DNA from: Dimorphilus gyrociliatus
Taxonomy: Eukaryota > Animalia > Annelida
Assembly (NCBI GenBank): GCA_904063045.1
Contig: CAJFCJ010000032.1
Span: 62,001 to 126,000, forward strand
DNA: 64,000 bases
Direction of reading: 5' to 3'
Each line of letters begins with the position of its first letter. Positions within the stretch are counted from its first letter, which is position 1. The notes under the pieces were generated by a model, which searched no databases, was not told where the DNA came from, and saw only the letters and a program-made list of their open reading frames with translations. Positions 1-64,000 of the stretch are shown here, in pieces. The translations under genes and the position numbers were made by a program.

Positions 1-633
1 TTTATTGCAAACTTGCGTTCAAAGTTCTTTTTCTTTTCTTTATTCTTCTTTTATTTTTCACTTTCCCCGGACCTATTTGTGTATTTACAGTATGTGCTTT
101 TGAACGTGCATTTGATGTGTGTGTATGTGTGTGTATGTGTATTTAGGCCTCTTTAATTAAATATTCCGTTGAAAAAACACGGAATGCTTTGTATTAAGTT
201 TCGTTTTTCCTTGAAAGAACTTTCTGAATATCGATAATAGTAATAATAATAAGGTATATATTGTATATATACTGTATATATTGTATAAAAAGCTACAGGA
301 ATAACTCAAATAACTGTTTGAATGTATTGACATTAAAAGTAAAAAAAAGAACCATATTGGTATATTGAATAAGAGACAGTTTTTCTTGAAAGTATATTGA
401 TACTGAGTATATACTAATAGTATAATACTATATCCCTTTATTCTGTTGGCATCAATTCTTTGCTTCTAATTCTTCAAAGGGGAAACATACAATTAATTTA
501 TATAAATTATCAATTGAGTTTAGATATCTTCCCTAAGTGATTCCCTTTTTAAAATCTACAAAAGTTAAAGGTTTTCCTAGATTTCTATCTTTTGACAATC
601 AACATGCCTCTAGGAACGTTTATTTAATTGCAG

Positions 634-2479
634 GAGATTTCGAAGCAAGTTCTGCATCGACAGATGGAGCGTTCTGCAATTTATCGGAGGGCGCCTTAGA
701 CAGATATAGGGACTCGTTAGAGGGCGCTTCTATAGCATCTAAAATAACAAGATTTGAAAATTTTTCGAGCCGTAGTTCTCCTGGAAGATGTCCTAAAACT
801 GTGAGGGCAGCGCCACCGCCAACAATTCCGAGGCCAGCCAATCTTCCACCGCCAAATATCTACTACGAGACGACAGTAAAAAAGAAACCACCACCACCAC
901 CACCGCAAGTAGACGACGACGTATTGGAACTGGATAAAGTTCTAAAAGAACTGCAAGAATTTAGCGCTCATTTAGATAAGAACATTCCAGGTAGGTTAAT
1001 TGAAAAAAAGAAAAAAACAAATAGTTGTATTGCCTTGTTTATGAACTAATAGAGCATAACAATACTATGTAAATATATTTAAACTAATCCGATATGTTTA
1101 TTCGTAAAACAAAGATGTGTACTATATTTCTTGAAAAATGGAATGAAAATGATTCTTGTGCATTTCCAGCAGATGCTAAACCGAAGAAAGAGGAAAACTC
1201 ATATACCAACGGAAATCACGATTCGATATTTTCTGAAATTAGCTCTGTAACCTCTTCGCAAGAATCGCTTATTCTCAAAATGAAAGAGCAAAGAGAGTTA
1301 AGGAAAAAGGATGAAGAATTACATACTAAAGAGCAACAACGCCTAGACGAAATAGTCCATATGTTTGAAGAGTACCGCGTAATACTAATTAATTTTATAT
1401 CATTAAAATCTCTTATCCTTTAAAAAACATGTTTTGTATTTTGTTTTTCAGCTGAACGGTAATAATGGAAAGGCCGAGATTTCATATATAACCGATGAAC
1501 ACGATTACGACGAAGTTTTCTCTTACGAACAAGAAATGACTAATAATCAAAACTTACAAGATATCAAAAACTGCAATACAAGTAATACCGATTCAGAGAA
1601 TCAGTTAAATCAGGTAAAAATTGTAAATTTTCAAGAGAAAGGGAGAGAGAGATATAGAGAGAGAAGAGATTGTATAACTACTGTACAAATAACAAACAAA
1701 CAGAAAGAAAATCTTAAAGGTGCATTAAAGAAGACAACGACCGAAAGTGAAGAATCGAGTAATGGCAATGGAGAAATATTTCTTATGAGTGACAGTGAAA
1801 ATTTATATAAAACTGTTAAAAGCTCTCCTAATCAGGTAAAGTCGCTACAAATTAAAAACTATTCCCATTAAACTACTGATAATCTCTGTAGAAAGTTGAA
1901 AAATCTACCAAGAAAGTTAGCATTGAATTAAGCAAGAATAAAGAATCCAATTGTAAATATTCTCCAAAATTTCTCATTAAGAAATATGATGAGAATAAAC
2001 CTTTGAAGATAATAGAGGAAAAACAAAATCGTCCATTAACGAGATATCTACCCGTCCCAGATGGTGAACAATTCGATTTACGTTACCACTTAGAGACTTC
2101 CGGTCATGGTTTATCCGCCGACTTGGCCATTTGCGTCAACAAAACATCCTGCCAAGGCTGGCTGTATAAACTTTCCGAGAGCAGACCCAGACGGTGGCAG
2201 AAACGCTGGTTCGTCTTAGACAGGAATAAGAAGAGATTAGCTTATTACAGTTCTCGTCCAAGAAGTTTATTATCGTCTCCTAGAAATTCTATCAGCTTTG
2301 ATTTAATAGAAGAAGTCTATGTGAGATGCGAACCAGGTCAAAGCTCACCTGGAAGTGCATTTTGCGTAAGAACTAAAAGAAGAACACTGACACTTTGCGC
2401 AGCATCTTCCCAACTCCGAGCAGTTTGGATGGACGCCGTTTTCCTTGGTGGTGCTCACGCCTATCGTTTCGAAGAGTAG
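634..2479 (+). CDS. PHLDB: Pleckstrin homology-like domain family B (LL5-like) protein, 5' end not identified
   Basis: Exons 634-990, 1170(or 1173)-1378, 1452-1613, 1704-1835, 1892-2479, all GT-AG and phase-consistent. Intron 1614-1703 could also be read through in frame. The C-terminus RPLTRYLPVPDGEQFDLRYHLETSGH followed by the PH domain CQGWLYKL...WQKRWFVLDRNKKRLAYY...IEEVY matches the PHLDB1/2 signature. The exon at 634 starts in phase 1 and no usable upstream ATG exon was found in 1-633. Confidence 0.85.
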
Positions 2480-2619
2480 CGAATTTTTTTAAAACATAAC
2501 TGAACTATTGAATTGTCATATAAAAAGAACAAAGTTACTTTTGCTACGTTTACAAAGAAACACTTTTCTATTTACTGAGCAATAAATAATACATGTTTTC
2601 TTTAAAGCTATACATAAAC

Positions 2620-2900
2620 ATATAAATATATATATATATATATATGTATATGTGTGAGTGTGTATACATATACTTGTATGGATATAAGTATATATATATA
2701 TATACATACACACATATATCTATATATAAATATATATTTATACAAATAATTATAAATGTATATACTGTACAAATACATATATATAAATATATATATACAG
2801 TATATACAGTATATATAGAATTCATCATGTGAACCATGTATACTGTATATATATATGCGTATACATATACATAAGTATACTGTATAACAATACTAACTCG
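2620..2900. repeat. Compound (TA)n microsatellite with CA/CAG/CTG interruptions
   Basis: Direct reading of TA-dinucleotide tracts between the convergent PHLDB and HMGB stops, including tandem TATATACAG units at about 2792-2811. It produces the spurious Y/I-rich ORFs in the track. Confidence 0.9.
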
Positions 2901-2974
2901 TACAAGTCTACTATATAGTTTTATACATTTTGAAACTTTATATACTTCTTATACAAAAAGAAAAAACAAGGTAT

Positions 2975-4396
2975 CTAATCATCATCTTCCTCATCATCCA
3001 AATCATCATCATCATCATCGTCTTCCTCCACTCGGCCGTTAGAATTATCGGTTTTAGCTTTCTTTGCTGATGGTCCAGCTGCGGCTCCCTATTTTTCAAA
3101 AAGATCAAATAAATTTATAAATTAAAATCTCCCTTTATACATACCTTATTGTAGGTGGCCATAGCTTCGTTGTACTTTTTTTTCTCTTCCTCAGCCTTCT
3201 TCTCATAGGGTTTCTTCTCAACGTCGGACATGTCTTGCCAAGCTGCTCCAGCAGCCTTGATTAAGTCCTTATGCTCGGAATATTTCGACTTGTTTTCAAC
3301 TCTAAATTCGGCTAAAAAGATAAAGTAGGCGGAACAAGGTCGCTTCGGTTTACTGGGATCTTTCGTCGTTTTCCTTCCTTTATAATTGGACATTTCGCTG
3401 CTGTATCGCTCCTTATCGATTTTCGCTTTGTCCTCAAAAGGTTTCCTTGCCGCTGTCGACAGAGTCTTCCATTCAGCTGAAACTTCCTTTGTAAAATCGG
3501 CAACACGCGTAATACTCTTTCCTTGTCTAGCTAATTCTTCGCGTTTATATTGGGCGAAATAAAAGTAAGCCGAGGTAGGCCTCTTCGGTTTGTTTGGGTC
3601 TTTTTCTCTCGCCGTTCTTCCAGCTCCTTTAGGTCGTCCTATGGAAGAAAAATGAAGTCGGTTAGGTAACATAGGTATTTTTTTTATATAACAAGAAAGT
3701 AGAGGATAGAGGGAGGGGATGGGGGTGGGCTGCGGCGAAAGATTTGTAAAATGACGCTTGTGAAACAAGAGGAGGAAGCGTTGATTACTTTTTTGTCTAA
3801 AAGTAACGGCAGCAACTACGGTCGTAAATCTTGATGATAACAACAGTAATAATAAAAACCGGGTGCTGTTTTATTAACCGTCAACAAGAAAAAAGAGACG
3901 GTTAACTTGTTTTAAAAAAAAAGGCGTCGAATTGTATTTGTCATATTAAATCTATTTCAAATCAAAACCAAATTAGAAAATCTAAAGGTAAGAATTAGAT
4001 TAGTTAGAAGATTGAATAGAAAAAAAGAGGTCATTAGGTCGAGAGCGTCGCTTGAAAAAATGGCGCGTATTTTTAAGTATATACAATAGTTAAAATGGAA
4101 AAAAAGTATTTTACTGGTAAAGAAACGATTGAAAAAGATAATTAAATAAAAGGAATAGGCTTATAAGACGATTTGGTAAGACTACTCTGTGGAAAAAAGG
4201 CTAGAAAAAAATCGAAACTGTGATTTTGTTTATGCAAGTAGGGTAAAAATGGCGCCTAATATATGCTGTATATAGGGAAGCTATATAGCTCTTATACTAT
4301 ACTATATACATTCTATATATTTCTTATACAGAACGAATCTTGAACGTATTTACATTAAATTACAAATGATTAATATATTTAACATCACTAACCCAT
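2975..4396 (-). CDS. HMGB: High mobility group box protein (HMGB, two HMG boxes plus acidic tail), 203 aa
   Basis: Exons 4396-4393 (ATG G only, aaaATGG|gttagt), 3638-3145 and 3088-2975 total 612 nt in frame. Box A is DPNKPKRPTSAYFYF, box B is DPSKPKRPCSAYFIF, and the tail is EEDDDDDDDLDDEEDDD*. Confidence 0.95.
4045..4066. promoter_or_regulatory. 22-bp element GCGTCGCTTGAA-N4-TGGCGC, copy 1 (HMGB intron 1)
   Basis: GCGTCGCTTGAAAAAATGGCGC, 18/22 identical to the copy at 5020-5041 with identical spacing. Confidence 0.5.
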
Positions 4397-4533
4397 TTTA
4401 ATAGACGAGATGATAATTTTCAGGTAAGAAATTCAACGATTTTACTTTCGGCTGTCGGGCGAACAAAGAGAGCGTTTCTAACCGTCGTTTGACCAGCGCG
4501 CCACTCGTTAATATATTCACGTCACATGATAGT

Positions 4534-4543
4534 ACCACGTGGT
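4534..4543. promoter_or_regulatory. Palindromic E-box ACCACGTGGT upstream of the HMGB start
   Basis: Perfect 10-bp palindrome containing CACGTG (Myc/Max/USF class), about 140 bp upstream of the ATG at 4396, in a locally GC-richer island. Confidence 0.5.
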
Positions 4544-5019
4544 CACGCCTAAGGATAAAAAGAGGCTATAAAATTATATTTTCTCCAATTAACTTATCTA
4601 TTTTCAATAAATAAGATTTTTTATTCTTAATTTCAATTTATATCAAACTAAATATTCTTAAAAAAACCACCTAGTTTTTTATATAGACAACTTTTCTAAG
4701 CTTTTCTTCTTTTCCTCTCTCTTTCTGTCTTGCTCTCCTCTTTTCCTTCCTTTATAGAAAAAGAGTTGGTTTTTTTTTATGAACTAAAAATGCTTATAGG
4801 CCTATAACAAGTTAAATTTAATCCTCTAACTTTCTATTATAATTAGGCAGGTGAAAGGTTTTTGTAGCAATTTTCATCTGATAATCTTTCGCCTTATATA
4901 TATATATGTCTCTTCTATATATACGTATAGGTAGCTTTGACTAGGAAAGCGTTCTTCTATAGCAAATATTTACATTTTATTGGCGTCTTGTTTTTTCTTC
5001 CCTCACACCTGTCTATGAG

Positions 5020-5041
5020 GCGTCGCTTGAATTTTTGGCGC
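5020..5041. promoter_or_regulatory. 22-bp element GCGTCGCTTGAA-N4-TGGCGC, copy 2 (upstream of HMGB)
   Basis: GCGTCGCTTGAATTTTTGGCGC contains CTTGAA (CHR-like) and TTTTGGCGC (E2F-like). Confidence 0.5.
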
Positions 5042-5292
5042 AAACGTTTAAAGCGTTTTTTATATTTTTCATTTTTTATTCAGTGAATTTTACGTCAGCA
5101 CAAGTATACATGCAAGAGGGGGCCGCGAGAGAGAAAGAGACTTTGCTTTATCCCTCTCAACCCTCCTCCCTCTCTTCCTCTCTAGTTTTCCCTTCTCTCC
5201 TCAACTCCAACAGATGCCACACGCAAAACTAATAATATAAGAGACTATTCATTATCTCCAAATTAGTTCCATTTCATTATTTCTTAATATAA

Positions 5293-5930
5293 CTAGCTTA
5301 GATTTTCATTAACCGCATTTCTTCTAAATGTAGACCTCTTCTTTGGCGGTTTCTTCCATCTCTTTTCGTAGGGAGTCTTCTTTCTCGATGATACTCTTTT
5401 TAACGTTGCTGCTCGTCTAGAAAACAATTCTTTTACAAGTATAGCAATCTGACGAATAAATATATATATTGTGTATTGAGAACCCACTTAAGACTAGGCA
5501 TCTTTTGAGGTAGTAAAGATGTATTTCTTCTACTCAACCTGATACTTGGCCGCTTTTTTACCGGTGAAAACATCTGATCCAGTTGTGGAGGAGGCTCTAT
5601 AACTTCCGGTGGTTCCTCGAAACCGCTCATCAATCTACTATCTATTTCTAACCTGATAAATTTATCTCTCTCCTCGTTTGTCTTGTGAAGCTTTTCTGGA
5701 TATTTTCGACCTTTACAACCTAATTTACCAGCTAAAGAGAATGTGATAGGGAAAGAGGTTTTTAGCATATTTTATAATTGATATTCATGATTATTGAAAA
5801 TTTAATAAATCAATGCATTGATTAATAATCTTGAATTATTACTTCTTATTTGGGTTTTGTTGCCAATTATGCTTATCTCCCAAAATCTTCCATCTTTGAT
5901 TAGTATAGTTTGTTTATTTTCATCAGCCAT
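5293..5930 (-). CDS. Small protein (151 aa) with N-terminal WGR-like domain and basic C-terminal tail
   Basis: Exons 5930-5843, 5731-5488 and 5416-5293 total 456 nt in frame, GT-AG, with start aaaaATGG. Protein: MADENKQTILIKDGRFWEISIIGNKTQIRTGKLGCKGRKYPEKLHKTNEERDKFIRLEIDSRLMSGF...KRWKKPPKKRSTFRRNAVNENLS. The FWEI-x7-R-x-G-K-x-G-x-K-G...x-x-G-F pattern resembles WGR domains as I recall them; not confirmed by HMM search. Confidence 0.7.
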
Positions 5931-7850
5931 TTTTATTTTCTATATAAAACGTTGTTCAAAGCTAGTGTCATCTAGTGTCAAGTTTGCGAAATACTATTGA
6001 GTATTTAACAAGTTTTAGTAGGCTTTTCCCCTTCAGTTGTACTAAGGAAAGTTAATACTTTTAGTTAAAATGAGCTAATAGGTATGCAAAAAAGTCGATA
6101 GAAAGAGATTAGAATTCTCAGGATTGTATTTGTTTTTAAAATCAAAACAAGAGGAAAAGTTCTCTACTATGCTTCTTCTTCTTCTTCTTCTTCTGCTTCT
6201 TTTAGTGCAAAGTGATTGTGAACTCAATTAGACTTTATCAAAAAGTGTTATGTTAAGCAATCTACTTAATTTCCTACCATAACGCAATGCCAAATCTAAC
6301 TTACTTAGAAAGAAAAGGTTGAAAGTCAAAGTTCAAAGAAGAGAGTGAGAAAGAAATTTAGGCTTAAGAAGCTAGGAGAATTTGTATTTTACTACTTTGT
6401 AGCCTTTTGAAAATGTATTGAAGATGAATGATAAATGGTAGGGTTAACGGATATGCCAAGAAAATTTTGTAAAGGCTGGGAAAGGGACGTGAATGAGTAG
6501 GCTAAAAGAATTGACCTGTAAAATGATGGATGGAGAAGTGTTATATATGCCAAAATGCAAATGAAGAAAAGGAAGAGATTAATGAAAAAGAAGAGAACGT
6601 TTGTTTATATAATTTATTTATGTCAGATCGTTTACAAAGAAAATAAGATATAAGTAAAGAGAAGACGAAACTAAGGACCCAGGATAGAGTATATCGTATA
6701 TAGAGTATATAGTAAAGATAGATGGAGAGATGGGTAGATGGGTAGATAGATAGATAGATAGATGGCTAGATAGATAGAGAAACAGATAGATAAATTTATA
6801 ATAATATAAGAAATAGTCAACTAGATGGCGGTATATTTCAAATTCATATTCAATCTAAAACTATAAACATTAATAATATTTAAGTAGGTTATTTTCTTAT
6901 TTTCTTTTTTTTTATAAATAATTGAATTATTTGCATTTAAATCTCCTAAAAAAAATATATTACTTCCTAAATATTATTTTATAGCAAGAATAGTTTGTGG
7001 ATCAATCTTCCAGAAAGATGGCGTGAGCATCCTGTTTTTAATTGTTAAAGATAAGTCCGTAGATGGCCCATAAGCTGTAGAATAAAGACTTGCAATGGTT
7101 TTATATAATTGAAAGTAATTTCTTAAAAGTTATTTCCTCAATCTTGACTAGATATGAGCTTTAAAGTTAACAAAGTTGAAGTAAACTGTAGTAGAGGGAG
7201 AAGAAGTAGTAGTAGGAGAAATTGAAGAAGGCGAAGAAGAAGGAGAAGTAGGAGAAGAAGAGGAAGAAGAAGGAGGAGAAGAGGAAGAAGAGCGACGTTG
7301 TTGCTGATGATGACGATGGCGTTGTAAAAGTTTTCACAAGATAAATTTGAACTATTCCTCTGAGTGGATGAAATGTCAAAAAATAGAACTGTTCTTTATA
7401 CGAATTAGAGCGAAAGTATTTGTTTTTGAGTAGAAAAAAATCAATGCTATAAGCATCATTAAAGTCATAATACACATTAGCATCCCTGTGAGAGTAGTAA
7501 TTTACACAATAGTTGACTAATGGCCGAATGAAATCAACTTTTTTTTTTGTTTTTAATCGAACATTGTTCTGCAATTTTGCATTTAAGTGAAAGTTTCTCT
7601 GTGTTTTTTCTTTGTGTGTATAATTTTCTATATAAAAAAGAATAACATTTCCCCTTTTTTTCTCTTTATAAACAAAAAAAAGTCAATTAAGAGAGGAAAA
7701 GATGAATAAAATAAATAAATTAAATTCCTGGCGTTTCAGCTTCTTTCGTCTGTTTTTTAAGAAAGAACGAAAAAACTAGAAAATTTCCTCAGACTGTTTA
7801 ATACAATTCGTCGTTGTTTTTCATATTCTTTTACTTTTTTTGTTCAATTT

Positions 7851-10800
7851 CTAATCGAATCGACAAGTTGCCGACATAACGAGAGTTTGCCTGAAGGGAG
7901 CATATGTAAATTGCTGAGTGTTCATAGGATATCTAAAGGTTTCTATTGGCCGGCGTCGACCAAACAGGATAAGAGCCTCTCGTCGAAATTTTGTTCCAGA
8001 GGCGAGGTAGAGAAAGAAATTTATAGAATTGTTTATGTAGAGTATCTGATTAGAAACGGCTTTGGCTATCTCATATCCCTTGTCCTTTAGCCAATACTGC
8101 TTTCCAATATACATGATAAAAGTAGGAGTCATGCATATTATGAATGCTACAGAGACGCTAATACACATAAGAGTCATTTGTGTCATGATGCGGGTCCTAT
8201 GATTACTTATGGACTGTTGCGCGGGAGCCTTATGCCTGTAAGGAAAGAAGAGAAAGAGGTAGAAAAAATATTATTCAATGAAATAGATAAAGTAGATAGA
8301 AGAACACGAAGTGATAAATTATGACTACTTTTTTAACTGAAGATGGCGTTAATTTTTCCCTTTTTTTTTGGAAAAAAAATTGCTTACTTGACAGTTTTTA
8401 GCGTCCAAACGATTAACAAATTACACGTAGCAATGATAAGAAGTGGTAGGATGACAGCGACGACAAATACAAAGTAGGGTCGAACTTTTTTGTTATATTC
8501 CGAAATTCTCGGAGTAGGATTACCGCAAGTTTTGATGATTGTCTTGTTAGATTTCTCGTCCCAGTCAATTTGTAGACCCCTTGTCCAAAAAACTTCAACA
8601 TTTTTCAAAAGTGAAATTATTAACACACTCATGCATACAGTCTTAATTCTTCTGGCGCTGCCGAATGTAGATTTGTCGAAAGGAAAACGAACAGCAAGGA
8701 ACCTAAGACCAGAGAAGGAACAAGTTCTTTTATTCCTTTCTTCGTAGTACTTTCTTCATTTTTGTCAATAATTTTATCAATATGACAAACTTTTAATAAA
8801 AATCAATATGTGATAGACTTTATTTAATTTAAAAAATTACATAATAACTATTATGTAACATGTATTATGAAATTAATAAATTAATTAAAGGAATATGCTG
8901 TTGTTATTGTGTTTCTTTATTAAACAAACTGGTTCCGTCTCTGGCCTGTCTATTGTAAATGCGACTAGAAACCATGTTGCTGTATCATTTACGCTATAAT
9001 GGCAAAATTTTTCAAGTTTGCAGGTTACGGAGTGTAGATTTTTGAAACTAACAATTGCACACGCTTCCAACCATTCTGGTACAATACCAAAAAACAGTAC
9101 CAAAAGATCGGCTGTCGCAATAAAACGTAGGTATAAACTTGTAGAAGTTTGACCCATTCTTTTCCTTCTCATTACCAGTAGTATAATAGTATTGCCGATT
9201 AGGCCTTGATGAACGAATTTTTAAAGATACTTTCTATTGTTTCATCTCATTAAATAATTTATACAATTTCGCCTACAATAACTATATATCTATTTTAAAG
9301 CTGTCTTGGAATAAGGAAGTGTAATTTGTAAAGATATTTTTTATAGCTTGTGTAAAGGAAGAATGTTGTAGGAGGGTGAGGGAATTAAAGAAAAATGTTA
9401 AGATATGAGATACAGGACAGTAAAGAAAGAAAGACTGAAACAAAAAGAGGGGAGAGGACAGAATGGTGGAGAAAGGGGAAAGACGTGGGGGGGGGTTCGA
9501 AGAATTAGAAAAGATGGCATTTTCTAATAAATAATTGAATAAAATTGAAATGAGAATGAAAAGAGAAGGGAAATGGGATAGAATGAAAAAGAGAAATAGA
9601 GAAATTTCTTTAAGTAACCTGTTTATTCCCCTAATACTTTGAAGTAAATAAGAAAAGGAGGAAATCGTATAGGGAAAAATAATGAAAACATTCTAAAAAA
9701 GAATTTGCTTAGTTCAAGAAATTTTCTACGTTTTTCTAATAAGAAATACCAATGAACATATTGTTAATAGATAGAAAAGGAGGAGATTGAAAATGTTGAT
9801 AATTTCGTATAAAAATTATCCTCCTACGCCCGATTTGTACGTAGTTGTTGCATGTATAATTGAATAGGAAAATATCATTAATACGAAATATGAAAGACTA
9901 TAGAATGAAAGTTTATGTAGAGGTAATTTCAATATTGTAAATATGTTAATAATTATTATTACGCTCTAATTGTAAAACAGTCTGTGCTTTCAGCTTAATT
10001 TAGATATGTGAAGGATTATTTAGAATCTATAGAAAAATTGTTTTTTAACCTTTAGAGCTTATCATTTGTTCGACCTATTTAATGTTTACATCAAGTATAT
10101 TTTTCTTGTTCTTTTTACTCTTTTCTCCCCTCTTTCCAAGTAGCTCCAAAATAGAAATTACATGGAATAAATGCACTGAATAACCTGTATAATAATTGAA
10201 ATTCTAATGGATGCATTCAACTTAAGCTGACAAAGTTTGTAGACAAAACCTGTTTTTGAGTATTTTCTTCTCAATAGAAACTAAATAATTAATTTAGAAA
10301 TGATAATTGAAAAGCGTAGAAGGAATGGTGTGATAATTATATAGAGATATATGTAAAAAACTAGAGATAAAAAGTTGAGAAGCCTAAAGAATTCGATGCT
10401 ATTCTTAAGTTGTTTAAATAAGATAATAACTATGGTTATTGTGCTAAAGAATAACATTAAACTACTATCTAAACTAGACAAAAGGAAAACAATACAGTAT
10501 TTATAATTAACGCCTATTCTGTCCTTAATTATTTAATATTTACACCACACTTTAATTGAAGATATCTTTTTTAAAAACGAAGAAAGAGAAAGAAAAATAA
10601 AGAAAAGTAATCTTTTTAATGTTTATCTTTTTCAATCAACTTCTTATCTCAATATTCTCAAAGGTATAAGATAGAAATTACTCTCAAAAGATGCTCTTTC
10701 ACTCTCTAACTCTTCCTAGATTCAACACCCTTTTCAATTTGAATAAATTTTAATTTTTTCTCGTCTTTTATCAATTTGTTATTTATTGTTTATTTTCGTA

Positions 10801-10943
10801 TGACCTAATTATTACAGCGTACTCCTTAAGAATTCTTTCATCTATATGCCTGTGAAGAAGATAATTGGTGCCAAATATTTCCAAAGTTCCCTTGACAAAC
10901 GCTTATCCCAGTCGTCCCGGGTTGTGTTTATACGGCTTTCCAT
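7851..10943 (-). CDS. Rhodopsin-class GPCR, FMRFamide/peptide-receptor-like family, 350 aa
   Basis: Exons 10943-10850, 9204-8946, 8702-8388 and 8235-7851 total 1053 nt in frame. TM1 is LWKYLAPIIFFTG|LIGN, TM2 is YLRFIATADLLVL, TM3 is FTIDR|FLAV, and TM7 is NNSINFFLYLASGTKFR. Introns 1 and 2 are GC-AG; intron 3 is GT-AG. Confidence 0.9.
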
Positions 10944-13900
10944 TATAATAGAGAATTATATTTAGAGCAGAGATTGCTCCGCGTTTCCTGCTTCCTCTCT
11001 TACCCCACCTGAATGTATTTGATTTCATTATCAGCAAGTTTCCGAATAAGTTTACCCCAGATAATTGCCAATAAGTTGATAGAATGGATACGATAAACAA
11101 GAGAGTAGTTAAAAGAGCGTAAAATATTTGAATATGAGTTTTAATTTGCTTAAAAAATTGAATAAATTAAAGTCAACTAATGATTGTAATTTAATCAAAT
11201 TGACAAGCTCAATTTCCAGTGAAAGACTCTTAGAAATAATATTTAGTTTGTTACTTATACAAGTGGTAATGTTGATGAAAAATACCGGTAATTAGCTTTA
11301 ATGTTACACTAAGATACTTCCGTTCATCTTCCAGCCAAGAGTATATACCCTTTATTTTCAATTAACAAGTTGATCATTTACGTCCACATTCACAATTGTT
11401 TACAAACATTTTAAAAGCAACGTGTAATGTTGGAATATGTGGCATCTGTTCCGTATTATTTATATATTTGTAATAAAAATATTCTACTTACTTCCAACAA
11501 TTGCTAAAATAACCTGAAAAAGACCTCACCTGCTTCTCTCATATATAAATGATATAGAAATTTATTGCAACTCCATCAATCGGAACCAAATTGAACAAGA
11601 CAGGCCATTATTTCCTCTTTAGGCCTATCGAATTATTTTTGTATGCTAATGAATTTTGAGTGCAAGCGTAAATTCATTAGAAGAAAATATAAAGAAGTTT
11701 AAAGGCGATTGATTCAAATAGAATATAACGTAAGAGAATTTCCTATAGACGCTTTTTATTTAGTGTGTATACAGTGCAGTAATTGCTTTTTGTTCTCTTC
11801 TAATAAATACCCAATTTGTCATTCGCCTATAAGAAACGATCGAAGATAGATAGATAGCCTATACAGACACATTGATATGTGCTATGATATGCATAACGTG
11901 CATTTCTCTAATCATTTATCCATTCCTTTTTCTCAATTATTAACAATTTTACTTACAAACCTTTTCTCTAATAATTTCGTAATCTTTCTCCTTTCCTTCT
12001 CTTCTGCTTTTTCGTGAGGAAAAAAGTTTTAAAAGTGTTATTCCTTCTGTGTTTCTCTTCTTTTCTTCTTTCTTTCTCTTTTCGAAAACGAAACAAAAAC
12101 TCAAAAGTAAATTTATCTTTTAATAATCGTAAGGAAGAATTTATTTAATGTCTTCTTCTCTTCTTTTCTCCAGTATTTCTCTCTTTCTCTATTGTTCTTC
12201 TTCTGGCCTCTAACTCGAGACGGCTGAAAATGTGGTAAACTAGCTACGTCTATCAAAGTTGCTTGGCCCACACTTTTATGACTATACTCAACTCTCGTCT
12301 AGATGTCGTTAGAAGCGTCGAAAAGCGAGTGAGCGAGTAAGTGCAGAGTTAGACAGAATGAGAGAAAAGAGGGAGAGAGGGATGCAGGAGAGAGAATTTT
12401 GAAGTGTGGGTAAATAGTAAAATAAAGAATATAGTATTTTATAGTAATACTAGTATCACTAATAGTAGAAGTGGAAAAAGAGAAGTAAAAAGAGGCAATA
12501 TATTTAATTGAACACTTTGGAAAAAACACTTAATGAAAAACACTTTATTGAAATTTAATTTGAATATACTTTTACGGATAATCTATAGAATATAGTTTAT
12601 AGGCCTAGAAAGGAAAAAAAATGTTTCTTATTTCATCTTTATGGGGTAAAGGAAAAGTTGAAAAGATGAAAAACATTTATTAAAAGTGGTTTTTTGCTAA
12701 AGAAGAAAGAAATTGCAATTTAACTTTGTACATATCGCTTATGATGTCAATAATAAATGTTTGAATATTGGAGTTAGGTCAACAAGGCGTAGAACTGTAC
12801 ACCAGGTAAATCGAATTATATAAATCTTAAAAATATCACGTGATCAAGTGAGAAATTTAGTAAATATTTGTAACAAATATATACTTTCGATCAACTTCAT
12901 GTGGTACTCGAATGACCTATAAATAAATCCCTTAATAAAACTGTCTCCAATCTGACATTTTTCCTTATCTTAGCAATGAATAGAAAAGTTGCAAGGACTT
13001 GCAATTATTTCAACTAGCTATGGCTATGGAGATGTTTGCTTTACAGATCCCAGCACTGATTTCTTAACTGTTAAGAGTTTGTTATTTTAACAGCGATTTG
13101 TATACGTGAAACGAGTATACTGTGTTTCTTCGCAGCTTTTGCCTCAAACTTTTCACAAATATTCTTTTTACTCTTTTTCTTCCTTCTCCTTCTCTCCTCC
13201 GACGATCCCGTTGCTAAATCAGTAAACTTTACTTTTGTCTTTTTCCCCAATCAAACAAATATCTCTGTAAAACAACTTTGTAGAATTTCCAAAAGTGTTT
13301 AAAGTAGTACGAATAAGAATCGGTAGATGGCGCATCTCGTCTGAAGCGGGTTTAAAAGAGATCCAAAAGAGAAAGAAGAAAAGTATAAAAATCGTAAACT
13401 GTTACTCCACCTAGTTCGGATAAAGATAATTGAAAACTAATCCACGTCTTCCGACGCTTATTAGAATTGTATTTTAAACATTTGAATGAAATAGTCAATT
13501 GGCTTCCTTTAAAAAATAAGGAAAATAATTAGAAAAGAAGTAAATTATAGAGGAAAGGAATAAATGAATTTTTAATTGGCATTAATTAATTAATTTCCGT
13601 CGATTGCCGAATGAGGTCACCTTAAATATTAAATAAATGAAGTTATTATTATTATGGGAATAGTTATCATAACGATTATGAGTAGAACAAAACTTGCGTT
13701 AAAGTCTAAGGAAGAAGAAAAGATAAAGAAAAAAGTTGATAAAAGTGATAAAAGATTCTCTCCTTAATGTTTTCAACACGAATCATCTATTCCCGTGTGT
13801 TTGCGTGCGAATGCGTGCTTAAGAGTTGAACAGTGCCATAGACTAAGAAATAGACTAATACGTAAACTGTATATAAAAACTATAAGAGAGGAAAAAAGAA

Positions 13901-14044
13901 ATCGTTAAGACTGATAAAAAGAATGAAAAAAGGAGAGAAGCAGGAGTTCAAAGAAATACTGGAAATGAGTAATAAAATAAAAAGAAAATGATACAGTTTT
14001 TGTGCATTCGTGCTCCTTTTTTATATTAATTTGTTTTTTTAATT

Positions 14045-14605
14045 TCATTTCTTTTCAACATTTTGCCAAAATCTTAGAAATTCGTCAAATTGTAAAACAC
14101 CATCCTTGTTTGTATCGTGTAAATTGAAGAGATTTCTTATATCATCGTCAGAGAAATTATAATCTTTGAGAACGTCTTTTGCCTCATCAAAACTTATACT
14201 TTGGGAGCCATCTTTGTCCATTAATTGAAATTTTTCGATTAGATCGTTCTTTCTACAAATGACGTAGTTGTGAAGGAAGCCGGTGAATTATTACAACTAT
14301 TCCTTCGAGTAGAATCTACTTACTTTTCGTGAACACGCCAATAGAACCAAATAAATTCTTCATAAGAGAGACGACCATCGTCATTAGTGTCGTATTGCTC
14401 TACTAATTTTCTAGTGCTCTCTTAATGAAAGAGAAATAGCTATATAACGCAATGAAAAGGCGAGGAATAGGAAAATAAGCGTTATTTCACCTGGAGTAAA
14501 CCCTAATTCTTTTTCTAAAATCTGTTGAGCTTCACCAACCGAAACGTAGCCGTTTTTATCCTTGTCATATTCTTGAAATTTACGAATTACTTCGTTCGCA
14601 TTCAT
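14045..14605 (-). CDS. Calmodulin-like protein with four EF hands, 139 aa
   Basis: Exons 14605-14491, 14420-14324 and 14252-14045 total 420 nt, with 70- and 71-bp GT-AG introns. Loops are DKDKNGYVSVGE, DTNDDGRLSYEE, DKDGSQSISFDE (G6 replaced by Q) and DTNKDGVLQFDE. Confidence 0.92.
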
Positions 14606-15155
14606 CGCTGCTTTCAGCCAAAATGCGCGCGATCGAAAAGCTTTTTATAGACATTTACATATCATTATCCCTCAACTACGGAAAATTCTTTTCCCTAATA
14701 AAATGGGTCATATTTTGTTTATTCAAAAGAAGTAATAAAAAACACACTTTTACATGTGCCATTACATTCATTTATTCAATAATATACTACTTAACTTTTC
14801 TTATAAAATCAATTTAATCATCTGTGGTCTGTTGATGACTGAAATCGTTCATTCATCGGCGCCTAACAGCAATTTTTGCTTTTTTAACTACAAAAATAAA
14901 CAAAGACTGCATTAAAAGTGCTTACCAATGCTATTTTTTATATTTCTTTCTTTCTTCTACAAACTAGTAGGTTATTAGCATAAAAAATTCTTCTAGTAGA
15001 GAAAAGGAAATAGATGACTTGCAATTTTAATGATAGGTTTTGAAAGTGTTTTAGAAGGTAAGGGGAGGAAAGATGGAGGGATGGAGAAGAGCGAAAATGA
15101 AAGAGAGATGAAGAAAGAAAGAAGGATAGATGGATGGATGATGCATTGGATAAAT

Positions 15156-15160
<5 letters not shown>

Positions 15161-15194
<34 letters not shown>
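15161..15194. repeat. (GA)n microsatellite
   Basis: About 17 GA units read directly. Similar GA/TC tracts occur near 19770, 25200, 38405, 41670, 46115 and 59625. Confidence 0.9.
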
Positions 15195-15199
<5 letters not shown>

Positions 15200-17040
15200 T
15201 GTTTCTTCCAGTACAATTTTATATTAGTATAATTAAAATTTAACTACCTTCGCTGACATATAGAATCCACATGAGCCTATAAAAAGGTAAAGTGGCGAAT
15301 ATTGTTAAACAGTGACGAAATCAATTTTAAAAAAACTTCGATTCTTTCAGTTTCATTAGCGAAACATAATAAACTATTCAAACAAATTGATTATTTAAAA
15401 TAAAATGTAAACCTTCAATAATCTAGCATTAAGAGGAATTTTTTTTCTATTTTCCTTGTTTTTTTAAAAAAAAATTATTCCATCCTCTACAATTTCCTTA
15501 ATAATTTATATCATCCTTTAATTGATGTTTTAATTACATTATTCAGTATCGCCATCTGGTGATTAATTTTATCCCCCACCGTTTCTAATTTTTTATGCAA
15601 CACTCTGCGAAAGAAAGTATAAAAGCACACGAATGATATATACTTGTATATATTTATATATATATATATAGCGGAAAGAGTGAGGGTCAGCTGAGAAAGA
15701 GAGAGAGAGAGAGGCAGACAGTCAGTTGGTTAGTACGAATTAATGTGTATATATACAGTTAAAATAAATGATTGCAAGAGATATGTTCACGTTATGAGTA
15801 TTAATAATAACGTCCATTACAACATAGTAATATCCAAGGATATAAATATTACTTTAATATTGGAGAGCGTGGGTGATTGTAAATGCTTTTCTTTACAGTC
15901 TCTACATTATAACAAACATAATTTCTCTATATAAAATCGATGGGTCATAAAATAAACAATGGTTTAGTAACATTAACCAACAAAATTTTAGTTTTAGTCA
16001 AAGCACAGAAATGAAAATGTTAATTATTTATTTTTCCTGGAAACGTGGATTGTCGTCGGAACTCCTTTACGCTTTCCGGGAAGTTAACGTCAACTAGTAA
16101 CTTTCTATACAGAGTAATACACGAGTTAAAAATACATACTTTGTACGTAAGGTCTATTATCACATTTATGTGGGTTACAATACATTTAATTGCAGATCTA
16201 TATATACATACAGTATATATACTTAAACAATGAAAAATAACGTAACATCCTTTTCATCTACGCCTAATCGAGTTGTAAAAGAAAAATAAAGTCAAAAGGA
16301 ATAGAAACATTTTCAACTGGTCCTGATTTTCGTACTGTTGCATAGAAGATATAATCAAGTTATTGCCTAATTCGTAAGTACATGATAAATTAGGCAAAGA
16401 TATATTGACGAGTCTTATTGGATTATACAAATAACTAGTGATATCTCTCTTTCATGCTATTCTCCTTTTCTATTTTCAATGTATTTTATATGGCGACCGA
16501 AAGAGAAAGAGCAGATAGAAATAATTCTCTCTATCCCTTCAAAAAAGCCTCTAAGATTTCCTTACTAAAAAACGAATGGTATTTGAAAAATATTAACAAG
16601 AGAAAGAATGAGAGTGAGACGACGATGATAATCTTGATAATCTTAACAATGATAAAGAATTTTTTCTTAAGCGTTCTTCTTGATCTTCCCTTTGTTCCAA
16701 TAACGCATCCGCTGTATTTTGTAATGTATTTTGTTTTTGAAGGCTTATAACTCTTGGCGGTGGAAGGGAATTAGAGAATTACTGGAAAATTATTATATGG
16801 ATATATATCCTTGACCTACAGAATTTCTACTCCTCCACAAAGCTTATCGCGATTAACGACCTTGATTTATTTCTCATACTATTATTGATAAAATATCTTT
16901 AACATAACATAGAAAATCACTCAACGAAATCATTCTAAACTAATTTCAAATTTTCGATCTGTAGGGTAACAGCTTCGTCCCGTTTGATTGACAGTCAGCC
17001 GTCTATTTTTAGATGAAAAAAGCCGGCATGTGGAAACTCA

Positions 17041-17134
17041 CTGACGTCAATTTGACGTCAGAGCTAAAAGAGAATAAAGCTGGCCATTCGTTGATTGGAT
17101 AGAAATTCTCTTATACTTGGAAAAGCCCTATAAA
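17041..17134 (+). promoter_or_regulatory. Maf promoter: double CRE, inverted CCAAT box, TATA box
   Basis: TGACGTCA at 17042-17049 and 17053-17060, ATTGG at about 17094-17098 and TATAAA at 17129-17134, all upstream of the ATG at 17244. Confidence 0.7.
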
Positions 17135-17243
17135 TGTTTGCCAATTCTTGTGGCGCGTGTCAGACGAGTTTGAAAGATATTTTCAGCTGTTTCTCTTTTT
17201 GAAGCTTTCTCTTTCTTTTGGAAGAAGAGTGAATAGCTTAAAG

Positions 17244-18220
17244 ATGAACTCGCAGATACCAGATGATGTTCTTACTAGCCTCTTTACGGACTTTGCACTA
17301 GAGCACGAAGAAAAGCAGCAGAGCTACAACTTAAAGCATAGGCCAAATCATCAATCCCCTTCATTAATTCATAACGGCATTCAATCAACCGGAACATCAC
17401 CCTCTTCCAAGTACACCTTTTCGGAGCATTCCGATGACGTAGACACCTCTGCAGTAGTTGATGAACTAGTAAGAATTGGAGACGAACTTCCTGTAGCTGA
17501 TGAGGAATTAATTCTTCTTCCTGTTAGAGAATTGAATAGAAGGCTTCATGGATTATCAAAAGAGGTGAGAAACACGAGTTTTATTTTATATTTTGCAAAG
17601 TATTTGCTATTCTCTTCTTTCTTTCTCTCTCTCTCTCTTTCTCTTTCTACTTTCACGACTTAACATTTTCTTCTTTTAAAATCAAGAAAAATAAAAGAAA
17701 AGAAAACTATTTTAAAGCTTTTTTAATAGTATCGTAAAAAAAGTACGAAAAAGATCGAAAGAAAGAAAGAGAGAAAGAAAGATGAAATAAAAAAAAATAG
17801 TTAAAAAGAATTGTTTCTACTTAAAAAAAAGCAAATAATTAACATTTTAAAAGGGAAAACACAAGAGAAGAGAGAAAGTTGTATTTTATTTTTCTTTGGT
17901 TAAAAGAAGAGAATACTCCTCTCTAACTGAATCTTTACTCAACTGGGTTACTAAATATTTTCTTTATTGATCAGGTGGTTATTCGTATAAAGCAGAGGAG
18001 GAGAACCTTAAAAAATAGAGGTTACGCGCAACAGTGTCGAACGAAGAGGTTGCAACAGAGAGCCGACCTAGAAAAAGTTAATAAAGAATTACTTGAAAAA
18101 ATTAGTAATTTGAAAAAACAAATGTTGATATTGGCAAGAGAAAGAGATTTGTACAAAAGAGAATTGGAAAGGTTCAAATTAAATTCAACTCCATCTTCAC
18201 CAGATAGCGGAATATTTTGA
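17244..18220 (+). CDS. MAF: Large-Maf-type bZIP transcription factor (traffic jam/MafB-like), 188 aa
   Basis: Exons 17244-17564 and 17975-18220 total 567 nt. The extended homology region [22 protein letters not shown]|[25 protein letters not shown] is followed by a leucine zipper. The N-terminal LFTDFAL resembles the large-Maf N-terminal motif. Confidence 0.93.
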
Positions 18221-19604
18221 CATTTTCTCAATCTTCTTTTTTATTATTATTAAACATTTCTTTTGTCTCAATGTTGAAGAATAAAGTTTTTATTTATTAA
18301 AAACAACTATAAACCAGTGGCCATATTTGAATCATAACTGAAGTATTTGTCTTTTCTCTGTTGTAAATAAGTAGACACCGAAAAAAAAATTGTCCGGTTA
18401 TATTTCAATGTTATACCTGTTTGGTGTTTTTCAAACCATCTTGATAAATGTATATATAGATACTGTACATGTTTGTTCGTTTGTACCGTATTTATTCACT
18501 TTTCCACTCTTATATTCTTGAATATTTTTTGCATTTAACATTATTAAATAGATTGTTTTTATGTTGAAAAGATAAAAAGAAAAACTATTCAAACCTTTAA
18601 CAGACTTTTGTTCTTTTTACATCTGTGATCATCTCATTTGGTCGGAGAAAAAAAAAACTAGAAATATAGGAGAACGCGACAGAAATAGGTAGAGAAAAAA
18701 GGTGTGGCAATGGCTATTCTCTTTAGACAAAACGCCGTTTGGGGGTTTGACGGAGAGCTGTAAAAAGATACAGGAGATAGATGGTGGGAGAAAGATAGAT
18801 AGCTAGATAGAGAGAAAAGACATAAAGTGTAACCAACACGTTGAAGAATAGATTGAATAGACGAAGAGATAAGATGTAGACAAAAATTTGATAGGTTTAG
18901 CAAAAGGAGGGAAGAGATATGATAGAAGTGGGAAAAGGAAGAGGGTTGTTTTATTTCAAACGTTATATCACCTTCGCAACTAGAAAAAAGCGCCTTTGGA
19001 AGCCCTCATGTCCAAAAAATGGAGTAAATAAAACACATACATACGCACGCACACTCACACAGTATACAGCGTATTCTATATAATGAAAAGAGTACATCTA
19101 TATATAAATATACTGTAAAAACAGTATATACAGTATATGTATTTATATTTATATTTATACATCTCTCTTTAAGCAAAAGGTCAAAATTAAAATGGTAACA
19201 ATAATAATTGATTTTAGCTGAGAAGATTTCTGTTTCATCATCCATGACTCCTTTAGATTTGCTTTTAATACAATGCTAATTTGAATTACAGATATTAATT
19301 GGCTTAACCCAATATATAATCTTATTTTCTCTTTTCCAACTTTTCTGCTCTTACTTTCCTCGTTTTTCAATTCATATTTCACTATTAAGACGATATAGTA
19401 AGAAAAAGGAGCGATATAGAGATGGAAAGGGAGGAAAAAAGATGAGTGGGAGACGTAATTCCGACTTAATTTCCATAAAATAACTCGACCCTCTCCAAGA
19501 ATATTTTGTTTCAAAGGAAAGCAAGGCTTTTACGTTACGCTAAATATATACTATTCGAAATATATATAAGCTTAGAAAATCGATGGATTCTATTTTTTGC
19601 TTCG

Positions 19605-19762
19605 AATGACGTCATTTCAATGGCGAATTTCTATGACATCCTTGAAATAGTCTGGAGAACCGTTTATAGAAAGCGAACTCATTATAGATTTTTTTCGCAC
19701 CTAAATATATTCTTTCTACAATATCGTGTCATTCTCCACCCTCCCTATTTTTTATCATTTCA

Positions 19763-19795
<33 letters not shown>

Positions 19796-19950
19796 ACAAC
19801 TGTTACTTTTAATTATAAAATAGCGAAAGGTAATTAGTAAACAAGTCTATTATTAGATAATAGTCTTCTATGAAATGATAGGAGTAAAGCGGCTGGAAAA
19901 AGCCTCTCTGACGTCATTAGATGTTGCGGTTTTCCTCTGGAAATTTCCCC
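19605..19950. promoter_or_regulatory. Candidate enhancer between Maf and FOG 3' ends (two CREs and a kappaB-like site)
   Basis: TGACGTCA at 19607-19614 and 19909-19916, and GGAAATTTCCCC at 19939-19950. Confidence 0.4.
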
Positions 19951-20767
19951 TAAGGGAATAAGACCAACAAGCGTGGGATGAATCTATTTTTTCTTCAGTT
20001 GAAAGGCACAATTCTATGGAAGAAGTAAGAGAAGTAATGAAATAATTGGGTCACTGTATCATTAATAGAGATATGACACGTTTAGAATAATAAGCGAACC
20101 GTTTCCTTACAAACATTTAATCAATCATTAATCATGTCTAGAGAAAAAGCTTTTGATCGAATAAAGTCACTGATCGAGAGGCGTTTCTACTAGAGTACTT
20201 ATACGTCGTTACTTCCTATCTAGATTTCCAATAGTTCAAACGGTTCCAGAAAAGAAAATGCTAACAAGTGTCGCCATCTATTTTTAAAAGTGAAGATTAA
20301 TAGCGATAGTAATAGTGTATAATGAAGGATTTGTTTGTTTTTAATAGAAAGCTGTTTGTCTATTCAATAGTATTATAGAGAGATTAATAAATATTACAAC
20401 TTTTTCATATAATTCAGTTGTCAAATTGTTTTTTATTTCTCTTCTTTGTTCATAATCATCTTTGAAAAGGTAAAAGGAATGTTCTTTTACTGCTTTCAGG
20501 TTAAAAAATAGTAGCAGAAAGTAGAATAATTAAGAAGAATAGAGGAAAGGAAGAAGAGCGACAGAGAAAGAGAGGGAAGAAGTAAAAGAAGTAGAGGAAG
20601 AAGAGGACGATGAGAAGAGAATAAAACTATTAAATATATAAGATTACATTCAATATAGAGGAGTAGAAAGTAGCTGAGAATTATAATTCTGTGTGCCATT
20701 TTTCATATCTTTTAATGCACTTTGCTAAATAATTCAATAAAAAAATAATATAAACATAAATATAAAT

Positions 20768-20799
<32 letters not shown>

Positions 20800-21293
20800 C
20801 TCCACAAGTATAAAATACCCAATATACTACTGTATATATGAGTAGAAATACAGTATACTGGAGTAGCAATACTGCACCAAGATGTACACTATTCAATTAT
20901 ATATACTATATATATCTATATATATATATATGTATAATTTATCTCATAGATCTTTAACCGCGACTGCAAAAGTATAGGAAAAATAAAAGCACTTAAAAAA
21001 AAACACAGTACGTCAGATAACATCCATGAAATTTTACTGTCTATTATTTTTGTCATATTTTAGTTTTTAATTTATAAATTTCCCTGCAGGTGACGCAAGC
21101 GTAGAAAACATTTTTGAATAAATTCTCTCATTAACATTAACACTTTGGTAAATTAATAAACTCTTTAGTTTGTTTGATTTTCTTGGGTTTTTTTTTGATT
21201 TGCGGTAGAAGAAAGGAAAAGAGGAAAAAAATTGTTTGTTTTGCTTTACCTTTCTCCTCATTATTTGCTTTATTGTTTTTCTTTGCTTTATGA

Positions 21294-24200
21294 CTAGGCA
21301 GTTACGGCTTGTTGGGTATGGTGGGATGAACAATAAAATTTCTTATGCGCGTCAAATGTCGCTTGGTAGGTAAAGGATATATCGCACTTGGAGCAATACT
21401 TGTCGCCCGGTGACGCCTTCGCTGATACAACTTCTGGTGAGGTGTCTCGTGGATCTTTCTCTCGTTCCGAATGCGTTTTGGAGTGCAAACGCATGCCTCG
21501 AAGTGTATTCCCTTTATAACCACAGATGGCGCATCGATAATTGACTTCCGGTGACGCCTGAGGGCAGTAATAGGTTTTGTGGGCATTTAATGTTGTTTCT
21601 GAGCTGAATGAAATGCAACAAGAAGCACAAGTAAATGTCATCTTAGGAGATTCTTTCTTGACATCGTTCTCCTCTTTCTTTTCTATAATAATTTCTTTTT
21701 TCTCTATTACCTCTTCTTCGATATCATCTTTTCTCATACTTAAATCTAATGGCTGATCATCTATCTGAGGTGTTTTAGACCTGATAATAAGAGGGGGTGG
21801 AAGAACAACTGGAAGTGGGTGGAATATGAGAGAAGGCGGAGGGGGGAGTGGCCGGCAAAAGTTCAGCTGATGACCTCGTAGACCTTCTTCAGTGCTGAAA
21901 GAGGCTTTGCAATCAGGACAAGAGAAATCTTCACCGCGATGAGCACAATAGAAGGTAGCATGAGCCTCGAGGGTTTTTGGACTGCTGAACTTGACACCGC
22001 ATCGGGCACAGGCGTAAATGAGTGCTGTTGAAAAGTTCTTAATTTACATTTGACGATAAAAGATTATTAACTAATAAATTGCGTCCGTTTTACAAAAGTA
22101 ATGTATAAACTATATATAAAGTATGTATAATCAGTATATGCAGTACCATATATAGTAAATTTAGATTACTACGTATGCTTGTACGTATAAATAAATACGT
22201 TTATAAGATTATTATCAATTCCTATTAAATGAGTACAATACAATCGAAAGAATACAATCAGAATAGTTAAATTTCGGAATTTGAACTTGAAGTTTAAGCA
22301 AAAAGTTTACGACTTGTTCAATCTTTAATTAAACAAGATTCTATTGAATTTCTTGTACATTCATCTAATTATTTAGGAGGGGATGCATCTTAAATTCAAA
22401 GCGAATATTTACTATTTAAGGACGGAGAATAAAACGATCTCTGGGTAATTTTTCACGAAATAAGGAGGGGTTGAAAGATTACTAGAGATTAGGACTAAAA
22501 AGACTCTAATAGATTCGCATGGATAAATTTACTTCATAAAAAAAAAGGAACAAGAGACAGCTTTTAGTATAAAGAAGCAAAACTTACGGAAAGACGCCTT
22601 GAGACGCTTCTTAACTGGTGGTGAGCTTTGCCTCTTAACAACCAATTCTTCTTTTTCATTTTCCTCTTCCCCTGCAAAAAAATCCGACTGCTATAACAAA
22701 TACAAGCAAAGATAAGCTGTAAGATAAGGCCGCCTGATAAAGGCGTTGTAAAGATAAGGCGCGTGTGCATCACTGATAACACGAACTAGGCAGCAGAGTT
22801 TGTTGATTTGTTTGTTTTCTCTTCCAGTACATAATTCTATAGGATGCTCGACCGCAAAATATCTATGATATTCTCTCCTTATTTGGAATCTACGGGTAGC
22901 TGAACAGGGTAATTTCCTGCTTCCGGTGCGGGGGAGTGCTTGTTTGATCAACGCGAATTGCCTGTTTTAATCAGATAACTAACGATAAGGACAATGTCGT
23001 CTCTTTATAGTTGAGATAAGGAAATTGATTCTGACTCATTGTTTGCAGATATAATGCAAGTCAACTTGTTTTTATTACATAACTGTAAATATTTTTGAAA
23101 ATCGATGAGAAAATCAAATTAAAACTTGGAACGTGATTTAAGAAAGAGATAGGAACGTTGCGAGCACAAAAACATCAAAGAAAGTCAGAATAAAGACTAG
23201 GGATATAAGTGGGGAGGGACGAGATGTCATCGTCAAATGATAAAGTATCATCGCCCCCACGCAGTCACTTTCTCCACACTATTCTCCTTTCCACCCCTCC
23301 CGCTGTTCCATTTACTTAAGGGAAGAAAACTTGATGATAAATTATGGAGGAAAGAAATGAGGGGAAGAGGGTAGAATAGACGAACACGGAGGGAGAGAGA
23401 TGAATATGGAGGCAGAGATACAGATAGATTGAGATAGAGAGAGAGAGCGAGAGAGAGAAAGAGAGAGGGGAGAGTGATGGAAAAGAAAAAATAATTATAA
23501 ATCAATCTAAAAATAATCAGTTAAGATAAAAAGCAAAATTTCAAATACAAAAAAAAATCAGTTTTAACATATTTTCTTGTTTTTTTAAAAAAAATAAAAA
23601 GACAAAAATAAACAATGTTTAGTTATGAAAAGTGGAGCATTATAGAGAGAGAGAGAGAAAGAGAGAGAGAGGAAGAGGGAGAGAGGAAGGAAGAAAGGAT
23701 AGGGAATGGGAGAAAAGTTAAATTACATTCACATTTCGTATTTTTGATTATCTGATTATCTTAGAGAAGAAAATTCCGATACAGAGTTTTTGCAATATAG
23801 TGTTACTACAAATGATAGAGTAGTTTTTTTTTGCTTGAAATTATCAATAAAAACACTAAAAATATCAGATAAGTATTCTAATTTCTTCACAAATCGTCCT
23901 AAATAATGATCTTGTAGAAGAGAATTCAACTTAATCTATATTTACACGAAAATAGAACATATTAACATCATGGGTGGTCGATCAAGAATTTATAGCACAA
24001 GTATCCTAACTGCCTTAGTCATCCTCTTTTTCCCTTCTAAACATGAATTAAAAGTTGAATACTTTAAATATATAGACATGATTCCATTCAAAAACTGTTT
24101 GCAATTGATAAGGAAAGAAGAACATCCATTTTTTATCAATATTGTTATTATTATCATTATTATTATCATTGTAGACATGTACAGGGAGAGAAACATCGGC

Positions 24201-27194
24201 TTAAATATATCTAGCTCTTGATTGATAACGCTCTACAAATTAAAAGCTAGTAAAGATGACACTAACCCTTTTCTCTTTTTTTGCCGGTCACTTGAATGGG
24301 AGGCGAGGAATCTTTAAACCGTTTCAGAGTAACCTTCTTCATGTCCTAGCCTTGAATGGCGTGCGACAAAGTCTTATCTCTTATCATAAGCACTGCTATC
24401 TACACCTGCTGTTTACTTCCTCGACACGTGCCGCCATTTTTTAAAAAGATTTCCTCTCATCAGGGCAAGATAAATCTAGTAACTATTTAGTATTAATATC
24501 CAAAAGGAGTAGATAAGGATTAAAAGAATTTACTAATTATTCTTATCTTTGCCTCTATTCTGCTCTTTCGTATTTACAGTCGGCTTATTAAAAAGAGATC
24601 TCTGTCAAACTGAAGCATGCAATACTCTTGTCAACAGTCAACTAAATATGAACTATCTATATGCGATATGCGCATATGCTATCCCCTTAAATAGTCTTTT
24701 GAACCGAGTGTACATTATATATAAAGTATATATGCGTACGATCTATGTATATAAATATATTGCATATATAAATATGATTATACCAGTATAGCGTAATCTT
24801 ACATTCCTTTATCTGGTCTTATCAGTTCTTATCAGTTTTTTTTAAATTCACCTGTAGACTGTTATCAACTAGCCGTCTTTTATTTAGAATTTTTTCCGAT
24901 AATCGATCTGAGAACATCTGTTGCCGCCCCTCGTCTTATCGCGATCGTAATCCACTTTTTTTATGATTACGCCCAATACTTTCTCCTTTACTTTTAATAA
25001 ATTTTTTGCATTGGTACTATGACCTATCTATAATTGTTCCCTCACCTTTCTCAATAGAGATTGTTGTTACAGACAAAATAGTATTGATCAGTAGCAGATG
25101 AAAGGTATGCGGAAAGATTGCAGAGATGAAGAAAGAAAAATAGTTTGTTTGAAAGGGAAAAAGTTTGGAAAATGAGGAAAAGAAAGCTTCTTGCTCTTTC
25201 TCTCTCTCTCTCTCTCTTTCCCTCTCCCTCTCCCTCTCCCCCTCTCCCTCTCTTCAAACTCGCTTCTTCTCTTTCATCTTTCGTATCTTTATCAAAATTT
25301 ATTTTTTTTACGAAAATAAAAAAAGTAATCAAGAAGATTCGAAGAAAAGAAAATATTCCTCAGATGTAACCAAAAATAACAAAGTACCAATAGGAATAAA
25401 TAGGCATTGTTAGTTATTGAGAAGGTGATATACATTGACAGATGACATATCTTATGAAAGCTGTGATTGACACTTTGAAGTGATTACTAGTTAGAAGATT
25501 AGAAGACTATATGATACTGGAATTTGCGGTCAGACGTTATTAATCACCGATTAAAGTTTTGCCTTACATTTTGTAAGAGATCAATCAACTTACGCAAGAT
25601 TACAGCCAATTTGTATTAGTTCATGCAACACTAGAAACTGTGTAAAGTCTTTAATATACAACAAATATATATATGCATACATTTTCTTAATAGCATATTA
25701 GACATATCAAGTGTTTGTCTCGTTTGTATATCTCCCTATTAATATATTGAATATGTAAACAAAACGGCAAGAAAACTTGTTTCGTTTTGTTTGCATCCCT
25801 TGTTTTCTTTTTAATTTTATTGATAAGAAAAGAATTAGGTTAGATTGAGTTAATAAGAAATTATAAAAAGTATTAAAACAAGGAGGGAAACGGGAGATAA
25901 GCTTTTAATAAGTAATAAATTAAAAATGAATTAATTTAACGTAAATATTTGAAAGATGTAGCGGTGAATGGAATGATAAATATGTATACTCTATGTTTAT
26001 ATACATATTGATATATATTGTATATATATATATAAAAGTAACACACTACCCCAGCAGTCTGACAAAAAAAACGCAAGGCATTGCGTTCGAATTGCGTACG
26101 ACTCTTATCTCGGCAATCTTCGAACGTAATGGCGGCCGAGATAGGAGGCCGATAAGGGCGGAATACTGACGACAGGCAATGAGCGTGCTTGCGCAAGATA
26201 AGCTGTTATCTTTGTCGCGCTTCGCTGTATACAACCCTCTTTTTTTCCTTCTCTCATCCCCCATCATTTATCTACTACCCTTATCTCTACCGTCCAGGAG
26301 CTGCGTTATCTGTATTCGACTGCAAAAAATAACCTTTGCAGTATATAAGGATTAGGGGAGGATTTCTGTCAATCATTTTCTAGTACATTTCGGCGTGCAT
26401 CTACTGTATGTATCTGTTTCCTTTCTATTGTCAATTCTACGGATCTTTAGATCAGTTGTGTGGTAATTTTAATACGGTTAGGAAGTAAGTAGCTGATCAT
26501 TTACATCCGCATTCCATGCATGTTGAGTCTTACGTATACAGTACATCACATAGTGTTGCATAGAGAATAAATAGAGACTAACATGCAAGTCGATTGTTCA
26601 AAAAACCGTTCACTTCGAAGTGAAAAACGTACGAAAGATGAAAGAAGAAGGAAAAATGATAAAGTAAAAAAAGATAGAAAAGTAAAAATAGGAAATACAA
26701 ACAATTTTAAAAAAAAAACTCTTATCAAACTTTGCCGCTTTTTCTTTCACATTCGAGAACATAAAATATATGTTAAAAAGGCCAAACTGTGCAGACTAAG
26801 ACAGGCAGACCAGATAGTTATCTGGCGCATGCATAGGGTTGAGGCTAAGTCTTATCAGCCCCTTATCGCTTTCAATATCAGCGTTACCCTAGCAACGGTG
26901 GATATATGGAAGATAAGGCGACAAGACAGACTACGTACCCCTGTCTTATCGGCGCAGTAAGAACAGATAAACATCTGTTGGCAAAAAATTTTTTGAAAAA
27001 AATTTCTCTATACCGGGATAATAGAGATTAGGATCGTAAATATTAGGCGATAAAAGGCTAATTACACTATCTAGAGATGATAACGCGTTCAAACATTTCA
27101 AAAATGTGATAAAAAATAATTGCATGACAAACAGTTTTGAAGATAAAAACTTACTTTTTACGGGTTTCGGATTCGGTTGTTTCCGACGTGACAT
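21294..27194 (-). CDS. ZFPM: Friend-of-GATA / U-shaped zinc-finger cofactor, about 256 aa
   Basis: Exon 1 27194-27155 (MSRRKQPNPKPVK, donor A|gtaagt) and exon 2 22024-21294 are both phase 1 and total 771 nt. The protein has four C-X2-C-X12-H-X4-C (CCHC) fingers, one C2H2 finger, a PLDLS CtBP motif and the N-terminal MSRRKQ NuRD-binding motif. Confidence 0.92.
22700..27150. promoter_or_regulatory. Clusters of GATA-binding sites in the FOG intron
   Basis: About 25 GATAAG/CTTATC hexamers by hand count. Clusters lie at about 22710-23020, 24370-24550, 24809-24940, 26100-26310 and 26720-26975. Confidence 0.75.
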
Positions 27195-28055
27195 AACTGC
27201 TGCTGTCAGTTGTTTGCCTTCATTTTTCCATATAACTATGTGTTTTTTTTTTCGCGCCATACGATCCAAACGACACCTACATTCGAAGAAGGCGCCATCT
27301 AAAGGCAGTCGAATATAAAGTATAGTAACCATAGTTTTAAATATTTATATAAGTTAATATTGTTATTATAATGATTCTGATTCTTTGTTATTCTTTTTTT
27401 ATTTGTTTCTTTCGTTTGTTTGTTACATTGAAGGTTTCTGTTCAATTTACAGAGAGTGCAAAAGCAAAACAAGAAACAAAAAAACGTCATAAAGAACAGA
27501 AAGGAACAAAGTAATAACAGATATAAATATACACATACACAATTATAACAAAATATATTCATCTTATTTTCATTTTAACAGCGTCAATATCTCTCTTTTA
27601 TCAAATTTATTTACGTAATTTTGTACATATTTTCGTATTTTCATTTTCCATATATCTTCTTTTTTCTTCGTCTATTTCGTATTTTCTATGTTTTTAGACA
27701 TAGACTTTAGACGCCGTATCTTTTTTTTTATTTTTTTTTTACACGAAATAATTTAGGTCCCTGCAGAGACTAGCCGAATTAAAGCATCACACCAATTTCC
27801 CTCTCGTCACCAATCGTTTATAATTAATTACAAGCTCTTTTTCTTTTACCTACAATCATATCTCATTCCTTAGTTTTGTAGGCAATTATCTATATATATA
27901 TATATATATCTATATATATATATATATATGTATAGATATGTACATACGTACAAATAAATTTATACATGCTACGTACAATTCCCTTTTCCATAACACAGTT
28001 AATACAAAATCAATTGTTTATTACATATACGAGTTATTAGTTTTATATAAATATA

Positions 28056-28091
<36 letters not shown>

Positions 28092-28252
28092 TACAGAGTC
28101 TTATTTTTTTTTTCTCTCCCTGTATTATATTGTAAAATATTCAAATATAATGACTTTCTCTTTTTTGCCCCCCCCGCCCTTTCTCCCTTTCCCATTCTAC
28201 CTATCTTCTCTCCCTCTCTCTCTTCCTTCCTCCTTCTCACACTATTTTATCA

Positions 28253-31111
28253 TCAGAAACTTTTCAGAATGTGCCATTGGAGGACTGGCTGACGACACTT
28301 TTGAAACATTTCATTCCAATGCCTGACTTCCATGGGACCAGATCTGGCTCCTAGTACAATTTGACCAATTAATTCATTCCTACCGATTCTATCGTAATCC
28401 ATAACTGATATATCTAGAGAGGTTTGCCGTATTTTCTGATAGGGAACGTCGAATACGAACGTTTCGTTATAAATAGGATTTAAGTTTTTTTCCTTTATGA
28501 CAGTCTTCTTTTTTTCAACCCTTTTCCCGTCTTGAGTAAGCCATATTTTGACATAAGGATCCGAGAGACCATTCAAATCTTTTGATTTTAAATGTTTGGC
28601 CTATTTATTCGACCGTTAAACAGAATTTCATATTAGATATTTAGGTAGAATTATATAGAATATGTAATACATATTATGTTAATCGATAGACGCCTAAACT
28701 TATTACTCAACTGTAATAAATACTATACGTTGTCATATACAATTTATATTCTTTCATTTTTTTTATCCAATTTTTTAGTTGTGTTGACTAAAAGATCGCA
28801 CTAGAACATAAATTACTTTCAAATTACTATTTGATACGAATTGCTAGTAAATTTTCCATGCATTTCGCCTATTTTATTACCTCTGACGATGATGAAATCA
28901 CGCTCAAAACATTCACAAGAGAAATTAAAAATTTTTTATCCTATTCCACTCAAATTCCATTAACATAAACTCAAATATATATATTAATAATGTATCGGAA
29001 ATAGCCTTTCTTTATTGAGGACAGTGCTCTGTATACCAACTGCAAACCGATTATAGTCTAATATAGAAAAAAAAGGCAGGATAACAGAGGAACTAAAAGA
29101 AAGAAAATGAAGGCATTCATTGCCAAATAGAAAATGCTAGTCATTCGTTTGTCGAGTTCTCCCCTTATATCCGTCTAAAGGTCAACATTCGAGACCTTTA
29201 ATAATTGTTTTTTCTTCTTCAATAAGTATATTGAAGATAGTTTACTATTCATATTCTCCCTATTGACAAAGATTACAAGAGAGAAGTTGAAATCTTTTAA
29301 ATGCAATACTGTTAATGAAATTTGATGGTGACACATCAAATCGAAGTATTTCAGAGGGCTCTTAACTCTTAAGCTTTTCCTCTCCTAAAAAATTGTGTAT
29401 AAATTGCACTGGAAAATTTTGAATATATAAAATAAACGGAAGAGAGGAGAAGAACACAAAAGAGCGAGATAGAGAGAGTGAGACAGAGACAGAGACAGAG
29501 AAAGTAACATACAGAGAGAAAGAGAGATAGCTAGATAGACAGACAGACAGACAGGGAAGGAAAGAGAAAGGGAGAAGGAAGAGAGTTAATCTATGCGTGT
29601 TTTTGTACCTATGTGACTAATATACAATAAAGTGCAATGAAAACTAAAAAGGAAAGAAAAGGTGAAAGAGTTTAGAGTGCAACGATGGAGGCCAGGAAAT
29701 AGCTAGAGGAGAGAATCAACTTTCTAGAAATCGCATTTTCCGGGAAAAGTAGGTGCTCCCTTCCACAATATTCTCTAACAATTATCAGCATTGGATAACT
29801 TGGAATTTTCGCACAAGAGACAATAAGGCAAATAACTTGAGTATTTTCCTTGGAACAGCAAGCAATATGGATTATTTTAGAAAGATGAAAGGCAAAAGGA
29901 GCTTTAAAGAATCACTGGGAATATATAGTCTTCCCTTTATCCTCAATAGCTAACCACCAATAAATCTATGCGTATGAAAAACAATTTTTTACTAAATTGT
30001 TTGGAATTTTGTCGTGTCGCCTCCACCCTGCCTGCCTGCCCTCTCTCTCTCTTCCATTGTCCCACCGTCTACTCTATCTATCTATTTATCTATCTATCTC
30101 AATAAAAGTATAAATACAAAAGAGTATCGTTTGTACAAACGAAATTCCTATTTGTGAGCGGTCGATATAATGGGATAAAAATTGGGTTATTTCAGCTATA
30201 AACCCTAAAACGCAAGAGATTTATCATGATACTTTTTTTTCCTTTTCACGATTCCCTATTATCTGCGGAGCGTATGTTTTATTAGTTGTTATTTCGATTG
30301 TTTCTCTTCTTGTATACAACAGCAGACACTCTAGATAACATACTAACACCATTAGATAAAGAAAAATAATGTCATTTTTCCACTATAGCTTTTCATTGAA
30401 AATATTTTAGCTGAATGATGATTCATTGGGCAATGCTATATAAGTAAATATTATAGTAATAAATTAAATAAGGATGATATTTCTACTATGAAATTCTGTT
30501 TGCCTTGATAACAATGATGGTAAGGCTACCTTGAGCAGGTTGATAACAGAGCGAAAGAAGTAGCTCCCCTAATCTTCCAGAATGTCCTTTACAAGGCTGC
30601 AGATTTTTCCACATGGTCTTCCCTTCGGCTAAATTGACATCAGCCAGCGGCAGGGCTATCTCTCCAATTGGATCGTCTCTAGAAAATCTATCGTAATCGA
30701 GTACTTGCATATAGAGTATTCGATTTTGAATTTTTTGAAAGGGGAAACCTATATTTGTTTTTTAAAAGAAAAAATCAGGAAATTGAATTTATTATTGAAA
30801 TGATAAAGAGAAATGAATAAACCTTCAAAAGCGAAGCTCTCATTCCAATGGGGATTCAAATTTTTCCTTTTAATGTTTGTTTGCAGTTTGGTCTTTTTGT
30901 CGGGTAATAGGAGAACTTTGACATAGGGGTCGCTTGTTCCTGTAAAATCTTTTGCCGGTAAGCCTGTTGCTCTCATAACCTTCAAATTTAACGTATGGTC
31001 GTGGAAATCATAGCTGACTCTGAATTGGATTTTGCCCAAATTATCAACCACTTCCGCTTCTAGGACGGGTGGTTCCGGCATTTCAAAGGCTCCATTATCG
31101 GAAAAAAAATT
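28253..31111 (-). CDS. SYT7: Synaptotagmin-7-like, C2A and C2B exons (5' exons tentative, up to 41012)
   Basis: Exons 31111-30823, 30748-30504 and 28600-28253. C2A contains [21 protein letters not shown] and [16 protein letters not shown]; C2B contains IVIK|[20 protein letters not shown] and [13 protein letters not shown]. The last intron is GC-AG. Confidence 0.93.
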
Positions 31112-34100
31112 CTGTATATAATAAAGAAGTATGTATATATAAATATAAATATGATATATATTTAGGTTATATGCAGTATATATACATATTATCACTCTTT
31201 ATAATTGAAATGTTATAATTAGTATCCTGTTGAAAAGAAAATTGTACAAGTATATAAAGCATAAACGAAAATGACACATTAGTGTGATTGATAAATTACA
31301 TTACAGATGGCGCCTAGAACGTACACATAAGCGTATATTGATCCAATTAATAACATTATCTTGTATTATCCAATTCTCCTATGTTCTCTTTCTGACATAA
31401 TTTATTGGAAAAGCGCAGAAAACAATGTCATCTCAAAGGATATCATATCATTTATTAAAAATTTTTTACCATTATACAGCATAGATATCTCTTTATCAAT
31501 ACAAACTGTATATACTATATATACTACTAATATACATATGCTGCATATACATTATATCTTTGGTTATTCATCGTTTAGAAGCGTTTCCTCTATATATATA
31601 TATACCGTCTGCTGAAATATTTGCATCGTTTATTACATATTCTATATATATTGCTGAATTGACATAATTTCATTATGATTTCATATTCTAACAATTTATT
31701 GGGAGGAATAATGATTTTTGCTATTTCGCAATTAACAACAAATTGTAAAACAAAATGTAACAAGTTAAAGGGAAGCAGTCTTCATTGAATATTTTTGGTC
31801 ATTTACCGAAGAAGAGACGCCTAAATGACAATAGATAATAATAAATTTTTCAATCTAAAACCATCTGTTTAAGTATCTGTTTACTACATTCATAATAATT
31901 GAATGTATCTCATTTTTTTCTAATTTAATTATTGATATAATAAAGTATAATAATTATGAAAATATGTAGTCATTTCCACCAACAAACTTCATTAAACTTT
32001 CATAACTTTAATTAAACAAATAGAAGATACTATTCGTTGTTAAAAGTTGTTGTAATGGATGTAAAGATGTAATTTTCTACTATTACGCTTCTAAAGAAGA
32101 AAATGAGAGCAATTAAGCTAAAGTAGCGAACATGCTCTTTCTTTTACTACTCTTATGTAAGAATTCAACAAAGTAGACGTTGGACGTCTCTTTCCTCTGA
32201 CATCATTCTATTATATGGCTTAAATGTACGCGAAACTAAGAGGTGTTTACACTATCTTCCTTCTTTTACCTCCTTCCTCTAGAGTCAGATTAAGAAAAAC
32301 CAATTAGCAAACTGATAAAGACTCATTTAAACCTTTTAAAGGACAAACAATACTGATGGAATACGGGGGTGACGGGTAGCCGGTAAGGGTGGCAAAGATC
32401 TCGACTATAGCCAACGAAAATTGGTAGGAAAGTGTTAGAGGGGGAATGTGGGGTGACGATAGCTGTGGCACTAGTGGGGAGAGAGGGAAAGTGTTGTAAA
32501 CCATATCGGACGCCTAGAATGCTGCAGGATCTTCTGCCAACTGATAAATTCAATTTGTTGACATGCCATTTAATAAATATTGGGTAGATCTCTTTTTAGA
32601 ATATCACATTTATAAAAGTAACAGAAAATAAAGAGGGAAAGAAAACAAGAGAAAAAAACTATCTTTAAATGAAAAACAAGATAGCCCAAGGTCAATTAAG
32701 GTGAAAAATAACAAAGCAAGAGTCTCTCTTTCTTTCCCGTTGTTTCTCTTTCTATTCCTATATTTTTACCTGGATTATGTCTATATATGTATATATATAT
32801 ATATATATATTTTATTTGCCGACTAATCAAGCTATCCGACATAAGTAAACGCTGAAATTAATGATCCGTGAAACAGCAATTTATGTTAAACGCCCTAGAT
32901 TGTAAAACAGTTTTGCCTTGAAAAAACTGCAATTATTGCAGTTGAAAAGAATTTTTTTTCCCGCTTATCTTTAGCAAAAAGAAAATCAAGAGAAAAGAGA
33001 AGATAAATCGAGAAGTAGTCTAATAGCACAGGTTATGGTATTTATTTTAAATCATATTTGAATGGCAATGGTAACAAAACCTGACAAATAATAAAAAAGC
33101 TTATTTTTTAATATTTCCTCTGGAGGTGGTGGCGGTAACGTGTTTTCCCTTAGGCCTGCATATTTGCCAGTAAAGATCTTTACCTAAAGATTGCAACGTT
33201 TTTCAACGTGTCAATTAATGCCCCTTATGCACACAGTTTCGGATCAGAAAATCGAAAATCACTCGTGGTAAATATATTGTACACATATATAAAACTGACA
33301 GTAAAGAAATTGCCATGGCAAACAAAGCCAGGTAAAAGGAAACACACGCTTGGGTTCAATCGATTCGCGTTCTATGCACGCCTGTAAAAATTGACGATAT
33401 ATATTGAGCCTTATTTTTTATACAGATTTTTATATGTTTGTTAAAAGAAATAGGTCGTTTGATTATATTCCTCCGTCTAAATCAATCGGGCATCATTCTG
33501 AAAGAGTATATATCCTCAGCAGGTTTTCTAATTAAAGCTCGCCAAACGAGTAGGGTCACGTGATGTAAGTTTGTCGCTACGAGCTGTAAATTATTTAAGT
33601 GGAGGAAAAGGGCGCTCCATCTGACAAAGCCGACAAATTATAAACAAAATTAAAGTAGTTAGGAAGAAAATGTTATCAATTGTAGATAATTAGCAAATTG
33701 CGTAATAAATTTACTTGTATCTTTTGTTTTTTGTTTTTACAGTTGCATCCTTATTAAGCATAAAAGGAAGTTGCGAACCATGTATATATACTGTATATAT
33801 ACTGTGCATACGTATACAAAACAAACGCCTAAATAGCTAATTTCATAAGGTAACAAATGGCTAATAATATCAAGATTAAAAGGGTAGCGTACCAGGTAAA
33901 AAAAAGATATTTATAATCGTTTTAATCATATTGATAGGAAAAAAAAACCGGAAGAAAAACAAGAAAAAAAGCCATTTATATTGGAAAGTGTAAAAAAAAA
34001 ATATAATACAATATAACAAGAACTTTTGTAAATATTTATAAATATTCTTTACTTTTAGTTTTCTATTAGTTAAAAACTGGAAAATATGCATATCTATATA

Positions 34101-34479
34101 CTGTATAATGAGGAAGAATGAACAAAAAAGTGCTATAAAAAGGCCTATTTGGGGAAAAGCATATTACAAAATAAAACAAGAGAGGGAAGTATTGCAGAAA
34201 AAATGTTCTTGTAAAAGGCCTTGCTCAAAGGCTAGATCGAGTAATTTCGTAATTGTTGCATTATGATTAAAAGAGCATTAAACCATTATTTTTTTTAAAG
34301 GGAATATCCATGTGAAATATGATAAAGGATCTTTTTTCCTTTAGATCTTTATGGCGGCAAGCTCTACGGGCTTTCTCATAATTTACCATAAAAATAATAG
34401 CAATGGGAGCAGAACCAAAAAAATATAATGACCTTAAGAAGAATAGTATACCGTAAATCAAGAATGATAATTAGCTTAC

Positions 34480-37400
34480 GTTAGATATTGGACCAGCTGA
34501 TTCGGAAGTTTGTTGTTCGTGTTGAGGCGTTTCGTTGCTGTAAGAATAAGAGAAAAAGGTAATGAAAAGGAAGAAAAGATTGAGAAGAGTGAAAATATGA
34601 CATTCATCTTAAAACACAAATAACGGCGACCTCTCCCAATGGATCAAAAAAACGCCATAGCGACGTTTATTTTCATATTTCTCTTTGCAAAGTGAACCGA
34701 TTTCATCCTTTTATATTGTTTTTAAAGGGAGAAAATTTGTTTACTTTATTTGTTTATTACAAGATTTATTGATTAAGTAAAGATTAATTTGATGACAGTT
34801 TGCCCAAGAACAATCGGGTAGCAGTCTTTTTTTTTCCTTTCACACTTTTTGCATTCGAATCATGAAGTTATATTTACCGCTGTGCCTTATTATTTTGATT
34901 GAGAACGCTTTTGAAAGGGGTCTATTTGCAATGCTTTCAATGAAAACGCTCAACAAAATGTTTATTATGCGTGATGAGTATGGATGAGTATCAATTCCTA
35001 ATCTTATCGATATTTCTGAGGAAACATAGATCAAAATGATCGACTCGTTGAACAACTATCAATTAAATATTTAGAGGAGCACTTTTCTCGCCCCCTGCGG
35101 ACTGAATTTACCGAGAATTTTTAGTAAATATCACCTTCAGCGTTCTTTCCTTTCCTTTCCTCTCCTATACCCATACTATACAGTGATTCAGCAGTATGGA
35201 AGAAAAATACACGACATGGAAGAATAGTCTTCTTAATTAGAATCAAAGAGTGCATTCTTGTACGTACTGCTTTGTAAATACGAACTGATACGTGAATAGA
35301 AATTTTCCATATTCGTATTGTCGGTGCGTTATTGTGATATTCCAAAAAAAAAGAGATGGTAGCAACGGTAACATTCTCTTTTTATAAACAGACTTCATTT
35401 GAAATATTAGCGTTTTGTGGGCGGATTCTTCTTTTTCTTTCCCTATCCTTTTATCACTGGACCACTAATCTTCGAGTGAACACAACGCACTAAGGCCGAT
35501 TTAGTCACAAAACTTAATTAATTAGTTTTCTCTTATCCTACCGCTATTTCTACTCGCAAGGATCACTTTTTTACTCTTATATACAGATAAATCCGATTTG
35601 ATAAGTATTTTCTTGAATGAGGTAACGTTTAATTTAATTTTAACCGTTTCGAAGATATTAGACAGCTGGGAGAGGATGTAAGACTAGGAGGGGGTAGGCG
35701 GTATAATTGCAGAAAATACAAATTGATCTATTTTTACATTCAATAAAGCAATGTTTAAGAGGGCAAAAAATGGGATACTAAAGATTGTTACTGGTTGGTG
35801 CTTTGGAGAAAATCAATAAAATTGCATAAGCTTCCCACATAGGCGTTAAGTCTTTAAGCGAACTACTATTCCCACACATTCATTCATACATGCGCATAAA
35901 TACGAATTTGAATATATACAATCAAATAGTCGTAAAAAAATACCCTTGTGTATTTCAACAGAGTTAAGCAACAATTTTTCCTATTGATTTGCCAATAATT
36001 TACGACATTTAATTGATAATCGAAGAAAATCAACTGTTGAATTGTTAGTTTCTTTTCTTTCTAAGGATTTCTTTATCATTCCTTTTCTCTTTTTAATTTA
36101 TGTATAGTGTGTCAATATATCTAAATACAAAAAGTATATACTAATATATCTATTATAAAGTATTGTCTATTGTAAATAAAGTCTCTTAATCAACTGTAAA
36201 ACAAATTTTATAGCATATATAATAATCTGAAAGTAATCAGAGGAACCCTCATTAAAATCATACAATATAGTCAAGCTCTAATGACTGCAACGGCCGAAAA
36301 AATTCTTTGACATGGAAAACCAAATAGCTGTGAGGCATGTTTCTTTTTTTCCGAGTAGACTTTTTTTTCCTTAACTTTCAGCTTTAAGAAACTGAAGATT
36401 AAATAGAAATAACATACGCTTTTTTTTCAATATTTCATTCCTGCTGTTCCTTCTTTTATATCGCTCCTATTTCTTCTATATAATGCACTTTTTCTCTTCT
36501 TACTTCCACAATCCTTCTACATCTCATTCTATCTCAGTTTGTATCTCTCTTAATTAGAATGATTTATGCTTAATGAATTACTCGTAAAGCACAAAAATTG
36601 ACGTGTATTTTGGTTAAAATTATAGATAAAAGAGTAATAAAAGTTTAATAGTATAGTGCTACTGAAATGTTTCTACGCGTCGAGGTTAAGCGTTTCTATA
36701 TAACGTCTAAAACTCTAAAAATGTATTCGACAAGCGTAGTTCTGTTTTCTCACCCGTATAAAAATCCAATATATATATATATATATATTCCATTTAAAAA
36801 GAAATGGATTTATTGTGTACCTTGGTGTTTTTTCTTTCAAAGACTTCATCTACAGATTGGAAATTTTGCAAGTTTACCTTCCGAAAGGAATAACAAAAGG
36901 TTAATCAGGATTTGTTCACCAGGAACAAAGTCAAGCTTATATCCTAATTTGGGGAAAAGGGTAGCATTGAAGAGGAATCCGAGCTCTTCAAAAGCCTATT
37001 GACTGCTTTGAAATGAAAATTCTCCGCCATAAGCCTTCCGCTTAATAATTACGATATAAATTATCTTTTATACTTTCTATCTAGAACATCGAATGATACT
37101 CCAGGGTCAATGGCAAATAACAAAGCTTAGACCTTGAACTTTACAGGCATTATTAAGAATTCGGTCGCTTTTCCCCTTAATGGAAGACGCTCGTCGACAA
37201 CTTCAAAAGGCATTGGTAACTCTCAAAGCTCTGCCATTTGGTCAATATTGATGCTTATTAACATCAGCAAACCCTAATGATATACGTTAGAAAATATTTC
37301 CAAGCAGAGAATATAAAGAGAAAGAGGGGGAGAGAGAAGAAAAAGAAGCGAATTTTATTCCTTATTTCTCACTCTTTCTTTTGTTAAATAGAATGAAGGA

Positions 37401-40400
37401 GGAGGGAGGGGGAGGAGAATTAAAGTCTTTTAAAAGAATCAAAGACATCGTTCTTCACAAAAAAAAACAGATAAGATTAAAACAACCTAAATAATTAAAC
37501 GAATGAGATGGACGAAAAATTTTCCGGTCAGTTTCGTTATTAAGTTCCGATTGCAGCGAGGTCTGATTATGCAGCTGTGCGACTGCAATAGACGTCGATG
37601 ATGCAGCGGTATCGTTTAGACGATTATTGCTGTTGGCAGAATGTTTTAGACGGAGAGCTTACATTGATATATGGTATTGTTTAATATTTTCATTGTAAAT
37701 ATATATTTTGATTAATACTTTTATTATTAGTAGTAGTAGTCTTATACAGAACATAAAAAGGAAACAGTATAACCGCTTTATAGTAGACTTTTCTTATTGC
37801 GGTGTCGTCCTGATTGGGTTTCCTACTTCTTTCCCGTCAAATAGACTCCCTTTTAAGCCTACACATCATCAATCAAAATAGTTGTAAAAGAGGAGAAAAA
37901 TTATAAGCAGAACTAAGTCGAACAAGCTAAAGATATTCTTATTATTGATGAATAAAACTAAAAAAAGTCCATTACTTATTTATTTATTTTCTTTTAATAA
38001 CAAAATATTTTCTCTTTAATCTTTGATTATACTTTAAGTAGAGATATTAGTAGACAATAGAGAAAGATATTTATGTTTGAATATATAAATATCTCCCTCA
38101 ACTCTCTCCTAACTTTTTTTCTGTACTATAGATTTTTTTCGTTAAGTATAATTTCAAGGGCAAATGTAAATTGCTCTTTATTTTTACTTTTATATTATAT
38201 ATATATATATGCTGCAAATTTATTGTAGAAAATTGACTTTTTTCTACATTCTATATTGAGTAAAGAACATTGACTGAAACGATGTCTTTTAATTCTCTTA
38301 TCATCTTTCGTTCCGCCTGCTTTTACTTCCTTCTTACTTATCGATTTTTCACAATTATAAGTTTATATTCGCTCTCACTCACTTTCTATCTATCTGTCTC
38401 TCCCCTCCCTTCTCTCTCTCTCTCTCTCTCTCTCAATCTTTCCCATTTACACATAGGAGAGGGAGAATCACCGTAAGAGAATAAAATAAACGATTTGTTA
38501 TAAACACTGGTAGCATTATTTCCTTTTTTTGTTAATGGAATAATTAGTGAGGGAAAGAAATGGTAATTAGAAATAAATTGCGCAAGGTATGAAAGTTGTC
38601 GTTCCATTTGTTAACAACCAATTACCAAACAGGAATTTCATTAAGTTTCTTTTTTTAACAAAAATTTTTTTATTGGGAAAAAAAAAGAGAAAGCGAAAGG
38701 AAGAAAAAAAGAACGAAAGAAAGAAATAAAGAAGGAATGAAAGAAAAAAGAAAGAAAGAAGGAGAGTGGGAGAGAGAGAGAGAGAGAGAGAAAAGGAAAG
38801 ACTAAGCGAGATGAGAATATAAAATGGATAGAAAATAATAATTGGATAATAATAAAGTTCTTTTTTTCTGGTTTTGAGTTATTTTAAGGAGTTGTGTATA
38901 AAAAAGGAATAGAAAACTCTCAATTTACATCGTATAAAAGATGACAACCCAAGGTGGATAATTCGTATGATAATTACTTTCCTCGACATATGTTCTTAAT
39001 TTACATATTCGACTGCAAAGTCGAATTAAATAAGTGCGTACTTAAAAGAAAAGAGAACGAGATTTTTCTCTTCCGTCCTTTAAGATCGTACAGTAGGTTG
39101 TCTAGTACAAACTAAGGTCTAGAAAATTATATTCTTGCTTCATAGTCTATCGCCTCTGGTAATTGTACAGCAGAGTCTTTTTGAAAAGGTCTTAGTTAGC
39201 TGTATTTTTCGTCTGTTCCTCATGTTAATAGCTGTATCGTAGCTATTGATGGTCTTTAAATATTTTATATAAAAGTACATACAGTCAACTAATATCTAAG
39301 AGAGATGAGAACGTTTTTATGAATTTAGATTTAGTTATATTGAGAAATCGTTAGAATATAAATATATTTATTTATAAACACTGGACTATATGATATATAT
39401 AGATAGATAATTAACATATATATATAAACCATAAATACTATATAAATAGATATTACATATATAGTATATATGCATATCGTACATATGTCACTATATTACT
39501 TTAATCCGGCTGTTCCGGCCGAACAAACGGTAAAGCATTCTCTCTATTTATATAAAATATACCTAAAAATTTTCATACCTATTGGTCATATTTACTATCC
39601 GCCATTTTTAATATTTACCGAAATTACGGTGCTAATTGACTCTATAATCATTTATTTAACTATCTGGCAAAGTTAAAAATATTCAAATTCTCGACGCACA
39701 CACGCTCCATTGATTATCAGAGATTAATAAGATTCCAATCGGGCGTGAAGCAAGCGACTTTGTCGATTTTGAGCCTAACACGTCTCTCACTATAAGCGAT
39801 GTAAGAGAGACAATATAGATTTTTTTCCCTCCGACCAGAACTACGGGGACAAAGAGCTTTGTTTGTTTAATTAAGGATAACACTTAAGTTGTTTGCATCT
39901 TCAGGCAAAAAGGAATCCTAAAAAGCAACAAAATAAAGTATTCAGCCACTAAATATTTCTTTGTTAAAATAGTAAAGAAAGCCATCTCTGCAACGTAGAG
40001 AATAAAACGACGTTTTCATCTTAATTTTCCAGTATTACGACTAAAGTAATAAAAAGGAGCAAACTATAATTATTTCATATCGTACGCTTGTGGTTATTAT
40101 CTTTATGTCATTTTTTTTCTCCCTTAATCTAACTCATAAATATTCAAAATGAATTTTCTCATTTTTTTTTGTTATGCAATAGCTTATTCCCCGATTAAAG
40201 ACGCATTTCTCTTTCGTTCGCTTCTTTCTTTTCCCTTTAAACAAGGCCGTCTCTTTCTTTGCCACTCTTTTATTTTTTTATTTGCTATTTTATCATGTTT
40301 ATCTTATCTCATTTTCATACCTATTTGGTAGTAAAAGAAAGGAGAAATCTAATAACGTTTGATGTAAACAAGATTTATTACTATTAAAGTATGTTTTAGT

Positions 40401-41012
40401 AACGCAGTTTTTTTACATAATTGCTCATTTTAAGAATTATTTAAAAATATCTTTGATATTCCGTAGGAAGTGTTAGAGTTAAAGAAACAAAAAACGCTTC
40501 CTTTACTCTCCAGTCATCTCACTCTCTCACTCAGTCTCTCACTCATTCTCTCTCTCTCTCTCTCTTTCTGCTTTTCCTTGCTAACCTCTCTTTATAACTA
40601 TTATCAACAGACAGAATCCTAACAGCTACTATCTAGTTTATGTAATTAGACCTATAATGCCTTTGATCGGTTTTTTCGGATAGTGAAAAGCCTAGAGAAA
40701 TTAATTTCAATTAGAGCCTTTGACATGACGCGGAATGAACTTCACGAAAAGCGTTAAAGCTTAGGGATTTCTAGTCACAAGTCGAGTCACCGAACATTCT
40801 TAAAAAGGTCGCATGGCTGTCTATCGATATATTTACAGCGAACATCCGGAAATAGGGAGATGAAAAGTGACTTTGATGAATATCAAGCATTAGAAAAGAA
40901 AAGCTTACTTGCGATTTTTCGTATTTTTAGGTGTAGAAGTTTTCGTATGAGATGGACTTGGTGTCTTTCTATCTTCTTCATCTCCTCTAAAGAAATTTGT
41001 AAAATATTCCAT
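34480..41012 (-). CDS. Tentative 5' coding exons of the synaptotagmin gene
   Basis: A phase-compatible chain 41012-40909 (MEYFTNFFRGDEEDRK..., donor AA|gtaagc), 37629-37501 and 34537-34480 (donor |gtaagc) joins to 31111 to give 390 aa. The middle donor (TC|gtttaa) is weak, and there is no homology support. Confidence 0.4.
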
Positions 41013-41099
41013 AACTGCAGGCTTACAGAGATTCTTTATTCCAATGATATATTTTATTTACATCGTCGGCCAAGGTTTACTCTTTATTTTTCTTTTCAA

Positions 41100-41310
41100 A
41101 ACTTTACCCCTTTCACCGCCGTCTCCAGTTTATATAAAGTGGCTTATGCTTTCGATACGCCACCTAGCGCGAATTTCTCTTTCGCTTTCCTCTTCTGATT
41201 GGCGTTCGTGCAAAGATTTAATCCATCGATCTGTGCAAAGCCCCCTGCAGTTTTTTCGACTGCACGGAAGCGGGCTAAATAAGAGAAAAAACCAAGACTA
41301 GATGGCGCCT
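41100..41310 (-). promoter_or_regulatory. Candidate synaptotagmin promoter (CTCF-like sites, CCAAT, TATA)
   Basis: CCAAT (minus strand) at 41198-41202, CGCTAGGTGGCG at 41158-41169, TATATAAA at 41129-41138 and AGATGGCG at 41300-41307, upstream of the ATG at 41012. Confidence 0.45.
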
Positions 41311-41670
41311 ACTTCTTTATATTTGTTGATTGACGGGAATATAGGTCGATTTTTATGGATTGAAAAAATTTTTAGAGGCGTTTTTCATTGACTTGACATT
41401 CGATTTGTTTTGTGTTCGGCCGTAAATTAGGATTCCATTGATTTTTTTTTGTATATTTCCTCCGTTAAAGAATACTCTTCTCTCATATACACTCTCTCGT
41501 TCTCCCTCTTTAACTATATGCTACTTAGTTTCTTTTCACTTTATTTCAGAAGGCCTATTCAACGGTACTTTTAACTGGAAACTGTCCAACGTCTAAATGG
41601 GTAAAAAAGTTTTCTCAAGGATTATTTTGCCAAATGGAAAGCAAAAACAGATAAATAGCTGGATAGATAA

Positions 41671-41703
<33 letters not shown>

Positions 41704-42649
41704 GAAGAAAAAAGTTAAAAAGAAAGTTTCTTTTTCTATCCATTATTTGTTTTTATTTCCTAATTGTCCGTGACAATAACTCGCTTCTGAGTACGTGCGC
41801 CAATCAACCAATGAGCTCCTTTGTCCAGGTAAACTCATAGCTTTCATATACTCTATTTTTTCCGAATTAGTTCTATTCATTATTCTAATAGATAGTTTCA
41901 GCCCCACGTAGACGGTATTTTAGACTAATTGACTCTTCTCTCTATTTTTATGATAAATAAAGGAGGAGAGTAAAATGCATTCTATCATAAAATGGAAGTA
42001 AAAAAAATTGATGGTAATTGGGATGGTGGTGAAAAATGAAAAGAAACTCTTCTAAATGATAAAGTACGTAGAATTTTATTGCCTCTACTTAAGCAATATA
42101 ATATTCTCGTGCAGTTTATAATATAGAAATTATATTCTATATTGTTTAAACCTTACTGTCGTTGCTCCTGCGATAAACTTTCAATTAAAGTTCTATTTTT
42201 ATATCCTAGTTTGTAGTCCTAAGCAGTCAAGACGGAAGTTTTGTATAGAATCATGCAAACACGCATCTGTAAGTACCTTATAGACTTGGTAAATACACCT
42301 ACTTTACATACCTGGACGTCTCCAAGACTGCAAATGATATTATTTTGTCCTTAATTGACATTAAGACGTATATGGGATTTTCCATCAAATGAAATGAATA
42401 AATTGAATTATTGATATAAATGTGAAACTAAACAGAATGATATTAAAAGAAAAAAAGATAGTCTCCTCACTAAAATTAAATCTTTATTTTTATTTAAGCG
42501 AAATCTTTAAAACACTATTAATTGTGACTGTATATTGTTTCATTTTGTCAAATTTTTGTCCGGGTTTTGGGACAGATATTCATATTTAAATGAGCAAAGA
42601 ATTTTTCACTCTATCTAACTTCAAATGAATTTTTATTAAAGAAAAATCA

Positions 42650-45543
42650 CTAAGGATAATCTTCGCATAATGTTTCATAAATAATAGGTAGATATTTGTC
42701 TAATTTAGCTGTTTCCAACGCATCTATCAAGACTTCAGTAGATGCACTTCTACCGGCATTTATTCTCCATTCTGCCAAAGCAGATTCGGCCTGCTTAACT
42801 TCGTTATCCGGGTATTTTCTTTCTATGGCCTTAATCCGGTTATTTACTTTGTTCGTACCCCCTTTTTCGATGGGAAGGGCTCTTGCCAAATGACGCCACT
42901 GGTCACCTAAATTACGACTTAGACGTTGAATACATGCTTGCAACGATTCACAATTTGACCTCATTGTAGGAAATTTCATTGATTCAGTTAATAAAATTGG
43001 AAGCTCATCTTCGCTTTCTTCCATACTTGTTTTTGAGGAATTTCTTCGTGGTGGAACGGGAGGAGCGATATTTACAGGACCCGTCGATAGTAAATCTTCA
43101 TCAATTGAGGCATATATGGGATCGTCGTTTGTGTCGTCATTAATATTTTTTATTTCATGCTGGACTATTTCTTTGAGAGTATTTTCCCCTACATTTTCCA
43201 AAAGCATCTCATTAATCGGCTCTGAGTAGGTTTCTTCTTTTTCTTCGCCTTGTCCTTGTTCCTTTAATTTCAAATTCCTTACTTCATCTCTGATTAATTG
43301 TCTAACAGTACGATATTTTGCCGATTTTGAGAATTCCGGGCTCGTACTGATTTGTCTATGAAAATGAAGAGAATAGATGGTATACAATACAGCATATACT
43401 CAGCATATTAAATAGTGAAACTGGCCATTCCGTGACAATGCCCAGGTAACAAACTGTTGAATATTTAAAAGGTGAAATTGCCCTTCTACAACATGGAAAA
43501 CCTGAGATTTTAGGTGAAAATGAATAATATCGATAGTGTATTAAAAGGTAAGAAATCTAAAATGTCTACGTTATTCTTTACTACATGTTTAGCTATTGTT
43601 GCAATAAATAGTAATACATTTATCATGTACACATGCACTGGGAATCTTTGTAACTACCTGTGCAAAGGCACTTTGAAACACCTTGCCCACTTACCAAGCC
43701 ACTTAAGTTTGATATTTTCAGTAGTGAAAATATCTCTTCTTTCGCATCTGACAATCGTAAAAACTTTGTTTCCAAGGGAATTACTTCGTTGTCAGTGTAA
43801 GTTCTCTTATTCCCCACTTTAGTTTTATCCTCTATTTTTTTTGGTTATAATGCCTACAATATTAGTATTGTCAGCTGAAGCTCTATCTAAAGATGGAACA
43901 GTTATTAAGACAGTAGTCTGCCTAACGTTTAAAATTTTCCAATCAATTTATATTTTACCTACCATTTTTACCTTTCTAAAATACAAATTCTTTTATTATT
44001 AGGTAATTCCACCTTATAATTAGTGAACAGCATCTTACTTAGACATTGCTGAAGAGTGTCCAGTTCGCCTAATTGACAGTATTATATATATATACAGTAT
44101 ACATATATATATATATATATATACTGTATATGTATTTATATATATATAAAGCATACTATATATATATATATATAATACATTACAGAAAGGAGAGATTTGA
44201 TTATAATGAAAAGGAAATGTAATATAATATAAAACAAATAGCTATTTCAATAACACAATATAAATTTCTATTAGAGATTATACCTATCTTTTTTACTGAA
44301 CGCTCGATAACTCGGCTCGGATGCTCTTCGACTCTTTTCTAATGTCCTTTCGTTCAATTCAGCTTCAATGAGAACGTCTGGTACATTCTGTCGGTCTGTT
44401 AAAAAATTCGCTATTGTTCCAAAACCATTGACTAATGCGCGAAATGCCGCTGTTGCCCCATCTTCATCTCTAGCGTCACATATCGCTCCTTTTTCACTAA
44501 CAAGTGTTTTGACTAGTTGAAAATGTCCTCCGCAACTAGCAAAATGAAGAGGTCGCCATCCACATTTATCCCTATCCTCTATGTCTACTTGAAAGACTTC
44601 AACAAGAAGAACTACAGTGCTAATATGACCACCGAATGAAGCAAGATGAAGTAAACCAATATCAGAATTTTTCAATCTGATATTCAGCAGAGCTTCATCG
44701 TTAGTAAGAAGTGTTGTAAGTAGATCATCGTAGCCTCAAGAGAGAAATAGAAATAAAAATACAGGTTATTTGTATTTGATTGATTTGTCTAATTAATAAT
44801 GGAACATGTAGTTATTTGTTATAACAACGCTACTGACAGTACAACGGGAGATGGAGAAGGATAGAGATATGCAAGGGAAGAGGGGGAGGGTGTAGGTGAT
44901 GAAATGAAAAATTTAAATTCAATAAACAAACTACAATAACAACAATAAAACTGAACCTTGACATAGTATTTTAAAACAGAACTTTTTATGAATGAAATCT
45001 CTTATTATACTTGATATTGCTTATTTATATTGCATATACCTAAAAAAATCTATATGGAGTATACACACATTTGTTTATTAATGAATGGGGGAAAATATAG
45101 ATTGCATCTATTTCTAAGGTAATATACTATTACTTAATATATTGAACAAAAAGGATTCAATTACTCTTTATCTACTACGCAGTGAAAGATTGGTTTTTGT
45201 CTAAATCACTATATGATCAGTATTACATTTAAAGTGAAAAAAATCGATTTTTCTCTCTCACTTTTCATTCTCCTACAGATTAATTTTTACCTTTATAAGC
45301 AGCTAAATGAGTAGAAGTTAACGATTCAATGTTACATGTTTGCAGCTTTAGTACAATTTCACTTCCTTTCAGCAAAGAGTCTTTTAGAGTAAGCAGACGT
45401 ACTTCTTCACTAAGTATAGATCTTGTATAATCAGTTGTCCAGTAGTTAAGGTATTTCTCTAATTGATTTCTATCGTTAGTTAAAACAATTAAAAATATCT
45501 GATAAACATCTTTAGAAAATTTTTCCTCTTTAGCCGTTGCCAT
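42650..45543 (-). CDS. Ankyrin-repeat and death-domain protein, 469 aa
   Basis: Exons 45543-45291, 44734-44284 and 43355-42650 total 1410 nt in frame, GT-AG. ANK motifs are THLAAYKG|YDDLL, LLHLASFGGH, GWRPLHFASCGGH and GATAAFRALVNG. The C-terminal death domain is LSRNLGDQWRHLARAL...QAESALAEWR...ASTEVLIDALETAKL. Confidence 0.88.
43560..43945 (-). mobile_element. Degenerate C-terminal fragment of a Ginger/KRBA2-SCAND3-like DDE integrase (transposon remnant)
   Basis: The open frame TTVLITVPSLDRASADNTNIVGII...SGQGVSKCLCTGSYKDSQCMC* resembles, from memory, the V-P-x-x-D-R-x-x-x-D-x-x-N-I-x-G-V-I and G-Q-G-F-x-K-C-x-C-x-G...C-x-C motifs of these integrases. There is an upstream in-frame stop, no catalytic core and no TIRs seen. 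Confidence 0.55.
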
Positions 45544-46108
45544 TTTTATAGGGGTTCATTAAATTTCCAACAAGAAAAGAGATTTTAACAACCGACCATT
45601 TTTTCTTTCACAACTAACGCCGCCTGTAGGACTCATATGAACATGACCAGTCATAAAATACCTTCGTATTGAATAGGTTAACATTTCACCAAAACATTCT
45701 ATAACTAAGGGCATCAGTGGCGACATCTAGTGTCTTCATAAAAATGTATATTGATAATTCTTTTATTACACTACTTATCAATTGAACGTAAATAAAAATG
45801 AAAAGAGTATAATAGCAAATTTTTCGATGTTGTCATATTTTTAAATATAAAGGTATTCAGATAAGTACATACTATTAGCCAATTAAAGAAGAGTACACTT
45901 TTCATTCGACCGCAAGTGTGAGAGAAAGACAAGAGAAGAGTAGAGAAGGAAAGAACAGAAATAAATTCATATAGGATAAAGGAGGAACAGTGTAAAAAAA
46001 CAGGTGTAACAAAAGAACACAATCATTTAGACTTTTATTTAAAAACTTGAACTGTACAATACTGCTGCAGATATATATCAGCCAAAACAGAAATAGAGAA
46101 GAGAGAGG

Positions 46109-46140
<32 letters not shown>

Positions 46141-47113
46141 TTATACGAGAAATTGCATATAATACTTCGTTTTACTTTCTCATTAAATCTACAACCATAA
46201 CAATGTAAAAAGTTGAATGAAGAAGAAAGCAAAAATGAGTTTATATTAGTTGACATGTGAAGTAATTACTGTAAAAAGTATTTATATTATTTTCTATGCT
46301 GTATAAACTTTGTTTATTTGTTTACATTCGATAGTCAAAATGATATGTGTAATTTTGCTTTTTGTATTTTTATTTAAGGCATAGAATCTTCTTTGAAGAG
46401 TAGTTTGTATGGAAATTTTCATCATATTCTTTTATAGAATTAAGTCTTTTTTCTTCCTAGAACAAATGATGAGAATATTTAAATACTGTTTGTCATACGT
46501 ATTATATATAAATGTTAATATATATATTTATATATATATATATATATATAAATACGTATATACTATGTATATATGATTATATTAATATAGATCATGTTTG
46601 CAGCAGTTTCCACCTTCATCTCCTCCTCGCCCTAGTATTCGATGTGAAAAAATATGCTATTTCAATAACTTATTTTATTAATAGATTACTATTAGTTTCT
46701 TTTTGCTAAACAGAGTTATTTTCTTAAAGATGACTTTTTTTCAATTTCATATCTCACTGTATTTTTTGATTTATCTGTTTTTATCTTGATTACTTATTTT
46801 CGTTTTTTTCCTGAATGGAATAAATTTTTTATCCCCATCAGCAGACAGTTTGTAGACGAGGGAAATGTCAAGAATTCGTGAAAGGTTAATAGATATTTGG
46901 GCAGCGACAAAAGATCCAATCTTTAAGACGTTCAATTTCTTTCTTTTTCTCCCTCCAATTTTATTCTCTTTACTTGTTTCTGTTGTTTTTGCATTTGTTG
47001 TTGTTGTTGCTATTATTTTAAGCCTTTATAGATTTTTTTTAAGACATTGTTTTTCTTTCATAAAAGCATACAAAGATGTCTGAAAAGGCTGATCGATTCG
47101 ACAAGTATCGTGA

Positions 47114-47820
47114 TTAAACGTTGTCCTCTGTATCGAATTTCCCCGAATTTGACCTAGATATGGACCGACTACTAGCCCCGCTAAGACCACTAAAGCTTCC
47201 ATTCAGTCCAGTATTTACAGGCATAAGATACATCTTGTTGTTAGGATTTCCTTTTTTTAATTTATATTTCCAAACTGACCAGGATTTTTTGCAATTGTCA
47301 TTCAAATGAACTAGATTCTCCGCCTCGGGATTTCTAATAAGGTGATTGGGAGCACCATGCCTACTAATAGCGCAAGTAGAGTAAGTAACAGACCTACGAT
47401 CACCAATCATTGCCGAATCCGTAGGCCGACTATAGCAACACCGGCACAAAGTCTCTTTGAACGCTTCCCTATATTTCTTCGACATGAGATTATAAAGAAT
47501 AGGGTTGACTGTAGATGAGACGTAATACAGAATACCAGAAGTATAGAAAAGGATGTCGTTGAATATGCTATATTTTTCAGAAATGTTTTCATTACTGACA
47601 TAAATAGCCAGCAATCTTTGAGTATGAAAGGGAGCCCAGCAAATAAAGAAGGCGACAACTACTGCAACTGTAAGGATGAAAGAAAGAGGATAAGAATTCA
47701 ATTAAAAAATGCAGTATAATAATAATAGTGAAAGTAAAGAGAATAAAGTGAGAAGCTATAGCTATATGTTTTTCCCTTGACAAACAGCTTAACAGTAGTT
47801 ATATATACGTGAATATACTG

Positions 47821-47855
<35 letters not shown>

Positions 47856-49838
47856 GTATGTCTGCATCAGTGCATTTCAATATCATACGTTAAACGAATA
47901 GCAGATTATTTGTGTTTATTTCATCCTTCCGGTTGGATGCATATCATTGAATCTCCTATGCTCTTCTTTATTAGAAGATGAGATCAACCCATTAATACAA
48001 CTTAGTCGGTATTAAAGCTAAGTTTGCAAATAGATAGATATATAGAATAATTTAATATACAATTGTATATCAATATATATATCTATATATATGATATAAG
48101 AAAGCGTATATTGTGGATAAATACTATGCAATTTAACATTAATGAACTTGTAGTAATATCATTTGTTGATAATCTGAATATACTATACATATATATTGGT
48201 ATATATTGAATTTTATAAATATATCTTCTCCTTTTTCTTCCAGGGTAAAACCTAGATTTTTTTCTCTTCTCCCTTTTTCTCTCTAGCTTTTCTTTCCATC
48301 CCTTAAATATTTTGCTAATATACTCAAGCATCATCAAAAATTTCTAATAGGCCTTAAGATGGCGCATAGTATGTTCATTAGATAGAACTTGGAAATAGAC
48401 TGTGGTCACGTTCGGGGATTTTTTTAAGATGTTAACCATAATTTTCCTAATGGTATAGGAATAAATTCAACTGCTGACGTCAAGGAAAAGATTTGTCTTA
48501 GAAAAACTTGCCTTTATTTATTGAGTAAATAGAAAACGAATGCCGTTACACGATTATAATTGTTAGATTAGGTCGTATTTGAAAAAGCAGAAGGTTGGAA
48601 AGTTTGCGTAAACGAGCTATCGATTCTCCAGAATATAATGGGGACAGTGATAAATGACAGCAGCTGTACAGATATAATACTAACAAAGTGTATATTATAG
48701 AGATATTAGAGTGCAGGGTTGCGGCAAGGGATGCTCATAAATAGAATGCATTAAATGCAACGAATATCATTCGTAAAAAAAGAAGTTGATAGAATGTTTC
48801 ATACTTTTACTTAAGTTAATAGTTTTTGCAGTTGTCGGAGGGGATATCAGCAGTAAAGATGAAGAAATTTATGACTAAAACTATACTCTTTATATATATA
48901 CAGTATATACATATAAAGATATATATTGCGCTTATAATATATATATATATTATACTGTATCTTGTATATGATGATATATGTATATACTTGCTGTAATATA
49001 TACTATACGGTATATCGTATATAATGGGAATAATGGTAATAATAATAGATAAAATTATTATTATTAACTTTACCTTAGTACTATTATACACTATAGATAT
49101 TATATACATCTCTTCTCTTGTAGAAACTCTACTTTTACGCATAAAACATACCCTGTAGTTTTTTTTTGCAAACCTTGCAATGTACTCAATAAATGTGTTG
49201 TCTTATGAACTTTCCGCTTCTAAACTGTAAAATTTATAGTATACTTTATGTACAAATGTATACGCATACACCATATTGTATTTATACAAATCTCTTTTCC
49301 TTCCATTACCATATTTTACTTTACAACCTCACTTAATATCAATAAATTCTCTATATTTTTCTATGGTAATTTACAATATGCGACATGTCTGCTTCTAAAT
49401 ACTTTACTTGATATAGTATACAATATACTATATTTGGAGTTTACAGTAGTAGACTTTTTACGACTTACCTACTCGAAGATTACTTGCCTATGTATCTTTT
49501 CGGTGAATGTGGTATTTACACTCAGAATTTAGTTACTTGCTATAATTCTTTTTTATTACCACTAATCAGTCGTTTATTGTAAATTTTTCCGGTTTTTTCT
49601 TCCACCCCCTTCACCCATTTCACCCTAAAAACTATGCAGCATCGAATTAGACGCTGTTAAGAAATAGGAAAAGACTTGAAGAATTTATCAGATCAACCTT
49701 TAACACCGTCTGGATCAAAATTAATGCTGTACAACGTATTCGTATTTAGCGTGCTTTTTTATTGAAACGTTTTCTTTGGAAAATCTCTTCCTATCTTTCT
49801 TTCTCTCTGTCTTTCTAGCTCTCTATCTATCTATCTAT

Positions 49839-49873
<35 letters not shown>

Positions 49874-52800
49874 GTATTTATAGCATACTGCATATATATA
49901 ATTCTTATTAAGATACTCATATTTATAGTTTTTAAGCTAGTACAAATCATGATTTATGGTCTAAAGATAGGTTTACAAAATTGGAACGAGAGAGTAGGAT
50001 TGGGGCAAGAGGGTGTGAAATTTGGTCCTAAGCTGACCACTTCGACATTTATCACCTCAAGAGTATTTATTTGCTTTTTACTTATAATAAATAGCAAACA
50101 CCTGCTACAATATCCAGATATTTTTGGAAGGGAAAAAAATTGGGCAAATGCTGTTTTTTCGATGGAAATTAAAAGAGATCAACACGACTAGACTGATGAA
50201 GAAGATGATGAGGAAAAAGGAAGATAAGGAGAAACGGAAGAGAGCAAAATATAAAAATGTAAGATTATCTAATGAATTATTTGGTAAAAGGCAGCTGTTA
50301 GGCGCCTACTCATCTACTTGGTATGCACGACCACAGACAGTATGAGCAATTTGGTTAATCCAAGGTGACATGGTCATAATTTTTAACGAAATAATACCAT
50401 AGATCGTCTTGGCTCAGGGGTACAATCACTGTCTTTTATTCTTCGTTTGTCTATATATTTAAGCTCAGCGATTGATCTTAAAACAACATTAAAGAAAAAG
50501 AAAGGCTTTTGGTAAGAATTAATAGTTCTATCCCTTAACAAATAACAGTAGAATTATGATTATTGCTTTTATCACCTTTTTTCTTTTCCCCTTATAATAG
50601 TATTTATCTAACAAAAAAAAACATTATATAATAAATTCCTTCCTCTTACTTTATTAATTGAATAAATTAGGCTAAGGATGGGGGAAAAGAAGAGAAGAGC
50701 GAAGTAGGGAGAGAGAAGAGACGAAGGGATGGTAAGGGGGAGAAGGGCGTAAAAATAAGCACTTTTCCTATCATGCGTATTATGAAAGCATTCAATTTTC
50801 TAATGGGAAACTCTATGCAATAGGATGGAAGATTTGAGGCTCAGCAAATGTGATTAGTACACATTAGCATTGCGATATTTTCTAATTTTTTATGTGTGTC
50901 TTTTTTCTTTTCCTTCATTCGACCTTGTCTATATGCGTCGTCAGTAAATTAAAGAAAATAAAAGACTATCCTCTCTTTCACTTTGTTTGGCTCTAAAGAG
51001 TTGAAAAGTCTACTTACCTAGCATATTTAGTACAGACTTTCTAGAATGGGCTAGAGAGTTGTCCTTAGTCTGTGAAGATTCGTTGCGATTCAAAGTCTTA
51101 CTGCTCTTTCTTAGAGTCATTCCAATCTTGATGTACAACAAACTGATTACCGTCATGGGTATGATAAAGAGAAAGAAGGCGGTGAACTGGAAGACTATTC
51201 TACTCTTTGCCCAAAATTTGTTTGGAATATTGCATACTAATGAATCCTTTGCATCATTATTTTTATACTGCACATAATAAAAAGTTCTATTATTTTCGCA
51301 GAAATGAAATCGATCTTCCGTAAAACACTAATAGATCCAAAGATATGAATTATTTTTAAATGATTGCTTAAAAAATTTATGGATAGATATTTTATAAATA
51401 GTATTGTCAATACTTTATATATACTGTGCGATATATATACTGTAAATACATATATATATATATATACACAATATGCTTTATAGACTGCAATTTTACAGTT
51501 TAGTATTTCAGTTGATTTTAAAAATTTACTGTTTTTTACTTTTTACGAAATATGATAGATTGATTGACTGATTATAACTTTGGTTCAAATACTAATTCAT
51601 TGGTTTATTTATTATATAACCCGTCGATCTATATCTAGATCGGTTCCATCTCTGCCTTGTAATCATAGGATATGGTAAAGCTGTCAGCGATGCAGTAAGC
51701 CATATGCAAACTATAATTTTCAAAGAGCGAGACGGTCTGGAGACGGAATGAGCTTTTATCGGGTAACAAATGGCCAGAAAACGTTCTACAGTAAAGGCGG
51801 TTATGGTTAGGATGGATGCAGATGACGTCATTTCCGAAACGAACGTCTTGAGTATACAGAAAGGTTCACCAAATATCCAAGGATAGAAGCTCCAAATTCC
51901 ATAGAGTTCCGGTGGAAGGCCTGCAAAATGTATTTTTCATTTATTTACATAGTTTCGTCCCTATCAGTAAGGATAAAATAAATAGACTAGAACAACTATC
52001 GTAGAAGGATGAGGAATTTTACCCTCATTGAGTCCTCATAGTGCACTAACGAATTACAATTCTGACTCGTACTATACTCATTTTCCTAACCATCAGAATC
52101 AATGATCCATTGACTTTTGACGGAATCAGTTTTTCCTTTCTTATATTGTTACATAATTAGATAAGAGAGAATGGAAGAATCGCGTTGGTCTAAGATAGTA
52201 ATACTTAAGATTGTTTGTATATTTAAAGGAACTACGTTGGTTGTTAGAAAGAACCTGAGAATATATAGAGGAATTGTTTCTTGTATAGAACGAGAACTAC
52301 AGCATATTTTATACATTCTATAATCTTATTTATTTACGTGTGATTTAAGTGCCTTAATAGATAAGACTCTGAAATATGTTGGATTATAACCCCGAGCTAG
52401 TGTTGGAGATAGTAGAAGAGTATAATTATGCAACCTTTCAACCGTATTCTCTAGTAGTTAATCGTTAATTAGTTGTGACGCTACGAGACTGAAATACAAA
52501 TTTTACGCTTTAATTTTACTCGAATAAAGTTACATTACGCCTATAAATATTGAATAATTTATTAGTTACAAATTAAAGCAGGAAATTCTGGTTAAATCGC
52601 TTACTTAGCTAAAATAAACTTATCCTATAAATATAAATCTTTTGCGTTTCTTTCACCTTTATAATATTTCACCTCTATCTTACATGCATCTTTAAGTAAG
52701 TTATTTCTGTATTCTTATTAAATTATCATATGTATTATGTAATAGTATATTAGACTATTGCATAATCAGCATATTTTTTTTACCATCTTTGCTCTTTTCT

Positions 52801-55800
52801 CTAACGTAATAAATTTAAAACTATGGCAATAAAAACAATATAAACATAACAACAAAATACAACTGAAACACCAATCATAACAATAATACTAATAGTAATA
52901 ATAATACACCTGTTACGCTTAAACAATTGTCATTCAAACATAGTGCGTTTATTTGTCCTGAATTTGTATCAAAACGATTGAATATTGTTAGTATTTCATA
53001 TAAGAATTGCTAATAATAATTTACTGCTTTTTGTTTACTTAATTTAAATAATTCATACAAGAATTATTAGACTTTATAATGATTTCTTCCTACAAAAATA
53101 GGCTTGTTTCCGTCTATTCTTCTACTGCTTTCAAATTTTACAGATATCTCTTTCGTCGCCTTGTCTCGTCTTTTCATTTCTTTTCTTTAATGTTTAAATA
53201 TTTAACGCATTCTTTTTCTATTTCTGGCAGAGTGATTTGTCTATTCTCTATACTCTAAAAGAATCTATGCCCCTATTCGAACAATTGATTAAAAGAAGGG
53301 AGAGTTATGATATTTTGCAGTTGACCCAACTCCTAAGGAATCTTTTAGCGCCACAGTGTCGAAAAGTCAGTTGTCGAAAAATCAATTTATGTAGTATTTA
53401 GCCAAGAAAGGATTTTTAGTTGACGTCACGAAAACTACCTCTTCTATTTTGGGTAGAGATATAATGCTCCTATTGTTTCACAGACGCTTCAAAACGTCAG
53501 TCTCGTTATAGATTCGAAAATCACACCGTTGCGGAAATTGACATTTTTATTGTCAAACGGAACAATTTAATGACATTTAACGCCACACGAACCTCTTTCT
53601 CGCATTTTCCCCTCCTGATTATCGTCGTACCAATTAATAAGAATCCTAAATACAGTATACAGCATTTACAATATATACACTGTGTATTTATATCTTTTCA
53701 AATACGAATAAGTTTTCCTTATTGTTTCTAAGCGACTCTTTCTAATATAAAACAATATATCCGAGAGACAGTCTATGGAGCGGAATAAATAAAAACGAGG
53801 TGGAAGAGGGGAAGGATAAGAAGCGGAATAAGTCGAGCGAATGGAAGAAAGAGAGGGGTATACTTATATTAAATATACTTGTACTTTATAGTGCTACAGT
53901 ATTGTAAACTATTAACTTTGTACCCATAACTATTAATCATTTCTTCAATTTAGATTTCTCTTTTTCATTATTCCTACAGTACTGTTGATTGCTAAATTTG
54001 TTTAAGGTTTCCGCTCAAAGAACAACTCTTAAGGTCTTAAAAAAATTATAAGGAGAAAGACACGAAATATCAATATCCCCTTTATAAAAAGCGAAACAAA
54101 TATCCGGAAAGAGTAACAGTAGCTTTGACAAACTATACAGATGGCGGAGATTTGTAGTTTCTCTTATAGCCCCGGAGCGTAACGAGAAAACCAGTGGACA
54201 AATTGCTGTTTCTAATAAACATTGCTTTAGTTTGTTTTGGCGGAGCAAACAGGTGAAATTTTTTTTTCTCTATAACATAAACTATTGAATAGGCCTATAG
54301 TAAGATTCAGTTTGTTTACAATATATTAGCTTTTATTTTTAGTTCTAATCATACATCATCGTCGAGTCCCAATTTATATAAATTTATTATTCGAACGTTC
54401 GTACAAAGGTAACAAGCTTTTTTCTTAAAGTTTGTCACGTATATTCTATACATAATTAATGAATTAGAGATAAATTATAAATCTCGAAGAAGAAAGAGAG
54501 AAAAAATAGAAAACAAATAAGGTAAAATGTTTACTGAAACTATCACCTACAACAGCCGAAATCAATGTTGGACAGAGCAATCAACTTTGTTTGGAAGGAA
54601 ATGAGGAAAATCCATTGCCTCACCACATTTAACAAACCTTGACAAACGAATAGCGTAGTATTTTATTCTTTTATTTTGTTTCTTTCTATTTAACTTTCTT
54701 TCGACTTGTTGAGGTAAAATGCTCGAGTAAAATGGAATAGTTTTCTCTGTTCTTTCTTTTCATACGAGTTTTACATAAGGTATAACGCTGTTTTGGATGG
54801 AATATTCTCAGGTAGAATGCGGAGAAGAGGAAAAGAATGAAAATAAAGAGAGAGAGAGAGAGAAAGAAGGGGAAAGGGAAGAGAGGAGAAATACTATGAT
54901 TTTACTTTGAATTCTATTGAAATTAATACAAAGTATTACTGCCTAACTGAGGAACTAGAATGAAAAAAAGGAAACAATCAATAGCCATTTGATTCATTTC
55001 AAGAATAAAAAAAAATTTCCAGCCAACAAAATTCTTATCAGATAAAATATATATTAGAGATAAGAAAATATAGTTCACTTTATATTAAGTAATTGGTTTC
55101 CAATGTTCTTTTTTCCTCCTCTACTTTAAATTGTTATAGATGAGTTGCTTTTTTCTCTTGTTGTCATATTTTATCAATAATTTACAATGAAAATCTCTCT
55201 AAAATAGAACTGATAAGGATATAGAAATAGATAAAGAAGAGATTTTATTTCTGCCCTCTCCCGCCCCCAACTTACTCACTCACTCACTCGACTCTCTCTC
55301 TCTCTCTCTTGTACGAAGTAATCAAGAGCATAAGGTCTAGTACAGTAGACCTACAAATCCTATATAGACCACTTGCATATATACGTACATACACATACAG
55401 TGCTTCACCTATATTGAAATATTCACTATCGTAGTGTATCCTTTCTAGATTGATGAACAGTTCAAGTGAAACTGTCATGCTTTATCGTTGTCGGTCCATA
55501 CATATCCATATCTATATATATATATAATTTATACTGCATATAGATCTATGAGTATATAATATATATATATATATATATATGTATACATATATACTGTATA
55601 TGGATAATTTCTTTCTGATAATGGCTATTAGGTATTAGTGTTATTATTAGAATTTACCATTATTCTATTTTTTCTACCAATTTCCAAGTTAATTGGGCAA
55701 AAGTCAATAGTTTTGTGGTTCGATAAACGATAATTTTTTCTCTCTTTCATCTGGTGCTTAAAACTTGCTTGTAATTGCTATTAGAATTCTATATTTTTTT

Positions 55801-58090
55801 TATTATATTTTTATTTTCCCTTCTCTTTATTATTATCATTAATATTACTATTATTCTATAGAAATAGCTGTTTTGATAGTCAAACTCTCTAGTCAATCTC
55901 TCAACTATGAAATTTCTATAATAAAAAAAAAACTAGAGAAACGTTTTTTGTATTTTTTTTATGTTTGAAAAAATGTTTATAGCTAATTGCAAAATTGAGT
56001 TGCTTCTATTTTAAAATGTTTTCTACGTTTCGTACTATTAAATTTTTACCCGACGTTTCGATTAGTAGAAAAAGAAGATTTCATTACGTTACGTATTCTT
56101 ATAAATAAAACTTTTAATTGAAGATTTAAAAATTCCGTTTATATTAGAATAAACAACAAAGCGAAGAGAAACTGGATATACTCTTTCATATGAAGATAAA
56201 TAAATTAAATAAAACTCTATTATTTATTTCTTGACTCTTTTATAAAACGCAAACGTTAGCTAAAAGAAAGAAAAAGAAAATGAGAATAGAAAATCACTTA
56301 ATCAAATTAAGTAGTGTTTTTCTTTTTAGATTTATACCTAATGTAAGAAAGTAATACATACATATATACGTTTCGTGGAAAATACGTCTTCTACAACATT
56401 GTCTTTCGTGTTTTGTGAAATAGTAAATTAAAATGAAAGAACAACCATTTAAAAAATCTCTATTTTCTTTCTTTCTTTCTTTCTCTCTCTCTCTCTTTTG
56501 CTTTATTAAAAAAAAATGAAAGACGAACAAGATTGGATGCTAATTTAAATAATTTTTATGTCTTTTTGATTGAAGAGATTTCTTTTCTCATTTAATTTAC
56601 TCTTCTGTAATTATGATCATAAACGTATTCGTCCTTCAATCATCCGACTAGAGACTTACAGCATGTTCTCTCTTACGCTTTGTCGTTCTTGGAAATATGC
56701 TAAGAAGATAATTCTCGTCACAAATTGAGAGAGAGAGGAAAAAACGACATAAATATAGAAAAAAGAAACTATATCATCTTGAACTAAATACCTTAAAATA
56801 GAATCATATATACTGCATAAATAAGTAAGTACCTCATGAAAAACATATGCGGAAATCTTCGAAATCGTTTAACTAATCATATATCCGGATCCTCTTCTTC
56901 GGTTTAAATGGTACAGAGGGGGAAAAAATAGGTAATGTGCGAAAATGTTTACCTTATACCTTACTATAAAAACACAACCTTTATTGACAAAACACTTATT
57001 ATCAATTAAAGTATTATAGGGATAATGTAGAGCGAAAAAAAAAACTACATTTTAGAATAAAATGACCGCAACGGAGTACCACGCTACAAAGACAACAGCA
57101 AAACAAATTACAGTAGAGTGCAATGAGGTTAAGAAACTTTTTCGACATATATTCCTAGAAAGCAACTCTACTCGCTTACGAATGAAAATATTCCGTAGAG
57201 TATAACTTTTTAACCTTCGTTAAAGAGATATATATATATATATACATAAGAGAGAGAGAGAGAGAGATCGAGTGAAAGAGAGGAGACGAACGAGGTATGA
57301 AAAGAACAAAAAATGAAAAAAAAAAACAAATGTAAATAGAAACGTTAAAATTTATAGAAAAGAAAAAGGTTAGGATAAAAACCGTTAGAAAGAGTATAAA
57401 ACTTCAAAGAAAATTTGTATATTATATAAATATATTAATGTACTTGTTATAATATGCATGATTATATAAATATACTACTAAATTTAGACCATATATATTT
57501 ATATAAATATATTATCCTATATAGTAGCTACAAGGTAAAAATATTACATATGCTATATACTGTGTATATATATATGTACTAACATATAGTTTATAAATAT
57601 TATGCATACGTAACATATAGAGTAAATAGTATATACTGCAATGGTACAAAGATGAATAGATGGGTTAATGAATTATTACTTTTTTTTATTTCTGGAGTCT
57701 AAAATCTCAAATATAATTAATTATACGCATACACATATGTACACAGACAATATATATATATAGTACATACACACATCTACATACACCCCCACATATAGCT
57801 CTTGTATTCATTGTTATTGTATAGGACAGTAATTAAAAACTTCTCTACTCACCTAAAATCAAAGTTAACAAATCCGAAATTGCCAACGAGAAGAGGAAAA
57901 AGTTGGTAGCCGTATGCATATATTTATTACACACAATTACTATACAAGTAAACATATTGCCCAAAATCCCACTCAATAATATAGCTGAATAAATAGTCGT
58001 ATAAACAATAGCCTCTGTTAACGGTCTTCTTCTCTTTCCTAATATAGATGTTACACATTCCTCCTCCGTTGCATTTGAACAGTTCGACAT
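47114..58090 (-). CDS. Neuromedin-U / pyrokinin / PRXamide-type neuropeptide GPCR, 441 aa
   Basis: Exons 58090-57853, 51920-51656, 51286-51018 and 47667-47114 total 1326 nt in frame. Motifs are MHTATNFFLFSLAISDLL, SASILTITAFTVERFLAICYP, FFICWAPFHTQRLL and YYVSSTVNPILYNLMSKKYR. Intron 2 is GC-AG. Confidence 0.93.
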
Positions 58091-61000
58091 GGCTCCAAGA
58101 AACTTTCAAAGGGAAATGTGCGCCGGCTGGCCATCTATCGGGCCCTCTAGCGGTCATATCGATTCTACCAAAATAAAAGTAATCGAATCAAAAGAATTTT
58201 TACGTTAGAGAGCAAAAACTTGGTTATAGCATCGGGACTACTAGAGCACGGATTGAATTCTATAGAGGATTTAAGAAAAAATTCTTCCATCACTTTTCAG
58301 ATAGTTTCAACGATAGAATTGGATCAAAATGAAAGGCAAAAAAAGAGAGAGAGAGAGTGTACAAATTGTCAAAGTGCCTTTTTTTTTCTAAATCTTTTTC
58401 TCTCTCTTTCTTTCTCTCTTTCTTTCCTTATTTCTTTCTTGTATACTTTCTTTTATAAATTTATCTCTGTTATTTTCTGAGAGAATAGACAATTTCTCAA
58501 TGAATATATTAATCCTCTACTACAACAATAACACTAATAATAATAGTCAAGACTTAAACAAGACAACCAAAAAAGAACTGCCACTATTCAAGTGGCTTGA
58601 ATTGGCTATACTTGTATCCAATATAAACTATATACAGCGTGCATATATTCACAACACACCTCTGTAGAAAAAATGAATTTAATAAACTAAAAAGGTTCAA
58701 TAGACAATGACCGGATTATGAATAAATCAAATGAATGAGAATTGGCAAATTCTCCCTTCGTTAAAGTAGGTACATCATTTCAATACGACGCAAAATTGAA
58801 AACATCTGTAAATATTTATTGAACTGGAATAACTGTACGAAAGAAGAAGAGGAAACAACTGGCCGAATTAAATCGAATGGAAAGTTTTAACCGTAGAAAA
58901 ATATCATTAATTAATCAATACTCCATGTAAAATTATTTTCATTTGTTTGGTTTTTGATGTATTTTTTCCTGTCCAACATGGAATCGCTTTTCGAAAAAAT
59001 TGCTGATGGATACAATTATCCGAATCACTTGAGAATTCGGACGCGGCGACCTCGGCCATCTTTGGACTGTAGAAATTCTATTTAGCTAGCAGTCGGTCCA
59101 CACTTTTCCAGTCGATATCCCATTGCAAACAAGCAGAAACAGTATTGTCAAACATTTTTATTTTATTTTATAAGAACCTAATCGTTGACGATTTGTAGAA
59201 CCTTAATTATATAAATTATTTCCATTATTATCTCATAGAAATCTCTCCTATTAGTTTTTCTTTTCTCTCTTCTTTTTCTTTTTCCTCTATTTCTCTACTA
59301 TTACTACTACTACTACACAGCTAATTCTTACTATTGCTAGTACTTTTTTTTACTTTTCTTCCTTTCTTCTTTACGTTTTCTTTACCTAGCCAATCTAGTC
59401 TATCCTGAAGTAGTTTTCTTCTACTATTCTTTCTTATTTCCTTCAAATCTCCTCTTTCTTCTCTGTCTGTTTGTTTGTCCCTCTGCCCGTCTCTCTCTCT
59501 CTCTCTCTCTCACTCCTTTTCCTTTCAATTATTCTTTCCTCTCTCGATTTAAGCTACAGTGTCGTCCGCTCTTTAGAATACGTTAACTTTAATACATCAC
59601 TCCCAGCTCTCCCTCTCTCCGTCTTTCTCTCTCTCTCTCTCTCTCTCTCCCTCTCCCTCTCTCTCTCTTTCGCTTTCTCACTCATTCAACTCTCCAGTTC
59701 TATTTTATATTTTGGTTATTCAACTTTATAGTACTTGGCATTTATTAATAACAATCCTCAATTGACAAAACGCATCAACGTAGTATTTTTAATTTTTCTA
59801 TAGTCATCACTAATGGATTGTATGATTGTTTCCCATCAGTTTAAACGAAAAGAAGATATAAAATAGTAAAGTATTTTACTGTTAAATGGTTGAATACGGT
59901 TACAAATTTTTCTAGTTTCCCTTTTCGTAGTTTATAAATAATTCTACAGTTGTTTATTTATTTATATTCTATTTTCTCTTGTATTCTTTCTTTATGTTTT
60001 TTTTTATATATATAAAGTCATTATTTCTCCCTTTAGCACTGAATTCATCCTAATTATTTGTTTATTTAAATACAGTTTTTACCCTTTAATTATTCCAGCT
60101 TTATCAATGCTTTGCAGTATTTCTTAAATACTCTTATTTGGTCTTAATGGGTCGTTTGTGACGGTTTTCCCAATTCTTATATTTTCTCTCTTATCATCTT
60201 TTACTAGAAATAGTAAACGTCTATAGTATGTGTGGGAGGGAGAGAAGGGAAAATTGTGTGCGGTGGGCAGGAATAAGGGTGGTGAGAGGGGGAGGATAGC
60301 TTTGAAGAAAAAGACAAGTTTTTTGCAATAAATAAGTAAAAGAAACAAGCGTTAAAGCGTCTCAAATTTTTAATTTTCTTGTTGGTTGCGAAAGGCGATA
60401 ATTGAATTGGAATATTGTTAGATTTTAATATGGTTTATTATAAATATACTAAAAAATGATAAGGGATAAAGTTAATACTTTTGATAAATACTGTATATAG
60501 ATATATAAATGAGCTAAAACAGTTTTAAATACAATTGTTTTATATAATTAACTTGTTTAATGTCTTTTTCTCATCTTATAAATCCTTAATATGTTCATAT
60601 ATTTTAATTGCCGTTTCTTTCTTTCCCATATTTTGTTTAAAAGACGAAATAAAAGAGGAAAAGGAAGAACAAAAAAGAAATAAGTTATAGATTAAAGCCT
60701 TACCAGCTCAATCTGCCTTTGAAACCTTAAAACAATACCGTTAATTTTCCCTATGACACCTATATATTAGCATATAATATATATCTATCCTTACTTATTT
60801 ATTATTTAAGCACTGTTTACATCGCATAGAAGATTGTGTTAATATTTTAGGTATTTTTTGTATCCTATCAGGGTTATAATTCATATTTTTAACGCATTAT
60901 ATGCTCCATCTATAGCTTTGTCTAAAAGTTAATGACAATCTAAAGGTAAAAGAATTTATAGTATTGCTTATGGGTATCTCTCTCTCTCTTAGGAATAGTT

Positions 61001-62597
61001 CAATTTAGGTCACTTCTCTTTTGGGCTTAAAAAAAAATACCCAAAGATTCTAGGGTTGTCTCGGTTATTAAAAATATAATAACTTGGCGAAATCGACCAA
61101 ACAAAAAAAGCATACAAAACGATTGTAATTTAAATAAAGAGAAAGGTGATGTCTAACTTGGAAAGAAAAATAGAATAATCATGGTGTTGTCATGTACTCA
61201 TTGTACAGTTCTCTTTACTGCTGTTTTGTAACAGAAAAAATTACTTAAAACGCTCGTCACGGAAGATGAACTTTCATTGTGAGCTTATTTTTCCCTTTTT
61301 CCTTCAATTGTACTATTTGCATACTAAGTTTTCAGAGAAGAGGCACAATGCTCCTATCAATATAACACCACGGATGAAATCATAAAAAAAATAGATTAAC
61401 CTCCTTTTTCCCTATTATATTTCTATATATGGAATCTGTTAGTAGTAAACCATATAATTAGGTTGACTAGCTAACTTAACAAATCGAAAAGAGAAAAAGG
61501 TTGAGTTGGGAACTGTTAATCTAATCTATCGATATGAAGCCAACAGACGAGAAAGAGTGATGAAAAAGCGTTTAGAGCACGAATGAGAAGGATGGAAGAG
61601 AGGCAGGTAGAAAGAAGAAAGAAAAAGTATAGTTTCCGTTGGAAAGTCTCGGAAAGACGCGATTGTGACATAAATTTTAGGGGTAAGCTGTCGATACCAC
61701 TTTTTCTAAAAGAAGAAGATGGGATTATGATCTTAATTGCATATCTTGGGAACAAACGAAGGTGGTGTAGAGCTTTTCAAGCTGATAAAATAAAGTTCAA
61801 TTAGTAAAGACCATATGTTATTCTAGTCTATAAACAAAAGTTTTCTTTTAGTAAAAAATATTCTCTTAACAAATATCGGCAGCTGCCTGTAACAAACTTT
61901 TGTATATTGTTCATATAATCGTCATTTGGCGTGATTCTTTTCACACAATAAAAGATGTCTCACTGACAAAAGAAATGTATAGGACGCATACATTGATATA
62001 CAGCTCCCTATTAGCACGGCAGCATTACTCTACGATCCTTTTCATTATCTCTCTCCTTGAAAGACAATAACAAGAATTTGTTTAAAGATTTTGGAATTCT
62101 TCGAAATATCACTGATTTTTATATTTAGTATTTTGTCCCTTTAATGAAATTCTCTAACTTTGGGGCTTTGACGATTCTTCCTGTAATTACAAGATAAAAG
62201 AAGAATTCTAATTATCTAAGGAAAACGAGATGCAATTTACCCGTAACATAGTTGATAGAAGAAGGAAAAAAGGTGCTTTAATAGGCCGCTATGAAATGTT
62301 TTTATTGATAATAGCGTATTAGATCCGGCTTTAACGCGATAATACAACTTCAAGTACAACTATAGTGGAAAAAGTTTTATAATTAACCGTTTGCTCTGCT
62401 TCATCTTTATAATATAATATAGAAAGTATAAGAGAAATATTTCAATTTTATATAAAATAGTTTACGAGTGAATTGTATTACTTAAAGACAAAATTATTGA
62501 CGTAGAAGACAGAAGTATAATATTAACTTGTAATAGCGAAAAGAGAGAACGATTTTCTGGAAGAGAATTTCTCCCTAATTAGTTTTACTAGCTAGTG

Positions 62598-62815
62598 GAA
62601 ATTTGGCGCGTAGGTAGCCGGAAACGGGAAAAACTTTTAAGAAGCGCGAGAGGGTGACTGTTGAAGACGAATTAAAGAAAAGTACGCTCGAATGCTCATA
62701 AAGTGACCACTACTCATCAACGTCCTTTCAATTCTAGAAAATTGTTTCTGAAAGACTCGAGCTTTATCGAATAGCCAAATTCTAATTTACGATTATCGCC
62801 AGATGACGCTAGGTG
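62598..62815. promoter_or_regulatory. Promoter-like GC-richer island (E2F, ETS, CTCF-like motifs)
   Basis: TTTGGCGCG at 62602-62610, CCGGAA at 62618-62623 and GCCAGATGACGCTAG at 62798-62812. No associated CDS was identified in the window. Confidence 0.3.
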
Positions 62816-62890
62816 ATGTTTGCATTGAAATTAGAAAGATATGAAGTCCTGGAAGAGCAAAATAAAAGAAAACTAATAGTATATATAAAC

Positions 62891-62931
<41 letters not shown>

Positions 62932-64000
62932 TTACATTCAGTATATTAGAAAGCATATGAAATACATATATATAGTATATACTGTTTATACCATTTCATT
63001 ACAATATGTACAAAGGTAGTGTAGCTTTGGATAATTTTCTTCAATATAACATATAAAAGAAAAAATCTGTAAAAAGTAAAGCACTCGGCTATAACTGGTT
63101 TATAGCCGACAATATTGACGCCATCGTAAGTCATTTGGCTTTTGCACGCTATACGCTATACTTTATTTTCTAATAAATTTAATCTTATTATAGATTTTTT
63201 TCCTTTATTTTTTTTTAATTTTTTTCTTTTTTTCTTTCTCTCTTTCTTTCATTGTTTTGTTTATATTGTTCCTTTTTATAGTTTACATAATCGACTATAT
63301 AACCGATCAGTCAGACAATTAATCGATTAAAAATTTCAAAATATATGACACTATGAGTAATAGTAAGTTAATAAGAACATTCTTCAGTCTTATTATTCTC
63401 TCCCTCTCTCTCTCTCTATAATACCCTTCGTCAAATTCTCCGAAACGAGCTGAGAAAGTGAATGGTAATGTTATTCGTTGCTCTTCGTCGATTTAATGGA
63501 TTTAGATGAAACTGGAAAGTCAATTTCAGTTATTGAAAGGGAATGTTTAGGGAAGGACTAAGAAATTTGTCTTTTTTCATAATACAAATGCTATCAGCTC
63601 GATTTTCGTCATTTTTCTCTGACACCTGGAAACCAGGGATAAATCCCAATTGGCTCTTTTTTTTTCGAGTTCCAATTTGCTTTCAGTAAACTGTCCAAAT
63701 TATACTAATAATTGGGCTAAGAGTTGAATAATTATCATGAAATTTTTATATCTCTATACTTTCAAGTGACATTTCTTTTATGTACTATTTTCCTATTATT
63801 ATTTTATAATAATAATATAAAAAACAATTCTTTATAGAATCCTCTCATTAACCAATTCTCTATTTCCGGTGCTCGTGTCCTTGTGTTTCGCTTCGTTAGC
63901 AGAATGAATGTTAATTATGATGGTAATTAATAAAATTCTCTTGCAGTAATAATTATTTCCACCTTGTTAAAATTGATTCGATGCTGCTCTAACCTATGTT

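Follow-up and report, generated by a model that had tools for sequence, protein, structure and literature searches.

Ordinary U2-type GC-AG introns account for about 1% of animal introns and carry near-perfect AG|GCAAGT donors. In teleost fish, the (AC)n/(GT)n introns studied in zebrafish form a helix which pairs the correct splice sites and replaces a core step of recognition (Lin et al., 2016, PMC4691745). Introners, described in Amoebophrya (PMC7789003) and in Fritillaria borealis, Polarella, and Micromonas (reviewed in PMC11282704), contain inverted repeats of 8–20 nt or more between the intron ends (PMC7789003; PMC11282704). SOS splicing (Zhao et al., 2025, PMC12779559) is an excision that paired inverted terminal repeats trigger in C. 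elegans and human cells, and the nonconventional introns of euglenids are excised as circles (PMC12501133; PMC11282704). The introns described here, which lie in a 64-kb stretch of the genome of the annelid Dimorphilus gyrociliatus (the window), bear on how new animal introns originate and on the extent to which RNA structure rather than snRNA pairing determines the choice of splice sites.

GC-AG introns of nerve-signalling genes

The window holds four introns, I1, I2, I4, and I5, that start with a true GC in place of GT and are distributed over three genes of nerve signalling (Table 1). All four donors are present on the minus strand, namely CAG|GCATAT (I1, G+1 at 10849), CAG|GCCAGA (I2, 8945), AAG|GCAAAC (I4, 30503), and AAG|GCAGAG (I5, 51655), and the borders MAG|G...AG are common to the four introns. 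A sequence-only reading of this DNA had proposed these donors, and they proved to be real, as judged from RNA at 8945 and 10849 and from homology at 30503 and 51655. The element TATCC of the U12-type donor /RTATCCTT is absent from all four.

Table 1. Genes, GC-AG introns, and pairing intron arms in the D. gyrociliatus window (dG and z refer to the helix formed by both arms).
Feature	Coordinates	Strand	Details
GPCR-A gene, Srw-like rhodopsin-class receptor	7851..10943	-	coding exons 10943-10850, 9204-8946, 8702-8388, 8235-7851
I1, GC-AG	9205..10849	-	1645 nt, phase 1, within TM1 (FFTG|LIGN); skipped by transcript contig
I1 5' arm	10814..10842	-	+8 to +36; RNAduplex, 25 pairs with 9208-9237; dG -20.2, z -4.4 to -4.6 (RNAduplex)
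I1 3' arm	9208..9237	-	end 3 nt before 3' AG; pairing with 10814..10842
I2, GC-AG	8703..8945	-	243 nt, phase 2, within DRF motif (TIDR|FLAV); skipped by contig 1
I2 5' arm	8921..8945	-	+1 to +25, GC donor included; 22 pairs; dG -26.8, z -5.6 to -5.9
I2 3' arm	8708..8732	-	pyrimidine-rich, end 5 nt before 3' end; pairing with 8921..8945
Synaptotagmin-7 gene, C2A-C2B part	28253..31090	-	exons ~31090-30823, 30748-30504, 28600-28253
I4, GC-AG	28601..30503	-	1903 nt, phase 0 (VIK|AKHL); Syt7 homology of flanking exons
I4 5' arm	30482..30501	-	+3 to +22; 19 pairs, 15 contiguous; dG -21.7, z -5.4 to -6.0
I4 3' arm	28618..28637	-	end 17 nt before 3' end; pairing with 30482..30501
GPCR-C gene, neuromedin-U/neurotensin-receptor-like	47114..58090	-	exons 58090-57853, 51920-51656, 51286-51018, 47667-47114
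I5, GC-AG	51287..51655	-	369 nt, phase 2 (ITR|TFYY); orthologue match over junction
I5 5' arm	51631..51655	-	+1 to +25, GC donor included; 24 pairs; dG -26.4, z -3.8 to -4.4
I5 3' arm	51298..51328	-	end 11 nt before 3' end; pairing with 51631..51655

The RNA evidence was taken from Logan contigs of an independent run, X1 (2017), and covers I1 and I2 out of the four introns. I2 is missing from contig 1 (1905 nt, depth 67), with GC..AG borders after a permitted 1-base shift, and so is the adjoining GT-AG intron 8236-8387, which identifies the contig as mRNA; no unspliced depth over I2 was seen among the contigs of the run. Contig 3 (depth 38) skips I1, again with GC..AG borders once the junction is shifted by 2 bases. 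On its short side it extends over 26 nt, which is below the 31-nt bridging rule for junction calls and is the expected k-1 overlap at a de Bruijn branch; the other arm of this branch is formed by contig 2 (depth 16), which is unspliced and lies inside I1. This unspliced contig is the sole hint toward the suggestion of the sequence-only reading that weak GC donors act as a regulatory handle. Each of the two introns shows one precise junction in the contigs, in which rare variants could stay hidden. No base differences between the RNA contigs and the assembly were reported at I1 and I2, and the C at +2, for which an assembly error had been considered, is therefore genuine at 10849 and 8945.

Homology settles the junctions of I4 and I5. 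The exon upstream of I4 corresponds end to end to residues 95-175 of human Syt7 (chain 6ank_A) and the downstream exon to residues 176-288, so that the junction 175|176 is gapless, and the stretch from the last conserved codon to the in-frame stop contains no alternative GT. The splice product of I5 shows a spacing identical to that of human NMUR2, the aligned blocks being 17 residues apart, and the orthologues P0038-P0042 read TRT[FY][YH]Y over the junction (exactly TRTFYY in P0039-P0041; TRTVYM in P0037). A GT alternative 42 nt downstream of 51655 was rejected, as the GC product ITR|TFYY matches the orthologue sequence TRTFYY. Both receptor genes yield complete reading frames with one terminal stop after splicing, of 350 aa for GPCR-A and 441 aa for GPCR-C.

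For the 22 introns counted in the sequence-only reading, the probability of finding at least four GC-AG introns at a background of 1% is 6e-5, and the excess it had noted is thus far above expectation; 16 introns (4 GC, 12 GT) are modelled confidently by us, and the local GC-AG share amounts to 18-25%. Its view that the donors are poor for U1 is borne out as well: the GC donors match CAG|GTAAGT at 4-6 of nine positions and are mostly off consensus at +4 to +6, in contrast to 5-8 of nine, mostly 7-8, for the GT donors. The polypyrimidine tracts of I4 and I5 are poor. Since these genes also have GT donors of ordinary appearance, recognition of the 5' splice site need not have been rewired in general, as had been offered as an explanation; the window contains no snRNA gene. 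Length does not divide the two classes as had been thought, because the window also has GT-AG introns of 410, 556, 928, 3350, 5130, and 5932 nt.

Terminal helices and lineage-specific positions

Each of the four GC introns is able to form a helix between its ends, comprising 19-25 bp at -20 to -27 kcal/mol with z-scores of -3.8 to -6.0 against shuffles, in which the 5' arm starts at +1 to +8 and the 3' arm stops 3-17 nt short of the 3' AG. Both arms consist of unique sequence without repeats. Among all pairs of the same spacing on both strands of the window, the helices rank at fractions of 0.018 (I1), 0.0024 (I2), 0.014 (I4), and 0.0019 (I5), and in whole-intron folds of I2 (z -4.8) and I5 (z -4.9) the helix is present in both the MFE and the centroid structure. 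A comparable end helix was found in none of the 12 GT-AG introns of the window (56-5932 nt; -2.5 to -13.1 kcal/mol, z -0.6 to +1.3), a control set in which four introns are modelled from reading frames only (three in a PH-domain gene, one in an HMG gene). The end pairing of GC and GT introns is completely separated (Mann-Whitney p = 0.001, 4 vs 10). The sequence-only reading, which stands with regard to real GC donors, weak U1 match, and excess, had called these donors non-compensated, and in this it has to be corrected: with a strong end helix in every GC intron and in no GT intron, the compensation appears to consist in RNA structure and not in U1 complementarity. On the other hand, a helix that buries positions +1 to +8, as is the case in I2 and I5, would normally be inhibitory to the binding of U1 and U6.

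A genomic contig of a close relative (L006; exon protein 99% identical) allowed us to follow donor and helix conservation for one intron in one relative. There, I2 has a length of 309 nt and an interior with indels and many substitutions, and it retains the GC donor CAG|GCCAGAGACGGAA with 13 perfect pairs counted from G+1. Compared with D. gyrociliatus, one G.U pair of the arms has become G-C and one mismatch C-G (helix dG -27.9, z -6.8), and the intron following I2 has a GT donor. Arms that are kept while the interior has decayed point to selection on the pairing. In L006 the 3' arm of I1 reads AATTCTTTCATC and is fully complementary to the 5' arm of D. gyrociliatus, GATGAAAGAATT.

All four intron sites are uninterrupted in relatives or in a paralogue (in the case of GPCR-A, in a paralogue as well as in relatives), and those GT introns for which a comparison was possible occupy conserved positions. 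The intronless GPCR-A paralogue P0044 reads APVIFFTGLIGN uninterrupted across the I1 site, Syt7 of Lamellibrachia and Intoshia is without an intron at the I4 site, and P0039-P0041 encode TRTFYY on uninterrupted genomic ORFs and are therefore intronless at the I5 site. From these sequence comparisons, I1, I2, I4, and I5 look like recent gains.

Probable structure-dependent recognition and its alternatives

We consider it probable that the GC-AG introns represent a distinct class, recently gained, whose recognition by an ordinary U2-type spliceosome depends on structure. The helix would join the intron start to a stretch that ends 3-17 nt ahead of the 3' AG and thereby bring the splice sites within 5-19 unpaired nt of each other at any intron length (243-1903 nt). 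Such a bridge could define and pair the splice sites and might offset poor U1 complementarity, the non-U at +2 and, in two introns, a poor polypyrimidine tract; catalysis would then require an opening of the helix. We infer that splicing needs the helix, that these introns are cut by the spliceosome, and that they originated from inserted DNA with inverted ends.

In an alternative reading the hairpins are mere relics, as an inserted element could supply both the inverted ends and the odd donors without any benefit to splicing. Non-autonomous DNA transposons of the introner or MITE type would have brought in terminal inverted repeats together with GC ends, and the spliceosome would tolerate GC with the pairing being idle in splicing. 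The lineage-specific positions of all four introns, inverted ends at their very termini, and the start CAGAGAYGGAACC common to I2 and I5, which we take to resemble hAT-type terminal repeats, fit this idea, and introns of such origin are known from Amoebophrya, Fritillaria, and Micromonas (PMC7789003; PMC11282704). However, no target-site duplication extends beyond 2-4 nt (AG, AGG, AGGC), a length that the splice consensus itself gives and that GT introns show too, a second copy of any GC intron is absent from the 64 kb, and I2 and I5 are unrelated past their first ~14 nt. Furthermore, idle arms are at odds with arms of I2 that are retained and even improved in the relative despite interior decay, and we regard the relic reading as rather unlikely.

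Still less probable is a removal that is directed by structure and does not involve the spliceosome at all, kin to SOS splicing (AKAP17A, CAAP1, RTCB ligase) or to the euglenid nonconventional introns and fixed as constitutive. Paired inverted ends are what triggers SOS splicing (PMC12779559), the donor lies inside the helix in I2 and I5, a difficult arrangement for U1 and U6, and the weak polypyrimidine tracts of I4 and I5 could be accounted for in the same way. SOS junctions, however, are heterogeneous, leave indels behind and are seldom located at GU-AG-like sites, whereas each GC intron has a single junction that is precise, in frame, and bordered by MAG|G...AG, and the same borders are found in the relative. 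That ordinary GC-AG introns have clustered here by chance, or that the observation is an artefact (an assembly error at +2, a pseudogene, or an incorrect exon model that conceals a GT donor), is largely refuted and very improbable. Among non-canonical introns of animals, GC-AG is the most frequent class (PMC7072748), and a GT is available near 51655; yet the independent run X1 agrees in bases and in spliced forms, the GC donor is kept in L006, the reading frames are complete, the orthologues fit the GC-AG product over the 51655 junction, the excess has a very small chance probability, and a rare structural feature is common to all four introns and absent from the GT introns.

The preferred reading, recognition of structured GC-AG introns by the U2-type spliceosome, has a bolder extension, which we put forward as doubtful: a second mode of intron recognition, in which the end helix and not U1 pairing defines the 5' splice site, so that any base could stand at +2. 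This mode might be U1-independent or even a domesticated, RTCB-dependent relative of SOS splicing, by which insertions with inverted ends would become constitutive introns of conserved neuronal genes. The genome of D. gyrociliatus is said to be conservatively compacted, and its published description reportedly gives canonical features; we found no paper describing a class of hairpin-clamped GC-AG introns in Dimorphilus. The window offers a small set of introns that is amenable to experiments, two of them backed by transcripts. Each combines a terminal helix with a weak non-GT donor at a position specific to the lineage, and the GT-AG introns of the same genes serve as internal controls. If the helix is required, the worm would be a natural system for U1-poor, structure-defined splicing, and the conversion of inserted DNA into introns would be observable in an animal with an otherwise conservative genome. 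Gene predictors that are limited to GT-AG or consensus GC-AG introns are expected to yield mis-modelled genes in D. gyrociliatus.

Comparison with known intron systems

The Dimorphilus introns share GC at +1/+2, the 3' AG, and the exonic MAG with ordinary GC-AG introns and differ from these in a consensus match of only 4-6 of nine, in the terminal helix, and in their local frequency. With euglenid introns they have paired ends, varied length, and lineage-specific gain in common, but those introns lack G...AG borders and pair over short stretches (+4 to +6 with -8 to -6) (PMC12501133; PMC11282704). SOS splicing acts in animals on paired inverted terminal repeats as well, but is imprecise, mostly out-of-frame, non-GU-AG-like, and spliceosome-independent (PMC12779559), in contrast to the single, in-frame AG|G...AG junctions described here. 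A helix likewise bridges opposite boundaries in animal nuclear genes in the case of the teleost introns, which have dinucleotide-repeat arms and GT-AG borders and in which U2AF2 is replaced (PMC4691745), whereas in Dimorphilus unique arms start at the donor or beside it, the donors are of a weak GC type and the positions are new; independence of U2AF2 or U1 is a conjecture here. Finally, inverted ends, short direct repeats at the boundaries, non-GT donors, and species-specific positions are shared with introners (PMC7789003; PMC11282704). Introners, however, form repeated families of thousands of members with recognisable target-site duplications, while in the 64 kb neither copies nor clear duplications are seen, and the Dimorphilus introns further stand apart in that their borders remain G...AG and their host is an annelid.

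Reality of the GC donors

The sequence-only reading had proposed an excess of non-compensated GC donors (4 of 22 introns) in this AT-rich window (G+C about 31%), and all four donor sequences were found in the window sequence as it had given them (Table; a slash marks the cut). The three genes concerned lie on the minus strand and comprise two receptors, GPCR-A and GPCR-C, and a synaptotagmin-7 (Syt7) orthologue, whose best solved relative is Syt7 chain 6ank_A (E = 3e-64). While the GT donors are mostly canonical (GTAAGT, GTGAGT, GTAAGC), the GC donors match no more than 4-6 of the nine positions of the U1 consensus. Homology searches were run with single exons as queries; GPCR-A exon 3 yielded no match in the PDB and the sole match in a word search with exon 2 was the unspliced ORF of a relative. 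The window contains no tRNA and no Rfam family, and therefore no snRNA gene.

Two of the four junctions, 8945 and 10849 (named by donor position), are supported by RNA; the evidence comes from Logan contigs of a 2017 run, X1, whose library type is not on record and which holds spliced contigs although it is not recorded as RNA. One X1 contig of 1905 nt (depth 67) omits the canonical GT-AG intron 8236-8387 together with 8703-8945, the latter skip being GC..AG once the permitted 1-base shift is applied. Another (depth 38) joins 9204 to 10850, omitting 1645 nt, again as GC..AG; its short side of 26 nt falls under the 31-nt rule for bridging, as is expected of a k = 31 graph at a branch point, so that this joint was counted as splice evidence, which is good but not perfect. 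Since these independent data report no base differences from the assembly, the C at +2, for which an assembly error had been considered, is confirmed for donors 8945 and 10849. A third X1 contig (1201 nt, window 9177-10377) is unspliced, runs from exon 2 of GPCR-A into intron I1 at a depth of 16 (spliced form: 38), and ends well short of donor 10849; it could represent partial intron retention or a transcript that starts inside I1.

The remaining junctions are placed by homology. At 30503, the 81 aa of the upstream exon align over their full length with Syt7 residues 95-175, the next exon begins at residue 176, and there is no GT ahead of the in-frame stop. At 51655, the blocks that align to human NMUR2 stay exactly 17 residues apart in the GC-AG product, and genomic contigs with GPCR-C orthologues encode ALPYP..TRTFYY, the same as ITR/TFYY across the junction. 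Furthermore, the joined coding sequences of GPCR-A and GPCR-C are both complete in frame and length. A GT alternative for 51655 (CGG/GTTATA, acceptor ggaag/AT), which adds about 21 residues found in no orthologue, was rejected because of the NMUR2 spacing, the orthologue sequence and the complete frames. In one GPCR-C orthologue (L003:2760-2775) the exon apparently ends ...TTCTTTCAG/GCTCGTACC, where the donor could be a GC or, four bases downstream, a GT.

Paired ends of the GC introns

In all four GC introns the two ends are paired (Table), a feature that had escaped the sequence-only reading. The pairing reaches z-scores of -3.8 to -6.0 against shuffles, and it ranks at 0.018 (I1), 0.0024 (I2), 0.014 (I4) and 0.0019 (I5) among all 45-mer pairs equally far apart on either strand of the window, a background that includes low-complexity tracts. 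When I2 and I5 are folded as whole introns, the helix is present in both the MFE and the centroid structures.

Introns with paired ends, genes and GT-AG controls (positions in the window)
Feature	Position	Strand	5' arm	3' arm	Pairs	dG (kcal/mol)	Remark
I1 (GPCR-A)	9205-10849	minus	+8 to +36	-33 to -4	25	-20.2	donor CAG/GCATAT (10849)
I2 (GPCR-A)	8703-8945	minus	+1 to +25	-30 to -6	22	-26.8	donor CAG/GCCAGA (8945)
I4 (synaptotagmin-7)	28601-30503	minus	+3 to +22	-37 to -18	19, 15 contiguous	-21.7	donor AAG/GCAAAC (30503)
I5 (GPCR-C)	51287-51655	minus	+1 to +25	-42 to -12	24	-26.4	donor AAG/GCAGAG (51655)
GPCR-A exons	10943-10850, 9204-8946, 8702-8388, 8235-7851	minus					divergent Srw-like rhodopsin-class receptor
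GPCR-C exons	58090-57853, 51920-51656, 51286-51018, 47667-47114	minus					neuromedin-U/neurotensin-receptor-like receptor
Fixed GT-AG controls	8387-8236, 30822-30749, 57852-51921, 51017-47668						fixed by RNA or homology
Fixed GT-AG controls	45290-44735, 44283-43356, Maf 17565-17974, FOG 27154-22025						fixed by RNA or homology

As controls served 12 GT-AG introns, eight of which are fixed by RNA or homology and four modelled from reading frames only. Their end pairing amounts to -2.5 to -13.1 kcal/mol (z -0.6 to +1.3) and does not overlap with that of the GC introns (Mann-Whitney p = 0.001, 4 vs 10). Length, in contrast, fails as a discriminator: all four GC introns had been highlighted as longer than 240 bp, but six GT controls measure 410-5932 nt. 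A window-wide inverted-repeat scan was overwhelmed by (GA)n/(CT)n and (TA)n repeats, and an AG/G-anchored scan yielded hundreds of chance pairings kilobases apart, which makes both unusable for finding further hairpin introns without gene models; an automatic list of frame-compatible GT..AG pairs was likewise uninformative in the AT-rich window. In FOG, a near-perfect inverted repeat of 15-16 nt (GATGACTAAGGCAGTTA / TAACTGCCTAGTCAT, minus strand, dG about -28) joins 24007-24023, inside the large intron, to about 21285-21300 in the stop-codon region of the last exon; it may be due to chance, since chance pairs are many at such a distance.

Age and origin of the GC introns

Judged from these comparisons, the GC-hairpin introns look like gains, because the relatives compared lack an intron at all four positions. 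The Syt7 genes of Lamellibrachia satsuma (an annelid) and Intoshia linei (an orthonectid) read through the I4 site without a break (...MK/CRDLKSKDING...); in both, a phase-1 GT-AG intron interrupts the D codon of DPYVK 13 codons further downstream. This DPYVK intron is absent from D. gyrociliatus (window 28560-28600 against L001:19108-20826 in Lamellibrachia and L002:854-1339 in Intoshia), where the GC-hairpin intron instead lies 40 nt upstream, an apparent loss plus nearby gain, or a relocation. The GT intron in C2A has the same position and phase in all three species. An additional intron of about 8.9 kb interrupts Lamellibrachia Syt7 (L001:10147-19034), between residues 55 and 57 of the D. 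gyrociliatus exon 30748-30504, which fits intron loss during genome compaction. The GPCR-C orthologues on genomic contigs show no break at the I5 site and have the acceptor of intron 1 in common with D. gyrociliatus. For GPCR-A, a paralogue elsewhere in the same assembly (GCA_904063045.1, L007:4001-5080) is a single ORF of 359 codons with 82% identity in exon 2, representing either the ancestral intronless state of the receptor family or a retrocopy; two remoter relatives are uninterrupted ORFs as well.

With regard to the source of the presumably inserted DNA, the repeats flanking the GC introns comprise AG, AGG or AGGC at most, with no longer target-site duplication. No second copy of any GC intron occurs within the window, the GC introns have no coding capacity, and neither I1 nor I4 contains an ORF of at least 70 aa. 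I2 and I5, which reside in unrelated receptor genes, both begin with G(C)CAGAGAYGGAACC (8931-8943 and 51642-51654, minus strand); the likeness is limited to the first ~14 nt, the remainder is not homologous, and the motif does not recur in the window. As a lead, we take this start to resemble hAT-type terminal repeats. It could be the terminal repeat of one element family or a product of convergence, which is conceivable because both starts pair with pyrimidine tracts.

Conservation of the arms and removal of the introns

A close relative (L006, a genomic contig from a different sequencing run, Logan SRR23372228) is 99% identical in exon protein and 76-91% in DNA across the aligned blocks. Its I2 lies at the same position, measures 309 nt against 243 nt, and differs in the interior by numerous substitutions as well as several indels. 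It retains CAG/GCCAGAGACGGAA as its donor, and the 3' arm forms 13 perfect pairs starting at G+1, in which a G.U has become G-C and the sole mismatch C-G (dG -27.9, z -6.8). The spacing from arm to 3' AG is unchanged, while the tail sequence differs (TCTTAG against CAATAG). Moreover, the 3' arm of I1 in this relative perfectly complements the D. gyrociliatus I1 5' arm. The I2 pattern, one intron in one comparison, is as would be expected if selection acts on the arms. This conservation weakens the relic-only alternative, which supposes that the inverted ends came with an element and play no role in splicing.

We favour removal by the major spliceosome, because the borders carry the marks of spliceosomal introns (an exon ending in MAG, an intron starting with G and ending with AG) and each GC intron has one precise in-frame junction. 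The helix would act early by defining and pairing the splice sites, which the major spliceosome would then cut. A difficulty is that in I2 and I5 the helix covers intron positions +1 to +8, to which U1 and U6 need access; splicing of these two would require either opening of the helix or a bypass of U1. A real alternative is excision by the SOS pathway, which works without the spliceosome and, in C. elegans and human cells, is set off when the inverted repeats of DNA transposons pair (PMC12779559); however, SOS junctions are heterogeneous and rarely GU-AG-like, unlike those of the GC introns.

The genome paper of D. gyrociliatus is silent on GC-AG or non-canonical introns, and our literature search found no paper tying Dimorphilus to introners or non-canonical introns, nor terminal-repeat non-canonical introns in Dimorphilus or any annelid. 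Introns with both inverted terminal repeats and non-canonical borders are known from Amoebophrya, Fritillaria, Polarella and euglenids (PMC7789003, PMC11282704, PMC12501133). In animals, the closest precedent comes from zebrafish, where introns bridged by (AC)n/(GT)n are spliced without U2AF2 (PMC4691745).
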